Source: Candidatus Omnitrophota bacterium
GTDB taxonomy: Bacteria; Omnitrophota; Omnitrophia; Omnitrophales; Aquincolibacteriaceae
DNA length: 64,000 nt
Assembly (NCBI GenBank): GCA_030698625.1
Contig: JAUYMS010000030.1
Span: 148,016-212,015, forward strand
Direction: 5' to 3'
In this document: positions 1 through 64,000 of the stretch, one piece after another
Layout of the letters: every line of letters begins with the position of its first letter
Numbering within the stretch: position 1 is the stretch's first letter
Translations under genes and position numbers: made by a program
Notes under the pieces: generated by a model
What the model saw: the letters and a program-made list of their open reading frames with translations, nothing else
Databases searched by the model: none
What the model was told of the DNA's origin: nothing

Positions 1-660
1 CGTGAAGCCCTCGAGAAGATCAAGCGGCAGAAATTCGACGTCATTTTCCTCGATATCGATATGCCCGGCATGAGCGGTCTTGAGGTGGCAAGCCGCCTGG
101 TCGGTTTTGATGACCCGCCCCTTGTCGTTTTCGCGACCGCCTACCATCAGTACGCCGTTGAAGCCTTCAACGCCAATGCCATGGACTATGTCTTAAAGCC
201 TTACGACCCCATACGCCTCAAGCAGACCTTCGAACGCATCAAGGAGCGACTGGCCGGCCAGGGGAGTTCCAAGCAGCAGCTTCAGGGCCTCGAGGATCAC
301 CTCATTAAGAAGGGGGTGCTCAAGAAGCTCGTCGGCCATACGCGGAACACCAAGGACAGGGTGGTCATTGACCCGGGTGAGGTCTTCTATTTTGATGTCA
401 AATACTCCGAGGTCATCGCCCATTTGGGAGATCGACAGCTCATTATAAACATTACACTTAAGGAAATTATCGACCGTCTGGACCCCGCCCAGTTTGCTCA
501 GACCCATAAATCCTATCTCGTCAATATCGATAAAATCGAGAAGGTTTCCCCCATGTTCAGCGGTAACTTCGAGATAGCCCTGAAAGCCCCTCTAGGGGGC
601 AATATTCCTCTCTCCAGGCGCTATGCCAAGCACCTCAAAAGCCTCCTAGGCGACTGGTAG
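1..660 (+). CDS. LytTR-family response regulator; C-terminal part of receiver domain plus LytTR DNA-binding domain; 5' end cut by window edge
   Basis: Frame 1 is open from nt 1. The receiver-domain tail (FDVIFLDIDMPGMSGLEV...VVFATAY...DYVLKP) is followed by a LytTR-type domain (VFYFDVKYSEVIAHLGDRQLIINITLKEI...THKSYLVNIDKIEKV). Confidence 0.85.
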   Translation, partial: REALEKIKRQKFDVIFLDIDMPGMSGLEVASRLVGFDDPPLVVFATAYHQYAVEAFNANAMDYVLKPYDPIRLKQTFERIKERLAGQGSSKQQLQGLEDHLIKKGVLKKLVGHTRNTKDRVVIDPGEVFYFDVKYSEVIAHLGDRQLIINITLKEIIDRLDPAQFAQTHKSYLVNIDKIEKVSPMFSGNFEIALKAPLGGNIPLSRRYAKHLKSLLGDW

Positions 661-867
661 ACAAAGGGGTCAAGTCTCGACTTGACTACATGTCTAGCAC
701 CTCGCCCGAATTAGCCTCTTATACGTAGCTCAAGTACGAGACATTGACCCCTGGTTGCTGACCGCTTAGCCCGTCTAATCGACCGCCTAGCGTCTTTCCA
801 TCGTGATTTTCACGCTCTCCGAGTATGGTCTCAATAAGAGCAGAACGACCTTACAGGGGGAAAGACG

Positions 868-1029
868 ATGCTAAACGAATACAGCAAGAAACAGAAGGCG
901 TGGAAGGGAAAGCTCGAAGGGGTCTCCAAGCAGTTCGGGGTTAACGAGACCTTGATGGACAAGCTTTGCTTCTATTACATCATGCGTTCGATTTCAGAGC
1001 AGATTCGCGGGGAGAACCATGCTGCCTGA
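868..1029 (+). CDS. small hypothetical protein (53 aa), possibly translationally coupled to the giant gene
   Basis: ATG preceded by a GGGGGAAAG Shine-Dalgarno-like sequence. The stop overlaps the giant-ORF ATG (1019) by 11 nt in another frame. Shorter than the ORF-track cutoff; no recognisable domain. Confidence 0.3.
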   Translation: MLNEYSKKQKAWKGKLEGVSKQFGVNETLMDKLCFYYIMRSISEQIRGENHAA

Positions 1030-4000
1030 AACTGCCAATAAATTTATCGCCTCGCTGATCATCGTCACCATGACGTTGACTCAAGCCGTCCCTTACGGAT
1101 TTGCCTCCGATCTTACTTTGTCGAAGACCGGGGAGTACATCCAAGAGACGGACGCGACGGCACCCGGCACACAGGTAGAAAGCGAAGATCTTCCGCGCGA
1201 GTATGAGGAATTTTTTGATGACAGTTTTAGTCCTCTTTCAGCGTCGGAGTCGGAAGAGAATGTCGAAACAGTTGAAGTTACAGAAGAGGTTAAAGAGGAA
1301 CTTGAGAAACAAGATCTGGATAAGATCGAGCCCGTGGTCCTAGAACTGCCTTCGGGGCCGATCGATTGGGATCTCGCCGAAGACCACAAGCTTCTAAAGG
1401 AAGCACGCGAGCGGTACGGCGACCGGGTTGTTTCCGGAACGGGGCACTATCCGGACCGCAATGCCTTGGATTACCCGACCACTTATAAGTTCTATGATAA
1501 AGACGGCAATCTCATTGCAACCTATGTCGGCGGAGGGCTCGGAGGCGCGGACGTATGGACCGAAGAACCTAAGCCGCTCGACGAGGCGCTTAAGGAATAC
1601 TACGAAAAGCTTTCGGCGTTTGACGATTTCGCCAGCGGCATTGCCCTTAAGGGGATTACGTTAGACGAGATCAAAAAGCTGCGCAACATTCAAGACCGCC
1701 TAAAGGAAGTTCTCGAAGCCATTATCGCGCTCGGTGAAGCGCCCGGCGAAAACCTTCTTAAAGGGTTCCAGGACCGCGTTGTCATGCTTGATGACATTTT
1801 GTCGTCGCGGCCCTTGCTTATAAAGATGGGCGATAAAACCCTCGAGGTGAATATCTCTGAAGCCATGCGCGCGATACACGAACAGTACAGGCGTCTCGGC
1901 CTTGTCACAACTGACGATTTTTACCGGCTGCCGGGCATAGACGCTGCCGACCTCGCAGGTCATGAGACCTTTGCTCAGTATCTCGATTCCCGTCAAGTCG
2001 GTATCACGACCGTCATCTCCGTATTCAAGGGTCTTTCCTCCTACGGCAATCTGACGCTCATTCACGGACTCTTCGTGAAGTACATCGAACAATACGGCAA
2101 CATCATGATGGGCGATGACCGCGATGCCGACGGCTACCCGGAAGTCAATTACACGGTTTTCGCCCGGTTGGTAAACGGAACTGAGATCGCCCGTCGCGAA
2201 GCCTTGGCGACCGTGCATAGAATGATTGCCGAACGGGGTATTAAGGTTCCCTCAGGCGGTACGGAATCGTTTGAGGAGCTGCTTGAGCTCGTCAAGAGCA
2301 TCGACAAGTTGGATGAAGATTTGAAAAAGGTGCTGGGGGATTATATTGATTCTCTCGATCTGGAGGAAGTCTTCAAGCGCGATGTTCAAAACGAAATCAA
2401 TAACGTGATTCGCAACACATACGATAATTTTATCCGTAACTTCCGCGATATGTTTAAAGACCACAATACTCCTCCGGGAGGACTCCTGCGTGAGCACGAT
2501 ATTCGCTTCCCTTCAGGGAATACGCTTTCGCTTGACGACATAGTGGATTTTATCAGTAAGTCCGAGAACCTGCACCAGGTCATGCTGGCGGCTAACGCCG
2601 ATTTCAAAGAAGGGCTCGGTGATTCGAATACCGGTCTTACGAATACGATCCGCCGACTATTAGACAGCAAGATCAGTACAATCATGCACGATTTGATGAG
2701 TCATGTTACCAACACCATCAATGCGCGGCAGACCTTCATCGATGACATCGTCACCGATCATGAGTGGTCGCATCCGCTCCATATCGAAGGGGCGCTCACA
2801 TTTGAGGACTTCTCGAATTATACCGTTGAGCTCCTCAGTCTGCAGCAGTCGATGAAGGACAGGCTTGCGGCGTCGGAAGAGCGCGTGAACGCCGCCAGCA
2901 GTCAATTCCTGAACACGGTTCGCAACGCACTTACCTATAAGATCTCGGGCTTCATGACCCGTACTAAGAATGAAATCAAGATGACTATCCGGACGCGGGA
3001 CACGGAGCTTAACACCATCATTGCCGAGCACAATATTAATTTTTCGAGCGCCCAGCCCGTTACGTTTGAGTGGCTATTAAATCGCGTGAACGGGGTCGAT
3101 GACCTCGGCCGGGAACTCTCGGAAAAACTTCAGGCCTTTAAGGGAAAAATGGGTGAGATCACTAACGACGACGGCCTGGTTAATCTGATTTTGACAGAAA
3201 TGCGGTATCAGGTTGACGGCGCCACGATATGGGAAAATAACAGCCGTATTGTCTTTCCCGGCTTGTACAAGACGATTCGTGAAGGATTAGAGCGTGTTAT
3301 CACAAACGTGAATGTCGAGTTTGACATCGAAGGTCTCGGTAAAGTGGTGATCACGGCCGGTGATTTGAATGCGCTGACCAACGGTCTTCCTTCGGATATC
3401 GCCTCACTCATGCGTTTTCCGGGAATCATGGAAAAGCTGACCGAAGAGCAATTGCATGAACTTGAGAAGCGGGACCGCGAAGTCTTAAGGCGCAATTGCT
3501 GTTTCGATGGCCGCAATGCACAGGCGGACGCAGGCAACCTCTCAATTTTTGGACGCCGGATTCAGCTGACCGGGCTCTTTCTTCAAGCCGCCGGTGCTGA
3601 AGTGGTCAATGCGGACGGGTATGTGGACCGCGATGCCTATCGCCGCGCCCTGTTGATGAACGACCGCCTGGAAGCCCTTTACAACGCCGCCCAGCTTGTC
3701 ATTGAAGGGTCCGTTATGCGAGTCGATGAGCTCGTGCGGGACATCTCCAAGGGAATATCCCTCGAGACTTATGAGCGTTTGTACCAGCTGATCAAAGATA
3801 CCAACGGTGCGGTCACGGATATTATCAAGCTCGCCTTGGACGGTGTTATTCATTCGGCTAGGAGCATGGTGTTGGATATGCTGCAAGACGATTTTAATGT
3901 CCTGCTGCGTAAGATCGACGGCATTTTAGCCGAAGCCCCGATCCAGATCCGGATCGGCGACAAGGTGTACGTCGTCGACAGCCGCAAGGTGCGTGACGCC

Positions 4001-7000
4001 ATGCACCAGTTGCTCAATATGCTGACTGTTCGAAATGATAATAATTACAGTAAAGAACAATACGCGCGTCTGACCGGTGTTACTCAGGAGTTATTGCAGA
4101 CCTTGCAGACAGATTACGAATTGAACGCCTCCCGCCAAATTCGGATCGACTGGCGTGAACCGACTTACAGCCGCGACATGAATCAGACGATTTCCCTGAA
4201 CGAATTTTTGTATCGCATGATTCCCGTAATCCTCAAGAGTTTTGGCGAAGTCATCCTCGGCGAGGATGGGGAAGTCTCTTATGTGAACATTGAAGACCAA
4301 CTGCTCGAAGGAGCCAATGCCCCTGTCGAAAAAGGGCAGGACCTGCAAACCGTCTTCGGCGATCTGGTGGCGAAAAGGTTTAAGGACGCCAAAGAGAAGC
4401 TGCATAGCTTTGATTTCAGCAAGTGGGAAGACCGGATCGCCGCAGAGAAGCTCATCTACGGCCTCGTCTACGGACTCGAAAAAGAAATCGCCTATCTCCT
4501 GCAGGTCCTGAACGCGAGTGAGATAGGCGTCCTGAATGCGGAACTCAACAAGTACAACTACTACAGCTGGAACAGGAGGGGGGAGCGTTTTAACGATACG
4601 GTGTTCGGGCGCCCCTCGTTTTACGCCCTTTGGGAGTATTTCGTGTACCGGATGCTTGTGGCGCCGAGAACGGCCCTGCTGCCCGACGGCAGGGTATTGA
4701 AGATCGATGTCCAGAGTATTCGCTCGATCCCCGGCTTTCCGTACCAGCGTTCATTTGATGAGGAGCTCTTCCCCGGTATTGTCGACGGAGACTTTGACGG
4801 CGCCGAGAAACTGCAATATCTCCATAGCGGCCCGTTTCAGCTGATGAAAGATGCCGACAGATCGCTGGAAGATTTTCTGCAGGCCCAGACGGAACGCGAC
4901 AAGTTCATCATTAACCTGGTTCTGCGCCACTACGCGCACTTGGACGAGATTCCGGAGATCTATAAGGGCCGGCTCTTTGTCGCAAACGAAGACGGAACGG
5001 TTTCTCTCAATACCGAGATCTTCCGCCGCTTGATCAAGGGAATCGACCTGCTTCATCAGCAAATCCTCAAGCAGGTCAAGGAATGGACGGCCGAAGCGCT
5101 TGAAAGTTTACAGGCCCTGAAGAAAGTGCCGATGACGGTAGCTTCCATCAAAGAACTCTATGCCGCTGTGATGGCACATCGAACCAAGATTATGGAATAC
5201 CTGAACGGTCTGACCCGTAAGCATGAAAAGGAAGATGTGATGGAGATGGAAGAGGATGTTACGGCTATTTATAAGGCAATGGTTGACGAAATGATTCACT
5301 ACATGCGCGACAACGACCTCGTGACCCAAGCGGGCGGCCGCGAAGTCGTGATTCCTTACGGGCAACTGACGCAGCTGCTTATGAAGGCGCTCGAAGAGAA
5401 ATTCCCCGGCGAAGATATCTCGGCCCATCACTTCGCGTCTTTTTACGGGATCTCCATTGAGGACCTGCGCCCCGCGAACAAGTTGGAAGAATTCCTGGGG
5501 ATGCAGATCATCGCATTGCCGCGGAACTCACAGTATGTTGAGATCATCTCCAAGCTTTCTGAAATCGGTGTGATGGAAGTGCTTGAGAAAGCCATGGCGG
5601 CTTACGGTGAGATGGCCCTGCGTTCAGACGGCACCTTAGACCCCGAAAAACTGGTCGAGTTACTTCTCGACGGTAACCTCGCGGTGAAACGAGCCAACGA
5701 GCGCGCCGATGAGATCGCTCGCAAGGTCCGTGAAGGCCTGGCCGCGATCGAGAAGCCGCTGACCAATCAGTCGTTCGCCGAAATGGCGACGTTGATCGAC
5801 AATATGAAGATTGAATTCATAAATGTCATGAACGATATGGTTTCCGGATTTGAGCGTGAAATGTTTGATGCCGTACAGTCGCACGTGAGCAGTCTCTATC
5901 AGGAAACGATTAAGCTCAGAATCGATATGCTCACGCAGAATCCGATTCAGATCACCGGGCATGACGGCAGTCAGTTCACGCTCGACCTTCGAGGCATTGA
6001 GTCCGAAGTGGTCGGCCGCATTATGGCATTGCTGTTACAGTTGCCCGAGGAAAAGAAAATATTTGACCTGATTTCCTCGCCGATTTACCGGTCAGAGACT
6101 GAGCCTAGAGTCTTCACATCCAAGGTGAGTTTTGCGAATACCACCATGATGGTAGAGCCGGCTATGGCGCTAGAGGAGAAGGCAGTTATTGATACCGGGT
6201 ATCTCATTCGCCTGCCGATTTACCGTCCTTGGCAGCCTTGGTATCCGTTACCGGGGAATGTTGATCCCAAGGATACCCTCACACAATTTGGTTTCTACCA
6301 ATTGCTGGTGCGTCTGGCCGAGAAGTTCGGGTCTTTTGCTACCGACGAGAACGGTGACTTTTCGCTCGGCAACTTTCTTGCCGAATTGGAAAAGACAGAT
6401 TTAGACCGCTTTAACCGCAGAATCAAAATGTTAGAAGACGAAGTCACTGCCGAGCTCGCTTCGCGCGTGCCGGAAGACGCTAACGACCCGGTGTCTCTCG
6501 GGGCCGTAATCGGTATGCAGGATTACCTCGATAAGTCCCGCGAGCGTTTTCTGAAAGCCTTGGGCACGATGCTTAACGACGATCAGAACAAGAGTAACGC
6601 AATTAGCAGCGCCAATGCCGCGTGGACTCGCGTGATGAATAAGTATGAAGCGCTTATCCTTGAGCGCAAGGTCACCATGCAGATCCATGGCCGCACCGTC
6701 ACTTTTGACGGTAAGGTGCTGCATGAGATCCTGGTCGAAGAGTACAACCAGCACCCCGATTTCATCGATTCTTATAAAGAGGGTGGCGAGACGAATTCGG
6801 CCTACTCAAATTACCGCACACTCTATCGTGACTACGATAACAAGCGTTATTATGACAATGACTCAAACAGTTTTCGCGATGACGCCGAAGATCTGGAGAA
6901 GAAAAATCTCCGCTATCCTTTTGACCTCGGTGAGCTTAAACGCATTCCGGCCATCTCTCACAAGGATCTCGTCGGCTTGGATGTGAATTCCAAGAATCAG

Positions 7001-10000
7001 GTGAAGCTGAGCTTCCTGGCTGATGCCAAAGAACTCCTCAAGGGCAGGCTGAATATGCGGGTCTTCGCGCCCGGCGCGGCGATTCAAACGGTCGGTGTTG
7101 CCACTAGCTCCATGAAGTCCTCAAGCGTCATGGCCATGGCGGAAATGAGCGTGCGTTATGAGGACGTTTCCTACGACAAGGTGCTGCTAGGGAATTATAT
7201 CGAAATTGATGAGCGGCGGGTCAAGTACGTACCTCGCCGCTACCTCGATGTTTCGAAGCGTGACGCGATATTCCGCATGCTGCCGGCCATGATCATGGAC
7301 CATTGGCGGTCTCTTGTGGTGAACGGTGTTGTGGACGCCGACAAGTTCCGGGAATTGCTCCGCGACCCCGAAGGCATGAAGCAGCGTGAAAAGCAACTGG
7401 TGCTGGATTCCCTGAAGAGCCAGATCGAAGCGTTCCGCAAAGCGCTGGTTTCAGGGGATCCTGATATGCCGGCCATCGGTCTCACCGGTATCGTCGAGCG
7501 CGACGGCAACGGTTATTCGCTCGTGGTTTATGAACCGCGTCTCTATAAGTACCTTCTCGAACACACGGATGCCGATACGGGCCGTCTCAAAGCCGATGCG
7601 GTCACAGATGAACTGCTCGCATTGACCAGCCTGACGAAAGACCAATTAATCGAGCGTCCGATCAACGAGTGGCGGGTAAAACTGCCGCATGTCAGTTACC
7701 GGCTGCCGCAGGACAAGATCTACCCGATCTACTACGAAGAAGACGTCATGCTCAGCAGTTTGAAGGCGGAGTCGGATTCAAGCATTCTGCGTTTCCCGAG
7801 CCCGCGTTGGTACGACCTTGTCGGAAAGACCATCAATATCATGAAAGCCAATGTGAGCTTTCAGGTCAATGACAAGGGTGTGGTTGAAGGTGTTATCCAT
7901 GAGGCCGTTGGTGTGACACCGCTGAAGCACGCGGAGCAGGCCAAAGAGCTGTTGCTCAACTCGAGCCAGGCGCGGCTCGCCAAGCAACTGCGCGACGCCT
8001 ATATCGAACAGTTTGTGACAGGGGACAACCCCGACCTGCCGAAGGGCCTTAAGGCCGCCATTGCGGCGTACCTGAAGGTCGGCATCGAAGATATTGTCAG
8101 CATTGCGGCCGAGGCGCGTGACTTCATCAGGTGTTTGGGCGGCAATTGCCCGACCTGGTCGAAAACCCTTTCTGTGTGGGCGGTGGTCGACGGCGTAAAG
8201 AAGCATTTCGCCGGAGTCGCCACCGGCGGCTGGTGGGGATTTATCCTGGAACCGATCCGCGAGCCCGTCTATAGAACTCTCGATGATGCTGTTGACGAGA
8301 TGATTGCCGACGAGAGGCGTGTTGATTTTATGCCGGAGCGCGCGCCCTCAGTTTTCCTGATCGAGACAGACCCGCTTATTGACGGCCGTGCTCTTGAAGC
8401 CATCGCCGATGCGGCCAAGGTCGCCGTCGAACAGATCACCGCAGTGGATTTCAAACGACATGAAAACCGCATTGTCTGCAAAGGCCCCGGTTGCGACGTC
8501 TGGTCGGGCGACCTCCGTGTGACGGTGAAACAGGGGGATAATCCCGAAAAGCATTTCGAAGGCGAGATCGTCAAGATTTTCGAACCGAGCAAACTGAACG
8601 GATATCGCCAATATCGTGTCACGCTGGAAGAGTATGTGCCGGTTCACGAACATCTCTCCCGTATCGACCTTTCGGCATGGTGGGGGGATATTCACTACAT
8701 CGACAATAAACAGGCGGTTATCTATGGCCAGTACGGCAGGAACGACGAAAACAAAAATGGTCACTTCGCCGCGATCGTAGACCCGCGAACGGGCGAGATC
8801 CTGCGCTATCTGAAGGACCGGGCGGGGTGGTTGACCGGGGCCGTCTCGGAGAACAAGCGTTATGCCGCCTTTTTCGAAAATGACAACTTCAACATTAATG
8901 TTCTGATTTATGACCTGCACACAGGCACCAGTACGAGCTACCGCATCGAGAACTACTACACATGGGGCGCGGGAACGAAAAAGGACGGCTATCTCGATTT
9001 CCTGGTGTCGGATTCGGGCAAGATTCACGTCCTGCACCGCGGTCAGATGCCCGATCGTAACACCTACGGGCCGCATGAGGTCCGCGTTTACGGTTCCGAC
9101 GGCAAGATCGAGTCGCGAGTGGCCTTTGAAGGCGATGCCAACGATGCCTATCTGAAACTGGTGATGCGTGGTAACTGGATCTACGCCATCGGCAACCGCA
9201 AGGCCAATGCATCCTCCTCTCACCCCGGCGACCTGATCCTTATTCAACGAATCAAGGTGAAGGGCAACGACCTGGAGATGGGTGAGGCAAGCCGCGTGAA
9301 TGCCGGCATCGAGGCCTGGGAGCTTGACATCGCGGAAGGTTCGCGGTGGATCACCGTCTACGATTTCAACAAACCGCGCTTCACGTTCGTTTACTTCGGA
9401 AAGGATCCGTCGGAGGACAAGCTTGCTGACATTCCGCCGGTCAATACCGCGGGCGGGTCTCAGCAGGCCCGTAATTACAGTGCTTATGATCCCAAGGGCA
9501 TCCTTCTGGTATTTACGCGGTTCTATTATATGAATGAAAAAGAGCGCGACCGTCTCAGCGTATACGATACAAAGACCGGCACGTCGAAATCCTATGATTT
9601 TCGGACAATCATGCAGTACCTCGGGATCGGCGGGCCGGACGACGGCTTCGTCAAAAATTTCGGCTTTTCGCTCAACCTCAAGACGCGCCGCTTCGTATTC
9701 TCGGCCGGGGTAAGCGCTCCCGATTTCTACAGACACAGGGCAGGGGAAAATTATCTCTACGAAGGTTCCCTTGATGATCTCTACGCGCTGTTGGAAATCT
9801 TCGACGAAGGACGCCGCTACCTGGAACTGCCGGACGGGAGCAAGCAGTGGTTCAACGAGGACGGCCGGTTAATCAAGAAGATCGATAAAGACGGTAATGT
9901 CTTTGAAGTCGATTGGAAGACGCGGACGGCGACGATGACGTCGGTCTACGACGGTTCGGTGACGACGTGGAAGAATGTTATCGCTGACAAGGGGTATGAG

Positions 10001-13000
10001 GATGACGGCCGCTATTCGATCGGTGTCTGGTACTTCAAGAATAAAAAAGATTATCCGGACCACTACTTCAAGTTCGGCGGCGAATTTGTCTCACGTGTCA
10101 CCACCGCGAAGAACGCGGCCTATTTCTTCGACGGCCGCTCTTGGAACGGCGATCTCGGCAACGTGATCAAGATTCAAGATGCCGACGGGACGCTTGAACT
10201 CAATTGGAACGAGAAGACGGCGACCCGCACCGACAATGACGGGAATGTGACAAAGTTCACGGATATCAGCGTCATGCAGACCCAAGGCTCGGAGTGTGCG
10301 TCCGGCAGCGGAGATCAATTGACGTTTTGCCCGACATGGATCGCCGACTACATGATTCAGCCCGGGTATCAGGGAATCGGCAGTTACAGCACCCGTGTCG
10401 AGAAGGACGGAATTACTAAGACGGGAACTTTTCAGCTGATCGGCCGCAAAATGGATTCCGCTTATCCGAAGACCATCGTGGTCAACGGTAAGACCGTGAT
10501 TGTCGATATGGAAGCGCTCGTGGAAGCCTTAAAGGCCGCTAAGAACAAAGCGCGCTTTGATAGCGGCGTCCTTTGCTTCGAAGGCTGCGGTGATGCTCAG
10601 GACCTCTTCCTGCTTCAAGGTGTTAAAGACGTCTTTGCGATTGAAGAATTGAACCGCTTTGAGCATAATCCGCGCCCCAGATTCCTGATCGTGGGGCCGA
10701 CCTATTCACGGCAGGGCTGGATCGATTTTGCGACCGAACTGCTGCGCCGCTATGATGAAAAGGGTCTTGATATCTTTAATGCAATTAACCGGTTGATGAT
10801 TACCGACGTGTGGCCGCCGCGGCCGTTTCATTCACAAGTCAATAACGATAAGGTCATGGACATTGTGCTCAGAGGCATTGAACAGGCCGATCCGCGTGTG
10901 GCGCGTATGCGTAAAGTAATTCTCTCAGATCTTGCCAAGTCTTACGGTCTGAAGAAAGTGGAACAGTGGTACGCGGAGGGCCTTGTGCGGATCAAGGTGG
11001 ACATGAAGTCGATGACGGCACACGTTGCCTTCGACAAGACTCTGCAGGAGCAGAGGATTTCCGGGCCGCTTGTCGATCCGCTCGGCGAGTTCATTGTGCC
11101 GGCCGCGATGGAGTTCAATTTTAAGGAAGTGCCGGATTCACGCATCAACTGGTTCACCGTTGCGGACCCGGTGCCTGCCGTTCTGGAACTTGGCGGTATC
11201 GCATTAGACGTCAAGAAAGTCACCGGTACGGCGCTTATGGCCGAGAAGAGTCTAACGATTCAGCCGGCGATGCGGCTGATGCTGACGGGCGCCGCCATTG
11301 TCTATCAGAAGAGTGCTCTTCAGTTGAACTCATTCAGACAGGAATTCAAGGTTGGGCGTATCGAGGTCAGTTACGATACAAACACTTGGAATAACAACTT
11401 GCCGTCTCTGGTCAACATGTACGACGAGTCCGGGAACCGCGTCAAGGTAATCAATATGAACGGCTTTCAGGGAAGCTATGAATGCGCCTTCGGCGAAGAG
11501 TGCGCCTTTGCCCAGGTCGATATCTGGCCGCCGAGCGCGTCTACGCCTCGTCCGTTGATCTATTACCCCGGGAACGATGACATCACGCACCGCTTTGTTC
11601 AATTCAGGCATGGCGATTTTGACAAAGGAATTGAGTCAACCCTGGAGTATCAGGGTAAAGACAGCGTTACGCTCGCGGTGATCAATACCTTTCAGTACAG
11701 AGACGACGGGTCGCTTGAAACGATCACGCGCACCGGCCCGGATGGGGAACTCTCCAAAATTGAATTAGATACCACGACAGGTGATGTCGCTGCAAGGCCC
11801 GCTCCGGGCTCGCGGGTGGCGTTGATCACGCGTGCCGACGGCAGACAAAGGAACATCTTCTTTAAAAACTGGGAAGAGCTGATTGACCGCACCCGCCAGT
11901 TTGAGTCCGAAATGGAAGATCCCCGGGCGGCTCAAGTGAGGAAGCTTGTCATAGCGGGTCTTGACTCTTACGGGATGACCCGAGAAGAGATTGAGCAGTG
12001 GCTGGAAGCGGGCCTTCTTAAGATCGAGGTTGATTTAAAGAAGAATCAGGCGCGGGCCGTCTTTAGTGAAAAGCTGCAAGGCCGCAGGTTTGAAAATGCC
12101 AAGGTGCATCCTTTGGGCGCGTTTATCGTACCGGCCGCAATTCAGTTTACGTTCAAAGAGGAGGAGCCCTTTTTTCTCTCGATCGCGCCGGTGGTAAGTC
12201 GCGATGGCGAAAAAGAAGCCGTAGATGTTGAGTATCCGTTAGATCCGGGCTTGATTAAGCCTCTGTTGCCGTTCCGGAAACAATTGATATTGGCTTCGGC
12301 AGATATTCAGTACGAGGCAGGCGGCGTTTATGGGCGCATGAGTGTCGATTATTCTGACACCGGCCGCCTTGCGAGTGTGAAGATTTACAGCGCGGGCGAG
12401 CTTGTCAAAGAAGTCAAGTATCAGTGGTTCGAACCTTGTAACCGTTGGGGGATGTGTCTAGAGTCGATCTGGAACGATTCCGCCACAGTGTACTACCCGC
12501 AATCCACGGACATTACGCGTAGGAGAGTTGACTGGAATAGCGGCGGCTTGATGACACTCATGATTCCCTCGGGCGCGATTACAGGTGTTCAGGAATTCGG
12601 TTTGGATGAATCCGGCAAGGAAGTCCGGCTCTTCACCAACGAGTATAAGTATGGAGGTAACAATGTTCTCTATGAGGAAGACGTAGACTACGAACCCATC
12701 GGCAGTGTAGAAGACTACGAGTTGACGAAAGTGGTCACACCGTATCTGTCTAAGATCGTCCGCAGAGATGCAAAGAACAACGTCATTTCCACGATCGATA
12801 TGCGGCCGTTTTTAGAGAAACCCGAGTTCGATATGAATCAGGACGGAGTCGTCGATCAGGCCGACGCGCAATTCATGCGCCTTGCCTTAGAGATGGCGGA
12901 GGGAAAGGCAACGGGCGATCTGAATTTCGACGGCGTTGTGGATGCGAAGGACCTGAGGCTTTTTTACATCGGCCGTTATGCGGTGATCCGCCTTGCCGAC

Positions 13001-16000
13001 GGCTGGCAGAAGGGCGTTTTCTACAAGGATTACGAAGACCTTTTAGATCAAGCCCGCAAGTTTGAAGCGAGCAATGATGAGGCCTTGAAGTCCCGCCTCG
13101 CAAAGTATGTGACCGGCAACATGGCGACTGAGATGGGTCTTACTGATGAAGCCCTTGCCGAATTGATTGAATCCATAGAAGTCGATCTCAAGAATCTTAC
13201 CGTCAGCGTTCGCTTCAAAGACGGCAAAATGGGCCGCGACCGCCTGATCGCCCCGATGAATAACGGCGATCTGCCGGAGACGGTCGTTTATCAATTGTTT
13301 CAAAACGGGCAGTCCTGGGGTTTTAAAGAAGCTGTTTGGGAGTGGCCGGTCACGTACCGGCGCACCTACTGGTGGACTTATGAGGATAGAAATGTCGCGA
13401 AGGTCCTGTATGAAAACGACACGGTCTCAAAAATCGAATGGCGAATACGATCGAAAGTGACATCCGCGGGGATGCCTTGCTTCGGTGAAGAATGCCCGGC
13501 TCCTGTGGTGAAAACCTACGATAATCTGTACCAGGTCGACTCCTATACTCACCACGACGCGCAGATCGAAATCACTCAAGAATATACCGGAACGAAGCAT
13601 CCCGACGCAGAGGTTGTGGCAATCGAATTCATAGGGAGCGAGAGATTTAAACCCGCTTACCGTAAGGATGTTCTAACGCTCCGGAAGCTCCGCGACGGGC
13701 AGTATCACATCGAGAGGGTCACGGAATACGACACGGAGGGCCAGGTTATTGCGACAACAACCTTCGAGTATGCCACCCTGGGTGCGGCTTCGACGTTGAG
13801 CCGCGTGATTCGCTGGGACGCTGCCGAACGTCTGCACACTTCTTCGGCCGTAATAACCGGAGGCAACACCGCGCGTATTACGGTCGGGGGTCAGCATTTC
13901 TATGTGACGGTCACCTTTGACAGCTATGAGACTTTGCTCAATCACATGAAAGCCCTGGAAGTGCACCCGAACGCGGTTCTCACGGAAGCCGTGAAGAAGG
14001 CCGCGTTGGTACAGCTCTCTGACAAAATGGCTCTATCAATGGCCCACCTCGAAGCCATGATCGAAGAGATCGAAGTTACCCAAGGCTACGAAGTCATCGT
14101 GAGGTTTAAAGAAGGGAATATGGGCGATGATCGCAAGTTTCGCATGCTCGAGGATGCAAGCCTTCCTGCCGCCGCAAGAGTCAGCTTCGGACAGGAAATC
14201 AGAATCGGCGACGATGGCGAAGTGCTTGGTCTCGCCGCCCACACCGTAAGGATGGAATGGGACCTGTTGAATGGCCACAATCTCAGAGGCTCCATGTCGA
14301 TCGATCCGCAGGGACGCATCACCCATATAGGTTGGAACCAGACGGCTCCGGTGACGGATTGGTGTAAGGGCCCCATTTGCCCTGCGTATATGCCGGGTCC
14401 GGTCACTGTTGCCTACTTTATCGAAACCTATCTCTATGGGGACGACGGTATCAAGATCGTTCGCCGGGATTTCGAAGTCGGACCCAACGGCGAAATTTCG
14501 AAGAGGATCGCGGCGGAGGATACCTATGACACCATCATCCTCGGCGATGTCACGTCGGTCATTGAATTGAAAAGGATGGGCGACAAGCGGTTTCACGTCT
14601 CGTCGGTCACCGATTACGACGGAAAAGGAAATCTTGTCGCTGTGACCCGTTTCTCCTACTTGACCGCAACGACGCTCATCGCCTGCATCCCCGGTGAAGA
14701 ATGCAATACGGTTTCTACGGTTTCTGTAGGCCTTGCTTTCCTGAGGCGCAAGAATGCGGCCGGGGAATTGTTGTCGGAAATCCGCTTTAATTTTACCGCG
14801 GGTTCAAAAGTCGCGACGATCAAGCGCGCCGACGGTGAAGAGCTAAGGGTTGACTACGACAGCTTTCGCGGGCTTCTCGATGCCGCGGCAGTATTTGAGA
14901 ATCAAGTGAACGAACAGATTGCCCTCGCCAAAGAGCTCGCCGAGGCGCTAAAGCGCGCCATGTCGGACAACGGCAATTGGGATGTCAATCAGGACGGCGT
15001 GGTGGACTATAATGATGTCAGCTATGTCTGGACCGGCTACGAAACGGTCCTTCGGGTGCTTGATCAGCTTCCTGAGCCTATCCTGACGGCGCTCGATTTC
15101 GATCAGGACGGCAAAGTGACCAAAAAAGACCATGCCGAAGTACGCCGCAGGATTCTGGAAAGCATCTGGAGAGAGCATGACATCCGTGAGGCCAAGGTGC
15201 TGCTCGAGCGGATGCTTCAGTTTGATTTCGGCATGATGCGTCAGACGGTGCTCGACCTCATGGCCGAAGGCAAGATCAAGTTTGAAGTCGATGTGAAGAA
15301 TATGCGGGCGAGTATCTGGATTGACCCGGGCGTCAGGCGCGACGGCATTCTCATTGACGGCGCGAACCTGACCAATTTGCTCGGCAGCCGGGCGCTGCCT
15401 CAGACAATCAACGTAAAACTCGGGCGCGATACCGAGCTAGTTGCTTTAATAGCTATTTGCGGAGTAGACGTATCCGGCGAGAAAATCTGTGGAGCCCCTG
15501 ATAGGGCGCCGGCAAAACTGCATCTTCGCTCAGCAGAATTCGAAGCGGCCGATAATCGTTTTGGCCGCAACAAGAACCTCTTCATTAAGCTTGATTATCG
15601 GAAGACCTACCGGGAAAAGGCCGATGACCGGTTCGTGCTGTTTTTGGACGGCGATAATCTACTGAAGGGTGTCGAGATCTACGAGGGGAACCCGAATATC
15701 GTCTGCATCACGACCCCTTGCCCGACCGGTAAGCTGATTCAGGGCATTTCCTATGCCTATGAAAATAATATCGCGGTCAGCGCCACGATCGACTACCTCC
15801 ACGCGGGCGTGAATCAGCCGACCCATCGTGAGGTAACATTCAAGGCGCTCGGCCAGTCGCAGGGCGGTTCCGACCACTGGGCGCGTCGCGGTAACTATAT
15901 TGATACCGTAGCCGATTATATTGACGGTCAGCTCATCGTGAAATCGAAGTTCGATTACTTGCAGACGGCGGTGTTGTGCCCGGCGTCCGTTGCGCCTGAC

Positions 16001-19000
16001 GGCGGTGGCGTGGGTCTTCCGCTCGGCCCCTGCACGGGCGGGGATGTCGCGTTAGCGTCCATTACCCGCACCGGCGAGAACGGTGAATTCCTGTCGGCGA
16101 TCGCCGGAATCAAGAGCGCCGAAGGATTCGGCTTTGACTGGGCGGCAACGGTTGAGATTCATGAAGGCAGAAGTGCCCAGCTCGGATTCAACGTTTACGA
16201 AGAGCTGTTTGATAAGGTGCGGCAGTTTGAAACTATCAACGAGCGTGAGATTGCCCGCCTCGTCGAGATCCTCAAAGAAGGCATTCTGAAGAATACATTC
16301 TCCATGCATGAACAGGACATCGAAAAGGCGATCAAAGACGGTCTGATAACCTTTGTAGTCGATCCGAAAACGAATACGGCGAAGATCCATCTTGACCCGA
16401 AAGTACGCACGAAGCAGTGGGCGGCCGCTCTGTTTGATCCCTTAAAGGCCATGCGCCATGACTGGGACGGCGAACTGCCGGCGGTTGTGGAAGTGAAGTT
16501 CGGCAATGGCCCGCTTATTCTGGCCGGCTGCGCCTGGGGTTTTATCTGTGACATTCCTCAGCCGAAGCATATCGTGGAAGCGACGTTTATCGTCGGCGCC
16601 AAGGATGAGAACGGTCTTTTCGTCGAGCATTTACCGACGGGTTATCTCGTGAAATACATGCCCGAAGTTGAAGATGGGGAAATACGTATCATCGGCGTAT
16701 CCGGGGACAACCGGCCGCACTCGGTTGAGGTCTATCAAGCGACGCCGTATAGGGAATGTGCCCAATTCAATCCGTTTGGCTGCGGCGCACTTTTGCAGAC
16801 GATCGCCTATACCTATGGGGAAGACGGAAGAACGGCGACAGCCCTGATTGAGACTCTCATGGAGGATGGCACGGTTAGCCGCCGTGATGAAGTTACTCTC
16901 ACCAGGCTTGGCGACGGCCTCTGGTATGTGGATACCGTCAATAATAGCAAGTTCGTCTATCTGATCAGTATGGTTGTCTATGACTGCATCGAGGGTGTCG
17001 AGTGCATTCCTCCGCCGCCGATGGTGCACCTGGCCTTCATTCAGGGCAAGGACCGCCACGGAAACGATCTCTACAGCATTAACGATATCAAAACTTCCGA
17101 TACTGCCGGCTATCGCTACGAAGCAACGGTTTATACACAGGGCGAAAGAATTAAGACCGTTGTTAAATATAATAATTATCAGGAACTATTTGATGCGGCG
17201 CTGGCTCTCACGCATGTGGTCTCAGTCCATGCCCTTGATTTTACCGAGCCCCTGGAAGTACGCCTCCTTGATGACGGCAGCTATGAATCGATCTATAAGG
17301 GAGCTACTTATCAGAGCGATGCCGACGGCAAGGTCGAAATTCCCGGCACCCTCGAGGACTTAATGTTCCATTTCAACGATGACGGAACTCTCGAGAGTAT
17401 GACCTTCACGAACGGCAATAACACCATGACGGTCACCTTTGAAGAAGACGGCGCCGGGAACCTTCGCGTCAAGACCGAAACCGCCGAAGGCGGCTTCGGC
17501 TGGACCAAGACTTTTGACTACGCTGAAAAGTCTGTGACATGGGAATTTAGTTTTGGGATTCAAAAGGAACTTTTCTATGACTTGCCACAGGCGAATTTAA
17601 GGAATAACGGCAGCGGCCTGAGCTATGAGGGAAATGTATTCGTCGAGCTCATGTCAGGGATGGCGCCGTCAGTAGGGCGGCCCTACTTTTGGCACAAGAC
17701 TCTGGATGGCAAATACTACCGCTTTATCCAGATCGGCGATGCCTTTGACCTGAATGACGTGGATTGGCTCCAGGTCCAAGAAAGAAACACCGATGCCCTG
17801 CGCGCGCTGTTGCGCGACGACATTATGCTCCTGGGTCACGATCAGCTCGAGACCGCAGAAGAAGACGACCTGGTCTTTACGGCCGACCTCAGATTAGGGG
17901 TCAACGGTTTTCCGGTTAAGGTGAAATTTCCCGACGGCACCGAAAAGACCATGCAGGCCGAAGTATCAGCCGACCGCAAGATAGTCTTGACGGTCGCGAT
18001 GCCTGATGGCACGAAGCGCACCTATGTAAGCGAAATTACAGCTGAAGGCAAAATCCTTCCGCTGCGATTGAAGCCCTCCTTTGAAGTTGTCCACGAGATG
18101 GAGTTTGGTGCAGGGCGTGTGATTTTGGAAGAGGGAACGGACAGTGCCGGTAATGCGCAGTTGGAAGCGCTGGTGCAGGCGCGGGACGGAGACGGTTGGA
18201 AGACCTTAAAGAAGTTTCGGATCAAAAAGGACACTGTCAAAAGAGGACACTCGCAAGTGACGCGGCAGCCATGCAGCGACTCTAAGCCATGTGACACCGG
18301 CGGCCATCCGACGCTTTCCATGGAAACCCTCGACGGCGAGCAACTCCTTTTTATCGACAATTCTGTCAGCGGACCCGGCTATACGATCGCTCATGACGGC
18401 ACGCCAGATCAACCCGTTTCAGTTACAGAAAGCTATGCCCTGCGTCGCAGTCTCCGGGAAGGTGGGGAGGGCGAGTGGCAGATCATTCCGACCTACAAAT
18501 ATAGAACATGGGCTCTGGTGCAAACCGAAGTGACCACCTATGACGACTACGGTCAACGCTCGAGTGTTGCGACAGAGAGACGCGGACCACACGGGACCGT
18601 GATCGTAGTGACCGAGGAATTCTACCCCATACCGCCGTGGAGTGACATGGCACAGCGGCCTACAACATACTTCCTGGAAATATACGGTACGGCCGGCGTG
18701 ATCTTGGGAAAAACGGAAATCGGCCAGGAGTTTAGGAGCGAAGCAGATGCCGGGCTCCTGACCGAAGTCCTGGGGATTGACCCCGAAGGACAAGCCGTCC
18801 GAGTTGAGATCAAAGACGATGAGGTTATTCTATTTATCACCAACAGCAAGGGCCAGCCAGTGCTGATCAACCGCACGGGCTTTGGCGTCTTTACGATGAA
18901 CTATGGAACCGATATGGCTGAAGTGCGCATCAAGCACGAGGACGGCACGATTGAGATTCGCCGTTACAAGTGCGTGCCGGGCTGGAATCCGGGCCGCGAA

Positions 19001-20209
19001 CCGATCTGGGTTCCGATCGAGATCGAACCGATTGAACTGCCCGATCTGCCGACCCCTGATCCCCGCAAGCCGGTGCCCGGGTTCGAAGAATGGGTCTTAG
19101 GTCTTCACGTTGAAACGGAATTTATCTACCCCGACGGCACGAGCGAGATCGTCACGGTTGTGCAACCTAAGGTTGAGCCTGTAGTCGTCGAAGGCGCTGA
19201 TTTCGAAGCGGCAGCGTTGACGACGATGAAGGGTTTTGACGGCATCGACACGAGCGGTCTTAATACGCGCGGCGAGGGTCACGGCCCCGGTTTCATTACG
19301 ATGCGTAAAGGTCATGAACAGGGCGCTTATGGTTTCAATTACTTTGTCGGCACATCAAAAGGGGCCCAGGTCAAGGCGCAGGCGATGACGAGCGGTGAGC
19401 CTATGACGCTCGGCTCCCAGACGGTCATCGCGATGAAGGGGAACCGCCGCGACCGCGGTGCGATCAATGCAAGAGTCCGGCTTTATGATGCCTCCGGCAA
19501 CGAGGTAGTCTTCCTTTTTAAGCTTAGGGAGATCATGCAAAACTTCATCATGAATCTGAATCAGTCAAACTTCGATGCCTCACGGGTCATCGGGATGAGT
19601 ATTGAAATCGATCAGGAAACGACCAACCTCACAAAGGGCAGCGTGGACTTTTACCTCGGGCAGGTTGATACCGAGGTCCCGCTTGAAGTCGGTAAGAGTA
19701 CCGCCTCCGACAGCGTGAACCGTCTTATTGCTCAGCACCAGGCCCGCGTCCTCGCCGGCAGTAAGTACATGACACTGTTCGAGCCTGAGGAACGCGAGGG
19801 CGTGAAGGGTTATGCGGCACGCTATGATATTCGCCACGGTCGTAATGATGAGGCCGCTCTGGTTGTCGCCGCTGAAGAAGACGAGCCGATAATGTTCGGC
19901 GGCGATACGCTGGATTTCTGGATGCAGGCCGCAGAGACTGAGAAAGACACCGTGGCCTTCGAAAACCTGAAACTCGAGCTCACGATCATGGCCGACGACG
20001 GACAGATGGTGACCACTGAAATTTATGTGACCAAGCAGGCACAACTCTATCAGATCGACCTCTCCAAACTGGACCCCAACTTTAAGGCCAAGAAGATTAA
20101 AGACATCGTCATCAAGGCCAGCCGTAAGGCCGAAAACGCCGTACAGCGCGCGCAATTCAGCTTTTGGCTCAAGGCCCTGGCCGACAAACTGCACGTCCCT
20201 ACCGCCTAA
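1019..20209 (+). CDS. giant secreted multidomain protein (6,396 aa). It has an N-terminal signal peptide, an acidic region, at least 6 repeated alpha-helical modules, YD/Rhs-like beta-repeat stretches, recurring Cys-pair loops (CFGEECP, CIPGEECN, CAFGEECA, CIEGVECI) and two dockerin-type Ca-binding repeat modules.
   Basis: Single uninterrupted 19.2-kb ORF. Signal peptide MLPETANKFIASLIIVTMTLTQAVPYGFA. Dockerin-like DMNQDGVVDQAD...DLNFDGVVDAKD (about nt 12830-12960) and DVNQDGVVDYND...DFDQDGKVTKKD (about nt 14980-15140). YD-like motifs (TEYDTEGQVIATTTFEY, SVTDYDGKGNLVAVTRFSY). Repeated modules ...YEELFDKVRQFE...IEVDLK...RFKDGKMG... Antisense and off-frame ORFs inside it are judged spurious. 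Confidence 0.85.
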   Translation: MLPETANKFIASLIIVTMTLTQAVPYGFASDLTLSKTGEYIQETDATAPGTQVESEDLPREYEEFFDDSFSPLSASESEENVETVEVTEEVKEELEKQDLDKIEPVVLELPSGPIDWDLAEDHKLLKEARERYGDRVVSGTGHYPDRNALDYPTTYKFYDKDGNLIATYVGGGLGGADVWTEEPKPLDEALKEYYEKLSAFDDFASGIALKGITLDEIKKLRNIQDRLKEVLEAIIALGEAPGENLLKGFQDRVVMLDDILSSRPLLIKMGDKTLEVNISEAMRAIHEQYRRLGLVTTDDFYRLPGIDAADLAGHETFAQYLDSRQVGITTVISVFKGLSSYGNLTLIHGLFVKYIEQYGNIMMGDDRDADGYPEVNYTVFARLVNGTEIARREALATVHRMIAERGIKVPSGGTESFEELLELVKSIDKLDEDLKKVLGDYIDSLDLEEVFKRDVQNEINNVIRNTYDNFIRNFRDMFKDHNTPPGGLLREHDIRFPSGNTLSLDDIVDFISKSENLHQVMLAANADFKEGLGDSNTGLTNTIRRLLDSKISTIMHDLMSHVTNTINARQTFIDDIVTDHEWSHPLHIEGALTFEDFSNYTVELLSLQQSMKDRLAASEERVNAASSQFLNTVRNALTYKISGFMTRTKNEIKMTIRTRDTELNTIIAEHNINFSSAQPVTFEWLLNRVNGVDDLGRELSEKLQAFKGKMGEITNDDGLVNLILTEMRYQVDGATIWENNSRIVFPGLYKTIREGLERVITNVNVEFDIEGLGKVVITAGDLNALTNGLPSDIASLMRFPGIMEKLTEEQLHELEKRDREVLRRNCCFDGRNAQADAGNLSIFGRRIQLTGLFLQAAGAEVVNADGYVDRDAYRRALLMNDRLEALYNAAQLVIEGSVMRVDELVRDISKGISLETYERLYQLIKDTNGAVTDIIKLALDGVIHSARSMVLDMLQDDFNVLLRKIDGILAEAPIQIRIGDKVYVVDSRKVRDAMHQLLNMLTVRNDNNYSKEQYARLTGVTQELLQTLQTDYELNASRQIRIDWREPTYSRDMNQTISLNEFLYRMIPVILKSFGEVILGEDGEVSYVNIEDQLLEGANAPVEKGQDLQTVFGDLVAKRFKDAKEKLHSFDFSKWEDRIAAEKLIYGLVYGLEKEIAYLLQVLNASEIGVLNAELNKYNYYSWNRRGERFNDTVFGRPSFYALWEYFVYRMLVAPRTALLPDGRVLKIDVQSIRSIPGFPYQRSFDEELFPGIVDGDFDGAEKLQYLHSGPFQLMKDADRSLEDFLQAQTERDKFIINLVLRHYAHLDEIPEIYKGRLFVANEDGTVSLNTEIFRRLIKGIDLLHQQILKQVKEWTAEALESLQALKKVPMTVASIKELYAAVMAHRTKIMEYLNGLTRKHEKEDVMEMEEDVTAIYKAMVDEMIHYMRDNDLVTQAGGREVVIPYGQLTQLLMKALEEKFPGEDISAHHFASFYGISIEDLRPANKLEEFLGMQIIALPRNSQYVEIISKLSEIGVMEVLEKAMAAYGEMALRSDGTLDPEKLVELLLDGNLAVKRANERADEIARKVREGLAAIEKPLTNQSFAEMATLIDNMKIEFINVMNDMVSGFEREMFDAVQSHVSSLYQETIKLRIDMLTQNPIQITGHDGSQFTLDLRGIESEVVGRIMALLLQLPEEKKIFDLISSPIYRSETEPRVFTSKVSFANTTMMVEPAMALEEKAVIDTGYLIRLPIYRPWQPWYPLPGNVDPKDTLTQFGFYQLLVRLAEKFGSFATDENGDFSLGNFLAELEKTDLDRFNRRIKMLEDEVTAELASRVPEDANDPVSLGAVIGMQDYLDKSRERFLKALGTMLNDDQNKSNAISSANAAWTRVMNKYEALILERKVTMQIHGRTVTFDGKVLHEILVEEYNQHPDFIDSYKEGGETNSAYSNYRTLYRDYDNKRYYDNDSNSFRDDAEDLEKKNLRYPFDLGELKRIPAISHKDLVGLDVNSKNQVKLSFLADAKELLKGRLNMRVFAPGAAIQTVGVATSSMKSSSVMAMAEMSVRYEDVSYDKVLLGNYIEIDERRVKYVPRRYLDVSKRDAIFRMLPAMIMDHWRSLVVNGVVDADKFRELLRDPEGMKQREKQLVLDSLKSQIEAFRKALVSGDPDMPAIGLTGIVERDGNGYSLVVYEPRLYKYLLEHTDADTGRLKADAVTDELLALTSLTKDQLIERPINEWRVKLPHVSYRLPQDKIYPIYYEEDVMLSSLKAESDSSILRFPSPRWYDLVGKTINIMKANVSFQVNDKGVVEGVIHEAVGVTPLKHAEQAKELLLNSSQARLAKQLRDAYIEQFVTGDNPDLPKGLKAAIAAYLKVGIEDIVSIAAEARDFIRCLGGNCPTWSKTLSVWAVVDGVKKHFAGVATGGWWGFILEPIREPVYRTLDDAVDEMIADERRVDFMPERAPSVFLIETDPLIDGRALEAIADAAKVAVEQITAVDFKRHENRIVCKGPGCDVWSGDLRVTVKQGDNPEKHFEGEIVKIFEPSKLNGYRQYRVTLEEYVPVHEHLSRIDLSAWWGDIHYIDNKQAVIYGQYGRNDENKNGHFAAIVDPRTGEILRYLKDRAGWLTGAVSENKRYAAFFENDNFNINVLIYDLHTGTSTSYRIENYYTWGAGTKKDGYLDFLVSDSGKIHVLHRGQMPDRNTYGPHEVRVYGSDGKIESRVAFEGDANDAYLKLVMRGNWIYAIGNRKANASSSHPGDLILIQRIKVKGNDLEMGEASRVNAGIEAWELDIAEGSRWITVYDFNKPRFTFVYFGKDPSEDKLADIPPVNTAGGSQQARNYSAYDPKGILLVFTRFYYMNEKERDRLSVYDTKTGTSKSYDFRTIMQYLGIGGPDDGFVKNFGFSLNLKTRRFVFSAGVSAPDFYRHRAGENYLYEGSLDDLYALLEIFDEGRRYLELPDGSKQWFNEDGRLIKKIDKDGNVFEVDWKTRTATMTSVYDGSVTTWKNVIADKGYEDDGRYSIGVWYFKNKKDYPDHYFKFGGEFVSRVTTAKNAAYFFDGRSWNGDLGNVIKIQDADGTLELNWNEKTATRTDNDGNVTKFTDISVMQTQGSECASGSGDQLTFCPTWIADYMIQPGYQGIGSYSTRVEKDGITKTGTFQLIGRKMDSAYPKTIVVNGKTVIVDMEALVEALKAAKNKARFDSGVLCFEGCGDAQDLFLLQGVKDVFAIEELNRFEHNPRPRFLIVGPTYSRQGWIDFATELLRRYDEKGLDIFNAINRLMITDVWPPRPFHSQVNNDKVMDIVLRGIEQADPRVARMRKVILSDLAKSYGLKKVEQWYAEGLVRIKVDMKSMTAHVAFDKTLQEQRISGPLVDPLGEFIVPAAMEFNFKEVPDSRINWFTVADPVPAVLELGGIALDVKKVTGTALMAEKSLTIQPAMRLMLTGAAIVYQKSALQLNSFRQEFKVGRIEVSYDTNTWNNNLPSLVNMYDESGNRVKVINMNGFQGSYECAFGEECAFAQVDIWPPSASTPRPLIYYPGNDDITHRFVQFRHGDFDKGIESTLEYQGKDSVTLAVINTFQYRDDGSLETITRTGPDGELSKIELDTTTGDVAARPAPGSRVALITRADGRQRNIFFKNWEELIDRTRQFESEMEDPRAAQVRKLVIAGLDSYGMTREEIEQWLEAGLLKIEVDLKKNQARAVFSEKLQGRRFENAKVHPLGAFIVPAAIQFTFKEEEPFFLSIAPVVSRDGEKEAVDVEYPLDPGLIKPLLPFRKQLILASADIQYEAGGVYGRMSVDYSDTGRLASVKIYSAGELVKEVKYQWFEPCNRWGMCLESIWNDSATVYYPQSTDITRRRVDWNSGGLMTLMIPSGAITGVQEFGLDESGKEVRLFTNEYKYGGNNVLYEEDVDYEPIGSVEDYELTKVVTPYLSKIVRRDAKNNVISTIDMRPFLEKPEFDMNQDGVVDQADAQFMRLALEMAEGKATGDLNFDGVVDAKDLRLFYIGRYAVIRLADGWQKGVFYKDYEDLLDQARKFEASNDEALKSRLAKYVTGNMATEMGLTDEALAELIESIEVDLKNLTVSVRFKDGKMGRDRLIAPMNNGDLPETVVYQLFQNGQSWGFKEAVWEWPVTYRRTYWWTYEDRNVAKVLYENDTVSKIEWRIRSKVTSAGMPCFGEECPAPVVKTYDNLYQVDSYTHHDAQIEITQEYTGTKHPDAEVVAIEFIGSERFKPAYRKDVLTLRKLRDGQYHIERVTEYDTEGQVIATTTFEYATLGAASTLSRVIRWDAAERLHTSSAVITGGNTARITVGGQHFYVTVTFDSYETLLNHMKALEVHPNAVLTEAVKKAALVQLSDKMALSMAHLEAMIEEIEVTQGYEVIVRFKEGNMGDDRKFRMLEDASLPAAARVSFGQEIRIGDDGEVLGLAAHTVRMEWDLLNGHNLRGSMSIDPQGRITHIGWNQTAPVTDWCKGPICPAYMPGPVTVAYFIETYLYGDDGIKIVRRDFEVGPNGEISKRIAAEDTYDTIILGDVTSVIELKRMGDKRFHVSSVTDYDGKGNLVAVTRFSYLTATTLIACIPGEECNTVSTVSVGLAFLRRKNAAGELLSEIRFNFTAGSKVATIKRADGEELRVDYDSFRGLLDAAAVFENQVNEQIALAKELAEALKRAMSDNGNWDVNQDGVVDYNDVSYVWTGYETVLRVLDQLPEPILTALDFDQDGKVTKKDHAEVRRRILESIWREHDIREAKVLLERMLQFDFGMMRQTVLDLMAEGKIKFEVDVKNMRASIWIDPGVRRDGILIDGANLTNLLGSRALPQTINVKLGRDTELVALIAICGVDVSGEKICGAPDRAPAKLHLRSAEFEAADNRFGRNKNLFIKLDYRKTYREKADDRFVLFLDGDNLLKGVEIYEGNPNIVCITTPCPTGKLIQGISYAYENNIAVSATIDYLHAGVNQPTHREVTFKALGQSQGGSDHWARRGNYIDTVADYIDGQLIVKSKFDYLQTAVLCPASVAPDGGGVGLPLGPCTGGDVALASITRTGENGEFLSAIAGIKSAEGFGFDWAATVEIHEGRSAQLGFNVYEELFDKVRQFETINEREIARLVEILKEGILKNTFSMHEQDIEKAIKDGLITFVVDPKTNTAKIHLDPKVRTKQWAAALFDPLKAMRHDWDGELPAVVEVKFGNGPLILAGCAWGFICDIPQPKHIVEATFIVGAKDENGLFVEHLPTGYLVKYMPEVEDGEIRIIGVSGDNRPHSVEVYQATPYRECAQFNPFGCGALLQTIAYTYGEDGRTATALIETLMEDGTVSRRDEVTLTRLGDGLWYVDTVNNSKFVYLISMVVYDCIEGVECIPPPPMVHLAFIQGKDRHGNDLYSINDIKTSDTAGYRYEATVYTQGERIKTVVKYNNYQELFDAALALTHVVSVHALDFTEPLEVRLLDDGSYESIYKGATYQSDADGKVEIPGTLEDLMFHFNDDGTLESMTFTNGNNTMTVTFEEDGAGNLRVKTETAEGGFGWTKTFDYAEKSVTWEFSFGIQKELFYDLPQANLRNNGSGLSYEGNVFVELMSGMAPSVGRPYFWHKTLDGKYYRFIQIGDAFDLNDVDWLQVQERNTDALRALLRDDIMLLGHDQLETAEEDDLVFTADLRLGVNGFPVKVKFPDGTEKTMQAEVSADRKIVLTVAMPDGTKRTYVSEITAEGKILPLRLKPSFEVVHEMEFGAGRVILEEGTDSAGNAQLEALVQARDGDGWKTLKKFRIKKDTVKRGHSQVTRQPCSDSKPCDTGGHPTLSMETLDGEQLLFIDNSVSGPGYTIAHDGTPDQPVSVTESYALRRSLREGGEGEWQIIPTYKYRTWALVQTEVTTYDDYGQRSSVATERRGPHGTVIVVTEEFYPIPPWSDMAQRPTTYFLEIYGTAGVILGKTEIGQEFRSEADAGLLTEVLGIDPEGQAVRVEIKDDEVILFITNSKGQPVLINRTGFGVFTMNYGTDMAEVRIKHEDGTIEIRRYKCVPGWNPGREPIWVPIEIEPIELPDLPTPDPRKPVPGFEEWVLGLHVETEFIYPDGTSEIVTVVQPKVEPVVVEGADFEAAALTTMKGFDGIDTSGLNTRGEGHGPGFITMRKGHEQGAYGFNYFVGTSKGAQVKAQAMTSGEPMTLGSQTVIAMKGNRRDRGAINARVRLYDASGNEVVFLFKLREIMQNFIMNLNQSNFDASRVIGMSIEIDQETTNLTKGSVDFYLGQVDTEVPLEVGKSTASDSVNRLIAQHQARVLAGSKYMTLFEPEEREGVKGYAARYDIRHGRNDEAALVVAAEEDEPIMFGGDTLDFWMQAAETEKDTVAFENLKLELTIMADDGQMVTTEIYVTKQAQLYQIDLSKLDPNFKAKKIKDIVIKASRKAENAVQRAQFSFWLKALADKLHVPTA

Positions 20210-20335
20210 AAAACGTCTCAAACTTAGCCCAATTCCCCAATCTTACTAAATCCGTTTGAAAAGATGGTAATCAGCACGTATACTTGATAAAGAAGACAAG
20301 ATATTAATCAATAACTAGCATTAGAGCGCACGCAA

Positions 20336-23300
20336 ATGAGCAGACTGAGCTTCAAAAAAACGATCGCAGTGATGGCTTTCCTCTGTATGGTTGTTACTCA
20401 AGGGCTGCCTTTTGGCTGGTCTGAGACATGGCAACCGCCCGAAGATGATGTCAACACGCCGACCACTTCTGCGAATGAAGAACCGGCCCCGACGCCCACT
20501 CCCGTTCCTCCGAATCCGAACGACCCTAGTTTGAGTCCGCTCGCAGCCGATGACCGCATTCATACGCTAGATAAGGAAGGCAACGAGGTCACTCTCGGAG
20601 ACAGCACCGGAGGGCTCAGAGTGGAAGCGGTCTCTTTTACGGACGGCGCCGTGTTTGAAATAGATCCTGAGAATCCCGACTTGAGAGTCGTGACCGAAAC
20701 CGACGGGTCCATGCGCAGATACTCCCATATATGGGAAGTGAATTGGGAGACAACCACCTGTCCCCCTAATTCGGGGATGTGTATGGGAATGGCTTCGTCG
20801 GTGACGGCTCCATCACCGGCGAGCGTGCCCTTATATAGAGGCACCTACACTTACGAACTTGATGACGGCACGCGCATCACGAAGATGACCGAGATAAGGG
20901 GCATTCCTCTGGTCGGGGAGCCCGAAGACAATACCCTTGAGGCGATTGTCGCCCGGCACCGCGCAGAGTTGGAGAGCCTATTCAAGAATGCCCATATGGA
21001 AATCCCGGAAAGTGAAATCGATCGTCTGGACCTCGCCGCAACGGACGAGCGCTTGAAAGTCTATTTCGAAATGGCGGCCGCTATCCTTGAGCATTTAAAA
21101 GAAGCGTTAATCGCCACAGGGCATATGAACCCGATGATCTTAGGCGGGGGGCCGGACGAAGCCGTGGCACTCGAAAGCTTTGCAAGCCGGGAGATGGGGA
21201 AGCTTTACCGCCGTGTCATGGCGCTGGCAATTAGGCAGGCGATGGCTCTCGGCGACGGCGACCCGGTTCACCTGGTGCATAAGACCTACGAACTCGCGGC
21301 TGTGCTGCATACCAAGCTATTGCGCGAAGGGCTTTATTACACTCACAGTGATGACGGGGGTCTTTATGGCTACGACGCCTCGAGAATTGCAGAGGCCATG
21401 CCCGGAATCTCTGCAGCGATGGTTCATGGCCTCGCGGCTTCCGGCGACGGCAGCTACTTTTTCCAGAAATTCAGTTTTGTGATGTACAGCCTGGCGGCCG
21501 GAGTCTCACCCCGAGGCGTGCGTGATCTTGTCCTGCGCATTATCGATTTCTACAATGTCGACCTCTTAAGTTTTGACGACCACGGCTCCTATATTGATCC
21601 GGAAAAATTCGGGCTTGCTGTGCTCGGCCAGCTCGAACCCCTGCCGGAGCCGACACCGATGCCGACACCGGAACCGACTCCCATGCCGACTCCGATGCCG
21701 GAGCCGACACCTGAGCCCACACCGGAACCAACACCGATGCCGACGCCGGAACCGATGCCGACACCGACGCCGATACCGGAGCCGACTCCGATGCCCACAC
21801 CCGGTCCCGATCCTGATGACGATGATTACATTGATATCGCGATCAAGAGAACCGTATGCCCCTCCGACGACCGCATGGGCATGCCTTGCTGGCAGGAAGA
21901 CCTGCCTTATGACATGACCGGTCTCGTCGAGATCAGCAGGTATGAGAAAACGGAAATCATAGGTTCTCAACTCATCATTACGGTTTACATTCGCGCGACT
22001 CGCGGGCTGACCCCGCAGCTGGAGCCTGAGCAAAATCGCGAGGTCGACGTCTCAAGGTTCCTGCCGACGGAGTTTACCCTGACGGCCAGTAGTGAGAGCG
22101 GCAGTGAGCTATTCTTTCACGCCGGCTCCGGCACGGGAACTATGCTGGAACTCGGCAAGGAGCGCACTAGTGACACCACCTGGCAATTTACAATTCTCTA
22201 TATACCCGATCCAGCTCTTGAGGGAGAGCGGGTCGAGTGGACCTGGCAGGTTTCTGCCGGAGAGGTTACTTCCGACCCTGCCATAATCACCATGATCTAC
22301 CACGATGACCGGCCGGGTGCCAATTCCGCGGCCGATCTCCTGGCAGATCATATGAAAGAGAAAGTGATTATGAGTCTGGGGCAGCCGATAGAGGGTTTTA
22401 CAAAGGAGATGCTCCAAGCCGTTTTCTCGGGCCTGATGCCTGAGGACTTTAATTTGGTCGATACCGCGCTGGGGATCTTTCGCTTTGAAGACGGCGTACT
22501 CCGGCTCGACATGAACACCTCCGGTATTATGCATTCAGGTTATGACAGCCTCACCGACGCAGGTTTGCAGAGACTGGCTGAAAATATATCTCAAAGGTTA
22601 GGGATACCGCTCGACGGAGACGGAGTGTTCGACGAGATTCTCGCGAACCTCGGCGGAATCTTGCCGCAACCGACACCGCAGCCCGTTCCCAACACAAAGC
22701 CGGTGGCGAACCTCTATGAAACATCGGGTATTTCGCGTACGCAACCCTCGACCCACTGGTTGACGGGCACCGACGAAGACGCGGACATGCTGGAAGCCAT
22801 GTGGTACCAGGCATTCAACTCGGAGTTGGGATGGGGTGAATTTACGGGTAATACCAGACGATCCGACGACGGAAAAACGACCGAATTCGAGATGATCTTT
22901 CATCCCAACAATCCGCCCGAGAAAGGCAACGGCGACTTTGCGGTTGCGACTTGGCGTGTTACCGACGGCATGGAAACTTCAGACCAGCAAAAAGTAAAAC
23001 TCTTCTTCAGTAATGAGAAAGACAAGCGAGGTCAAGACGACGGCTCAGGAGAAGGCGAAAGTAGCGGCTCCGGTTTTACGAGGTCGCATCTCGATGTGAA
23101 CGGGGATGGTGTTGTGGATGTAAGTGACCTTTACGTTATGGTTAATCAGGGGGTTCAGGTCAATGAAGACTTAAACGGCGACGGAGTCATTAATCAAGAG
23201 GATACCGACATTGCTCTGCAACAGCTCTTCACCGCGCTTCATAAGCGGCCTTGTAAGAATATGTGGGGCTATTGCGACGACGAGACGGATGTAGATCCGA

Positions 23301-24010
23301 CACCGACGTCAACGCCGTGGGAAACGCCGACACCTACACCGTGGGAAGAAATACCGACACCTACGCCTTTCGAAACGCCGACCCCGACGCCGGATTACAA
23401 TGACGGTACGTGGGAAATAGACCAATGTACCTCCGGCGCACTGCTGTGGAATGATGACGGCTCCTATACCGACACGACTGAGTGCACCTACAAGAAAAAG
23501 AAAGCCCGTGAGGAGATAACACCGACACCCACACCGAACGACGGTGATTTAATCTGCTCGCCCGGCATGATCGATCCTGACGGGACTGACCACACGACCT
23601 GCACCCGCGCGATGCCGAGCATTGCAAGCGTTCTGAAGATGCCTCATCGTATCGCGAATATTTTTGCGACTCTTCGCACGTTGAGCCCGCACAGCATTAT
23701 GGAAGGCATGGGGCATCAGATTGCCAGGGAGCAGCGAATGCAGCAAATGTACGAGAATCAGGGACGCGCCGATAAATCCGAAGAAGACGACGAAAAGCCT
23801 CCTATGCATTTCGCAGCCTACGCCCCGGTAATGCCCGTTATTTCACCGGTACAGCCCAGAGTCGAGCCGGCCTACCATGAGTATCGCCGCGCCTTTCATA
23901 GCCTGCGGTCTGCGATGACCCGATTCAACTCAGCCTGGAGCATGCTGAGCTCTGCCATGCAGATGAGCCTACGCTACCAGCGCGACCTCGAGAAACACTC
24001 CGAAAGCTAA
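20336..24010 (+). CDS. large secreted protein (1,224 aa) with Pro/Thr-rich linkers and a dockerin-type double Ca-binding repeat
   Basis: Signal peptide [29 protein letters not shown]. (PEPTPMPTP)n linker at about 21640-21830 and [18 protein letters not shown] at about 23290-23400. Dockerin-like [14 protein letters not shown]...[12 protein letters not shown] at about 23090-23230. Sits 127 nt downstream of the giant ORF on the same strand. Confidence 0.8.
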
Positions 24011-24059
24011 CCTCTCCTTACTGTTGTGGTAGAATTGCGTCACAAAACAGAGGGAAGCA

Positions 24060-24902
24060 ATGGCTGCCAAAAAATTATCAGAACTCATCAGTGAGCACGA
24101 GACCGCGAAGGGCCGCTGGGTACTAACCGGGGATCACGAGGTTTATTACCGTGAAAGACGCGGTAAAAAGGAGGCCGTGATTAAGGGGGCGCTCGTGGCG
24201 GCACAGCCTGATGCGCTTGTGATTTCGGTGACGGTGCGTGAGAGTGAGAAGCGCACGGTAACCGGGCTTGTGAATCTCGCAGGGAAGTGGGAGCTCGACT
24301 CTAAAAACCGGATTACGTTTTTGGTGAGGCGCGGTTCTGCGCGCGGTGACAAGCTTCGGTTTCAGGGCGCGTGGGAGGTGAATAAGCACCACGAGGTTAT
24401 CTATACCTATGAAGCCCGTGCGGCCCGGCATCAACTTGTATTCAAGGGGCATTGGGATATTACGGCCAAGAACCGGCTGACCTATGTTTTGGGCACGGGT
24501 TCTGAGGCCGCCTTCCGTTTCCGCGGCACGTTTCAGAGCGCAAGCCTCGGCGCCAAAGCCGGCGAAATACGTTACCAGGCGGGCATTGAGTTCCAATCGA
24601 AGCGGGGGGCGTGGAAGCGGATCAGCAGGACGATTATACTTTTTGGGAAGTGGAAATTATCACGCGCCCTTGCCCTGGATTTCGAGATTACATATGCGGG
24701 CGGCCGCAGGTCTAGTATCGCGGTGGGGGCTGTCCTTGCCGACAAATTTACGGTTCGTCTCCTGAGCAAAAGCGGTGCCCCGCTCGGCCTGGAACTTACG
24801 CTCACGAAAGATTTTTTCAGAGGCCGCGCCAAGGCCTTTTCGCGTTTTTCGCGAACTGCGACTGCCCAGGCCCTCGAGGCCGGGGTTACGATTCCGTGGT
24901 AG
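24060..24902 (+). CDS. hypothetical protein (280 aa) with five Gly-Trp beta-hairpin-like repeats; last gene of the giant-protein operon
   Basis: ORF 50 nt after the upstream stop. Repeats GRWVLTGDHEVYYRE / GKWELDSKNRITFLVRR / GAWEVNKHHEVIYTYE / GHWDITAKNRLTYVLGT / GKWKLSRALALDFEITY. No signal peptide; no known family recognised. Confidence 0.6.
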   Translation: MAAKKLSELISEHETAKGRWVLTGDHEVYYRERRGKKEAVIKGALVAAQPDALVISVTVRESEKRTVTGLVNLAGKWELDSKNRITFLVRRGSARGDKLRFQGAWEVNKHHEVIYTYEARAARHQLVFKGHWDITAKNRLTYVLGTGSEAAFRFRGTFQSASLGAKAGEIRYQAGIEFQSKRGAWKRISRTIILFGKWKLSRALALDFEITYAGGRRSSIAVGAVLADKFTVRLLSKSGAPLGLELTLTKDFFRGRAKAFSRFSRTATAQALEAGVTIPW

Positions 24903-24917
24903 GCTACCCCCCTAAGA

Positions 24918-24945
24918 TTGACATTATTCGTCCCTCCTCTATAAT
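24918..24945 (+). promoter_or_regulatory. sigma70-type promoter (TTGACA-N16-TATAAT) for tRNA-Phe
   Basis: Perfect consensus -35 and -10 hexamers with a 16-nt spacer, ending 20 nt upstream of the mature tRNA 5' end. Confidence 0.6.
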
Positions 24946-24965
24946 GCGTGGATTAGCCTCACTGA

Positions 24966-25038
24966 GGGCAGGTAGCTCAGTCGGTAGAGCAAGGGACTGA
25001 AAATCCCTGTGTCGGGGGTTCAATTCCCTCCCTGCCCA
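24966..25038 (+). tRNA. tRNA-Phe(GAA): tRNA-Phe (anticodon GAA); CCA not encoded
   Basis: Cloverleaf fits: acceptor GGGCAGG/CCTGCCC, D-arm GCTC-AGTCGGTA-GAGC, anticodon stem AGGGA/TCCCT with loop CTGAAAA, T-arm GGGGG-TTCAATT-CCCTC, discriminator A. Confidence 0.9.
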
Positions 25039-25081
25039 TATCTAACCTTAATACCGCACTACTGTTAAAAGAAACTGCCCT

Positions 25082-26050
25082 ATGAAGTATTCGATCGGCA
25101 TTGACATCGGCGGTACCAAAATCGCCATCGCTCTCGGCAACAGCCGGGGCAGGATCCTCGCACGCCGCCTCCTGACAACCCGAACCGGCGCCGAGACCCG
25201 CGCCTGCATTCAAGAGATTTCAGAGCACATCAAAAATTTGATCAGCAAATGCCCCGGCGGTAAAAGAAAAATTACCGGCATCGGTGTGGGCGTGCCCGGT
25301 GCGGTCAACTCGAAGACCGGCGTTGTGCCGCGCTCACCCCACATGAAAGGTTGGCAGGGGATCAAGCTCGCAAAGATTCTCAAAGCGAATTCGGGCCTGC
25401 CTGTGCTTCTCGGTAACGATGCCAACGCCGCGGCTCTGGCCGAGATGCATTTTGGTTTGGGCAAAAACACAAAAGACTTTATTTATATCACGGTGAGTAC
25501 GGGCGTGGGCGGCGGCCTGGTGGTGAATGGGCGTCTCGTGGAAGGCGCGAATTATGTCGGCGGTGAGATAGGCCACATGACAGTCGTGCGCGGCGGTAAC
25601 CTTTGCAATTGCGGCAAGCGCGGTTGTCTTGAAGCCTATGCCTCAGGCACGGCCGTGGCACGCTATGTCGAGCGCGCCGTGCGGGCGGGGAGGCGGTCCG
25701 TTCTTGCCGCGCAAGTAAAACGCCGCGAACCTTTAGCCGCCCGCAACGTGGGTAAGGCCATCAGGCTCCATAACGACCGCCTCGCCAGAGAGTCTTATCG
25801 TGTTGCCGGCGAGTACCTCGGCCTCGGCCTCGCCAATCTCCTTAATATATTGAACCCCTCAGTCGTGAGCCTCGGCGGAGGCGTCTGGAAATCCGCGCCG
25901 CCGGAATTCGGCAAGGCCATGCGCGCCAGCTGCAAACGCGAAGCCTGGCCCGAAGCCTATCGCAGTGTCCGCATCCTGCACTCTAAGTTGGGCGCCCATG
26001 TCGGCGACCTCGGCGCCATTGCCCTCGGGTTTCAAGCCGCAAATGCCTGA
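25082..26050 (+). CDS. ROK-family sugar kinase (glucokinase-like)
   Basis: N-terminal GIDIGGTKIAIAL ATP-binding motif and the ROK zinc motif GHMTVVRGGNLCNCGKRGCLEAYASG. Confidence 0.85.
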   Translation: MKYSIGIDIGGTKIAIALGNSRGRILARRLLTTRTGAETRACIQEISEHIKNLISKCPGGKRKITGIGVGVPGAVNSKTGVVPRSPHMKGWQGIKLAKILKANSGLPVLLGNDANAAALAEMHFGLGKNTKDFIYITVSTGVGGGLVVNGRLVEGANYVGGEIGHMTVVRGGNLCNCGKRGCLEAYASGTAVARYVERAVRAGRRSVLAAQVKRREPLAARNVGKAIRLHNDRLARESYRVAGEYLGLGLANLLNILNPSVVSLGGGVWKSAPPEFGKAMRASCKREAWPEAYRSVRILHSKLGAHVGDLGAIALGFQAANA

Positions 26051-26972
26051 AGCGCTTGCAGAAAGCCTGAAGTCATACAACTCACTGCGCCAGGCAGTAC
26101 GACAAGCCATCCGCCTCGGGCGCACCCGCGCCGAAGCCGCCGTTGAGCAGGAGAAGGTGCGCACTTCGTGGGAGGTGGGCCGCCTGATTCTTACCCATGT
26201 TCTCGAGCATCAGGGCCGAGGCGAATACGGAGAGGCTGTTATTCGCAGGCTGGGGCATGATCTGGTGATCAGCATCCGCGAGCTCCAGTACATGGTTGAA
26301 TTTGCAAGGACATACCCGAATGTGCGGCCGGCCGCACATTTGAGTTGGTCGCATTATCAGGCGCTTTTGCGGATAAATGATCCTAATAAAAGAAAAGCGC
26401 TGGCTCTCGAAGCTTCTCAAAAAGGTTGGACGCGCAAGCGCCTGCGTTCGGCAATCGGGCGGGGCAAGGAAGCGGCCGGGAGCGCATTCACTGCGCATGC
26501 AATGATGGTTCCGACCCAGCCCGGAAAGCCGGGCACCTACCGCATCCTGGAAGCAAAAGCGGGCCCGTATAAGGGACAGTTCGTCTACGACCTCGGCTTC
26601 TCAAACTATTACCGCCCGGCACGAGCCTTACGCCGCCCGAAAGCAAAACCGCCCGAACAGGACTTATTCACATACAAAGCCTTCGTCACCGCCGTCATCG
26701 ACGGCGACACACTGTGGGCCTCAATCGACCTCGGCTTCGGCTTCACCACCAAACAAAAACTAAGACTGCGTGCACTCGACGCCCCCGAGCTAGGCTCAAA
26801 GCCCGGCCGCCTCGCCAAGAACTATCTCGCACGCAAACTAAAACCCGCAACCCCCGTCATCATCAAAACCACCAAATCCGACAAATTCGACCGCTACCTC
26901 GCCGACATCTGGCACGAAGGCGAACACCTCAATAAAACCCTGGTGGCCAAGGGCTATGCGCGGGTGGTGTGA
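26043..26972 (+). CDS. DUF1016 (YhcG-like) N-terminal domain fused to a staphylococcal-nuclease (SNase/thermonuclease) domain
   Basis: ATG overlaps the ROK stop by 8 nt. N-terminal SWSHYQALLRINDPNKRKALALEASQKGWTRKRLRSAI resembles the DUF1016 N-terminal domain. C-terminal FVTAVIDGDTLWA...LRALDAPELGSKPG...DKFDRYLADIW has the SNase signature. Confidence 0.7.
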   Translation: MPEALAESLKSYNSLRQAVRQAIRLGRTRAEAAVEQEKVRTSWEVGRLILTHVLEHQGRGEYGEAVIRRLGHDLVISIRELQYMVEFARTYPNVRPAAHLSWSHYQALLRINDPNKRKALALEASQKGWTRKRLRSAIGRGKEAAGSAFTAHAMMVPTQPGKPGTYRILEAKAGPYKGQFVYDLGFSNYYRPARALRRPKAKPPEQDLFTYKAFVTAVIDGDTLWASIDLGFGFTTKQKLRLRALDAPELGSKPGRLAKNYLARKLKPATPVIIKTTKSDKFDRYLADIWHEGEHLNKTLVAKGYARVV

Positions 26973-27162
26973 TGTGGGCCGGTATCTCAGGCCTGTCCCT
27001 GTGGGGACTGTCCCCAATATTCAAATGGTCTTTACGCTAACTAGCGTATATCAACGCGAGGCTTGGCGGATAAGCGGAGAAAAGTCATAGGAGTTATACT
27101 CACTTATACCAAATGTATGATATAAGTATATATAACTAGATACAACTCAAAAGGAGCTCACT

Positions 27163-28341
27163 TTGGATGCAATGAAAAATCCTTTTTCTCCGGGCGCAGG
27201 TACACCCCCACCAGAGCTTGTCGGTCGTGAAAAGATTCTTGAACAGGCTAGAGTTTTACTAGGGAGGGTAAAGCTCAAACGCTCTGAAAAGAGTATGATA
27301 CTTGTTGGGCTGCGAGGCGTCGGAAAGACTGTGCTTCTAAACGAAATAGCCCGGCAAGCTGCAAAAGCACACTATCTTACTGTGCCTCTCGAAGCACCCG
27401 AAAGCAAACCCTTAGCCGTATTATTAGCCCCGCACTTAAGGACGCTTCTTTTTCAATTGAAAATGAGCGAAAAGGTTCGTCGTGGCCTCAGAGTCCTAAA
27501 GAGTTTTGTGGGCGCCATTAAAGTCAAAGTGTCAGAGATAGAAATTGGATTAGATATTGATCCTATACGTGGCTCGGCCGATAGCGGTGATCTAGAAGCT
27601 GATCTCTCAGCTTTGTTTATAGCCGTTGCCGAAGCAGCGCAAGAACGTAAAACTGTTATTGCGTTATTGGTGGATGAAATTCAGTATTTATCCGAGCAGG
27701 AATTAAGTGCAATTATTATGGCAATGCACAGAATGCAGCAACTTCAGCTGCCGTTAGTTTTAATTGGTGCGGGATTACCAATTTTGACCAGACTGGCGGG
27801 GGAGTCCAAATCTTATGCTGAACGGCTTTTTGATTTTCCAAAAATTGGACCATTGTCACCTACCGATGCTCACAAGGCATTGCTTGATCCTGTCGAAGAC
27901 GCTGGTGCCGAATTTGCCGCGGATGCAATTGGTAAAATTGTCGGCTTGACAAAAGGGTACCCTTATTTTGTTCAAGAATGGGGTTATCAGGCATGGAACC
28001 ATGCATCGGAGCCGCGTATTACCTTAGCTAATGTCCAAACTGCAACCAAAAAGGTTCTGCAGCGACTCGACGACAATTTCTTTCGGGTACGTTTTGATCG
28101 GTTAACTCCGAGAGAAAAAGATTTTATGAGAGCAATGGCCGAGCTGGGTTCCGGTGCGCAACGCATCAGTGATATTGCTGAGGTTCTCGGCAATAAAGTT
28201 AGTAGTCTCGGTCCGATGAGGGCCAAACTGATGCATAAAGGTATGATATATAGTCCCGAATATGGTGACATGGCTTTTACAGTTCCGCTTTTCGATCAGT
28301 TTATGTGCCGCGTCATCCCAAAAATGCGTTTTAAAAAATAA
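27163..28341 (+). CDS. AAA-family ATPase (ORC/Cdc6-like 'archaeal ATPase' type ATP-binding protein)
   Basis: Walker A LVGLRGVGKTVLLNEI and Walker B VIALLVDEIQYL. Preceded by an AT-rich promoter-like region (27060-27160) and an AGGAG RBS. The track start is TTG at 27163; an in-frame ATG lies at 27172. Confidence 0.7.
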   Translation: MDAMKNPFSPGAGTPPPELVGREKILEQARVLLGRVKLKRSEKSMILVGLRGVGKTVLLNEIARQAAKAHYLTVPLEAPESKPLAVLLAPHLRTLLFQLKMSEKVRRGLRVLKSFVGAIKVKVSEIEIGLDIDPIRGSADSGDLEADLSALFIAVAEAAQERKTVIALLVDEIQYLSEQELSAIIMAMHRMQQLQLPLVLIGAGLPILTRLAGESKSYAERLFDFPKIGPLSPTDAHKALLDPVEDAGAEFAADAIGKIVGLTKGYPYFVQEWGYQAWNHASEPRITLANVQTATKKVLQRLDDNFFRVRFDRLTPREKDFMRAMAELGSGAQRISDIAEVLGNKVSSLGPMRAKLMHKGMIYSPEYGDMAFTVPLFDQFMCRVIPKMRFKK

Positions 28342-28350
28342 CCAACAGAA

Positions 28351-28440
28351 CCCTGTACCCCTTCCAAACCCTGTACCCCTTCCAGAAGTGCCGGGTTAAA
28401 AGTGAATAGACCGGACGCCGTCCGGCGGGGAAGGGTAAGG
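28351..28440. repeat. composite intergenic repeat: tandem 18-nt CCCTGTACCCCTTCCA(A/G)A units, then AAGTGCCGGGTTAAAAG, then a REP-like hairpin ACCGGACGCCGTCCGGCGGGGAAGGGTAAGG flanked by an inverted AGTGAAT/ATTCACT repeat
   Basis: Read directly from the sequence. Related copies are at 32456-32484 and 36290-36306 (hairpin part) and at 47601-47648 (CCTTCCGGAAGTGCCGGGTTAAAA + CCTGTACCCCTTCC part). Confidence 0.6.
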
Positions 28441-28485
28441 CGTCCCGTAAATTCACTGAAATCGATAAACAAAGGAGATGAGGCT

Positions 28486-28770
28486 ATGGCAAGATTTATT
28501 ATTCGACATCGTGTTTCAGACTATGATCGTTGGAAAAAGGCTTACGCGGCACATGGGGCCGTCCGGGCTCAGAACGGGTTTAAAAAAAGCGTGGTGCATC
28601 GGTATGTGGATGATCCCAACCATTTGATTATCCTTTTCGATGTGGACGACGTTGAAAAGGCAAAGACCTTTGCCGCCGATCCGGCGTTAGCGCAAAAAAT
28701 GAAGGAAGCCGGGGTCATTGATGAACCGAAGTTTTTTTATCTCGATGACGGTGAAACCTTTCCGAACTAA
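28486..28770 (+). CDS. small hypothetical protein (94 aa), possibly an ABM/Dabb-like fold
   Basis: ATG with an AAGGAG RBS 9 nt upstream. The track ORF begins earlier at 28402 but that stretch overlaps the REP-like repeat. Family assignment is tentative. Confidence 0.5.
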   Translation: MARFIIRHRVSDYDRWKKAYAAHGAVRAQNGFKKSVVHRYVDDPNHLIILFDVDDVEKAKTFAADPALAQKMKEAGVIDEPKFFYLDDGETFPN

Positions 28771-28863
28771 AAGATCTATACCAATAGTAAAGGGGCCAGG
28801 TTGGGGCAATAAACGAAATAATGGGTAGATATAGATGACAGGTGTAGGCAGCGGCCTTTCTAA

Positions 28864-30651
28864 ATGCTAATCGATCTTGCGATTCTTGGTCTTTTTGTTA
28901 TTTATGCAGTCGTCACGGGTTTGCGTGCGCGCAAACAAGCCTCCAAAAATTTAGAAGAATACTTTCTCGCCGGCAGATCGCTCTCCGGCTGGCAAGCCGG
29001 GGTCAGCATGGCGGCAACCCAATACGCAGCGGATACGCCGCTCCTTGTGACAGGGCTCGTGGCAACCGCCGGTGTCTTTTCGCTCTGGCGGCTTTGGATT
29101 TACGCGATTGCCTTCCTGATGCTCGGCTTTTTTTTTAGCGGAGGATGGCGCCGTTCCGGTGTTTTAACCGATGCAGAATTTACGGAATTGCGTTATCGCG
29201 GCAAGGCGGCCGGCGCGTTAAGGGCGCTTAAAGCGATCCATCTTGGCACTTTGTTCAACTGTAGTGTTCTGGCGATGGTGCTTATTGCGGCCGTCCGTAT
29301 TTCCGAACCCTTTGTAAGCTGGCATACGTGGCTGCCCGGCGGTTTGATCACGCCCGTTGCGAATGCACTGCAATTCCTAGACGTGAACCTTTCGTCAGTC
29401 CCGCTAGGGCATTCCGATGTGTGGAACCTTTCTGCAAGTAATCTGATCTCTATTCTTATGATTGTGAGTTTCACGACACTTTATTCAACGACAGGGGGGC
29501 TCCGTGCGGTGGTCGCCACCGATATGGTGCAATTTGCGATTGCGATGATTGCGACCCTGATTTATGCGTGGATCGTCGTAAGTAAAGTGGGAGGGCTCCC
29601 TGAACTTGTTCGAAAGATGAGTGAGCTTTACGGCGATGAGGCGAGTCGACGCACGCTCGCTTTCTTCCCCGCGCGGTGGGACCTTGAAATGATGCCTATT
29701 TTAGGCGTGCTTTTTGTGCAGTGGTTTGCGCAGAGTAATGCCGATGGCAGTGGGTATTTAGCGCAGCGTACGATGGCGTGTAAGACCGACAAGGATGCGC
29801 GCAATGCCAGTATCATTTTTACTTTTTTACAAGTGGTCGTTCGATCCCTTTTTTGGCTTCCCATTGCGATCGGGCTTCTCGTTCTTTATCCGGCAGCGGG
29901 GTTGCCCGGAGCAGGAGAGGCGACAGAGGCTTTCCGTGTGGGGCGTGAAGCGACGTTTGCGCTGGGCATTCGCGACTTTTTGCCTGCTGGGATTCGCGGC
30001 TTAATGTTGACGGGGTTACTGGCAGCGTTGGCGTCGACGGTTGACACGCATTTAAATTGGGGGGCATCGTATTGGACCCACGACCTTTACGAGCGTCATT
30101 TGGCCCCGAAGTTGCTCAAAAGAGAACCTTCCACGCGTGAGCTTGTCTGGGTTGCCCGCTTTTCAAATGTGGGGCTCATCACGCTTGCCCTATTTATTAT
30201 GGCGCGGCTTTCTTCTATTCAAGCGGCGTGGCACATAACGCTTCTTTTTGGAAGCGGACTGGGTGTTGTTTTGATTCTGCGTTGGATTTGGTGGCGCATC
30301 AATATTTGGTCAGAATACGCGGCTGCGCTCAGCTCTATCATTTTGGCCCCCATCTTATTGACCCAATTTCCCGAGCTCGGCGAAGGAGGAAAGTTACTCG
30401 CAATGGTTTTTATTTCTACCTTTGCGGTGGTGGGCGTAACACTCTTAACGAAGCCGGAACAGGTTGAAACACTTGTCTTGTTCTATCAGCGTGTAAAGCC
30501 GCCCGGTTTTTGGGGCCCTATTGCGCAAAAAGCGGGAGACTCGAGCGAGACGCCCCTGACCCTTTTCAAGAAGGCTCTCGTCGCGACAGCGCTCACCAGT
30601 TTTGTGGTTTTTGCGCTTCTTTATATCGGTTGTAAACTTCTATTCGGTTAA
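28864..30651 (+). CDS. sodium:solute symporter family (SSF) transporter
   Basis: 595-aa polytopic membrane protein. The N-terminus (LAILGLFVIYAVVTG...EEYFLAGRSLSGWQAGVSMAATQYAADTPLLVTG) is typical of Na+/solute symporters. Confidence 0.75.
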   Translation: MLIDLAILGLFVIYAVVTGLRARKQASKNLEEYFLAGRSLSGWQAGVSMAATQYAADTPLLVTGLVATAGVFSLWRLWIYAIAFLMLGFFFSGGWRRSGVLTDAEFTELRYRGKAAGALRALKAIHLGTLFNCSVLAMVLIAAVRISEPFVSWHTWLPGGLITPVANALQFLDVNLSSVPLGHSDVWNLSASNLISILMIVSFTTLYSTTGGLRAVVATDMVQFAIAMIATLIYAWIVVSKVGGLPELVRKMSELYGDEASRRTLAFFPARWDLEMMPILGVLFVQWFAQSNADGSGYLAQRTMACKTDKDARNASIIFTFLQVVVRSLFWLPIAIGLLVLYPAAGLPGAGEATEAFRVGREATFALGIRDFLPAGIRGLMLTGLLAALASTVDTHLNWGASYWTHDLYERHLAPKLLKREPSTRELVWVARFSNVGLITLALFIMARLSSIQAAWHITLLFGSGLGVVLILRWIWWRINIWSEYAAALSSIILAPILLTQFPELGEGGKLLAMVFISTFAVVGVTLLTKPEQVETLVLFYQRVKPPGFWGPIAQKAGDSSETPLTLFKKALVATALTSFVVFALLYIGCKLLFG

Positions 30652-30668
30652 CTGCACCCAATGCGGAG

Positions 30669-31175
30669 CTACTGATTCTTAATGCTTTCGTCAAGAAAGG
30701 GCAGTATGTCGGTATGATGCCCGATCATTTTCCACTCGCCCTCGTCATTTTTGTGGAACACGTTGGTGGCCCGGATCGAGACTTTGACCGGATTCCCGTC
30801 GGCATCGGTATTTTCCCCGATTTCGTAGTTGTAGGTGATGCCCATATGATGGCCTGAGTTAATCTGCATGCGATCCGCTTTCACCTGACCCCCCATCTTC
30901 TTGGCGGCCTGTTTTTCCCAAACTGCCTTGACGTTTTCCCAGCCGACTTCAAAGGTGCCGTCAGGCCCCATGTAAGTGACATCGTCGGCGTGTAACCACA
31001 GAGCGGCCATCGGCGCGGCGTCTCCTGTAAACATGGCGTTCAAGGCGACGTAAAACTGATCGGCTGCCGCTTTGACGGCATCGTTGCTCTCATTCTCCGC
31101 ACGGGCTGGATTCGTGAAACAAAAACTTGCTATCGCCAAGGTAAATATCAGCAATAAGGTCAGTCGCTTTATCAT
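30669..31175 (-). CDS. secreted SnoaL-like / NTF2-like (DUF4440-type) protein
   Basis: The only convincing minus-strand gene. Signal peptide MIKRLTLLLIFTLAIASFCFTNPARA; size and composition fit the NTF2-like fold. Family assignment is tentative. Confidence 0.55.
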   Translation of the reverse strand: MIKRLTLLLIFTLAIASFCFTNPARAENESNDAVKAAADQFYVALNAMFTGDAAPMAALWLHADDVTYMGPDGTFEVGWENVKAVWEKQAAKKMGGQVKADRMQINSGHHMGITYNYEIGENTDADGNPVKVSIRATNVFHKNDEGEWKMIGHHTDILPFLDESIKNQ

Positions 31176-31356
31176 CGGAAGGCCTTTCGTTAAAGGGCGC
31201 AGTAGTTAGCCGGGTGACCGGGCTGTTTCTGAAATAATGACAGATAGGCCGCCATAAAGCAAACTGAACGGCGGAGAGTTTTACTAAGAGTTTTTCGGTC
31301 ACTGAGATATAATTCAAAAAGGCTTTTTGACTCAGCCGGAAACGGAGCGACTGGTC

Positions 31357-31803
31357 ATGAACGGACACGAAAAATTTATGCAGGCCGCCATTGAAGAAGC
31401 ACGCAGGGGCCTTTCCGAAGGCGGTATTCCAATCGGCTCGGCACTGGTCAAAGACGGTGAAATCATCGGACGCGGCCACAACCGGCGGGTGCAGAAAAAA
31501 TCGGCGGTTCTGCACGCAGAAATGGATTGCCTGGAAAATGCGGGCCGCCTCAAAGCCGCTGATTATCAGAAATGCATTATTTATTCCACGCTTTCACCCT
31601 GCGACATGTGCACCGGAACGATCCTTCTTTACAAAATCCCCACGGTTGTCATCGGCGAGAATGAGACTTTTAAAGGCCCGGAAAGTTACTCGAAAAGCCG
31701 GGGCGTTCAGCTGATTAACCTTGAGTCTGAGGAGTGCAAGCGGCTTATGCGTGATTTTATCCACGAGCATCCGGAACTATGGAATGAAGATATAGGCGTT
31801 TAA
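31357..31803 (+). CDS. cytosine deaminase, yeast FCY1-like (CMP/dCMP-type zinc deaminase fold)
   Basis: HAEMDCLE and SPCDMCTGTIL zinc-binding motifs. GRGHNRRVQKKSAVLHAEM...YSTLSPCDMCTG...VVIGEN closely resembles FCY1/CodA-type-II cytosine deaminases. ATG at 31357; the track start at 31327 is TTG. Confidence 0.8.
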   Translation: MNGHEKFMQAAIEEARRGLSEGGIPIGSALVKDGEIIGRGHNRRVQKKSAVLHAEMDCLENAGRLKAADYQKCIIYSTLSPCDMCTGTILLYKIPTVVIGENETFKGPESYSKSRGVQLINLESEECKRLMRDFIHEHPELWNEDIGV

Positions 31804-31822
31804 GTAGGCTAAAAGGAATCAC

Positions 31823-32455
31823 GTGAGAACAAATAGTAGTTTAAGCCGCTCGTTTTTAGCGATGGTCATGATGATACCCGTCTTAGTGCAAGCGACCTAT
31901 GCTGAAAGTCAGATAAAATTCAAGCATATTCCTATGCAATACATTGTGGCCTTGAGTGATGCGGGCGAAAACTCCGGGAGCGATGCGCAATTGTGGGGGC
32001 TGTGGTATCAAGATCCGGGCCCTCGAGGATGCCGGTTGGAAAACTACAAAGAGTTAAAGGATACGGGCGTTGCCCCGGCCCAATGGGCATTTGACGGAAA
32101 AGATTGGTGGCTTGAGGAGCACGGCCTGATTATGGAGAAGCCAACCTTTCCGCTGCCGCCCGGAAAATACGTCGTGACTGGGGGGCGGGAAGTCACGAGC
32201 GTACTTACGGTGGACCCCATGGACGAAAGTGGTTCGCAGCACTGGCAACTCGATCATGACGCGAAGCTTTATGATGTGACACACCTGGCCTGTCATGCGG
32301 CACGCTATACACCGGCTGAAGACAATGCTTCTTGTTCGCCGGACATGGTAGAAAAAGCAGCCTTTCCGGTAGCTCCTGGTATTTCAATGCCTTTAATCAA
32401 CGGTTGTAACAAAAAAGAGTATGCGGTTCTTTTTGTGATAGGTGAGGCTGAATAA
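31823..32455 (+). CDS. secreted hypothetical protein (210 aa, several Cys)
   Basis: GTG start; signal-peptide-like N-terminus (LAMVMMIPVLVQATYA). No family recognised. Confidence 0.5.
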   Translation: MRTNSSLSRSFLAMVMMIPVLVQATYAESQIKFKHIPMQYIVALSDAGENSGSDAQLWGLWYQDPGPRGCRLENYKELKDTGVAPAQWAFDGKDWWLEEHGLIMEKPTFPLPPGKYVVTGGREVTSVLTVDPMDESGSQHWQLDHDAKLYDVTHLACHAARYTPAEDNASCSPDMVEKAAFPVAPGISMPLINGCNKKEYAVLFVIGEAE

Positions 32456-32484
32456 CCGGACACCGTCCGGCGGGGAAGGGTAAG
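32456..32484. repeat. REP-like hairpin repeat CCGGACACCGTCCGGCGGGGAAGGGTAAG immediately after a stop codon
   Basis: Near-identical to 28411-28440, with a 6-bp stem CCGGAC/GTCCGG. Confidence 0.55.
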
Positions 32485-32534
32485 AGCCCGGTCCCGCAAA
32501 CACTTGCTGGATTTTGACTTTTAATTACGATAAG

Positions 32535-33248
32535 ATGCACACCATGGATTTTCTTAAAAAACGAAACGGTTCCAGGCTATTTTTTATCGAGTTCCCGATC
32601 CCGGTTGTTATCCTCGCGCTTATCTTTTCCGGATGTGCCATCACACTGAGGCCGGAATTTGCAGGCATTCCGCAATTTAATAAAAAACCAATTCTGCGTG
32701 TCGGATCGATCACTGAAACCGTGACAGGAACTTGGAAGATTTATCCCGATTCAGGTTTCCGGCGTTATGTGATTGAGGCCTTAAATGAACCTGAAGCACA
32801 GAGTTACTTTTCAAATGAGATGTCAAATCTGATGATGAATATTGATCTTGTCTCAGACCATGAAGATGACAACCCGCGGCTCGGAAATCTGGGTGCGCTC
32901 AGTATGGTCACACTTGGGATTATTCCGCTCAATTATTTTTCAGAATGGAATGCCGAAGGGGAGGTTGAAATCGTGGACCAGGGCGGCAATGTGGTCGCTG
33001 AATATGTGTTCCATGGAAGAGCCAGTTATGAAATTTGGGCATTCCCCTTAACCATGTTCGCGCTCTTTGGTGCAGGCCTTCGTGGGGAAGGCGACGCCCG
33101 CGCTCTTGGCAAAAGATCGGCGCACAATTTCCTGAATCAAATCTTTGAGGTCATCGAAAAGGATTACTCAAAATTGGCTGCTTACGCAGGTGTTCAGGCC
33201 GAGGCACAGGCTGCCCCGACCGTTGCCCCCCCAAGCCTCGTTGTTTAG
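32535..33248 (+). CDS. putative lipoprotein, hypothetical
   Basis: Signal peptide with lipobox-like LIFSGC. The track start is TTG at 32514; ATG candidates are at 32535 and 32544. Confidence 0.5.
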   Translation: MHTMDFLKKRNGSRLFFIEFPIPVVILALIFSGCAITLRPEFAGIPQFNKKPILRVGSITETVTGTWKIYPDSGFRRYVIEALNEPEAQSYFSNEMSNLMMNIDLVSDHEDDNPRLGNLGALSMVTLGIIPLNYFSEWNAEGEVEIVDQGGNVVAEYVFHGRASYEIWAFPLTMFALFGAGLRGEGDARALGKRSAHNFLNQIFEVIEKDYSKLAAYAGVQAEAQAAPTVAPPSLVV

Positions 33249-33268
33249 GAAATATCCACGATTGCTAA

Positions 33269-34966
33269 ATGAAATATTTATCTAGATTCTTCAGCTGTTT
33301 TGTTCTTGTCACTTCGATTCCTTTTACGCCGCTTTCTGCCGAAACGGTCACGGTACCCCCGGGCACTTCATTTGAAGATATCCTCGCAAAAGGCCGGGCA
33401 TCTGCAAACGAGAAGAACTATATTGATGCCGTGCGTCATTTTTATGACGCCCTAAACCGCAAACCGCTTCACCCTGAAACCCTGTATTACCTTGGGCTCA
33501 CCTACCAAAACCAGGGTGCGCCGCTGATTGCGCTCTTTTGGTATGAGGCCTATCTTGAAGCCCATCCGGACTCGCTCATAAAAGATCAAGTCGAGGCGGA
33601 AACAAGGCGCCTTTACGCCAGTGTGCGAAAACAAGCAGAGTTACTTCTAAATCTTGCGCTGAAGACCATTAATGAAATCCCATCGCAACTGCCGCTGGAT
33701 AAACGGGTGTTGATGGGCAAGCTTGCCTTTATCTATACGGTCACGGGCAACATCGATACGGCAGTCAAGCTCGGAGTCAATTCGATTTACAGCGGAGCGG
33801 CAACAGATTCCTACCAACGTTTTTATGGCCAGTATCTGGCAGACCTGTTTCATTATAAGGAAGCGTTTGCGATTGTCGGAGAAATGACAGACCCGGCGGA
33901 GATCGATAAGCTCCTTTATTCGATCGGTTATTTTCAGGCGATGCGCGATGAACATGATGAGGTTGAAAAAACGCTTGAGCAAATGGCGCCCTCGGGGAAC
34001 AAAGAAAAGCTGATTCAGCTTTGGACGGCACGGCTCACGCGTGAACTTAAAACAGACCGTGCCAGAAAATGGGCCGAGCAAGTGCCGGAGGAATCCCCCT
34101 ATTTCGCGGAGCTTTGGCAGAGCCTCGCGATGGGATATCTAAAAGCCGGAAGATTAGAAGAGGCAAAAAAAATCATCCCGAACTTAAACGGATCTTTTAC
34201 GGCAAGAACCATCAGCGGTGAAGGGGCTCTAGTCTTAGAAGAACTCAACAAGCTGGAAAAAGACAAAGACCGGCCATGGCTTCGAGAATATTATTTTTTC
34301 CATATCACCACAACGCTTGCCTGGATGGGGGAACTTGAACTTTCAAAAAAAGGATGTGAGCTTGCCAAACAAGCCGCAGAACCGGACGGCAACACAGCAC
34401 AAGGGGACTACGCGGAACTTGCCTGTGCCTTTTATTTTTATGAAGCCGGCGAGTTTCACCAGGCATTGTCTCAGATTCAAAAGGTGAGTCCCGAAAACCA
34501 AGGGTCTTTTGGGGTGTCGTTCTTTTGGCGGCTCATGACAAAAGAAGACCTGACGAATGCCGAGAAGATGCTTTCACAAATGAAGCCATCCCCGATTCAA
34601 GCGGGGCTTCTGCTTGAACTGAGCCGCGGGGCATATGCCGCAGGGATGGGTGAGGTTTACTCGAAATGGATCACACAAAGCCTCAAGACCGCCATTAATT
34701 TTCGCCATGAGATTTTACTTCGTCAGATCAGCCGTGATGCGGGTCGCTATGGCGACAAAGCGCTCAGTGATTATGCTGCGCAGGCCGCGCGTGTTGCGCG
34801 CTGGAGCACCTACGCTATGAAATACAGTGAAATCCAGGCAACAAGTTCGATAGCCTCTTATCTCGATCAGCATAGGCCGGATGATTTGAGGGAACTGGCA
34901 CAGAACTTAATGGATGCGGCGGTGCATTATGTGGTCATGGTGCAGGCACTCAAAAAAGAGTCATAA
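33269..34966 (+). CDS. secreted TPR-repeat protein (565 aa)
   Basis: Signal peptide MKYLSRFFSCFVLVTSIPFTPLSA and TPR-like helices (YYLGLTYQNQGAPLIALFWYEAYLEAHPD...). Confidence 0.55.
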   Translation: MKYLSRFFSCFVLVTSIPFTPLSAETVTVPPGTSFEDILAKGRASANEKNYIDAVRHFYDALNRKPLHPETLYYLGLTYQNQGAPLIALFWYEAYLEAHPDSLIKDQVEAETRRLYASVRKQAELLLNLALKTINEIPSQLPLDKRVLMGKLAFIYTVTGNIDTAVKLGVNSIYSGAATDSYQRFYGQYLADLFHYKEAFAIVGEMTDPAEIDKLLYSIGYFQAMRDEHDEVEKTLEQMAPSGNKEKLIQLWTARLTRELKTDRARKWAEQVPEESPYFAELWQSLAMGYLKAGRLEEAKKIIPNLNGSFTARTISGEGALVLEELNKLEKDKDRPWLREYYFFHITTTLAWMGELELSKKGCELAKQAAEPDGNTAQGDYAELACAFYFYEAGEFHQALSQIQKVSPENQGSFGVSFFWRLMTKEDLTNAEKMLSQMKPSPIQAGLLLELSRGAYAAGMGEVYSKWITQSLKTAINFRHEILLRQISRDAGRYGDKALSDYAAQAARVARWSTYAMKYSEIQATSSIASYLDQHRPDDLRELAQNLMDAAVHYVVMVQALKKES

Positions 34967-34967
34967 G

Positions 34968-36275
34968 ATGAAAAAAACAATCTTCATTATGATCTCAGTC
35001 ATGCCCCTTTCAATCAATGGCTTCGCTTACGTTCCCGATGTGGGCCCGGGTCACTGCGTTGCCAATTGCGACGCGCCGGATTACTCAAGCTCTTCGTCGA
35101 GTTCTTATTCGTCTTACAGCTACGATTCCTATTCCGCGTTGGGTGATTCTTTTTATCAGCTCGGGCAAAGTCTGGGCCAAAGCATCGCTGACAGCTGGGC
35201 GCAGGCCGCAGCAAATCAACAAACAGGGCTCAGTTACAATTCTTATGGAAACTCAGCCCTTGCCACCGGGAACTGGGATGATGCGATTTCGCAATACGAA
35301 CAGGCCTTGGCGTATCTCCCAAATAATTATGTGGTGCAGCAAAACCTGAAGAAGGCAAAAAGCGGACGCTCCAATAAACAAGGTGCCGATGCTCATGCGC
35401 GCGGAGATTATGAAAGCGCGCTTTACTATTACCGGGAGTCGCTTGAAATGGACCCCGGCGACCATGTTGTCCGCAATAATTACCGCGTGACCAAGAAAAT
35501 GCAGCGGCAAAAAAATGCGCATGAGCGCGCGGATCGTCTTGAAACTTTAATGGCAGAAACGAGCCGCGAACTTCAAAAGGAATTTGGCGATGTGACAACC
35601 GAGGCAGAAAATGTATCTGCGCCGCGTGAAATTGATTTTAATGCCTTGAATGCAATCTCAAGCAATCCCAATGCGGGCAAAGGACTGCGTATCAAGAGTG
35701 ATATCCCGATGCCTATACAACGCGAAAGCGCCGAAGACCGCGCGTTTAAGTTTGATAAGATTAAAGACATGCCCGAGGTGGATAAGGCGATTGAGCTTGC
35801 GAATCAGGCGTCGGTGAAGTGGGAAGAAACAAAAGAGTGGGTGGGTGACCAGGTTGAAGGCGGTGTGAAAGCGAAATTGATTGAAACCATTGAAAGCCAA
35901 ATGCCCGAGACCTATCACACTTTAAAGGGGATCAAGGAAGAGACCGAGGCCCTTTATGAGAAAATCGGCGGAGAACATAAAAAGACGGCATCCGGTGCGT
36001 TTGATCTTATGCGTGAAGGTGTGGACGAAGCGGGAAGCACTTCGGTGACGGGAGTCGTGGATGAAAAAATCGACCGGTTTATTGACGCGCGCGCAGCAGG
36101 CTATACAGATATGGCGGATGAGATCATTTCAGATAAAGTGGGCGGCAAGGTTGACGAACTGACACAGTTTGAGGAGCCCGACTGGACCGCTGAAAAATCC
36201 ACGGTGGTCTCGATTGATAATAAAAAGAGCTACGACCGTGAGCGCGCCGAATACCTCAATAAGCACGCGAGATAA
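34968..36275 (+). CDS. secreted Ser/Tyr-rich, TPR-containing hypothetical protein
   Basis: Signal peptide MKKTIFIMISVMPLSINGFA, a SSSSSSSYSSYSYDSYS stretch and TPR-like AISQYEQALAYLPNNY...GDYESALYYYRESLEMDP. The track ORF starts at 34914; the ATG is at 34968. Confidence 0.55.
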   Translation: MKKTIFIMISVMPLSINGFAYVPDVGPGHCVANCDAPDYSSSSSSSYSSYSYDSYSALGDSFYQLGQSLGQSIADSWAQAAANQQTGLSYNSYGNSALATGNWDDAISQYEQALAYLPNNYVVQQNLKKAKSGRSNKQGADAHARGDYESALYYYRESLEMDPGDHVVRNNYRVTKKMQRQKNAHERADRLETLMAETSRELQKEFGDVTTEAENVSAPREIDFNALNAISSNPNAGKGLRIKSDIPMPIQRESAEDRAFKFDKIKDMPEVDKAIELANQASVKWEETKEWVGDQVEGGVKAKLIETIESQMPETYHTLKGIKEETEALYEKIGGEHKKTASGAFDLMREGVDEAGSTSVTGVVDEKIDRFIDARAAGYTDMADEIISDKVGGKVDELTQFEEPDWTAEKSTVVSIDNKKSYDRERAEYLNKHAR

Positions 36276-36315
36276 AGAACCGTAAAAACAGACCGGACGC
36301 CGTCCCGTGAACCGC

Positions 36316-36446
36316 ATACCGGTATGCGCGCTCATTTCACGGCAACGCGGGACGCGGTTCTTAAAGTGCTGGACCCGGCCCGGCTGCGGTGGCTTTCCTT
36401 CAGCCATTTTGAGGTCGACGAGTGCGGGGCCTTGAACGACTGGCTC
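36316..36446 (+). repeat. left copy of a 131-bp direct repeat (97% identical to 39262-39392) carrying a fragment of an MBL-fold gene (…[44 protein letters not shown]…)
   Basis: Alignment by eye: 4 mismatches in 131 bp. Preceded by a truncated REP-like unit AGACCGGACGCCGTCC at 36290-36306. Confidence 0.8.
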
Positions 36447-36651
36447 CGGATCCTTCATCAGTTCGGCGACGGGGCCCGGGCTCTGAATCAAGACGAGGTT
36501 TGATTGAGTTTATCGCTATATAATACCGCGCTTCGTTAAATAAAACATCACAAAAGATGTATTATTGTCTGTTATTGTATTGAAATAAAGCATCAAATAA
36601 GATATATTATCTATAGATAATGCCGTTAATACATCAATTAAGAGGTGTAAA

Positions 36652-36999
36652 ATGGAATTCGAAACACTGACAGAGAAAGCAACCCTAAGCGAACTGGGAC
36701 AAAGAATAGCTTGCCACCGTCTCAACAAAAATATGACTCAGAGTGCACTTGCTATCGAGGCTGGGGTCTCCAAGCCGACAATTCAGCGCGTTGAAAGTGG
36801 CGCCTCCACTCAAACTTCAAACTTAATCCGCATTTTACGCGCGCTCAAATTACTCGGCAATGTGGATGCTTTAGTCCCGAAGCCGCCTATCAGCCCTGTT
36901 CAGCAGTTAAAGTTGCAGGGAAAGCTCAGACAACGCGCATCCTCAAAAAAGGAAAAGAAAAGAACTGATGGTAGTTGGTCATGGGGTGAGGAGACGTGA
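36652..36999 (+). CDS. hipB: XRE-family HTH transcriptional regulator, HipB-like antitoxin
   Basis: HTH motif LNKNMTQSALAIEAGVSKPTIQRVESG. The stop overlaps the GTG start of the downstream HipA-like gene by 4 nt (GTGA). A low-GC promoter region lies at 36500-36650. Confidence 0.75.
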   Translation: MEFETLTEKATLSELGQRIACHRLNKNMTQSALAIEAGVSKPTIQRVESGASTQTSNLIRILRALKLLGNVDALVPKPPISPVQQLKLQGKLRQRASSKKEKKRTDGSWSWGEET

Positions 37000-38297
37000 C
37001 TTATGCAGCCGTCAACCTGTGGGGTCGTAGCATTGGTGCTGTAAGCTGGGATAAAGAAAAGAACCTAGCTAATTTTGAATATACGCCGGCCTTTCTCAAG
37101 AGTGGCATTCAGGTAGCCCCACTGATGATGCCTCTTTCCTCCCACGTTTATTCTTTTCCGGCAATCTCACGTGAAACATTTTACGGGCTACCCGGTATGT
37201 TAGCGGACTCTTTGCCGGATAAGTTTGGGAATATGTTGATCAATAAATGGCTTGAAAGTGAGGGGCGGCGCGTAGAGAGCTTTAATCCGGTTGAACGGCT
37301 TTGCTACATCGGAGAGCGCGGTATAGGTGCGCTTGAATATGAACCAAGTCAGGGCCCTAAGGTCAGTGGGGCACATAGTCTGCACGTGGACGCCTTGGTT
37401 GCCTTGGCTAGTGAAATTCTCACAAAACAAGAATCATTCAAAACAGCCTTCTCTGAATCCGAAAAAGAACAGGCCATGAAAGATATTCTTCGTGTAGGCA
37501 CTTCGGCGGGTGGTGCACGCGCAAAGGCGATTATTGCATGGAATCCTAAAACCAATGAAGTTCGTTCCGGAAATATAGATATAGCGGAAGGTTTTTCGTA
37601 TTGGATTTTAAAATTTGATGGGGTGAAAGGGAATAAGGATAAGGATCTGGAAGATCCCGAAGGCTATGGTCTGATTGAATATGCTTATCACAAGATGGCG
37701 GCGGCGGCAGGTATTAAGATGATGGAATGCAGGATTTTGCGCGAAGGCGGCCGTTCCCATTTTATGACAAAGCGTTTTGACCGTAATGAAGCAGGGAAAA
37801 AAATACACATGCAATCACTTTGTGCTTTAGCCCATTATGATTATAACCAGGCGGGTGCATACTCCTATGAACAAGCCATGCAGGTTATGCGTAAATTACA
37901 GATGCCAATGGAGAGTCTTGAAGAACAATACCGCCGCACGGCTTTTAATATTATTGCGCGCAATCAGGACGACCATGTCAAGAATATTGCCTTTCTTATG
38001 GGCAAAGCCGGGAACTGGGCTTTATCTCCAGCCTTTGATGTTACTTATAGTTATAATCCATCAGGGGGTTGGACGAATAGGCACCAAATGTCGGTGAATG
38101 CCAAACGTGACGACTTCGTGAAAGAGGATTTTATTATGTTTGCAAAAAATGCCGCTTTAAAAAAAACGAATGCTATGGATATTCTTGAGGAAGTGCAAAA
38201 TACCGTCAAAAAATGGAAAAATTTCGCCGACCGATGTGGCGTACCCAAGGCCATTGCCCAAAAGATAGCTAAGACACACCGCACAAAAATTCTCTGA
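36996..38297 (+). CDS. hipA: HipA-family Ser/Thr kinase toxin (HipA N- and C-terminal domains)
   Basis: 433 aa. Catalytic-loop motif ARNQDDHVKNIAFLM...SPAFDVTYS matches the HipA DDHxKN motif. A HipA-N-like region is present (couples to the upstream HTH gene). Confidence 0.8.
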   Translation: MTYAAVNLWGRSIGAVSWDKEKNLANFEYTPAFLKSGIQVAPLMMPLSSHVYSFPAISRETFYGLPGMLADSLPDKFGNMLINKWLESEGRRVESFNPVERLCYIGERGIGALEYEPSQGPKVSGAHSLHVDALVALASEILTKQESFKTAFSESEKEQAMKDILRVGTSAGGARAKAIIAWNPKTNEVRSGNIDIAEGFSYWILKFDGVKGNKDKDLEDPEGYGLIEYAYHKMAAAAGIKMMECRILREGGRSHFMTKRFDRNEAGKKIHMQSLCALAHYDYNQAGAYSYEQAMQVMRKLQMPMESLEEQYRRTAFNIIARNQDDHVKNIAFLMGKAGNWALSPAFDVTYSYNPSGGWTNRHQMSVNAKRDDFVKEDFIMFAKNAALKKTNAMDILEEVQNTVKKWKNFADRCGVPKAIAQKIAKTHRTKIL

Positions 38298-38401
38298 TTA
38301 GTAAGCATAACCGTAGAAAGTTACCGGGTACCAAAGGGACACGTAATAAATATAGGTGCCAGGCAAAGGCGTAACGTTGGAGCGAAATTGTAGGAGAGGG
38401 A

Positions 38402-39109
38402 ATGGACCTTGATCTCTTGTTATCAGAATTGAAAAAGAATAAAGACCCCGGCACAGGGCTGGGGATAGCAAGCCAAGCAGTCAATGGTATAAATGAACTT
38501 GTCGTGGATGCTGGGCGTGGCAAATTTCCTTGGTCGCGGATACCTGGGAAGGGAACCAAGGGGGAACTTTGGTATAGGAACAGGCTATATTGGCTAAAGA
38601 CTATACCACTTGACGGTGACGGTTGTTTTATTGCGCTTCATTCAGAATCGCCAGTTTATCAAAAAAATAAAAAGGGACGGTGGCCTGCGGATTTGTTTGG
38701 CCTATTTCACGAGCGCCAGACGACGATGCTCTGCGTTATTGAACTGAAGGCCGGAACGGCAGGTGATAATGTGCTTTATGCTATCGTTGAAGGAGCCCGC
38801 AATCTTCATCTGCTTCGACAAGCCCACCCGGCTTTAGTGAAAAGCTGGGTGGCTGCAGGCAAAGCCGATCGGAACGCATGGGGAAAGGGCAATCCCTTAG
38901 CCGAAGTTTCCAAGAAAAGAACGAAATTAATTATATTGGGTGACTGGGCGTGGATCAAAGCGCAGGGAAAATGGAAAGGTGCCGCAAAAACCTTGCGTGG
39001 CTTGCTGGCAAATAGCCTAAAACAAGATTTATCCATTCACTGTTTGAATAAAAATGCTAAGCCAGCGAGTAAGCCGCATGCGCTTTTGCCTGTCTGGCGA
39101 CGGCTGTAA
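38402..39109 (+). CDS. hypothetical protein (235 aa), possible PD-(D/E)xK nuclease-like fold; third gene of the HipBA-like module
   Basis: AGGAGAGGG RBS. Candidate motifs are a PLDGDG...CFIAL beta-strand and MLCVIELKAG (ExK). No confident family match from sequence alone. Confidence 0.5.
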   Translation: MDLDLLLSELKKNKDPGTGLGIASQAVNGINELVVDAGRGKFPWSRIPGKGTKGELWYRNRLYWLKTIPLDGDGCFIALHSESPVYQKNKKGRWPADLFGLFHERQTTMLCVIELKAGTAGDNVLYAIVEGARNLHLLRQAHPALVKSWVAAGKADRNAWGKGNPLAEVSKKRTKLIILGDWAWIKAQGKWKGAAKTLRGLLANSLKQDLSIHCLNKNAKPASKPHALLPVWRRL

Positions 39110-39145
39110 ATTCTGACAACGGTTTTTAACAGAAGGAGAATCAAA

Positions 39146-39581
39146 ATGGCCTCAATTTCTGAGATGGCCCCTGACATTTACCGCATCAGTACCTTCGTGC
39201 CTGAATGGAATCTTCAATTCAATCAATTCTTGGTCAACGATGAAGAGCCCCCTGCTGTTTCATACCGGTATGCGCGCTCATATCACGGCAACGCGGGACG
39301 CGGTTCGTAAAGTGCTGGACCCGGCCCGGCTGCGGTGGCTTTCCTTCAGCCATTTTGAGGTGGACGAGTGCGGGGCCTTGAACGAGTGGCTCAGGTTGGC
39401 GCCGGAGGCCACGGCGGCGTGCAGTGTGGTGGGGGCACGCGTCAATCTAGCTGATTTTTCCGAACGGCCGGCGCGTGAATTAAATGACGGAGAAGTCTGT
39501 GGATGCAGTACAGGTTCTGCCGGGGACGGGCATCACTTTCTTCTCGCTCCGCCCGATTTTCTTCAAAAAGAATGTCATTGA
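39146..39581 (+). pseudogene. MBL-fold (flavodiiron/ODP-like metallo-beta-lactamase fold) gene remnant, frameshifted and 3'-truncated
   Basis: 39146-39308 encodes [38 protein letters not shown] (strong AGAAGGAGAA RBS). A -1 frameshift near 39255 continues as [16 protein letters not shown]...[11 protein letters not shown] (HxExDH-like MBL motif). The combined length of about 145 aa is far too short for this fold. Confidence 0.65.
39262..39392 (+). repeat. right copy of the 131-bp direct repeat (see 36316-36446)
   Basis: 97% identical to the left copy; lies inside the MBL-fold pseudogene. Confidence 0.8.
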
Positions 39582-39686
39582 TTCATGTGCCTGGCGGGTC
39601 TATATTAAAACCCTATAAAAGATATGTTTAAAGTTATTGTTAGTTGTTAGTTTCTGACCAAAATCCAGCCTCAAAAGGAACCCCCT

Positions 39687-42600
39687 ATGCTTTCCCTCTC
39701 GGCCGTCAAATCAAAATTTTTTGTCAGCGTCATCACGTTCTCCTTTTTTCAATTAATCTTATCGCCCAGCTCTGTTTTGGGGCAGCCTCCCGCGATGCCC
39801 CCGGCAGCTGTCTTTTCTGCCGGTCAGCCGGAGGTTCCTGTTGATGAACCGCCGCAGCAGGAAAAGAAGAAGCCCAAGGGCGCGGAGGAGGCCCCTGCAG
39901 ATTTTTTTTCGCCGCAGACATTATCTTCACCCGATAACCCGCCATTCGGTGACGGCTTCGATATTCAGGAGTTGATCGATCTGAGTCTCTGTTATTTTGT
40001 TCCCGCCAACGGCCTTGTCGAAAGCACGTCGGGTTATCCGTTTGAAGGATTTCGTCAAACGGATTTCACGCAGCCGACGGCCATCGGTTTTTACGCGCAG
40101 TTGTTGTCCAATGTAATTTCCGGTGATTTGCAAACAGAGCACATGTCTAAAGCCGATGCGATTGCGGGTTTGGACCGATTGACGGATTCGCTGCTCGTGG
40201 ATCAGGAAAACTTGGGGTATAAGGGACTGCTGCCCTGGATGGGTTATGACGGCACGAATTGGAATCGAAAGAACGATCTCTTTGGCCAACAGGTCGTTTT
40301 GGGAGATAACGCGAATTTGTCGGTGGCTTTGGGTGCAACTGCCGGCGCTCTTTCCGACGAAAGCCTGGCCGGCGATGCGACGGTCCAGGGTATCAAGGAC
40401 AAAATAGATGCCTTCCTGGAAGGGCAGAGGGAAGGGTATGAGTATCTGTTTAACCCCGCGGCCGGAAGGTTCCGGCGGGGATGGAACTTCACGAACAATA
40501 GTTGGGTGGGCGGAGACAATGGTACCGCGCATTTTTTTGGAGATGAGTTTCGCCAGGCCATTCTGTTCTTGTCGATGCGCTATGATTTTCCGGAAACTGT
40601 CTATACGAGTTTGGAGACTTCGACAACGGAGTATACCTTGTCGACCGGTGAGGTGATTTCGACGGTAATGCCTTTTGACGGCGGGGCGTTTCAAATGCTT
40701 TGGCCGACACTGACGATGCCGGAAACGAATGACCCGCGCCTCAAAACGATGTTGCGCAATTTTGTGACGATAGCGCTAGACCATGCCAAGGAAAATAACC
40801 TACCCGGTTTTCTCTCCGCAAGTTACGGCGGTATCGATGAGTATGTCTCGAATGCGGGCATTACGGAGCTTTCCTTTAACCCCGCGCCCCGCAACGAAAC
40901 GATAGCCTCCCTTTATACCTTGGGTGCGGCCTACATGATTGCCCCGAATGAGATTGAGGTTTTTCTCGAACAGATTTTCCAAGCCCATCCGGATCTCATC
41001 ACCAATCATGGGTTGTGGGAGGGTGTCAACGTCGCGGCGGGAGAGGTCATTCAGGAGCAGATTGTGGCCAATGTCTCAACCTTTGTCCTCGGTCTGATCG
41101 GTAAGGGCCCCGAACATATGACGCGCTATCTTCAGGAGAAGGGGTTGGCTTGGAAACTTGAGGCGGCCTACCGCCCCGAAGAGCTCATTGATATTATCGC
41201 TGACAGCAACAACGCCTTTTCCTGGGGAGGGGGCTTTATTACGGCAGGGCGCTCGGATGACGAATACCATATTACGGCCAACCGCTTCAACTTCGTAGGC
41301 ACGGCCTTTTTGCATGACGGTATCAATATTGCGGGCAAGACCCTGCGGATCAAGTACTGGTCGGACACGGCTGTCGGCTCTACCAAGATCGAATTCAAGG
41401 AGCGGCGTGGGGGCCAACTCGACACTCGCCTCGTGCTTGACGAGGTACGGTTTGCGGATACAAACGGGGAGGAGCGGGTCATAGAGGTCGAACTGCCCGC
41501 CTCGGTAGGACTTTTCGATATTGATGAGACCGTGATTACGATCAACTCCTTATTCGGAGCAGGTTTGAGTATAGGCTTCACGGATTTTGACATTGTCCCG
41601 ACGGATTTTAAGGACCTCGTCTCAGACGGTACGGGAGCTTTTTCATGGGGCAGCCAGATTACGGGTTATCCGGCGGGCGACGAGTATGTGATTCAAAGCC
41701 CCGCTTTTACGACGAGCGGCACGGCGTTCCTGCAGGGTGGCATTGATGTCTCTGGCGGGCAACTCAAGCTCCGGTATCGCTCGACAACGGATGTCGGCAA
41801 TATGAAACTGCAATTCAAAGAACGCACGGAAAGCGGTCTCGAGGTAAGGCTCGACCTCATCAACTATGTGCTTGAGAATACGGGCGGTGCCGAGAGGGAA
41901 ATATTGATCGATCTGCCTGTGTCTGAATTTCTCGAACACATCGACGAGATCGTGATGTTGTTAACGGGGGGGGCGGGAAATCCCCTGGATCTGGTCATTA
42001 CGGATATCGACATGCGGCAATACGAGGTTATGGATGCCCTGGCTCAGAGTCAGAATATTTTTATCTGGGGCGATCAAGGTGTTTCAGGCTTTCTCACGAA
42101 TGAAGGCTATACCATTCAGAGCGCCGTTTTTCATTCCGCGGGCGCGGCTTTCATTCAACCCGATTTCGGTATCAATGTCGCGGGCAAAGACTTGAAGATT
42201 CGCTACAAGTCCACCACGGCTGTAGGGAAGGTAAAGTTCGAGCTTAAGGAACGTTCTTCGCAAGGGCTTGAGATCATGCATGTTACCGAGGAAGTGCTGT
42301 TTGTGAACACGGGCGGCGAGGTGCGCGAAGTAACCGTCAACCTGCCGTTGCTTCTGGATCTTTTCAACCTGCACGAGTTAGTCATGTTGATTACCGAAGG
42401 GGCCGGAACGCCCTTGGACATGACTATCACGGGAATCGAATTCTCAGACCGCAATGAAAGTGATCTGATCAGTGAAAGCACGGGTAGTTTTTCCTGGTCG
42501 AACACGAACCCCATTACGGGCTTTGCCCAAGGCGACGAGTACCACCTTTCGAGCCCCTGGTTTTACTCGAGTGGGACGGCTCTGCTTGAAGACAGCGTCG

Positions 42601-42875
42601 ATCTCTCAGGCCGTGCCCTGCGACTCACCTACAAGTCCACGACGGATGTCGGCACGTTGAAGCTGGAGTTCAAGACGCAAACGGCGAACGGCGTAGAGGT
42701 TGTTTATACAATCGACGACATCGAGCTGGTGAATACGGGAGGTGACGAGTATGTCATTGTCATCAATCTCCCGCCGCTGGAAGGCCTGATGGATATCGAC
42801 GAAATCTTATTTCTCCTCTCCGACGGCACCGGTGGCGCGCTCGATCTTACGATCCTCGACTTCGATATTCTGTAG
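39687..42875 (+). CDS. secreted 1,062-aa protein: N-terminal roughly 500-aa domain of uncertain (possibly glycoside-hydrolase-like) type plus four roughly 150-aa tandem repeat modules
   Basis: Signal peptide MLSLSAVKSKFFVSVITFSFFQLILSPSSVLG. Four C-terminal repeats with consensus FSWG..I.G...GDEY.I.S..F..SGTAFL...ID..G..L...YKSTTDVG..KLEFKER...GLEV.L.L....NTGG.ER...I.LP.....DIDEIV.LL..G.G.PLDL.ITD.D (about nt 41200-42872). Confidence 0.7.
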   Translation: MLSLSAVKSKFFVSVITFSFFQLILSPSSVLGQPPAMPPAAVFSAGQPEVPVDEPPQQEKKKPKGAEEAPADFFSPQTLSSPDNPPFGDGFDIQELIDLSLCYFVPANGLVESTSGYPFEGFRQTDFTQPTAIGFYAQLLSNVISGDLQTEHMSKADAIAGLDRLTDSLLVDQENLGYKGLLPWMGYDGTNWNRKNDLFGQQVVLGDNANLSVALGATAGALSDESLAGDATVQGIKDKIDAFLEGQREGYEYLFNPAAGRFRRGWNFTNNSWVGGDNGTAHFFGDEFRQAILFLSMRYDFPETVYTSLETSTTEYTLSTGEVISTVMPFDGGAFQMLWPTLTMPETNDPRLKTMLRNFVTIALDHAKENNLPGFLSASYGGIDEYVSNAGITELSFNPAPRNETIASLYTLGAAYMIAPNEIEVFLEQIFQAHPDLITNHGLWEGVNVAAGEVIQEQIVANVSTFVLGLIGKGPEHMTRYLQEKGLAWKLEAAYRPEELIDIIADSNNAFSWGGGFITAGRSDDEYHITANRFNFVGTAFLHDGINIAGKTLRIKYWSDTAVGSTKIEFKERRGGQLDTRLVLDEVRFADTNGEERVIEVELPASVGLFDIDETVITINSLFGAGLSIGFTDFDIVPTDFKDLVSDGTGAFSWGSQITGYPAGDEYVIQSPAFTTSGTAFLQGGIDVSGGQLKLRYRSTTDVGNMKLQFKERTESGLEVRLDLINYVLENTGGAEREILIDLPVSEFLEHIDEIVMLLTGGAGNPLDLVITDIDMRQYEVMDALAQSQNIFIWGDQGVSGFLTNEGYTIQSAVFHSAGAAFIQPDFGINVAGKDLKIRYKSTTAVGKVKFELKERSSQGLEIMHVTEEVLFVNTGGEVREVTVNLPLLLDLFNLHELVMLITEGAGTPLDMTITGIEFSDRNESDLISESTGSFSWSNTNPITGFAQGDEYHLSSPWFYSSGTALLEDSVDLSGRALRLTYKSTTDVGTLKLEFKTQTANGVEVVYTIDDIELVNTGGDEYVIVINLPPLEGLMDIDEILFLLSDGTGGALDLTILDFDIL

Positions 42876-42888
42876 CCGGCCGGCGTCC

Positions 42889-43281
42889 ATGGATACCACT
42901 GTATTGAAAGAATGCACAGCCCTAGCGTTTCAAAATAAGATCACCTTTCCCGAGACGGTGAAGCGCTTGGCCGAGACAGGGGTGGAGCGCTACTGCGCCG
43001 ATCTTGTACGGCTGGAGAAATTTTACTACGCGCCGACTGGGCAGAATGACACCGTCGCGATGCCTTTAGAAAACCCTCCAACGATCGCGATGACCTTTTC
43101 CCAAAAGACAGTCCAGGAAGCCATACGGGCCAGCCAAAAAGGGCAGATAGACTATGCCGAATTTTTAAGACGCATCATGAAGGCCGGCGTGGTTTATTAC
43201 GACATCTTCATCCAGGGTCGCAAAGCCATCTACACCGGTCGCAACGGCGATTTTCACGTCGAAAATTTCCCGGTGATATAG
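42889..43281 (+). CDS. DUF1398-domain protein
   Basis: The C-terminal QKGQIDYAEFLRRIMKAGVVYYDIFIQGRKAIYTGRNGDFHVENFP matches the DUF1398 family signature as I recall it. The track start at 42832 is not an ATG; the ATG is at 42889. Confidence 0.6.
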   Translation: MDTTVLKECTALAFQNKITFPETVKRLAETGVERYCADLVRLEKFYYAPTGQNDTVAMPLENPPTIAMTFSQKTVQEAIRASQKGQIDYAEFLRRIMKAGVVYYDIFIQGRKAIYTGRNGDFHVENFPVI

Positions 43282-43338
43282 GCGACAGACACGAAAAATG
43301 GGGACAGGCATGAAGGCCCCTAAAGGGATGTGCCAATA

Positions 43339-43368
43339 GCCAGTTGCGAAAGTCGTCCAATACGGGGA
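43339..43368 (+). repeat. copy 1 of the conserved 30-nt motif CCAGTTGCGAAAGTCGTCCAATACGGGGAG
   Basis: Near-identical copies at about 45290-45319 and 46397-46426; a variant (GTCGAAATGCGTCCAATAGGGGGAG) at about 43819-43844. Coordinates are accurate to 1-2 nt. Confidence 0.7.
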
Positions 43369-43384
43369 GTTTTTTCAATACAAT

Positions 43385-43428
43385 AAAAGGCGTTGTCATT
43401 TAATGTGGCAACGCCTTTTATTATTCAA
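43385..43428 (+). terminator. putative rho-independent terminator (GGCGTTG...CAACGCC hairpin followed by a T-rich tract)
   Basis: Stem AAAAGGCGTTG / CAACGCCTTTT with a 13-nt loop, then TTATTATT. Downstream of the DUF1398 gene. Confidence 0.5.
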
Positions 43429-43430
43429 AC

Positions 43431-43724
43431 ATGATAAAAAAACTCAAATTAGAATTAGAAAAATTCAAAAAAGACTTAAAGGTCTATCAGCTCGTTTATG
43501 CTGATCCTCGGACACCCAAACTCTCGAAATGGCTTTTGGGGATAGCCGTTGCCTATATTCTTTCTCCGATTGATTTGATACCGGATTTCATTCCGATTAT
43601 TGGCCATTTGGACGATCTGATCATTTTTCCGTTACTGGTCTTTATAGCCACTCGAATGATCCCTCGGGCCGTATTTGATGATTGCAGAAAGCGGGTTCAA
43701 TCATCCGGGAAAACAGCTGAATAA
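43431..43724 (+). CDS. DUF1232 (YkvA-like) small membrane protein
   Basis: LLGIAVAYILSPIDLIPDFIPIIGHLDDLIIFPLL matches the DUF1232 signature. Confidence 0.7.
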   Translation: MIKKLKLELEKFKKDLKVYQLVYADPRTPKLSKWLLGIAVAYILSPIDLIPDFIPIIGHLDDLIIFPLLVFIATRMIPRAVFDDCRKRVQSSGKTAE

Positions 43725-43968
43725 AAAAAAGGATGGTATTCAAGCGACCAAAGCCAAACCGTTTTCTGTGAACAGCGGTCGGATTGCTAAAAGTTCACTT
43801 CTGAAGGCTTCCGTGGGGTGTCGAAATGCGTCCAATAGGGGGAGAAATTATAATTTCATACTCGCGTTATCGTTACATCGAGCGAAAGTTCGAAGTAGCG
43901 GCAACGCTTTTTTATTCCCTTGACTCTGGAGTATACTCTAGGGTGTATGCTTTCATTGGAGGTTAAAA

Positions 43969-44436
43969 ATGGTTACAGATAGAAGTCTCTATCAGATTGG
44001 TGAAGTTGCTAAACAAACGGATTGTTCCATTGATACGATCCGCTTTTACGAGAAAGAAGGGTTGCTTGTTACTCCTTCACGAACCGATGGAGGTTTCCGC
44101 AAATATGCACCTCAGGCCGTGGAACGTATCCGCTTTATCAAGAAGGCCAAGTCCTTTGGATTGACCCTTTCTGAAATCAAGCAAATCATGAGGGAAAGTG
44201 AAAAGGGCCTTGAGAATTGCTGTCGTCACGTGAACGCAATCTTCACCCATAAATTGGATGAACTTGAATCCAAAATTAAAGAGCTGCAAACCATGAAAAA
44301 AGGTCTCCGGGCTCTCATGGGAAGTTGGATTCCATTAGAGAAGGCTCGCAGTCAACGGTTTTCAATTTGCCCTCAAATTGAAGTGGAACGAAAATTTAAA
44401 AAAGGAAGGAAACATCATGTCAAAAAGAAAAGTTGA
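43969..44436 (+). CDS. MerR-family transcriptional regulator
   Basis: N-terminal HTH YQIGEVAKQTDCSIDTIRFYEKEGLL, a coiled-coil dimerisation helix, and Cys residues in the effector region (CCRH). Confidence 0.8.
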   Translation: MVTDRSLYQIGEVAKQTDCSIDTIRFYEKEGLLVTPSRTDGGFRKYAPQAVERIRFIKKAKSFGLTLSEIKQIMRESEKGLENCCRHVNAIFTHKLDELESKIKELQTMKKGLRALMGSWIPLEKARSQRFSICPQIEVERKFKKGRKHHVKKKS

Positions 44437-44692
44437 GATATTTACTAGCGGTTGTTATCTGTGCGAAGAGACAGTGAGCTTGGTTAAGGAGCTTGCTTGT
44501 TCAAGTTGTGAAGTCGAGGTTTATGATATATCCGAACCGTGTGAATCAGAGGAATGTGCCGACAAAGCAAAAGCATATGGGATCAATTCGGTTCCGGCAG
44601 TCGTAATTGACGGTAAGATAGCTGAGTGCTGTAAGCGAGGAAAACCTGATCGGGAGGCATTGCTTGCTGCTGGATTAGGTACAGCACTATGA
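44417..44692 (+). CDS. thioredoxin-fold 'redox-active disulfide protein 2'-like small protein
   Basis: KVEIFTSGCYLCEE...YGINSVPAVVIDGK, a CxxC thioredoxin-like motif (TIGR00412-like from memory). ATG at 44417 with an AGGAAGGAA RBS. Confidence 0.6.
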   Translation: MSKRKVEIFTSGCYLCEETVSLVKELACSSCEVEVYDISEPCESEECADKAKAYGINSVPAVVIDGKIAECCKRGKPDREALLAAGLGTAL

Positions 44693-45057
44693 AATCAAAG
44701 TGGTGGGCACAGGTCGCCTCTTTTTTTTCCGCCACGCTGGCCTTGCTCTGTCCATTGTGTATCCCAGCCGTTGGAGCTTTCCTAGCTTCGATAGGGCTTG
44801 GATTTGCTTTGAATGTTGTGTTCCTCCGGTCACTTCTTGTGTTCTTTCTTGTCGCAGCGGTTGCTTCCCTGGTTTGGTCAGCTAAATTGCAGGGAAAATG
44901 GGTTGTGGTCGTCATTGGGGTCGTGGGCGCAGCTATGATTTATATAGGAAGATATGTCTGGTTTAACCAAATCCTAATGGGCATGGGGGCATTTATGCTG
45001 ATAGGCATTTCGATTCTGAATTTTCGTTTTAAGGCATCCTGCAATAAATGCGAATAA
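44689..45057 (+). CDS. MerC-like membrane protein (mercury/metal transporter family)
   Basis: ALLCPLCIPAVGAFLASIGLGF resembles the MerC N-terminal Cys-pair helix (Tn21 MerC: CAACFPALASFGAAIGLGF). Four predicted TM helices; C-terminal CNKC. Confidence 0.6.
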   Translation: MKSKWWAQVASFFSATLALLCPLCIPAVGAFLASIGLGFALNVVFLRSLLVFFLVAAVASLVWSAKLQGKWVVVVIGVVGAAMIYIGRYVWFNQILMGMGAFMLIGISILNFRFKASCNKCE

Positions 45058-45108
45058 TGCACTCAACTCATCAGATGCCCGTATTGTAGTTATAAAAAAG
45101 AGGAAGCC

Positions 45109-45255
45109 ATGCCAGAAAACCAATGTGTCTACTTCTACACCTGCAAAGGCTGCAACAAAAGGTTAAAACCGAAAGAAGGCGATTGTTGCGTTTTTTGCTC
45201 TTATGGATCTGTCAAATGCCCTCCTAAGCAGCAAGAGAAGGAATGTTGCGAATAG
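45109..45255 (+). CDS. small Cys-rich GDCCVxC-domain protein (48 aa)
   Basis: MPENQCVYFYTCKGCNKRLKPKEGDCCVFCSYGSVKCPPKQQEKECCE. GAGGAAG RBS 6 nt upstream. Below the ORF-track cutoff. The GDCCVFC motif matches the mer-associated GDCCVxC family. Confidence 0.55.
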   Translation: MPENQCVYFYTCKGCNKRLKPKEGDCCVFCSYGSVKCPPKQQEKECCE

Positions 45256-45535
45256 ACGGAAAAAGAAGTGAGCTCTCTTCTGTCATCAACCAGTTGCGAA
45301 AGTCGTCCAATACGGGGAGCCATACCCAGGCGTTACTACCATAATGCGGCAACACCTTTCTTTTGGTGTTGTTATCGATGTGGTTTGTCACCAGCCGAAA
45401 CTGTTCCCACCTTTTTATTTTCAACATAAATGACCTTGTCTAGCCTACAATTCTATATAATCTATCAATGGCAAACAATTTCATAGCGCACGCCCAAGAA
45501 TGGGCTGTTAGCGTCTCTAAGGAAGGTTCTCAAGT

Positions 45536-46390
45536 ATGAGTTATCATCCGATCGTGGGTAAGCGCTTTAACCGATGGCCAAGCATTTATTTTCTAGGCGG
45601 AATTACTATAACAACTCTTATTGGTTGTCCGCTGTATTTGTATTTCTATGGTATTTCATGGAGTGGTTTTCTTATTTTTGTTGGAATGTCTGTTTTAACA
45701 CTTCTTTCAATTACGGCAGGCTATCATAGGTTCTACTCCCATAAATCTTATCAGGCCGTCTGGCTTTATCATTTCTTGACCCTGGGTTTTGGCGCGGCCG
45801 CCTTGCAACAGTCAGCTCTGAAATGGGCCTCCCTTCATCGGTCTCATCATCAATATGTGGATACGGAGAAAGATCCCTATAATATTAAGAAGGGATTTTT
45901 TTACGCCCATGTGGGGTGGATCTTATTCTGGATTCGTTCCGTCGATCTCACGAACGTCAAAGACTTACAGCAGAATAGGCTCCTCATGCACCAACACCGG
46001 CATTTTCAAATTTGGGCAGCCGGATTCGGCGTGGTTTTACCGCTCATTATTGGCTTTGCTTGCGGAGAGTTATTCGAGGCTGCTTTATTTGGAATCGGGG
46101 CAAGGCTTTTTATCGTTTTCCAGGTTACCTTTTTTATTAATTCTTTCGTCCATACCTTTGGTAGCCAAAAATATGGGAAAACGATCAGCGCTCGGGACAA
46201 TTGGTTAGGGTCTCTCCTGACTTTTGGAGAAGGTAATCACAGCTTTCATCATCGCTTTCCCAATGACTACCGGAATGGTATCCGCTGGTATCATTGGGAT
46301 CCAGGCAAATGGGCCATTTACCTTCTCTCACGGCTGGGACTTGTATGGGACTTGAAGCGGACTTCCAAACAGGCCTTGGCTTTGTTCTAG
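45536..46390 (+). CDS. acyl-CoA (delta-9-type) fatty acid desaturase
   Basis: Three His boxes: HRFYSH, HRSHHQY, HSFHHRF (in GEGNHSFHHRFPNDYR). Membrane topology is typical of the DesC/stearoyl-CoA desaturase family. Confidence 0.8.
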   Translation: MSYHPIVGKRFNRWPSIYFLGGITITTLIGCPLYLYFYGISWSGFLIFVGMSVLTLLSITAGYHRFYSHKSYQAVWLYHFLTLGFGAAALQQSALKWASLHRSHHQYVDTEKDPYNIKKGFFYAHVGWILFWIRSVDLTNVKDLQQNRLLMHQHRHFQIWAAGFGVVLPLIIGFACGELFEAALFGIGARLFIVFQVTFFINSFVHTFGSQKYGKTISARDNWLGSLLTFGEGNHSFHHRFPNDYRNGIRWYHWDPGKWAIYLLSRLGLVWDLKRTSKQALALF

Positions 46391-46489
46391 CATTAACCAG
46401 TCGCGAAAGTCGTCCAATACGGGGAGCCATTGCGGAAGAAGCGCTGGAGGAGTAAGGTCCTTCGCCCCCGGGAGAACCGTTATAGTTAC

Positions 46490-47623
46490 ATGAACAAAAT
46501 ATTTTCGATTTTTCTGGCAGGACTACTCCTTAGTTTTGCCTGGCCGCTAAGGGGCCAGTTCGGACATGAACACGGGGCCATGATTCCCGGCGCAGCGGCC
46601 GCGGTTATTACCGCCGTTTTTATGGCCGGCGACAAATGGCGGTCTTGCTTCGCACAGGCGGTCATTTTCGGCAGCCTGGGGTTTTCGATCGGGGGAACAT
46701 TCTCCTACGGATCGCAGGTGGCCGACATTGCGGCCGCTTCCGATTTTGGGGACGTGATCCCTCAACTCATTCATGTGTTTGTCACCGGCGCGGTGTGGGG
46801 GTGGCTGGGCATGCTTTTTCTCGGCTTTGCCTCGGCGGAGCGCGAGATCACTTTTCGGGACACGCTGGTTCTGACGATTGTGGGCGGCGGTGCGTGGTTG
46901 GCGACCGCCGTTTTCAACGCGGGTCCCGCCCTAGCGTGGACGGCGGGCGGCGCGGCGTTGTTGCAGGCTTATAATGCGCTTTGGAAAAGATCGCGCACCG
47001 TCACGCTATTTTCGGCGTTCGGATTTTTTGGATTCGGGCTCGGATTTTTAATTTCGGCGCTTGTTTTGCACTACGGGGCTCACGGTGTTCTGCCGGGCGG
47101 CTGGTGGAGATTGCGTGACCAGATTTGGGGCTTCATCGGCGGCATTTCGGTGCTGTTGGCGGCACGGTTCACGGCGGCGCGCGGACTCATGCCGGCTCCG
47201 CTCGGGGGGGTGGCCATCCGGCGTGCCGGATTCATCACCCTGGCGTCGCTGGTCACAGGGGTCAATGTCTGGAACGTTTACGGCAAGTGGTTCAAAACGA
47301 CTCCGACCGTTCCCGAGCCCTTTTGGCCGACGGTCTATTTAGTCGTCTGCGCCGTGACTTTGGCGGCCATTGCCTTTTACTTTTTGACGTCGGCACCGGA
47401 AATGTTTTCGGGCGAGGGGCTTACTCGGACGCTCAGGGGAAGCACACTTTTTTTCTGTTGGTTTCTGGCCGTGCTTGCCATTCTCAAATCGGTCGTATAT
47501 TCGGGGTGGGATGTCTGGGAACCCGCCTTTGCGCTTTTATTCATAGACTGCGTGATCCTAACCGTCGCAATCCCTTGGATTCTGAAGAAAAATACCGTAT
47601 CCCTTCCGGAAGTGCCGGGTTAA
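46490..47623 (+). CDS. polytopic integral membrane protein, hypothetical
   Basis: ATG at 46490 (the track starts at TTG 46430, overlapping motif copy 3). Multiple hydrophobic helices; no family recognised. Confidence 0.5.
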   Translation: MNKIFSIFLAGLLLSFAWPLRGQFGHEHGAMIPGAAAAVITAVFMAGDKWRSCFAQAVIFGSLGFSIGGTFSYGSQVADIAAASDFGDVIPQLIHVFVTGAVWGWLGMLFLGFASAEREITFRDTLVLTIVGGGAWLATAVFNAGPALAWTAGGAALLQAYNALWKRSRTVTLFSAFGFFGFGLGFLISALVLHYGAHGVLPGGWWRLRDQIWGFIGGISVLLAARFTAARGLMPAPLGGVAIRRAGFITLASLVTGVNVWNVYGKWFKTTPTVPEPFWPTVYLVVCAVTLAAIAFYFLTSAPEMFSGEGLTRTLRGSTLFFCWFLAVLAILKSVVYSGWDVWEPAFALLFIDCVILTVAIPWILKKNTVSLPEVPG

Positions 47624-47624
47624 A

Positions 47625-48641
47625 ATGATCCTGTACCCCTTCCGAAAGGTCCCCGCAATTGTTTTGATCTCCATGGCTTATGGCTATTTCGCTTTAATCT
47701 TTGCTTTAGGGAACAGATACCAGATTAACCCGGACGGGGTGGCTTATTTGCGTCTCGCAAAATATCTTTCCGAGGGGCATTACCTTTATTCGATCTCCAA
47801 CTATTGGTCTCCGCTGATCATTTGGTGCTTTGCCCCATTTTTATTTTTGGGTGTGGACGGCCTGATTACCGCACGGGTTGTCATCGCTGTATGGGGGTTA
47901 TTGTTTTTATGGGGAACCTGGCTTCTTTCTAACCGGTTTGATTTATCTTATCCGTTTAAAAGCCTGGCGGGTTTAATCGCTGCGCTTACGATCGCAAAGT
48001 GGACATCGGCAATTATTACTCCCGATATTCTGATCGCAGCTTGTTTGGCCTTTTATTTTTATTTAGTCACGGACGCGGATTTAGTTAAAGGCAAGCAAAA
48101 GGCCTTTCTTTGCGGCATGGCGGCAGGTGCGGCCTATTTAGCAAAGGCCTATGCGCTGCCTTTTTTCCTAATTCATTTTCCGGTGACAATTTTCATAAGA
48201 AGACTGACGTCTGGCCGAAACAGCCGCTTCCCCCTCGGGAAAATGGTGAAAACCTTATGTTTTGGGATGATGGGTTTTTCATTGTTGGCGGCCCCGTGGA
48301 TTGGTGTGATGTCTGTAAAGTATTCTACATTGACGATTTCCGCTGCCGGACATAAGCCGGAGCCATACGCGATTCACTCCTGGGAAGCCCCTTCGGATTT
48401 GGCGTATAAACATTGGTCGCCTTTTCAAAGCTTTGAAAATTTTAAACATCAGTTCAAAGTCTGCTTAAAGAACGCGGCGGCAATCGCGCTTTATTTTGGA
48501 ATATTGGGCGGACCGGTTCTCGTTCTCCTTCCTTTTTTAGTTCTGACCGGCGCTAGTTTTATCGTTTGCCGCGGTTCCGATGAGCGGCTTTCTCCGCTGC
48601 GGGAAATGTATACAAAGGTTTATACATTGGGTATTATCTGA
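47625..48641 (+). CDS. integral membrane protein, possibly a GT-C (ArnT/PMT-like) glycosyltransferase family member
   Basis: The N-terminus overlaps the 33-nt repeat element. An alternative in-frame ATG lies near 47673 (MAYGYFALIFAL...). Family assignment is tentative. Confidence 0.45.
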   Translation: MILYPFRKVPAIVLISMAYGYFALIFALGNRYQINPDGVAYLRLAKYLSEGHYLYSISNYWSPLIIWCFAPFLFLGVDGLITARVVIAVWGLLFLWGTWLLSNRFDLSYPFKSLAGLIAALTIAKWTSAIITPDILIAACLAFYFYLVTDADLVKGKQKAFLCGMAAGAAYLAKAYALPFFLIHFPVTIFIRRLTSGRNSRFPLGKMVKTLCFGMMGFSLLAAPWIGVMSVKYSTLTISAAGHKPEPYAIHSWEAPSDLAYKHWSPFQSFENFKHQFKVCLKNAAAIALYFGILGGPVLVLLPFLVLTGASFIVCRGSDERLSPLREMYTKVYTLGII

Positions 48642-48886
48642 ATGAAAAATTTTATGGTTCGCCTATTTCTGACGAGGTCGAGGGAATGGCCGATGAAATG
48701 AGCGCGGCGAACCTTAAGACAATGCTTGTGTTTTCCGAATCAAAGGAAATGCCGTTGCTGAAAGAATTTCTGGAAAGCGGCAGATTTGAACACCGTGCGC
48801 ACATTCGCGGGAAAAGCTTCGGCAGCAGCCAGGACGTCGACGTTTTTTCCCTGTAACCAAAAGGCGTACCCTCTAGGTGTTCAGAA

Positions 48887-50179
48887 ATGGGGTCGCATAT
48901 CGAAGACGAGTATAGAAGTATCATGACAGGTGACGGAAGCCCGACGCTCAGCCTTCCGCCGACATGGGAACTCATGCACGCGGATGAAGGGGCGTTCACG
49001 GAGAGGCAGTATCTTTATCAGCCGCTCGTCGAAAAGGCTTTTGAGGCCGTGCCGGAGCCGGTGTTTCTTTCGCTGGGTCTCGGGCTTGGCTACAATGAAC
49101 TTCTGATTGCTTTCGAAGCCCTCGAGCGCGGGCGCAAGCCGGCATTGATTGCGAGTTACGAGACGGCCGGTTTTCTCAAAGACGCCTTCGCGGCCTGGCT
49201 GCGGGGCGCCCCCGTTGCCTTGACCCCGGTCTACGATCAGATTACCGCCCTGTATGCAGTCCGGTACGCGCAGGCACCGGCCGCCGCGAAATCATTCCTG
49301 CTCGATCTGATGCAAAGTGACCGGTTCCGGCTGCTGGGTCCCATTGAGACAGGGGAGCCAAGCGCCGCGCATGGCATTTTGTTTGACGCGTTCAGCCCCA
49401 AGACCTGCCCGCAGTTGTGGACATCGGAATTTCTGGACGTCTTCTTCGATAGAGCGGCCGCAACGCCCTGCTTTGTTTCAACCCACGCCTGCAACGGCAA
49501 ACTAAAGAGGGCACTCAAAAAGAACGGCTTCACGATTACCATTCAAGACGGCTTTGGAAGAAAATGGGAATCCCTGTGGGCTCAAAGAAACCTCATCAGA
49601 GGAGAGACTATGAAGGCTATCAGTGAATTCAGAAAACCGGACTTTGCAATTGACGCTTTGTTTTATGAGCGCTGGTCACCGCGTGTTTTTAACGGGGAAG
49701 AAATCCCGGATGAGGTTTTGAATAAGCTGTTTGAGGCCGCCAGGTGGGCCCCTTCGTGCTTTAATGAACAGCCTTGGCGATTTCTTTATGCAAAGCGCGG
49801 CTCTGAGGATTGGAATTTGTTTTTAGGTGCGCTTGTTGAAATGAATCAGGCCTGGGCAGGCAGTGCTTCTGTGCTCATCGCCTGTGTTTCGAAAAAGACG
49901 TTTACAAGAAACGGAAAGCCCAATGGGACGCATAGTTTTGACGCGGGAGCCGCGTGGCAAAACCTAGCTCTCCAAGCCCATCTTTTGGGGTGGGCGGCTC
50001 ACGGCATGGCCGGGGTTCAGTATGAGAAGGCGGCTGCAGATTTAAATATCACGGAGGATTTCAAAGTGGAAATGATGATTGCCGTCGGAAGGACGGAAGA
50101 TCTTCAGGGAAAGGAATGGACGCCAAGCGGGCGTAACACGGTGGAGTCGTTCATTACAAAAGGGAAGTGGGACAAATGA
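48887..50179 (+). CDS. fusion protein: MnmC-N/MnmD-like tRNA mnm5U34 methyltransferase domain (DUF752) plus nitroreductase-family (FMN) domain
   Basis: The N-terminal 230 aa (...GILFDAFSPKTCPQLWTSEFLDVFFDRAAATPCFVSTHACNGKLKRALKKNGFTITIQDGFGRKWESLW) parallels the E. coli MnmC methyltransferase domain. From Met242 (nt 49610, preceded by AGAGGAGAGA) comes a nitroreductase fold. No stop separates the two. Confidence 0.7.
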   Translation: MGSHIEDEYRSIMTGDGSPTLSLPPTWELMHADEGAFTERQYLYQPLVEKAFEAVPEPVFLSLGLGLGYNELLIAFEALERGRKPALIASYETAGFLKDAFAAWLRGAPVALTPVYDQITALYAVRYAQAPAAAKSFLLDLMQSDRFRLLGPIETGEPSAAHGILFDAFSPKTCPQLWTSEFLDVFFDRAAATPCFVSTHACNGKLKRALKKNGFTITIQDGFGRKWESLWAQRNLIRGETMKAISEFRKPDFAIDALFYERWSPRVFNGEEIPDEVLNKLFEAARWAPSCFNEQPWRFLYAKRGSEDWNLFLGALVEMNQAWAGSASVLIACVSKKTFTRNGKPNGTHSFDAGAAWQNLALQAHLLGWAAHGMAGVQYEKAAADLNITEDFKVEMMIAVGRTEDLQGKEWTPSGRNTVESFITKGKWDK

Positions 50180-50192
50180 AAAGGTGCCTGTT

Positions 50193-51014
50193 ATGAGTCT
50201 TAAACAAATTCCGCCCATCATTTACGGAACGGCATGGAAACAGGAGGCGACCGCCGGGCTTGTCAAACGGGCCGTGGCCGCGGGGTATCGCGCTATCGAT
50301 ACCGCGAATCAGAAAAGACATTACCGCGAAGATTATGTCGGTGATGCGCTGCTCGAACTGAAAGAACAGGGGATTCGCCGCGAAGACCTGTTTTTGCAGA
50401 GCAAGTACACTTATGTGGAGGGGCAGGATCACCGCCTGCCTTACGACCCGGAGGCCGATTTCACCACCCAGGTGCGGTCCTCCTTCGCAAGTTCGCTCGA
50501 GAATCTCCATACGGATTATATCGACTCTTACTTACTTCATGGGCCGAGATCCTCGGCCGGCATGACGGAGGCAGACTGGGAGGTGTGGGCCGCGATGGAG
50601 AATTTGCACCGGTCAGGTCAGGCGCGAATGATCGGTGTGAGTAACGTGGGCCTCCGTCATTTGACGGCGCTTTGCGCCAGGGCCAAGGTCAAACCGGCCA
50701 TTGTGCAGAATCGCTGCTATGCCGAGCGCGGCTGGGATCAGGACGTACGCGAGTACTGTTTAGCGAACCAAATCATCTACGAGGGTTTCTCGTTATTGAC
50801 GGCGAACCCGTACGTTTGGAATGACCCGCGGGTCGCGGTCATTGCCCGCCGCTTAGAAGTCACGCCCGAGCAGGTGTTATTCCGCTTTGCCGTGCAGATT
50901 GGGATCCTTCCACTGACGGGTACCTCGGACCCCGAGCATATGAAAGAAGATCTTGAGGTCGCGAACCTGGAGTTACCCGCCGCTGATCTTGACGTCATCT
51001 ACGCCGTCACATAA
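50193..51014 (+). CDS. aldo/keto reductase family oxidoreductase
   Basis: IPPIIYGTAWKQ...AIDTANQ...YREDYVG, typical AKR N-terminal motifs. ATG at 50193 with an AAAGGTG RBS. Confidence 0.75.
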   Translation: MSLKQIPPIIYGTAWKQEATAGLVKRAVAAGYRAIDTANQKRHYREDYVGDALLELKEQGIRREDLFLQSKYTYVEGQDHRLPYDPEADFTTQVRSSFASSLENLHTDYIDSYLLHGPRSSAGMTEADWEVWAAMENLHRSGQARMIGVSNVGLRHLTALCARAKVKPAIVQNRCYAERGWDQDVREYCLANQIIYEGFSLLTANPYVWNDPRVAVIARRLEVTPEQVLFRFAVQIGILPLTGTSDPEHMKEDLEVANLELPAADLDVIYAVT

Positions 51015-51102
51015 CATAGGCGTTTCGCACCCTTAAAATCGGCGCTGTATTTTTTGTTTTTAAAAAGTGGTAACTTAACCAAATAAAGTTGAGCCTAGTG
51101 CG

Positions 51103-51910
51103 ATGTTTAAACCAAAGTTATTAACTTGCCTTAAGGATTATTCCTTCCCGCAATTTCGGTCGGATGTCATCGCGGGTGTTATCGTCGGAGTTGTGGCGTT
51201 ACCGCTTGCGATTGCCCGAACGGCTACCAATGTTCATAACGGGGGCCGCACGCCCGTTGCGGGAATGGTTCATGCGCTAACACTTGCGCTCATAATGTAT
51301 TTATTTTTCAAATGGGCTGTTTATATCCCGATGGCGTTCATTCCTAATGGTTCTGAAAGCGCCGCGTAGTGACGTGGCCGTGCTTCTTGCGACGTTTTCG
51401 CTGACGGTCCTCTTTGACTTAACGATTGCGATCGAAGCGGGTGTCGTGCTTTCGGCGTTTCTGCTGATCCACCGCCTGTCATTAACGCCGAACATCGGGG
51501 TCATTTCGAAGCAATTTAACGATAATGAAGAAAACGGGGATGCCCTGGAATTAGACAAGGAGTCCATTCCGAAACACGTCGAGGTGTTTGAGATTGTGGG
51601 GGCCTTCTTTTTTGGGGTAACAGCCACATTTGTAGAGATCATGACCAGGATTGAGAAGGACGTTACGGTTCGAATCCTTCGAATGCGAAATGTGCTTAGT
51701 ATCGACGCAACGGCTTTAAACGCACTTCGGCATGTCATAAAATATTCAAGGAAAAATGGCGTGGAAATATTAATTTCAGGCGTTCATGCGCAACCCATGA
51801 TGGCTTTGCAGCAATCCGGGCTCTATGACGAAATTGGTGAAGAGAATATCCTGCCGAACATTGACGCGGCGCTGGCGAGAGCCAAGGAATTGAGGGCCGC
51901 GGACGGATGA
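51103..51910 (+). pseudogene. SulP-family anion transporter remnant (N-terminal TM segment and C-terminal STAS domain; internal deletion plus frameshift)
   Basis: 51103-51369 encodes the SulP N-terminus ([21 protein letters not shown]). 51347-51910, in another frame, encodes ...[11 protein letters not shown]... plus a STAS domain. Combined length is about 275 aa against about 550 for intact SulP. Confidence 0.7.
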
Positions 51911-51959
51911 TTATAGAAGAGCGGTTCTTCGCGGCTCCATTCCAGAATATCGGCTGGTT

Positions 51960-52406
51960 ATGACCATGATCTATGTTGACGCCGATGCCTGTCCGGTAAA
52001 GCCTGAAGTGATTCGTGTTGCCAAACGGCACGGCCTTGAGGTGACATTTGTGGCCAACTCGCGGATGCGGCTTCCTGAGGAATGGGAGGCGAAGCTGGTT
52101 ATCGTTGACGATCAATTGGATGCGGCTGACGACTGGATCGTCGAGCACGTCGCACAGGGTGATATTGTCGTAACGGGGGACATCCCTCTGGCGGACCGCG
52201 CCATTAAGGCGGGGGTAGCGGTCATTGAGCCGAACGGGCGCATTTTCACAGCCGAAAATATCGGAAATATTCTGGCGCTGCGCGACCTTCTGCATGACCG
52301 CCGCGGCGCGGGAGAGAACATGGGCGGCCCCGCGCCGTTTCGCAAGGAAGACCGCTCGTGCTTTCTTCAAGGCCTGGAACAGATGATACAAAAATTAAAG
52401 CAGTAA
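51960..52406 (+). CDS. YaiI/YqgE-family (UPF0178, DUF188) protein
   Basis: MIYVDADACPVKPEVI...GDIVVTGDIPLADRAIKAGVAVIEPNGRIFT parallels E. coli YaiI. Confidence 0.75.
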   Translation: MTMIYVDADACPVKPEVIRVAKRHGLEVTFVANSRMRLPEEWEAKLVIVDDQLDAADDWIVEHVAQGDIVVTGDIPLADRAIKAGVAVIEPNGRIFTAENIGNILALRDLLHDRRGAGENMGGPAPFRKEDRSCFLQGLEQMIQKLKQ

Positions 52407-52452
52407 CCGCAGAAATGGTAGAATGCCCGGCACATCTACGGAGGCGCACTTT

Positions 52453-54144
52453 ATGAGACATGTTACCTTTCTCTTTCTCGCGCTGTGCTTTGCCTTTTCG
52501 GCGAGCGCGGAGGCCGCAACCGCGACGATCACCAATAATGGAAATATCAGGGTTCGGGTTCAGTACAAGACTGCGGATGCCGAGTACCGGAATATTTATC
52601 TAAATCCCGGCGAGTCGGCGCCTGTCCCTGCGGGTTCGGAAAAGGTGAAGGTCGTGCGGGAGGTGGGGGAATGGGCCCAGCCGCCGGTGCCCGGTGCAGT
52701 CATCGACGTGGAAGTTAAAGAGGGCGACCAAGTTGTCAGCTCGCTCACCTGGTACGGGGAAAAGGCTTTCTTTAGTGCGCCGGTTGAAGGGCCTCCGCCG
52801 CCGGGGGAGACAGTCGCAGCACCGGCCGCAGCGCCTGCGGCAGCCGAGCCGCAAGTTAAACCCGAAACGAAGAACTATGAGCGGTTTGCCAATCCGCCCT
52901 CACCTTTCTGGCCGTGGTTCGGCGGCTTATCCGGTTCCGGCGTGACGGCCTTCTTTATCCTTATGATGCTTCCTTTTGTGCTTTCATTAGGCCGGGTTAT
53001 TATTCGTCCCCGGAGTTTTCAACTGCAGCCGGGGTTTGGCGCTCGCGGTTGTCTTCCCGTATATTTGCTCGCAGGTATTTTTTTCGGTCTTTTTCTAGCG
53101 ACTTGGGGAACCTGGGGTTATGCAAATTATGGGGAAGGGGAAGGTTTCCTTAGCCTGTTTGCGGCCGATCTTTACTTGTTCCCAATTTTTCTTGTGAGTG
53201 CGGCGGTTCGTGTCATTGGATACTCGCCGGAGTCTGTTTCGGCGATACCTCATGCGCTGCTCATTTATCCTTTTTGGATTCTGCTCATGGCGTTGCTTAC
53301 ACTGCCGATCGGCCGCTGGCGCGCGCAAACTTTGTACGGTTCGGCGTTTCTCGTGGCTTTATTGCCCATGCTGCTTATGGGCCGCGGCTGTGCGGGGCCT
53401 TACGCTTATGCGGAGGTTAATGCTTATCAAACGGCCCCGCTGCTCGCGGGTGCTTTCTCCTCTCTCTTTGTACTGCCGCTCATCTACATTGCGCTTCTTA
53501 ATTTTGCCAGGCCTTATGACGCAGTACGGTACGGTTTTGAGGGAGGGCGGTCTTTTGTAAGCGGTTGTCTCCCGCTCGTCTTTAGCGGAGGACTCGGGCT
53601 TTTGATTGCCGTCTTCCTGCTTGCGGGTCTGCCTCTTTTGGGTAGCGAGTTTGGCGCCCTGCCGTTCTTTCATTTTTTGAGGAGAGTGCCGTTGATGGCA
53701 GGGCTCGATTTCCTGCCCTTTAGTTTGGCAGTTATTCTGTTTTGGACGGTCGCCGTCGGCGGGTTGGGGTTCAGTTTTAGAAGGCCTGTGTGGGGTCCGG
53801 CATTTTATTCGACGTTTTTGGTTTCGACTTTGGCGCTATTTTTTCTCGCGGGCAGTTTTTATCCGGGCCGCGCCCTTCTGAGGCAATTGGATGACGAAAT
53901 TTATGATTTGCAGGACGCCTCGTGGTACGGCGAAACCACGGTCGAGGAGGACAATCTCCTCGATTTCCTGGAAGACTCAGGCCTTGTCCCCACTTTAGAA
54001 GAAAGAGAAGGTGCCTCGCTCGGCGGCTTTGGGGATCAGGTCGGGTTTCAATCGGGTGCCCGAAGACGTGTTTTTGTCAGGGATGCGGTCATAGGCCTTC
54101 TCAATCCCACAGAAACCAACGACCGTCAGAATCAGCAGAATTAA
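52453..54144 (+). CDS. hypothetical membrane protein with signal peptide, N-terminal beta-rich extracytoplasmic region and polytopic C-terminal domain
   Basis: ATG at 52453 with a GGAGG RBS. Signal peptide MRHVTFLFLALCFAFSASAEA; roughly 10 hydrophobic helices follow. Confidence 0.55.
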   Translation: MRHVTFLFLALCFAFSASAEAATATITNNGNIRVRVQYKTADAEYRNIYLNPGESAPVPAGSEKVKVVREVGEWAQPPVPGAVIDVEVKEGDQVVSSLTWYGEKAFFSAPVEGPPPPGETVAAPAAAPAAAEPQVKPETKNYERFANPPSPFWPWFGGLSGSGVTAFFILMMLPFVLSLGRVIIRPRSFQLQPGFGARGCLPVYLLAGIFFGLFLATWGTWGYANYGEGEGFLSLFAADLYLFPIFLVSAAVRVIGYSPESVSAIPHALLIYPFWILLMALLTLPIGRWRAQTLYGSAFLVALLPMLLMGRGCAGPYAYAEVNAYQTAPLLAGAFSSLFVLPLIYIALLNFARPYDAVRYGFEGGRSFVSGCLPLVFSGGLGLLIAVFLLAGLPLLGSEFGALPFFHFLRRVPLMAGLDFLPFSLAVILFWTVAVGGLGFSFRRPVWGPAFYSTFLVSTLALFFLAGSFYPGRALLRQLDDEIYDLQDASWYGETTVEEDNLLDFLEDSGLVPTLEEREGASLGGFGDQVGFQSGARRRVFVRDAVIGLLNPTETNDRQNQQN

Positions 54145-54163
54145 AAAAGCACCTTCGATTTAC

Positions 54164-54240
54164 GCGCCCGTAGCTCAATTGGATAGAGCATCTGCCTTCG
54201 GAGCAGAGGGTTACAGGTTCAAGTCCTGTCGGGCGCACCA
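54164..54240 (+). tRNA. tRNA-Arg(TCG): tRNA-Arg (anticodon TCG), CCA encoded
   Basis: 77-nt cloverleaf: acceptor GCGCCCG/CGGGCGC, D-arm GCTC-AATTGGATA-GAGC, anticodon stem TCTGC/GCAGA with loop CTTCGGA, variable GGGTT, T-arm ACAGG-TTCAAGT-CCTGT, discriminator A, CCA. Confidence 0.85.
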
Positions 54241-54509
54241 TTTTTACAATTAGAAGGGATATCCATTCACCCATTCATTCTGTTTAGGATTGTCCGAGTG
54301 AGTCCTGCCATGTCCCAGTCAGCCGACGTTCAGGCGCCGGTTTTTTGTTTAAAAAGAGGGACAGAACTATTTTGCTTCAACAGCCCACAAAAACGCGAGT
54401 TAGGGAAAATTTGGAATTTTTTTTTAACATGTCCTAATTTTTAAACATGATTCTTTGATGAGAAATTCAGTTTTGAAAAAGACCTGTAAGGGTTTACAGA
54501 AAAACGGTA

Positions 54510-55397
54510 ATGAGTCATCGTTTTGAGTTGGCACGCATCCTGCTTTATATAAGCATGTTCAAAATTCATCAAAATAGTTTTCTCTCCCGTGTTCCGGCTA
54601 TCATTCGCAGCTCCATTTTTCTCGTATCACTTCCCATCATCCTTTTTTGCGATACCGCCTGGGCGGTAGACCTGGGAACCGCATTAGACTATGCGGTCCT
54701 TGCCAGCTCAGCAGTCACCAATACGGGCCCGACAACGATCAATGGAGATCTGGGTGTCTGGCCCGGCACTTCGTTCACCGGATCTGAGAGCATGACGATC
54801 AACGGAACAGTTCACCTCACGGATGCCGACGCGCAGCAGGCCCAAAGCGATCTCACGGCGGCGTACAACACGATAGTAGGTCTGTCGTTTGATTTCGACT
54901 TGAGCGGGCAGGACCTGGGTACTGTGGGAACGCTTTTTCCGGGTGTCTATCGCTTTTCGTCATCGGCTCAGTTAACGGGGGCACTTACGCTCGACGCCCA
55001 AGGTAATGACGACGCGCAATTTTTTTTCCAGGTTGGGAGCGCTCTCACGACGGCAAGCGGTTCGTCGGTCCTACTGCTCAATGGCAGTGAGGGGGATGAT
55101 GTATTTTGGCAAGTCGGCAACTCCGCCACTCTTGGCGCAACCACTCTATTTCAAGGAAATATTCTCGCACTCACGAGTATTACGCTGAATACCGGCGCTC
55201 AAATTGGATGCGGCCGTGCCTTGGCGAGAAATGGCGCCGTGACCTTGGATAGCAATACCATCTCCAGTGTTTGCGATGATGACGACGGCGGCAACGGTGG
55301 TGGTGGAAGCGCGGTCCCGGAACCCAATTCATTGCTGCTGGTTGGTTTTGGCATGTCGATGCTCGCAGCATTTAAAACGCGTTTCGTTAAAAAGTAA
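54510..55397 (+). CDS. ice-binding-like (DUF3494) family secreted protein with C-terminal PEP-CTERM sorting signal
   Basis: LDYAVLASSAVTNTGPTTINGDLGVWPGTSFTG resembles the DUF3494 N-terminal signature. The C-terminus GSAVPEPNSLLLVGFGMSMLAAFKTRFVKK is PEP + TM + basic tail. An alternative ATG at 54555 gives a cleaner signal peptide. Confidence 0.7.
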   Translation: MSHRFELARILLYISMFKIHQNSFLSRVPAIIRSSIFLVSLPIILFCDTAWAVDLGTALDYAVLASSAVTNTGPTTINGDLGVWPGTSFTGSESMTINGTVHLTDADAQQAQSDLTAAYNTIVGLSFDFDLSGQDLGTVGTLFPGVYRFSSSAQLTGALTLDAQGNDDAQFFFQVGSALTTASGSSVLLLNGSEGDDVFWQVGNSATLGATTLFQGNILALTSITLNTGAQIGCGRALARNGAVTLDSNTISSVCDDDDGGNGGGGSAVPEPNSLLLVGFGMSMLAAFKTRFVKK

Positions 55398-55600
55398 TCT
55401 CTAGAAGCACTTTCCTTCGTTTGCTTTTCGGCGGCGGGAGCGAGACGAGCGCGGTCCCGAAACCGGATTCCTTTCCCCGAAAGTTAAATCCTTCTCGTCC
55501 TTGAAATAGTAACCTCATAATCATTCTTCCTCTGGTAGAACCTAGTATAGCCGACAAGTAAAAATGTTAATTCCCGGCATCTGGTAAAAACAAAAGTTTG

Positions 55601-55798
55601 ACCGAGGGCTTTTTCGAGGGCTTAATATCGGCCTATATCGAATAATCCCGGTACATTTCGGTCTACTCACTTTTCGATGAAAGCCGCTTTTACCCATCTA
55701 GATTTGCTATAATTCGGTCATAATGGACTATATCGGTTTACCTGCGTACGCGGACTTCGGAGCAAAGGGTTGCGTGTTCAAGTCACGCCGGGCGCAGA
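55601..55798 (+). repeat. 198-bp direct repeat, copy A: about 155-bp arm containing a TGCTATAAT extended -10-like box, ending in a diverged 42-nt copy of the tRNA-Arg 3' half (anticodon loop to acceptor)
   Basis: About 92% identical to 63261-63458. The tRNA-like part CTTCGGAGCAAAGGGTTGCGTGTTCAAGTCACGCCGGGCGCA carries compensatory changes in the T-stem (GCGTG/CACGC versus ACAGG/CCTGT in the intact gene). Confidence 0.85.
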
Positions 55799-55843
55799 TT
55801 TCTTTTTGACATTGGGGACTTTAGCGGTTACTATTTCTTAAGT

Positions 55844-56134
55844 ATGAAAAAAGGTATCCTTGTTTTATTTTCATTGGTTGCGCTTTTAGGCATTTTGAAT
55901 TGTGTTTTGATTGAGCCCGCTTTTGCTTGCAAAGATGAAGCCCCACATTCAGAGCAAAGCGGTGATTCCGATTGTTGTTTTATTCACTGCTCAATGCATC
56001 ATCAATGGGTCACTGCAGGCGCTACAGCCCTAACCTTTAATAGTGCTTCTGCCGGTGATTACGTTCTAAATAGCAACACCTTTCAGCCAGACTCTCCCGT
56101 AGCTTCGATTTTCCATCCACCTCTCGCCATTTAA
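55844..56134 (+). CDS. small secreted Cys/His-rich protein (96 aa), possible periplasmic metal-binding protein
   Basis: Signal peptide MKKGILVLFSLVALLGILNCVLIEPAFA, then CKDEAPHSEQSGDSDCCFIHCSMHHQW. First gene of the efflux island. Confidence 0.45.
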   Translation: MKKGILVLFSLVALLGILNCVLIEPAFACKDEAPHSEQSGDSDCCFIHCSMHHQWVTAGATALTFNSASAGDYVLNSNTFQPDSPVASIFHPPLAI

Positions 56135-56215
56135 GACTAGACGCCACGCGTCTGTCTTTTCGTAATTTCAAAACCATCCGTCTATTTAAACATTTTTTAA
56201 ATAAAAAGAGTCTCT

Positions 56216-57571
56216 ATGAAAAACCGTTTCGGAGCAAGTTTGTTGATGACTATTGCTGTTGTCTTATTCCTCCTGGTCACTCAGGTGGGAGAGTCTCTCT
56301 CTGTGGAAGTAGCTAATTCTGCGGATGGAAAAAAATCAGTGCCGGATACTGGAATTTCGTTTGAGACTTTGCTGGAAGAGGTTCTCGAGAATAATCCGGA
56401 ACTCAGATTCTATGAAGCAGAAGTCTTGGCGGCAAAAGGATTACGCAAAACGGCTGGCCTCTGGAACAATCCTGAGGTTAGCGGGTCTATTGGCCGCAAG
56501 AGAGTCATTAGCAGTTCTGATGATGGTGAAACTTCAACCGCCAAAGGTACGGCGAGTGAGATTGTGGTCACGCAGTCTCTTCCGTGGCCGGGACGAATCC
56601 GTTTACGCAAAGCAATCGCGGATCAGGATATTGAACTTGCGGAACTCGGCTTGGAACAGTTTCGAGGCTTGCTTAAAGCTCGTGCAAAAATAGCCGCTTA
56701 TGTGCTTAGCGCCGCACAGGAAAGAGCGGAAGCAACGCGGGAAGTATCGGAGCATTTTCACGCTTTGCGCGAAGTCCTAACACAGCGGGATCAGGCAGGA
56801 CTGACGCCTTTACTTGAAACGCGTGTGATTGAAGCCATAGAACTTAATATGCAACGAAAAGCCAGTCAGGCTTCACTCGAAGCGCAAGCGGCTTTATTCG
56901 ACTTAAACCAACTTCGTGGAGCAGAGCCTAGTAGCTCATTTACCCTCAATCAAATGAACCTCTCATTTCTCCCGATTCAAATAGATAAAAATGAGCTCAT
57001 AAAACTTGCAGCTTCTAACGATTATCAGGTCCGGCTACGTGCGATTGAGTTAGAACGGCAGGGATATACGGTAAGACTTGCGAAAAATGAAAGATTTCCT
57101 GACATCACGGCGGGACCAGCCATTGAAATGGAACGTGCCGGTGAGCGCGAACGCATTATCGGTGCGGCAATTTCCTTACCTCTACCGTTGTGGGATCGAA
57201 ATCAGGGAAATATTGCGACTGAAAAAGCACACCAAATCCAAGCGGAAACTTCGTTCGATATGGCGCAACGAGATGCGGAGCGAAGGGTAATCGAAGCCAT
57301 TGCTACTTATGAAACAAAGTTGAAGGAAATGGCGAATTGGAGGCCGGATTCTATCCAGCATTTTAAAGAAGCGGCTGAGTTGGCTGACCGTCATTACCGG
57401 CTAGGGGCAGTGCCTGTTTCCACTTATATCGAACTTCAATCCCAATACCTGGACACGATTGAAGGATTGCAAGATACAAAAAAGGAAGCGCTTGAAACGG
57501 CGGCCCAACTCGAATTGATGACCGGCGCTGATTTGTCACTTATTAAAACAAGTTTAGGCGAGCCGGAATGA
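56216..57571 (+). CDS. outer-membrane efflux protein (TolC/CusC/CzcC-like OMF) of an RND system
   Basis: Signal peptide. 451 aa with the two-repeat coiled-coil/beta-barrel composition typical of OMF proteins. The stop overlaps the next gene's start (ATGA). Confidence 0.7.
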   Translation: MKNRFGASLLMTIAVVLFLLVTQVGESLSVEVANSADGKKSVPDTGISFETLLEEVLENNPELRFYEAEVLAAKGLRKTAGLWNNPEVSGSIGRKRVISSSDDGETSTAKGTASEIVVTQSLPWPGRIRLRKAIADQDIELAELGLEQFRGLLKARAKIAAYVLSAAQERAEATREVSEHFHALREVLTQRDQAGLTPLLETRVIEAIELNMQRKASQASLEAQAALFDLNQLRGAEPSSSFTLNQMNLSFLPIQIDKNELIKLAASNDYQVRLRAIELERQGYTVRLAKNERFPDITAGPAIEMERAGERERIIGAAISLPLPLWDRNQGNIATEKAHQIQAETSFDMAQRDAERRVIEAIATYETKLKEMANWRPDSIQHFKEAAELADRHYRLGAVPVSTYIELQSQYLDTIEGLQDTKKEALETAAQLELMTGADLSLIKTSLGEPE

Positions 57572-58338
57572 AGCTAATACTTTGGATTTCGATCATTATT
57601 GGTGTCGCCATGCTTCCGTTGGGTTGCGGACGTAAAGAAGATAATCACGGTAAGGAAAAAGTCGAAAGCGGACATAGTGATGAAGAATCACCTTCAGGAG
57701 CAACATTTAAGGCAGGCAAAGGAATTACTTTAAGCGAGGAGACAAGTAAAATTCTGGGGCTTGAGATCGTGGATGTGACTGAGGAATTGTTACCTGAGGT
57801 CGTTCAATTGAATATTCAAATTTTTACCGAAACCCATCGTTTTGCAGATTTCGATATAGATCACACTGGTTGTCAGTTTCATGGCTCTGGTTTTTTACCT
57901 TCGGATAAAGTGGCTTTAGTAAAGCCTAAGCAACCGGTCAAATTTAAAACCTCTCGCGGTGAAATGCGCGATGGTTTTGTTGTGGCAGTTCAGAAACCGC
58001 TTACACATGGAGAAATCGAAATTATAGTTGGAGTGACAACTGTGGACAGCAATCTCAAAGACGGTGAATTTGTAAGTGCGACGATCTCCGTGCCGCGCAA
58101 TAAGCCGGTAACAGTCATTCCAAGTTCCGCACTTTTACGTACCGCAGAAGGGACATATGTATACGCAGTCAATGGAGACGCTTACTATCGAACGGCAGTG
58201 ACCGCAGGCGGCAGTGCGGATGAGAAAATTGAAATTACTGACGGATTATACGCGGGGGATCAGGTTGTAGTAAAACCCGTAGAAACTCTCTGGATTATTG
58301 AACTTCGCGCGACAAAAGGAGGAGGACATTCCCACTAA
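57568..58338 (+). CDS. RND efflux periplasmic adaptor (MFP) subunit, short form (256 aa, lipoprotein-type signal)
   Basis: Lipobox LPLGCG. The C-terminal beta-barrel/membrane-proximal region (VTVIPSSALLRTAEGTYVYAVNGDAYYRTAVTAGG) is typical of CusB/CzcB-type adaptors. A long alpha-hairpin is not evident. Confidence 0.6.
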   Translation: MKLILWISIIIGVAMLPLGCGRKEDNHGKEKVESGHSDEESPSGATFKAGKGITLSEETSKILGLEIVDVTEELLPEVVQLNIQIFTETHRFADFDIDHTGCQFHGSGFLPSDKVALVKPKQPVKFKTSRGEMRDGFVVAVQKPLTHGEIEIIVGVTTVDSNLKDGEFVSATISVPRNKPVTVIPSSALLRTAEGTYVYAVNGDAYYRTAVTAGGSADEKIEITDGLYAGDQVVVKPVETLWIIELRATKGGGHSH

Positions 58339-58341
58339 TTT

Positions 58342-61300
58342 ATGCTAAACCGAATCCTTGAATTTGCTGTTCGACAACGTTTATCTGTAGTGATCGCCAC
58401 GCTTGCGCTCGTCGCTATTGGAATTTGGTCGGCAACGAAATTGCCTATTGATGCGGTGCCAGACATTACTAATATTCAAGTCCAGGTGAATACCGTTGTG
58501 CCCGCTCTGGCTCCCGAAGAAATTGAAAAGCTTGTCACTTTTCCAATCGAAAATGAAATGGCGGGAATTCCCGGTTTGACAGAGCTTCGCTCACTTTCCA
58601 AGTTTGGTCTTTCTCAGGTAACGCTTGTTTTTGAAGAAGGCACGGACATTTATCGTTCGCGTCAATTAGTCAGCGAGCGGTTGCAGACTGTAATGGATGA
58701 ACTCCCGCCGAGTCTCACACCCAAACTTGCGCCAATTAGCACAGGTCTTGGCGAAATTTTTTACTATGTTGTGGAATATGCTGCCGATGCAGTGAAGAAA
58801 CCCGCCACCCGCGATGCTCAACTTATGGAGCTTAAGCTCATTCACGATTTTCTTATCAAGCCCCGCTTGCGTTCAACGCGAGGAATCGCTGAAGTCAATT
58901 CATCAGGAGGCTACGAAAAACAAATTGTCATTGAAGCTAATCCAGACAAGCTTAAAAGTGTGGGCATGTCATTTAGCGAAATCGCGGCGTCTATCGGTGA
59001 AAATGTGGAGAATGCCGGCGGCAGTGTGATTCAGATCGGGGGCGAACAGGTAGCGGTCCGTGCTGCGGGCCGGGTGCAAACCTTAGCAGAGATTGAGCAG
59101 TTGCCGCTCAAGTTTGGTGCGCGAGCAACCCCGTTGCGTGTGAAAGATGTTGCAGATGTTGTGATTGGAAAGGCAGTACGAAATGGCGCGAGTACCTATA
59201 ACGGTGAGGAATGCGTTTTAGGTTCAGCCCTGATGCTGGCCGGTGAAAACAGCCGTCTTGTCGCAAAAGCGGTTGCTGAGAAATTAAAGGAATTAGAAAC
59301 GAAACTGCCGGAAGGCGTGAAAATTATTCCGGTTTATGATCGCACGAAACTCGTGGACCGCACGATTCATACGGTGGAGTCAAGTTTGTTTGAAGGAGCG
59401 ATTCTCGTTGTTGTGGTGCTCCTCGTGATGTTGGGTAATTGGCGGGCAGCGATTATTGTCGCGCTTGCGATTCCTCTTTCCATGCTGTTCGCAATTACGG
59501 GAATGGTCCAGGGCCGAGTTTCCGGCAATTTGATGAGTTTGGGGGCCATTGATTTCGGTTTAATTGTCGATGGAGCCGTTGTTATGGTTGAAAATATGAT
59601 CCGCCATATTGCTGAAAAGCAGCATCATCTTAAACGCAGGCTTACTCCCTCTGAGCGTTCCGACGAAATTCTCCGCTCTGCAAAAGAAGTTGCCAGCCCG
59701 ATGTTTTTTGGAGTTCTTATTATTATGGTGGTTTATTTTCCGATCCTGGCACTGACCGGAATTGAGGGAAAGATGTTCCGACCAATGGCGATCACGGTTA
59801 TTTTTGCGCTTATGGGGGCATTGATTCTGGCGCTGACCCTTATGCCCGCGCTTTGTTCTTATTTGTTGAGTGGTGACATTAAAGAAAAAGATTCCTGGCT
59901 TGTGAGTTTGGCGAAGAAAGGCTATACCCCCATTTTAAATTTCGCATTGCATTCACGTAAAAAAGTGATTGGTGGCGGAATAGGACTTTTTGCTTTGGCC
60001 GTGATTGTTTTTAACAATCTCGGTGCGGAATTTGTGCCGCAGCTAGATGAAGGCTCCTTTGCCACGCACATGATCCGAACTACAAGCATCGGGATTAATG
60101 CCAGTATTGATATGCAAAAACGCGGTGAAAAGATGCTTTTAGAAAAGTTTCCCGAGGTGGATTATATCTTCAGCCGTTTGGGCACGGCGGAAGTTGCGAC
60201 AGACCCTATGGGTGTTAATGTGGCGGATACCTACATCATGTTTAAACCGCATAAACAATGGAGGAAAATAAAGTGGCGACGTATTACAAAGGACGAGCTA
60301 GCAAATCTTATGACCAAAGAGCTAGGCACCTATGTCCCGGGAGAGGCACACCTTTTCAGTCAGCCGATTGAAATGCGCTTTAACGAGATTCTTGAAGGAA
60401 CCCGGGCGGACATCGCGGTGAAAATTTTCGGGGATGATTTCCCCGTGATTGAAAAAATTGCAAGTGAAGCTCGAGAGATTTTAGAAAAAATACCCGGTGC
60501 TGCTGATGTGGAATTTGATGCTTTAGGAAAAGCGCCCTTATTGGAAATTGTCCCGAAACGAGATGCGATGAGTAAATACAATCTCCATGCTGCAGAACTA
60601 AACCGTGTTGTCAATACGGCGCTAGCTGGGGAGGAAGTGGGCAAGCTCATCGAAGGCAACCGGCGTTTTGATATTGTTGTACGGCTTAACGAAAAGCTTC
60701 GTGAGAATATCGATGAATTAAAACGGCTGCCGGTACGGGTGGATGACGGTGGACTATTGACGCTTGGCCAGGTCGCCGACTTTAAAATCGTCGAGCAGGT
60801 AGCGGCTATTGCTCGCGAATTTAGCCAGCGCCGTGCGGCCATTATGATTAATTTGCGAGGCCGCGATGTAGAAAGTTTTGTTCTGGAGGCACAGCAGAAA
60901 ATCAAAGATCAGATCAAGTTGCCGGATGGTTATACCATTGAGTTCGGTGGACAGTTTAAGAATTTGATCGACGCAAAACGCAGGCTTGGCGTAGTTGTTC
61001 CGGTGGCGATGCTGCTTATCTTTGTCCTGATTTTTATAGCTCTCCGTAGTTTTCGTCAGTCACTGCTCGTCTTTCTGGCGGTTCCTCTCGCTGTCACGGG
61101 AGGAGTATTCGCGCTCGCCCTGAGGGGTCTACCGTTTAGTATTTCAGCGGGAGTTGGTTTTATCGCCGTAAGCGGCATTGCGGTATTAAACGGACTTATG
61201 ATCATCACGTTTTTTAATCAACTTCGCGCGCAAGGAGCGGATGTACGGACATCTGTCTGGGATGGCTCTCTGCTTCGGTTACGCCCAAAACTCATGACAG

Positions 61301-61494
61301 CGCTTGTGGCCTCGCTTGGGTTTGTGCCTATGGCGATTGCGCACGGAGCGGGTGCCGAAGTCCAGCGTCCGCTTGCCACAGTCGTTATTGGCGGAATCAT
61401 AACGTCCACTTTTCTTACTCTAGTTTTACTGCCCGTACTTTACGAATGGTTAGAACAAAGAAAATCGAAAGAAAACAAAGGAGCTAAACTGTGA
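58342..61494 (+). CDS. heavy-metal-efflux RND permease, CzcA/CusA family
   Basis: 1,050 aa. N-terminus MLNRILEFAVRQRLSVVIATLALVAIGIWSATKLPIDAVPDITNIQVQVNT is near-canonical for CzcA/CusA; 12-TM RND architecture. Confidence 0.85.
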   Translation: MLNRILEFAVRQRLSVVIATLALVAIGIWSATKLPIDAVPDITNIQVQVNTVVPALAPEEIEKLVTFPIENEMAGIPGLTELRSLSKFGLSQVTLVFEEGTDIYRSRQLVSERLQTVMDELPPSLTPKLAPISTGLGEIFYYVVEYAADAVKKPATRDAQLMELKLIHDFLIKPRLRSTRGIAEVNSSGGYEKQIVIEANPDKLKSVGMSFSEIAASIGENVENAGGSVIQIGGEQVAVRAAGRVQTLAEIEQLPLKFGARATPLRVKDVADVVIGKAVRNGASTYNGEECVLGSALMLAGENSRLVAKAVAEKLKELETKLPEGVKIIPVYDRTKLVDRTIHTVESSLFEGAILVVVVLLVMLGNWRAAIIVALAIPLSMLFAITGMVQGRVSGNLMSLGAIDFGLIVDGAVVMVENMIRHIAEKQHHLKRRLTPSERSDEILRSAKEVASPMFFGVLIIMVVYFPILALTGIEGKMFRPMAITVIFALMGALILALTLMPALCSYLLSGDIKEKDSWLVSLAKKGYTPILNFALHSRKKVIGGGIGLFALAVIVFNNLGAEFVPQLDEGSFATHMIRTTSIGINASIDMQKRGEKMLLEKFPEVDYIFSRLGTAEVATDPMGVNVADTYIMFKPHKQWRKIKWRRITKDELANLMTKELGTYVPGEAHLFSQPIEMRFNEILEGTRADIAVKIFGDDFPVIEKIASEAREILEKIPGAADVEFDALGKAPLLEIVPKRDAMSKYNLHAAELNRVVNTALAGEEVGKLIEGNRRFDIVVRLNEKLRENIDELKRLPVRVDDGGLLTLGQVADFKIVEQVAAIAREFSQRRAAIMINLRGRDVESFVLEAQQKIKDQIKLPDGYTIEFGGQFKNLIDAKRRLGVVVPVAMLLIFVLIFIALRSFRQSLLVFLAVPLAVTGGVFALALRGLPFSISAGVGFIAVSGIAVLNGLMIITFFNQLRAQGADVRTSVWDGSLLRLRPKLMTALVASLGFVPMAIAHGAGAEVQRPLATVVIGGIITSTFLTLVLLPVLYEWLEQRKSKENKGAKL

Positions 61495-61904
61495 AGACTT
61501 TATCGAAATTGATTATTGTCGCAAGCATTCTCTTTGCCGCATCCAGTGTTTATGCTGAGACCCCGCATGGTCATGATCACGATGCGCCTGTTGGCGGTCC
61601 CAAAGGCGGACGATTGCTTGAACATACCGAACCTCATGCTGAATTTTTTGTGGAAAAAGACCTCTCCGTGACGGTCACTTTTTATGATAAAGAATTAAAG
61701 CCTGTTCCGGTTGCGGAACAAAGCGTATCGGTTATTGCTGAAACGGGTGGAAAGAAAACAACATTGGATTTCGAGAAAAAAGGAGATGTGCTGGTAAGTA
61801 AGGGGCCGCTGCCTAAAGAACATGCGCTCAATCTCGTGGTGCAGTTTAAACAAACTCCCGATGACAAGGCCCGCAATTTTCGTTTACGAAGATCATATTT
61901 GTGA
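61491..61904 (+). CDS. periplasmic His-rich hypothetical protein (137 aa), possible metal-binding accessory protein
   Basis: GTG start overlapping the czcA stop (GTGA). Signal peptide, then ETPHGHDHDAPVGG...HTEPH. Confidence 0.5.
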   Translation: MKTLSKLIIVASILFAASSVYAETPHGHDHDAPVGGPKGGRLLEHTEPHAEFFVEKDLSVTVTFYDKELKPVPVAEQSVSVIAETGGKKTTLDFEKKGDVLVSKGPLPKEHALNLVVQFKQTPDDKARNFRLRRSYL

Positions 61905-61948
61905 TGTTTGCAAACGTGCCGAGTACGCATGTATCTGCGGTCATTAAA

Positions 61949-62296
61949 ATGAGTGAGACAGCTTTCTTTGCATTTAAGGTGATAATGTCGGCCTTGATTA
62001 TTACGGGAGCATCGTGGCTCTCCGGAAAAAAACCTTTTCTTGCAGGGTTTTTAATTGCGCTACCGCTGATGTCGATGCTGGCTATTCTTTTTTCTTATTT
62101 GCAATACCGGGATATGGATAAAGTTAATCAATTTGCCAGTTCAATCCTTGTGGCAGTTCCTTTATCACTATGCTTTTTTGTCCCCTTTCTTTTGAACCGC
62201 TGGCTCAAAATGAATTTTGTTATGACTTTTGGAGCAGGGCTTATCTTTCTAGGAGTTGCTTTTTTTATTCATTCTTGGACTTTTCAATCAAAATAA
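61949..62296 (+). CDS. small integral membrane protein (about 115 aa), hypothetical
   Basis: Four hydrophobic segments. ATG at 61949 (the track ORF begins at 61901). Confidence 0.45.
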   Translation: MSETAFFAFKVIMSALIITGASWLSGKKPFLAGFLIALPLMSMLAILFSYLQYRDMDKVNQFASSILVAVPLSLCFFVPFLLNRWLKMNFVMTFGAGLIFLGVAFFIHSWTFQSK

Positions 62297-62309
62297 GAGA
62301 TAAGAATTT

Positions 62310-62642
62310 ATGGCTCAAGTAGGACAATCAATCCTAATTTTTATCCTTGCCGGTCTTTGCGAAATAGGCGGAGGCTATCTTATTTGGCAATCCATTCGCA
62401 ATGGAAAAGGGATATTGTTCGGTGTAATCGGTGCGGTAATTCTCATTCTCTACGGAATTATTCCGACATTTCAGCAAGCGCATTTTGGTCGGGTCTATGC
62501 GGCTTATGGCGGCGTTTTTGTGGTCATGTCTCTTTTATGGGGATGGGGTTTTGATAAAACAGTTCCTGATAGCGCTGACATGATTGGCGCACTGCTTTGC
62601 TTAATCGGGATAGCAGTCATCATGTATTGGCCGCGTCCCTAA
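62310..62642 (+). CDS. YnfA-family (UPF0060) small membrane protein
   Basis: MAQVGQSILIFILAGLCEIGGGYLIWQSIRNGK...AYGGVFVVMSLLWGW is typical of YnfA. Confidence 0.75.
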   Translation: MAQVGQSILIFILAGLCEIGGGYLIWQSIRNGKGILFGVIGAVILILYGIIPTFQQAHFGRVYAAYGGVFVVMSLLWGWGFDKTVPDSADMIGALLCLIGIAVIMYWPRP

Positions 62643-62646
62643 AAAT

Positions 62647-63261
62647 ATGGAATCGAAAGCGCACTGGGAAAACATTTATCAAACGAAAAAAGCAGATCAA
62701 GTAAGCTGGTTTCAGTCGCATTTGGCAAAGTCGCTTGAATTCATACTTGAGCTTGGTTTACCAAAGGACGGAGCCATTATTGATGTTGGAGCTGGCGCCT
62801 CTACTTTGCCGGACGATCTGCTAGCTAAAGGCTTTCGAAATATAACCGTCCTTGATATTTCAGCTGAAGCACTTGAAGTTTCGAAGAACCGGCTTGTCGA
62901 TAAAGCAAAACAGATTACATGGCTAGAAGCCGATATCACCAACGTCCCGCTTAAAAACAATCACTACCAGTTATGGCATGACCGCGCGGTGTTTCATTTC
63001 TTAACCAATCCGAAAGAGCGAAAAAAATATACGCAAACGCTTAAAGACTCTCTGCTAAAGGAAGGCTATGCGCTCATTGCTACGTTCGGTCCAAATGGCC
63101 CTTTAAAGTGTAGCGGCCTTGAGATTGTCCGGTATTCGTCCGAAAGCCTTCAAAGAGAGCTTAAAGAAGAATTTGAATTGAAGAAGCATTTTCTTGAAAA
63201 TCACAAGACACCTTTCGAAACGACTCAAGAATTCCTTTACTGCCTTTTCCAAAAGAAATGA
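62647..63261 (+). CDS. class I SAM-dependent methyltransferase
   Basis: SAM-binding motif IIDVGAGASTL...VLDIS. The stop codon abuts the first nt of repeat copy B. Confidence 0.65.
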   Translation: MESKAHWENIYQTKKADQVSWFQSHLAKSLEFILELGLPKDGAIIDVGAGASTLPDDLLAKGFRNITVLDISAEALEVSKNRLVDKAKQITWLEADITNVPLKNNHYQLWHDRAVFHFLTNPKERKKYTQTLKDSLLKEGYALIATFGPNGPLKCSGLEIVRYSSESLQRELKEEFELKKHFLENHKTPFETTQEFLYCLFQKK

Positions 63262-63458
63262 CCGAGGGCTTTTTCGAGGGCTTAATATCGGCCTATATCG
63301 AATAATCCCGGTACATTTCGGTCTACCCACTTTTCGATGAAAGCCCCGCTTTCCCATCGTAATTTGCTATAATTTGGTCATACTGGACTATATCGGTTTA
63401 CCTGCGTACGCGGACTTCGGAGCAGAGGGTTACAGGTTCAAGTCCTGTCGGGCGCAGA
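63261..63458 (+). repeat. 198-bp direct repeat, copy B, ending in a 42-nt copy identical to tRNA-Arg positions 54196-54237
   Basis: About 92% identical to copy A over the arm. The tRNA part CTTCGGAGCAGAGGGTTACAGGTTCAAGTCCTGTCGGGCGCA is identical to the intact gene, then diverges (GAC versus CCA). Confidence 0.85.
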
Positions 63459-63487
63459 CCGATAAACTGACCCAGGATCGGAGGCTT

Positions 63488-64000
63488 GTGGCCCAGCGAC
63501 TTCTCGCCCTTCTATTAGCGTTTACGCTTACGACCGCCGGTTGTGTGTCGGGCGGGGGCGGCCGTGAGGCCGACGTGTCGCGGGGTCTGGGCCTCAGCAG
63601 TGATGAAATCAAGGTCGGCGAGAAGATTCATGCCGAAATCATCTCCCAGTTCTACCTCTACACCGAACCCTCCGTCGTGGATTATGTCGAGGCGATTAAA
63701 GAGGCCGTCGCCGCTCAGGCCGGCCGGCAGAGTTTCCCCTATCGTTTGACCCTGCTCCACCACGAAAAAATCTATGCGACATCGGCTCCCGGCGGGTATC
63801 TCTACGTGACGACGGGCATGCTCAATTTTCTGCAGAACGACGCCGAACTCGCCGCGGTCCTTGCGCACGAAATCGGTCAGCTTCAAATCCGCGACCCGCG
63901 CCTTTCGGTGGGGCGCAAAATGCTGCAGACCCTGACTAGAACCGGCGCGTTTGCGGCCCCGCTTTTCGGGCAATTCGGCGCGCTTGCAGCATTGGGCCTC
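63488..64000 (+). CDS. M48-family (BepA/YfgC-like) metallopeptidase lipoprotein, 3'-truncated by window edge; zinc motif reads HEIGQ instead of HExxH
   Basis: Open frame to the window end (not in the ORF track because there is no stop). Lipobox LTTAGC. ...GGYLYVTTGMLNFLQNDAELAAVLAHEIGQL matches the M48 active-site region. A GTG start at 63488 is the likeliest start, but the GGAGG RBS spacing is short. Confidence 0.65.
   Translation, partial: MAQRLLALLLAFTLTTAGCVSGGGGREADVSRGLGLSSDEIKVGEKIHAEIISQFYLYTEPSVVDYVEAIKEAVAAQAGRQSFPYRLTLLHHEKIYATSAPGGYLYVTTGMLNFLQNDAELAAVLAHEIGQLQIRDPRLSVGRKMLQTLTRTGAFAAPLFGQFGALAALGL

Follow-up and report, generated by a model that had tools for sequence, protein, structure and literature searches.

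The DNA analysed, hereafter called the window, is a stretch of 64,000 nucleotides from a Candidatus Omnitrophota MAG. Its first part carries five co-directional open reading frames (Table 1), all of them at the positions given in a preliminary description of the same DNA: the 3' part of a gene encoding a LytTR response regulator, a micro-ORF, a giant gene and two further genes, hereafter called P2 and P3. At 19 kb, the giant open reading frame cannot have arisen by chance. The micro-ORF overlaps its start codon as described, the overlap with the ATG being 11 nt, and the gaps between the three large genes are indeed short, although their exact sizes are 126 and 49 nt and not 127 and 50 nt. The giant gene is followed by P2, P3, a tRNA-Phe gene preceded by a perfect TTGACA-16-TATAAT promoter, a ROK gene and others; an SNase gene downstream of P3 is syntenic with L005 and L006.

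Table 1 Features of the locus (window positions) and the evidence on which each was assigned
Feature	Position	Strand	Evidence or remark
Regulator ORF, 3' part	1..660	+	219 codons in window (ORF listed 61..660)
Hairpin	655..700	+	RNA fold
LytTR operator	761..789	+	direct repeat ACCGCTTA-N13-ACCGCCTA
TTTCC(A/T)TCG block and candidate -10	795..829	+	three-locus alignment, sequence reading
Micro-ORF, 53 aa	868..1029	+	ORF and SD
Giant gene, 6396 aa	1019..20209	+	ORF
Giant, N-terminus, aa 1-80	1019..1258	+	signal peptide ...TLTQAVPYGFA/SD, acidic linker, EFFDDSFSPLS motif
Giant, helix-favouring region, aa ~120-2400	1376..8218	+	BLAST map, composition
Giant, beta-rich region, aa ~2400-3240	8219..10735	+	YD-repeat-like hairpins
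Giant, six tandem divergent modules, aa 3240-5370	10736..17128	+	self-comparison, alignment A1, HMM
Giant, dockerin module 1, aa 3938-3990	12830..12988	+	end of module 2
Giant, dockerin/EF-hand-like module 2, aa 4655-4716	14981..15166	+	inserted in module 5
Giant, C-terminal ~1000 aa	17129..20206	+	unique to giant
Promoter-like site TTGAAA-17-TATACT	20256..20284	+	consensus match only
P2, 1224 aa	20336..24010	+	ORF
P3, 280 aa	24060..24902	+	ORF
Block boundary: promoter 24918-24945, tRNA-Phe 24966-25038	24918..25038	+	

The reading frame of the regulator is open to window position 1, so that only part of the receiver domain lies within the window (Response_reg of Pfam is matched from model position 52); the LytTR domain reported earlier was recovered at 4e-23. 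The view was extended by 3.3 kb upstream with Logan contig L100, which matches window positions 1-3944 with 100 % identity. On this contig the regulator gene is complete, with 258 codons of which the first lie before the window. It belongs to an operon of three genes, mostly upstream of the window and ending at window position 660, which encode a secreted dockerin protein of 456 amino acids, a LytS-type histidine kinase and the LytTR regulator. A cognate kinase had been suspected just upstream of the window, and the gene of the LytS-type kinase lies directly before that of the regulator (L100 1608..3182).

The kinase has 5TM-5TMR_LYT (PF07694), His_kinase (PF06580) and HATPase_c (PF02518) domains, and the regulator receiver and LytTR domains, as in the E. 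coli BtsS/BtsR (YehU/YehT) pair, BtsR being the best NCBIfam model for the regulator (NF008677). Unlike BtsR, the regulator scores below the equivalog cut-off (174.9 bits against 246). In E. coli BtsS/YpdA, a GAF domain separates the membrane domain from the kinase core. The kinase of this locus had no GAF match at E <= 0.01, with approximately 38 residues between the end of the 5TM domain (277) and the start of His_kinase (315), and no match to the NCBIfam models, and it carries an extra N-terminal extra-membrane segment of about 100 amino acids, which is probably periplasmic. The presence of a secreted dockerin protein in the kinase operon also sets the locus apart from BtsS/BtsR.

Kinase-regulator pairs adjoin genes of the giant's family, described below, in L009 and in the group formed by L011, L093 and L097. 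The L009 and L011 kinases likewise have a 5TM-Lyt sensor, His_kinase and HATPase_c, and the window regulator has 62 and 51 % identity with the regulators beside the family genes in L009 and L011, respectively; as judged from their sequences, the three regulators are orthologous, with BtsR as their best NCBIfam model. No kinase-regulator pair is found near the family gene in L010, and none within 5 kb in L095, where the operator is present; the upstream region of L012 is cut.

Just past the regulator stop codon there is a strong hairpin lacking a U-tail; it folds at -18.9 kcal/mol (z -4.95), and none of 200 shuffled sequences was equally stable. Its core of approximately 20 nt recurs inverted at the opposite end of the kinase-regulator operon (L100 1-30), and the hairpin is possibly a transcript end or a repeat element.

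The giant protein has a predicted Sec-type signal peptide, the end of which is specific to the family, and no hydrophobic segment after it, which supports its being secreted without a membrane anchor. It contains 13 C-x(3-7)-C pairs. Dockerin was the only significant match to Pfam and NCBIfam, and no sequence relative was found in PDB. The helix-favouring region of about 2,300 amino acids, which from its sequence is probably helical, has 35-52 % identity with P0305, P0253 and P0279 and is common to some 14 family members in the BLAST map. The beta-rich region after it has few or no family matches; the YD repeat model TIGR01643 gave 20 bits on the giant, with no single stretch passing alone. 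The six modules, recognised as six HMM domains of approximately 300-440 amino acids each, consist of a helical hairpin and then a beta-meander with a Cys pair. A predicted model of the module, of moderate confidence (pLDDT 73.6, pTM 0.65), had no convincing match among PDB folds and no cohesin among the 50 matches listed. The last 1000 or so amino acids have no family, Pfam or PDB relatives. The giant has no characterised homologue to indicate its function, and a role in adhesion or host contact may be suggested.

A search of 1.84 billion representatives with the module profile (alignment A1) identified 57 proteins, and 23 of these matches were below 1e-30. The giant thus belongs to an unannotated family of which 56 other sequence clusters were found, membership being based on the profile search together with the region map and the N-terminal motifs. 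Every member bearing an organism name is from Omnitrophota, and the family appears so far to be known only from this phylum. Features in common are a signal peptide ending in TQxxPxG(F/L/W)(A/S), the helical region of about 2,300 amino acids, tandem modules of about 300 amino acids and dockerin modules. The signal motif, [ST]Q[VA]xPxG[FLW][AS], is present in most full-length members and also in P2, and an FFxDSPLS-like motif in 33 of 66 N-termini as compared with 12 of 250 interior control windows. By these features the giant, with six module copies and the signal motif, is a member. P2, which lacks the module, has the signal motif and shares one domain of another kind.

According to the preliminary description both large proteins carry dockerin modules. 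Those of the giant are real: a type I dockerin has two Ca-binding loop-helix segments in tandem, and Dockerin_1 (PF00404) matched at 3.2e-11 (43.7 bits, cut-off 22.9) in two stretches, the best being module 1, with its loop pair at amino acids 3938 and 3967 (DMNQDGVVDQAD / DLNFDGVVDAKD). The second, with EF-hand matches, is module 2, an insertion in alignment A1 with loops at 4655 and 4693 (DVNQDGVVDYND / DFDQDGKVTKKD). The dockerin of P2 (amino acids 920-968, nt 23093-23239) is weak and only plausible: it scored 14.2 bits, below the Pfam cut-off, and amino acids 915-965 matched the solved dockerin 2y3n_B (E 9e-4), with a loop pair at 920 and 945. The 456-amino-acid protein upstream is above the cut-off at 26 bits, and relatives of the giant have up to 10 such loops and strong Dockerin_1 matches.

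These dockerins, and literature which ties dockerin-type giants of Omnitrophota to attachment and glycan processing, could suggest a cellulosome-like assembly, in which the giant, P2 and the 456-amino-acid protein would plug into a cohesin-bearing scaffoldin encoded elsewhere and degrade or bind polysaccharide, for example of a host cell wall. However, dockerin-like modules are common outside cellulosomes. As described earlier, no cohesin-like partner was visible in any window ORF scanned, and cohesin (PF00963) was likewise absent from L100 and from six family members; the scanned window ORFs and these six members also contained no glycoside hydrolase or CBM, and the 67 kb covered contained no secretion system. 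With no cohesin among the listed fold matches of the module either, such an assembly is considered unlikely.

The micro-ORF was called as a gene in an independent Logan assembly, and Shine-Dalgarno-like G-runs precede both the micro-ORF (GGGGGA) and the giant gene. Coupled counterparts are present in L009 (57 amino acids, ending 1 nt before the ATG) and in L011 and L099 (71 amino acids, with an ATGA overlap), which supports recurrence of a coupled leader in three lineages. Between L011 and L099, pN/pS was 0.31 in frame, compared with 0.76 and 0.52 off frame. The leaders of different lineages resemble one another only weakly (14-25 %). In P0300 and P0250 an in-frame N-terminal extension of 48 amino acids takes the place of the separate leader ORF. 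No RNA structure hiding the start was predicted at the start site of the giant gene (z 0.15), so a function in coupling is not demanded by the sequence.

Comparison for the leader is provided by the extended signal peptides (ESPR) of autotransporters and two-partner secretion proteins, and by translationally coupled upstream ORFs. As with ESPR, the signal peptide of a very large exported protein is directly preceded by a short coding stretch rich in Lys/Gln, which forms a coupled ORF of its own in the window, L009 and L011 and the in-frame extension in P0300 and P0250. Unlike ESPR, to which it has no sequence similarity, the leader is usually a separate ORF in another frame, and its role is putative.

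P2 is secreted according to its family-type signal motif, and has the PT linker noted in the preliminary description at amino acids ~432-494. Its residues 179-403 have 31 % identity with residues 2273-2482 of P0278 (4e-13); in a whole-database search for homologues the matches were dominated by the PT linker. The gap between the giant gene and P2 contains no terminator hairpin.

P3 has five G-x-W repeats and no signal peptide, as described: the motifs are at residues 18-20, 75-77, 103-105, 130-132 and 196-198, nearly all of them invariant in 60 homologues, and a hydrophobic N-terminal segment is lacking. The protein is probably cytoplasmic. It has 127 homologues, of which nearly all that are named are from Omnitrophota, and no Pfam match; its predicted model is all-beta (pLDDT 80.7) and had no PDB fold match (TM at most 0.16). 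The gene has its own SD and an extended -10-like sequence, TGgTAGAAT, at about 24027-24035 (read by eye). The suggestion that P3 is a chaperone or secretion partner of the giant did not hold: P3 homologues were away from family genes in all five contexts examined, no P3 homologue is encoded in nine family loci, and no family module in six P3 loci. From these contexts P3 is an unrelated conserved gene and a neighbour by accident.

Positions 660-1018, where LytTR repeats had been anticipated, contain exactly one such direct repeat, with 8-bp units and a 13-bp spacer. This operator lies about 100 nt past the end of the regulator gene and 79 nt upstream of the micro-ORF. It is the sole match in the 64-kb window (both strands, up to two mismatches; chance expectation for up to one mismatch 0.00) and is also unique in L100, hence unique in 67 kb. 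The direct repeat ACC[G/A]CT[C/T]A with a 13-bp spacer is the BtsR operator reportedly described by Kraxenberger and co-workers in 2012; the second unit of the window operator is off the strict consensus at one position. As in the btsT (yjiY) promoter, the window has a direct repeat ACC(G/A)C(T/C)(T/C)A, and it has CTGACCGCTTA and the 13-nt spacing in common with the YehT-site oligonucleotide of E. coli yjiY (PMC4847170). The general LytTR pattern, which the operator fits, is of 9-11-nt repeats separated by 11-13 nt (PMC4847170).

The same operator is present in L009 and L011, 90-96 nt upstream of the leader ORF, and other Omnitrophota loci combine the box with a family gene and a kinase-regulator pair. 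The motif was absent from all 90 other loci scanned, of which 80 were LytTR-regulator loci from other phyla. When JGI metagenomes were scanned with the operator pattern, seven hits were obtained, six in Omnitrophota family loci and one in an enterobacterial btsT promoter, btsT being the canonical target of BtsR. In three of the six the family gene follows the operator (L096, identical with the L011 contig, L099 and L095/L098), and two are cut at the contig end yet syntenic.

After the operator, the TTTCC(A/T)TCG block is conserved in the three-locus promoter alignment, and a candidate -10 hexamer, TATGGT, was read at 824-829. No canonical sigma-70 promoter was recognised by a consensus scan of the + strand at 795..829, as would be expected for an activator-dependent promoter, and this region is a putative regulator-dependent promoter. 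The preliminary description had treated the five genes as one operon-like unit, which is not supported: the hairpin, the operator and the probable promoter part the regulator from the micro-ORF and the giant gene, and promoter-like sites precede P2 and P3. The arrangement points to a separate regulator-dependent promoter rather than read-through, and the giant gene is probably transcribed apart from the regulator gene.

The neighbourhood might also be accidental, in that the kinase-regulator pair would control another target, the box would be non-functional or serve another regulator, and the five genes would be merely adjacent. Family genes do exist without an adjacent kinase-regulator pair, and the adjacency of P3 is indeed accidental, but a box unique in 67 kb, conserved in position in four Omnitrophota lineages (the window and three others) while the regulators have diverged to 50-62 % identity, and retrieved by an unbiased motif scan only from family loci and btsT, makes this highly improbable. 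Least probable is a polymorphic-toxin or RHS-like effector, with a conserved delivery body (helical and YD-like beta modules), a variable C-terminal payload and downstream accessory or immunity genes: the unique C-terminus in a protein otherwise common to the family, the weak YD-repeat matches, module fold matches which include single-layer beta sheets and, weakly, TcdB2-TccC3, and the variable, tRNA-flanked spots at which the family sits would agree with it, but there is no significant RHS_repeat or RHS core match, no known toxin domain, a TM-score of only 0.12 to the Tc toxin, and no small immunity-like gene next, P2 being large and secreted and P3 conserved in unrelated contexts.

The interpretation considered reasonably probable is that the locus serves, in an uncultured Omnitrophota bacterium, as a unit for expressing a very large secreted protein under the control of a signal. 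The kinase would sense a signal, which need not be pyruvate given the lack of a GAF domain and the extra, probably periplasmic segment, and would phosphorylate the regulator. The regulator would bind the two repeats, at approximately -75 to -47 from the inferred start, and activate a weak promoter. Ribosomes finishing the leader ORF would terminate on the ribosome-binding site and start codon of the giant gene, so that the leader may tie the translation of the 19-kb mRNA to its transcription. The giant would be exported and serve as a long scaffold or adhesin beyond the cytoplasm, and its dockerins and those of P2 and the 456-amino-acid protein may bind a partner. P2 would be another secreted protein of this kind, and its expression would come from read-through, a promoter of its own or the two together.

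Giant proteins bearing dockerins have been proposed to mediate attachment in Omnitrophota (West-Roberts et al. 2023, 10.1101/2023.11.21.568195), and the class also appears in Nielsen & Lui 2026 (10.64898/2026.06.07.730766). The window giant is like these in coming from the same phylum and in being a long, mostly unannotated secreted protein with dockerin/EF-hand modules and repeated helix-plus-beta units. The dockerin-type giants of West-Roberts et al. (2023) have at least 30,000 amino acids, repeats of the TSP3 and discoidin types and, at the C-terminus, a TM region that carries SecA-like domains; their genes are preceded by a type II/IV secretion-like locus and followed by PilZ genes (10.1101/2023.11.21.568195). 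In contrast, the window giant is five times under this size threshold, has no TSP3, discoidin, C-terminal TM, SecA-like or C39 domains, and its gene has no type II secretion-like locus in the 3.3 kb upstream and no PilZ gene in the 44 kb downstream. It is also unlike Archaeovorin-type giants, which have numerous TM regions and a divergent SecA DEAD domain, in having no TM segment and no SecA match. LytTR or two-component control is mentioned in neither paper (10.1101/2023.11.21.568195; 10.64898/2026.06.07.730766).

As in LytTR-regulated surface and virulence loci (AgrA, ComE, AlgR/FimS), there are two direct repeats, with a period of 21 bp, immediately before a putative promoter whose -35 is poor. 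The box is, however, of the BtsR and not of the Agr or Com type, genes for peptide pheromones are absent, and the target, unlike those of AgrA, ComE and AlgR, is a single 19-kb gene behind a coupled leader ORF. The operator pattern of the window retrieves a btsT promoter from metagenomes, but the gene following the box is not, as for BtsR, a CstA-family pyruvate transporter but the micro-ORF with the giant secreted protein. The locus combines a LytTR sensor pair and a BtsR-type box with an Omnitrophota giant gene. An environmental signal probably turns this gene on, which is a testable proposal.

The five open reading frames of the preliminary description, all on the forward strand, were present at the positions described (ORF listing), with the regulator frame open to window position 1, where the window edge truncates the receiver domain. 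The gaps between the three large genes were indeed short, but measured 126 and 49 nt rather than the claimed 127 and 50 nt. Dockerin modules had been assigned to both large proteins, which was correct for the giant protein, whereas P2, the product of the next gene, had only sub-threshold Pfam matches and matched a PDB dockerin (2y3n_B) at 9e-4. A scan of the large proteins with NCBIfam gave nothing beyond the Pfam result. The DNA of the window was also found in Logan assemblies of run SRR13727534.

Features of the window and of loci carrying relatives of the giant gene (L-numbers denote loci or contigs, P-numbers homologous proteins)
Feature	Locus	Position	Size or sequence	Observation
LytTR regulator ORF	window	ends 660		Pfam LytTR 4e-23
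Micro-ORF	window	868..1029	53 codons	
Giant ORF	window	1019..20209	6,396 codons	Pfam Dockerin_1 3e-11, two stretches
P2 ORF	window	20336..24010	1,224 codons	Pfam dockerin and EF-hand, sub-threshold only
P3 ORF	window	24060..24902	280 codons	Pfam: no match
Operator	window	761-789	ACCGCTTA-N13-ACCGCCTA, 21-bp period	direct-repeat scan
Operator	L009		ACCGCTTA-N13-ACCACTTA, 21-bp period	direct-repeat scan
Operator	L011		ACCGCCTA-N13-ACCGCTCA	pattern search and three-locus alignment
Leader ORF	L009		57 codons	stop 1 nt before ATG
Leader ORF	L011, L099		71 codons	ATGA overlap
Scan match	L096			same as L011 contig
Scan match	L099			71-codon leader ORF between box and family gene
Scan matches	L095, L098			family member P0267 follows the box; kinase-regulator pair absent within 5 kb
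Scan matches	L093, L097			syntenic with L011; contigs end at box

An exact-sequence look-up with the micro-ORF retrieved a Logan contig (L100) identical to window positions 1-3944 and reaching 3.3 kb further upstream. The genes on this contig encode, in order, a 456-aa secreted Dockerin_1 protein, a 524-aa LytS-type kinase and the complete 258-aa regulator, and the cognate histidine kinase expected just upstream of the window was thus located directly before the regulator gene. The gene of the 456-aa protein (Dockerin_1, 26 bits; L100 233-1603) ends 5 nt before the kinase gene and apparently shares its operon; in the related locus L011 and its relatives a different secreted protein of 341-355 aa occupies this position. 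The kinase has an extra N-terminal extra-membrane segment, lacks a GAF domain and matched no NCBIfam model, so that pyruvate sensing is not to be assumed.

Intergenic regions were scanned for direct repeats 19-24 nt apart, and a degenerate pattern of the operator was then used on JGI metagenomes. A LytTR direct-repeat box, for which a scan 5' of the giant gene had been suggested, was found between the regulator gene and the micro-ORF. In a search of both strands, the 64-kb window contained a single match to the pattern (chance expectation 0.00), and L100 likewise contained one; there was none in 90 other loci, including 80 loci of LytTR regulators from other phyla (31-41 % identical, among the matches listed in the contig scan with regulator alignment), which served solely as a negative control. 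P2, P3 and the kinase operon were not preceded by a second operator. The BtsR consensus was taken partly from a printed oligonucleotide. This oligonucleotide, carrying the yjiY site of E. coli YehT, reads CTGACCGCTTA, 13 nt, ACCACTCA (PMC4847170), and the window operator agrees with this BtsR (YehT) site. The best NCBIfam model for the regulator was BtsR, with a score below the equivalog cut-off.

Of the seven operator matches in the metagenome scan, six were Omnitrophota loci; the seventh was the btsT promoter of an enterobacterium, which is the canonical target of BtsR. In L009 the family gene P0244 comes directly after the genes of a LytS-type kinase and of a LytTR regulator that shares 62 % identity with that of the window, and is itself followed by a second family gene. 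The kinase-regulator pair of L011 (regulator 51 % identical) is divergent from the adjoining family gene P0245, and a third repeat unit was seen by eye 21 bp beyond the second. Upstream of the family gene P0300 (L012, 3878-4445) a ~45-nt element (CTCGAGGCATGACACTTGCGCATTG...) appeared by eye to be present three times, and there was also a different 21-bp-spaced direct repeat, CCGTTTACCCCCC / CCTTTTACCCCCC, which could be another LytTR-type site.

The regulator and giant genes had been placed in one operon-like block. The regulator stop is, however, followed by a very stable hairpin (655-700, z -4.95), then by the box and by a conserved TTTCC(A/T)TCG block (three-locus alignment), and the region between regulator and micro-ORF contains no canonical -35 element, which fits an activator-dependent promoter. 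The giant gene is therefore read as a target of the regulator and not as a member of its operon. The ~20-nt core of the hairpin, GGGGTCAAGTCTCGACTT, recurs inverted at L100 1-30, the far end of the dockerin-kinase-regulator operon and exactly at the Logan contig break; the pair may represent a repeat element or operon-bounding palindromes.

Neither the gap between the giant gene and P2 nor that between P2 and P3 contains a terminator-like hairpin. A promoter-like site was found 5' of P2, and an extended -10-like sequence with a good ribosome-binding site 5' of P3; co-transcription of P2 with the giant gene is possible. A terminator-like hairpin with a T-run (24819-24849) lies inside the 3' end of P3, ~55 nt before the stop, in a part predicted to be disordered. 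The end of the block is marked by a perfect sigma-70 promoter (TTGACA-16-TATAAT) driving tRNA-Phe (24918-25038), between P3 and a ROK gene. In L095 the box and family gene have a tRNA-Phe (9710-9781, reverse strand) just 5' and a ROK gene (52 % identical) just 3', and in L010 a tRNA-Ala (15803-15875) follows the family gene. It seems that family genes are found at variable sites flanked by tRNA genes.

The micro-ORF had been described as overlapping the giant start codon, and an overlap of 11 nt was confirmed; each of the two frames has its own G-rich ribosome-binding site. Leader ORFs coupled to family genes were found in three lineages; such an ORF would be expected by chance in ~1-2 % of loci (rough estimate). 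The leader is intact between L011 and L099, with substitutions biased to synonymous sites (pN/pS 0.31 in frame vs 0.76 and 0.52 off frame, with only 29 sites differing). Across lineages the leaders are just 14-25 % identical, and two relatives have an in-frame 48-aa Lys-rich extension in place of the leader ORF. We conclude that the leader ORF is probably translated and conserved in position. The idea that its translation unmasks a sequestered ribosome-binding site was dropped, since RNA structure at the giant start was no more stable than in shuffled sequences (z 0.15) and does not hide the start. Its role would be ribosome loading or coupling for the 19-kb message.

Self-comparison of the giant protein revealed six divergent tandem modules of ~300-440 aa each (residues 3240-5370). 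A word-indexed search with residues 3280-4300 gave no match and missed even the query itself, and a contig scan with residues 1-800 found no relatives; relatives were later revealed by an exhaustive search of 1.84 billion representatives with a profile of the six modules. This profile matched 57 proteins, the giant included, 23 of them below 1e-30, with lengths up to 4,434 aa and up to 8 module copies. The family is unannotated and comprises 56 sequence clusters besides the giant, and every member carrying an organism name is from Omnitrophota. The first ~2,400 residues of the giant are common to ~14 relatives (35-52 % identity). Two stretches are unique to it, one at residues ~2600-3200 and the other formed by the last ~1,000 residues. 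Most full-length members, and also P2, share the signal-peptide end [ST]Q[VA]xPxG[FLW][AS], and about half of the full-length members have the motif FFxDSPLS ~40-50 residues beyond it. The module, signal peptide and N-terminal motif can be used for annotating 'dark' giant proteins.

No known domains besides dockerin/EF-hand were detected in the giant or six relatives, and searches of PDB sequences with both halves of the giant and with the module profile gave nothing useful. In an AlphaFold model of one module (pLDDT 73.6, moderate) a helical hairpin leads into a long beta-meander; the similarity of this model to PDB folds was weak, with a 'porin-like' Bacteroides protein best (TM 0.36) and OspA next, and no cohesin among the fold matches listed. 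The signal peptide at the N-terminus of the giant is not followed by any further hydrophobic segment, and the protein contains 13 pairs of cysteines in close spacing; these features are in keeping with a protein that is exported and either soluble or attached to the surface. A reading as an adhesin of the type I (RTX) or two-partner secretion kind was rejected because the protein has an N-terminal Sec signal and no RTX or TPS domain. We infer a function in adhesion or as a scaffold.

The signal peptide of P2 is that of the family; the protein also contains PT linkers and a single dockerin-like loop pair, and one of its domains shares 31 % identity with a part of P0278, a member of the family. 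A homologue search was uninformative, as its matches were swamped by the Pro/Thr linker. Since family genes are often paired or clustered with dockerin-rich neighbours (L009, L011, L012), P2 is plausibly a functional companion of the giant. Elsewhere in the window, a 1062-aa secreted protein (39687-42875) resembles the family in its N-terminal layout (signal peptide, Pro/acidic linker, 'DFFSPQTLSSP'); Pfam gave no match for it, BLAST showed no similarity to the family, and its gene is not preceded by the operator.

The five G-x-W motifs described for P3 are real and almost invariant in 60 homologues. Its sequence is the same as that of a 'hypothetical protein' from a Candidatus Omnitrophota MAG. 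The model of P3 is all-beta (pLDDT 80.7) and matched no PDB fold, and its profile found nothing useful among PDB sequences. P3 belongs to a conserved family of all-beta proteins of ~285 aa in which five G-x-W motifs are invariant; Pfam has no model for it, and Omnitrophota is its main named source. The genes of its members often adjoin glycosyltransferase, PMT_2 or Wzy genes. The suggestion that P3 is a chaperone or secretion partner of the giant was not supported. Among 127 homologues, the five contexts examined contained glycosyltransferase or other unrelated genes, no family locus had a P3 homologue, and no P3 locus had the family module; the giant gene 5 kb from a P3 homologue in L003 is unrelated to that of the window. 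A role as an immunity or chaperone protein was considered and rejected. The SNase gene 3' of P3 is also present in two homologue loci, which suggests that P3 belongs to the flanking core neighbourhood. The assignment of the G-x-W protein as a partner of the giant is withdrawn.

The remaining genes of the window have functions that are ordinary for Gram-negative bacteria (ROK kinase, transporters, TPR proteins, HipA, RND efflux pump, PEP-CTERM protein). A DUF1016-SNase nuclease adjoining an AAA/STAND-like ATPase (25965-28341) and the HipA toxin kinase further on (36996-38297) look like defence or toxin-antitoxin genes. The stretch 54164-55397 holds a tRNA-Arg and, 3' of it, the gene of an ice-binding-like protein that carries a PEP-CTERM anchor.

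Giant dockerin-bearing proteins of Omnitrophota have already been described (West-Roberts et al. 2023, 10.1101/2023.11.21.568195), but the giant of the window lacks most of their defining features (size, TSP3 and discoidin repeats, TM and SecA domains, T2SS and PilZ neighbourhood). Two-component control is mentioned neither there nor in Nielsen & Lui 2026 (10.64898/2026.06.07.730766), and the defined giant family, so far found only in Omnitrophota, its link to a BtsR-type switch and the recurrent leader ORF are in neither paper. The operator is the same as that of BtsS/BtsR, and to judge from the sequences the regulatory module would work alike; however, with a regulator below the cut-off, a kinase without GAF and another target, the system is not a strict member.

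One tentative and rather unlikely reading is that host-dependent Omnitrophota nanobacteria have turned this enterobacterial nutrient-sensing circuit into the on-switch for a giant secreted dockerin family, an attachment or attack scaffold which would be deployed only on a host- or prey-derived signal, the coupled micro-ORF being a device required for expression of the 19-kb gene. As the operator agrees with that of E. coli, the switch could be reconstructed in that host and used there to look for its signal, and binding, reporter and signal-screening tests are possible without culturing the organism. Omnitrophota giant proteins have been widely reported, and to our knowledge nothing is known on when or why they are made. 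The sensor kinase, the regulator and the 29-bp operator, all three of which recur in several lineages, provide a handle on the control of giant genes.

Follow-up and report, generated by a model that had tools for sequence, protein, structure and literature searches.

The islet of about 2.7-2.8 kb of low-GC DNA that carries an XRE/HipB gene, a full-length HipA kinase gene and a 235-aa open reading frame (ORF3) is, at roughly even confidence, a decayed accessory-gene hotspot with a local rearrangement scar and no discrete mobile element. It lies in a 64-kb stretch of DNA, referred to here as the window, between two direct copies of part of an ODP-family metallo-β-lactamase (MBL)-fold gene. The left copy is best read as the scar, a stray internal copy of a dead ODP gene, and not as the footprint of a mobile element.

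Results

The direct repeat was remeasured at 135 nt (36315-36449 and 39261-39395, both on the + strand), with 5 mismatches (96% identity) and a spacing of 2946 nt; the 131 bp at 97% given in the initial annotation was essentially right. The window contains a 21-mer derived from the repeat exactly two times, with none expected from shuffled sequences. The differences between the copies, at 39282, 39307, 39362, 39386 and 39393, comprise three non-synonymous and two synonymous changes, amount to 3.7% divergence, and leave an identical core of 54 nt. Both copies are coding sequence of the ODP family (PF19583), with homologues 60-78% identical, bearing out the earlier proposal that they are fragments of one MBL-fold ORF; its companion argument, that so long a repeat is not a transposase target-site duplication, is likewise supported by the 135-bp length. 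The right copy represents codons 39-83 of the ODP pseudogene, and codons 1-38 and 84-118 adjoin it directly. The left copy consists of the same codons (HTGMRAHF...NDWLR) as an orphaned internal piece, with no ODP sequence on either side; in tblastn searches, ODP homologues cover only 36315-36452 there. No significant alignment extends outside the 135 nt, the flanks of the two copies being unlike each other, and no microhomology is evident at the left or right junction of the left copy (J1 and J2, respectively). A derivation of the left copy from the right with an internal deletion, which would entail longer homology, was rejected when alignment scores did not rise above those of shuffled sequences.

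Target duplication, or Campbell insertion into an intact gene, is expected to give the order ODP(1-83)-insert-ODP(39-end). The order observed is REP-ODP(39-83)-insert-ODP(1-118), and insertion into the ODP gene is contradicted for that reason. The initial annotation had placed the genes as an insertion between repeats of a disrupted gene; the N-terminal piece is on the wrong side for this, joined to the right copy, and foreign sequence lies to either side of the left copy.

The ODP gene itself (39146-39500, + strand) has its own ribosome-binding site (AAGGAG, 39133-39138), starts 36 nt past the ORF3 stop, and retains codons 1 to approximately 118 of at least 216. Its N-terminal piece runs from 39146 to 39250, slightly less than the 39146-39257 first reported, and is followed by a +1 frameshift in a C5 run at 39248-39252, which is also present in an independently assembled contig (L001). 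ODP homology ends after about 39500 by tblastn limits, while the annotated 113-aa ORF continues to 39581, and the Pfam PF19583 match, which at 24.5 bits falls below the cutoff of 27.2, reaches only from position 1 to position 72 of the 194-position profile. With its reading frame shifted and its sequence truncated near codon 118, the gene is a pseudogene. At 3.7% pairwise divergence, a single frameshift across 355 nt of ODP sequence would be close to the neutral expectation.

The native left flank of the islet is a REP-like palindromic unit (ACCGGACGCCGTCCCGTGAA, 36292-36311) situated 17 nt past the stop of a TPR gene (34914-36275), with J1 only 3 nt to its right. Palindromic units of the GGACGCCGTCC type lie directly past gene ends at 28410, 32455 and 36292, the first two of these being the related copies at 28410-28439 and 32455-32484. 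The 11-mer core of the unit was found once in 1.25 Mb of unrelated loci, as the first 11 bases of the contig that carries hipBA in a relative (L006); hipBA in that relative directly follows the same REP type, without any ODP fragment. At J2 there is no second REP unit, so that only J1 is at a REP. An adjacent REP unit and an insertion hotspot had both been claimed: the REP-like unit is real, and its position at the left edge is consistent with a rearrangement-prone spot. J2 opens a stretch (36450-36651, + strand) made up of about 50 nt of GC-rich sequence followed by the AT-rich promoter region of hipB.

GC content is 45.3% in the islet versus 51.3% in the whole window; in a composition scan, the islet ranks in the bottom 3% of segments of equal size for GC and in the top 5% for tetranucleotide distance. 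The islet DNA is thus compositionally foreign-looking, in line with the low GC first described. Pfam domain scans revealed no mobility genes in the islet or within about 28.8-50 kb; neither the 2.8 kb nor the ORFs of 150 aa or longer from 28.8 to 50 kb encode a tyrosine or serine recombinase or an excisionase. Neither a transposase domain, nor terminal inverted repeats at the islet ends, nor a short (2-15 bp) target duplication was found, and the flanks gave no RNA family matches. When plasmids and phages were searched with the islet DNA, the sole match was a weak one to hipA on one plasmid. The same window also contains a tRNA-Arg whose 3' fragments recur around cargo likewise lacking an integrase.

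The first two genes form a recognizable toxin-antitoxin pair. The hipB-like XRE/HTH antitoxin gene (36652-36999, + strand) encodes 115 aa that match Pfam HTH_3 (3.9e-8) and HTH_31 and, weakly, the NCBIfam couple_hipB and HipB models; the same 115-aa gene is found upstream of the closest HipA relatives. hipA (36996-38297, + strand) has a GTG start and overlaps the hipB stop by 4 nt, and the overlap, together with the recurrence of the pair in relatives, suggests that the two are co-transcribed. Its product, a full-length HipA-family Ser/Thr kinase toxin of 433 aa, has both toxin domains in one polypeptide (Couple_hipA, 3.6e-19, residues 5-115; HipA_C, 7e-55, residues 169-407; both above the gathering score), and the intact kinase catalytic motifs NQDDHVKN and SPAFD, which cover the D-x-H-x-K-N catalytic loop and the Mg-binding D, align with the corresponding residues of HipT(Lp) (8ezr). 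By sequence it matches only HipT-type chains in the PDB, and its relatives number more than 8000, mostly around 65% identical and spread over many phyla. A promoter scan placed a sigma-70-like site at 36580-36608 upstream of hipB, and a perfect 16-nt palindrome (ATTATCTATAGATAAT, 36606-36621) that overlaps the -10 element is presumed from its sequence to be the HipB operator; the relatives L006 and L007 have palindromes of their own upstream of hipB. ORF calls and Pfam confirmed the gene content originally listed (an XRE HTH gene, a 4-nt-overlapping HipA and a 235-aa third gene). They do not make up a three-gene cassette: the nearest hipBA modules (HipA identity 79, 75 and 71%) have other downstream genes instead of the third gene, and relatives of the third gene never adjoin hipBA. 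By itself hipBA is complete with two genes, and it recurs widely in varied settings.

ORF3 (38402-39109, + strand) is an intact, solo copy of a rare PD-(D/E)xK-like family with no Pfam match. About 24 relatives, at most 46% identical, were found among 1.84 billion (1.84e9) representative proteins, for a family of about 25 clusters in that set; none were recovered by word-seeded search, in viral or metagenome contigs, or in plasmids or phages. The conserved residues are E55, E82, D97 and E114-x-K116; E55, D97 and E114-x-K116 are invariant or nearly so in 19 sequences. An AF2 model (pLDDT 92) predicts an alpha-beta-beta-beta-alpha-beta core in which D97 starts strand 98-104, E114-L-K116 ends strand 107-116 and E55 lies in helix 54-65; the model combines the PD-(D/E)xK core fold with a D...(D/E)-x-K signature on adjacent strands. 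A fold search returned weak matches only, to restriction endonucleases and PD-(D/E)xK proteins. ORF3 relatives adjoin an orthologous gene for a beta-CASP MBL nuclease (loci L004, L009-11, L012-13 and L085), of which no homologue exists anywhere in the 64-kb window. The idea that the ODP fragment is the degenerate partner was rejected, as the partner MBL and ODP show no similarity and the window holds no partner homologue. On these sequence comparisons, ORF3 is best read as a stranded gene whose usual beta-CASP partner was lost.

The window comes from a metagenome-assembled genome (MAG), and we considered whether a 2.9-kb circle, or the sequence of another strain, had been threaded into it through the 54-nt core. 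A k=31 graph cannot separate the linear order from an empty site plus a circle, and exact-protein look-ups found the population only in one run, SRR13727534. The Logan assembly of that run nevertheless gave contigs identical to the window (L001 corresponds to 36386-39337, and L014 starts at 39332), which break exactly where a k=31 graph must, around the identical core. Because these independent contigs carry them, the reads contain both repeat variants as well as J2. That assembly has the repeat with both of its entry variants and both of its exit variants, and J2 lies inside a unique contig, so the two overlapping ODP fragments are real under any path threading. In addition, J1 requires real junction k-mers, and the variant sites that flank the core are 55 nt apart and should be phasable by ordinary 100-150-nt reads. 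We therefore regard an assembly artefact as very unlikely.

No close relative or empty site was found in any collection searched. For the 1062-aa neighbour on the right, neither 185k species genomes nor JGI metagenomes contained a relative, and a conserved anchor 6 kb upstream, an SSF transporter, has relatives only up to 55% identical and in other phyla. For want of such a relative, the order of events proposed below is inference only.

Discussion

In the reading that we propose, the native REP-like unit past the TPR gene is followed by about 2.7 kb of foreign-like DNA composed of two unrelated modules. One is an autonomous hipBA pair of type II, served by a promoter of its own and a putative palindromic operator, in which, by homology, HipB would repress the operon and neutralise HipA, and free HipA would phosphorylate an aminoacyl-tRNA synthetase and lead to growth arrest. 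The other is the stranded PD-(D/E)xK-like gene, its beta-CASP nuclease partner lost. The foreign-like DNA abuts the dead ODP gene, 36 nt upstream of its start codon, and a local rearrangement would have set the orphan ODP codons 39-83 at the boundary between REP and islet, either through tandem duplication of a block ending at codon 83 followed by a REP-anchored deletion, or in a single step, by templated insertion (template switch) where a fork had stalled at the REP. The left copy would since have drifted by 3.7% and would be a scar, not the means of insertion. The copies may still be able to recombine, looping out 2,946 bp; cells in which this happened would be rid of hipB and would be counter-selected by HipA, which would favour the persistence of islet and scar. 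The activity of HipA, the binding of HipB to its operator and the addiction effect are predictions from sequence.

Several observations sit uneasily with a local origin. A divergence of 3.7% is large for an in-situ duplication whose copies are 2.9 kb apart, and different ODP alleles would explain it more directly. Template switching leaves no microhomology visible at J1 or J2, and duplication plus deletion calls for two events whose endpoints happen to hit the REP unit and the islet edge. In a rival account, foreign hipBA and ORF3, together with the 5' part of another strain's ODP gene, would have recombined with a resident ODP remnant, as a circle via Campbell-type RecA recombination or as a linear fragment via homology-facilitated illegitimate recombination. 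Either route would duplicate the shared 135 bp and make the copies different alleles rather than a drifted duplication, which accounts for the five mismatches, and a circle of the islet plus ODP codons 1-83 crossed with a resident REP-ODP(39-118) needs a single recombination step to yield exactly the order seen here. The islet has a foreign composition, the ODP start so close to the ORF3 stop (36 nt) looks as if the two had travelled together, and there is precedent in T6SS and Rhs loci, where homology-facilitated illegitimate recombination with orphaned gene fragments is documented (PMC5361080). However, the resident ODP gene must have been truncated beforehand exactly at the REP unit and the donor must already have joined codon 83 to the hipB upstream region, which makes more events than the local model needs. 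No donor-like arrangement was found, with no ODP gene near the hipBA and ORF3 relatives, nor was a plasmid or phage DNA match beyond the weak one to hipA; and displacement of the Rhs/T6SS type keeps one native side per copy, while the left copy here keeps none. We consider such an acquisition rather improbable.

A degenerate site-specific island, with the 135-bp copies as attL and attR and its integrase deleted, is improbable to a much greater degree. Islands such as the dusA-targeting ones target the 5' part of a coding gene and bring a replacement 5' end (PMC8409611), and the right copy, which completes ODP codons 1-118 and is preceded by an islet-side 5' end with its own ribosome-binding site, would fit that 5'-end-restoring geometry. 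Direct repeats of target-gene sequence are typical of att scars, and the window also contains the tRNA-Arg with its integrase-less cargo. Against this, neither the 2.8 kb nor its surroundings yielded an integrase or excisionase; the left copy is an internal piece, and the host-side 5' end that should lie left of attL is missing; the "restored" gene is a frameshifted, truncated pseudogene; and the genes of the islet belong to unrelated modules that also occur in other settings. Least credible of all is the insertion model built on the first description of the locus, in which three genes moved as one mobile cassette into an intact ODP gene and produced a target duplication of 131 bp. It draws on the bracketing of low-GC DNA by direct repeats of one gene, but the N-terminal codons lie right of the insert rather than as ODP(1-83)-insert-ODP(39-end), mobility genes and terminal repeats are absent, and the genes are not conserved as a unit.

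Resemblances to known systems are partial. Like the canonical E. coli HipA/HipB type, the module has an XRE gene overlapping a full-length HipA with both domains, intact catalytic-loop motifs and a palindrome in the promoter; unlike it, HipB is 115 aa rather than 88, and HipA belongs to a large environmental clade with about 65% identity across phyla. HipBST loci share the HipA-family kinase and three adjacent same-strand genes, but HipT lacks the N-terminal domain that HipS supplies, whereas HipA here contains Couple_hipA, and the third gene is PD-(D/E)xK-like, unrelated to HipS and absent from the closest hipBA relatives. A tripartite HipBST assignment was accordingly rejected: the kinase is not split, and ORF3 has no HipA-related match in Pfam, NCBIfam or PADLOC. 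Shyamala et al. (1990) reportedly described tandem duplications whose join points carry REP sequences, and a dispersed palindromic REP-like unit likewise lies 3 nt from J1, although only one junction here is at a REP and its role is putative. The Rhs/CDI/T6SS effector-immunity arrays (PMC5361080) also place a partial gene copy as a direct repeat beside acquired modules without a transposase or integrase; theirs keep native sequence on one side and recur at a conserved anchor, whereas the left copy here is an internal 135-nt fragment with non-ODP sequence on both sides, and its gene is dead. With sgiAT of SGI1 (PMC5006074) the islet shares a toxin-antitoxin pair in a segment that can be lost via flanking direct repeats, where addiction would counter-select loss. 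SGI1, however, is a 40-kb integrase-bearing mobilisable island whose stabilisation was shown experimentally; the present segment is 2.9 kb, has no recombinase, and its stabilisation is predicted by analogy.

Elsewhere, ORF3/beta-CASP pairs adjoin a WYL regulator, AbiEii, or IetA-like and ZorA-like genes, and these neighbours suggest a role in defence. The proposed nuclease system would consist of a PD-(D/E)xK-like protein translationally coupled to a beta-CASP (RNase J / CPSF73-like) MBL nuclease; Pfam, NCBIfam and PADLOC contain no such pair. Taken together, and as a tentative reading only, ORF3 may be the remnant of an undescribed two-gene nuclease system and new anti-phage defence module, in an islet that would be a decayed defence/toxin-antitoxin hotspot beside a REP, where the 2,946-bp unit may still loop out and hipBA would penalise its loss.

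In conclusion, the locus carries little weight for the host genome: it adds a further hipBA module to an accessory patch that also contains a pseudogene and a rearrangement scar. It is a worked example of how foreign DNA can be flanked by long direct repeats of a gene without having inserted into it, and of why the order of the gene fragments needs checking. The third gene reveals a very rare protein family whose members are consistently partnered by a specific beta-CASP nuclease, in defence-like surroundings. This pair is the only lead here, and a mildly novel one, for which the complete pairs found elsewhere, rather than the solo copy, are the candidates for experiment.

Results

Two direct copies of a 135-nt sequence (36315-36449 and 39261-39395), identified by repeat finding and alignment and spaced 2946 nt apart, enclose the islet. 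They differ at five positions (36336/39282, 36361/39307, 36416/39362, 36440/39386 and 36447/39393) and share an identical core of 54 nt. One 21-mer of the repeat occurs exactly twice in the window versus never in shuffled sequences, and alignment of the flanks outside the 135 nt did not rise above shuffled controls. Between the copies lie an XRE/HTH gene (36652-36999), a hipA gene (36996-38297) that overlaps it by 4 nt and encodes Couple_hipA and HipA_C domains, and ORF3 (38402-39109), a 235-aa third gene that matched nothing in Pfam, NCBIfam or PADLOC. The GC content of 36450-39145 is 45.3% against 51.3% for the window, a value in the bottom 3% for windows of equal size; by tetranucleotide distance the segment ranks in the top 5%.

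Each repeat copy corresponds to codons 39-83 of an MBL-fold protein of the ODP family (PF19583), whose homologues are 60-78% identical. The initial annotation, which described a direct repeat of MBL-fold gene fragments around three genes in a low-GC segment, was correct in its observations. The right copy is embedded in a gene remnant that has its own RBS and a start codon at 39146; codons 1-35 are read in one frame and, after a +1 frameshift at a C5 run (39248-39252), the remainder in another. ODP homology ends at ~39500, near codon ~118, while the Pfam domain alone covers 194 positions from residue 23. Given the frameshift and the early loss of homology, the right-hand ODP gene is a frameshifted, truncated pseudogene. 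Its right-hand neighbour, a 1062-aa ORF (39687-42875), is seemingly internally repetitive, and has no Pfam or NCBIfam domain; searches of 185k species genomes and of JGI metagenome contigs detected no relative of it. The left copy starts 3 nt past a REP-like palindromic unit, itself 3' of a TPR gene, and runs into unrelated GC-rich sequence followed by the AT-rich hipB promoter; ODP sequence adjoins it on neither side.

REP-like units of this kind, ACCGGACGCCGTCC-type palindromes (ACCGGACGCCGTCCGG...), lie directly past gene ends at 28410-28439, 32455-32484 and 36292-36311. Since they are dispersed at gene ends, the left flank is native up to ~36311. L006, a Logan contig assembled from a different run, opens with this unit (L006:1-27) and carries hipBA with a HipA 75% identical to ours. 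The L006 unit matches the window copy at 28413 at 22 of 27 nt, and the 11-mer core of the unit occurs once in 1.25 Mb of unrelated loci. In L006, hipBA comes after the REP unit without an intervening ODP fragment. The shared unit suggests a related organism and placement of hipBA next to REP; a role of REP-adjacent intergenic DNA as host of hipBA-type modules fits this post-hoc observation. A dispersed 36-nt repeat (28366-28401 and 47590-47625, 86% identical) lies beside short CCCTGTACCCCTTCC tandem copies, with one of its copies directly upstream of a REP-like unit.

The HipA clade is very large and well conserved, with more than 8000 matches, mostly at ~65% identity, in Omnitrophota, Proteobacteria and others. 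The kinase catalytic-loop motifs are intact, the 115-aa HTH gene is kept in the three nearest HipA relatives (79, 75 and 71% identity), and a perfect 16-nt palindrome (36606-36621) overlaps the -10 element of a promoter-like site. Unlike in HipBST systems, the N-terminal domain belongs to HipA itself, and the module is therefore not HipBST; it is an ordinary, canonical and probably functional HipBA. Downstream of the nearest relatives we found an APH-type kinase gene in one case and a convergent dnaE in another, and the third contig stops at hipA.

ORF3 has a different set of associations. When 1.84 billion representative proteins were scanned exhaustively with HMMER, only 24 relatives emerged, all at 46% identity or less, in which E55, E82, D97 and E114-x-K116 are conserved. 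A confident AlphaFold model (pLDDT 92) puts these residues in the helix and strands that make up a PD-(D/E)xK core. No fold-search match reached significance; the best hits, all weak, were restriction endonucleases and PD-(D/E)XK viral proteins. In every neighbourhood long enough to read, a 436-458-aa MBL gene lies adjacent to the ORF3 relative: overlapping or 9 nt downstream (L009, L010, L011 and L004), one gene away (L012 and L013) or convergent (L085). The loci include L004:2185-3518, L009:487-2558, L012:7019-10531 and L085:6266-10121, with neighbours including AbiEii (L004), a WYL regulator (L085), and IetA-like and ZorA-like genes (L012). These partners are mutually orthologous (34-70% identity) and belong to the RNase J / CPSF73 type of beta-CASP nuclease. 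Together with the differing genes downstream of hipBA, this pairing speaks against the three-gene cassette initially proposed. No homologue of the partner occurs in the window. The ODP fragment 3' of ORF3 was considered as a partner remnant and rejected, as it has no sequence similarity to the partner MBLs; the presence of an MBL-superfamily gene at this position too is a coincidence of superfamily.

Other features were recorded elsewhere in the window. The 3' 42 nt of a tRNA-Arg(TCG) gene (54164-54240) recurs at 63415-63456 (100%) and 55755-55796 (83%) within a 200-nt direct repeat (55599-55798 and 63259-63458, 92%). The ~9 kb enclosed includes genes for an ice-binding-like PEP-CTERM protein, for an RND efflux system and for a methyltransferase, with no integrase, and has the look of one or two decayed islands that targeted a tRNA gene. 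On the minus strand, a 52-nt repeat family (43322-43373, 45272-45323 and 46379-46430) codes for the N-terminal ends (MAPRIGRLSQLVDD...) of three small paralogous ORFs; the low-GC stretch around them also contains MerR, thioredoxin-like and MerC genes. A giant ORF of 6396 aa (1019-20209) is followed by a 1224-aa ORF (20336-24010), which at 21.6-21.8 kb contains tandem coding repeats of 12-18 nt that are Pro/Thr/Glu-rich.

Discussion

The window comes from a 217-kb contig of an NCBI MAG labelled Candidatus Omnitrophota, and Logan's independent assembly of SRR13727534 includes one contig of 2952 nt that is identical to 36386-39337 and a second contig beginning at 39332. These ends are the exact break points required of a k=31 de Bruijn graph around the 54-nt core, so the reads hold two entries into the core and two exits. 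As the junction of the left copy with the hipB upstream region (36449|36450) and the ODP frameshift also fall within one unique Logan contig, the two overlapping ODP fragments are real. An assembly artefact is unlikely: the k=31 graph cannot tell the linear arrangement from an "empty site plus a 2.9-kb circle", but the variant sites that phase the copies are just 55 nt apart, within the span of ordinary reads, which can thus resolve them.

We infer at least four illegitimate junctions within 3.3 kb: REP/ODP codon 39, ODP codon 83/hipB upstream region, ORF3 stop/ODP RBS, and ODP codon ~118/downstream sequence. The reading we favour, with about an even chance, is that the left copy arose by local rearrangement, either in two steps, with tandem duplication of a block that ends at codon 83 and then a REP-anchored deletion, or through one templated insertion at the REP/islet boundary. 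By either route the copies would then have drifted neutrally, and one frameshift in 355 nt of ODP is consistent with their 3.7% divergence. The main alternative, which we regard as doubtful, is that the repeat was the homology used for islet entry: a circle or linear fragment from another strain, carrying the islet and ODP codons 1-83, would have recombined with a resident ODP remnant in a Campbell-type event or by homology-facilitated illegitimate recombination, for which a comparison case exists (PMC5361080). Such entry would yield the observed fragment order in one recombination step and explain the mismatches as allelic differences; however, it requires more prior events, and no donor-like arrangement was found among the relatives' loci examined for ODP. 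The initial annotation instead proposed insertion into the MBL-fold gene with duplication of the target, which is very unlikely, as transposition and Campbell integration into an intact gene with 135 bp duplicated would alike give ODP(1-83)-insert-ODP(39-end). The actual order is REP-ODP(39-83)-insert-ODP(1-118): the N-terminal piece lies on the right-hand side of the insert and runs on unbroken into the right copy. The earlier interpretation is only partly supported. A decayed island of a 5'-end-targeting integrase is likewise improbable. Domain and repeat searches of the islet detected neither a transposase or integrase nor a terminal inverted repeat; the larger ORFs from 28.8 to 50 kb include no recombinase, and the flanks have no Rfam family.

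When free, HipA of E. coli phosphorylates an aminoacyl-tRNA synthetase and stops growth. By homology, HipB is predicted to repress the operon and neutralise HipA here, and free HipA to halt growth. A crossover that joins the two 135-bp copies would remove hipB along with hipA, so the module should make it costly to lose the 2,946-bp unit. Such a penalty on island loss has been demonstrated for toxin-antitoxin systems of larger islands (PMC5006074).

In conclusion, the accessory islet described here is an ordinary one, in which a canonical hipBA and a stranded nuclease-like gene adjoin a dead ODP gene, with a rearrangement scar. ORF3 is the stranded half of a separate two-gene module. Neither ORF3 nor its beta-CASP partner is assigned to a PADLOC system, a Pfam family or an NCBIfam equivalog, which makes the two a candidate for an uncharacterised two-gene system; this pair, as it occurs in other genomes, is the sole lead here that deserves pursuit.
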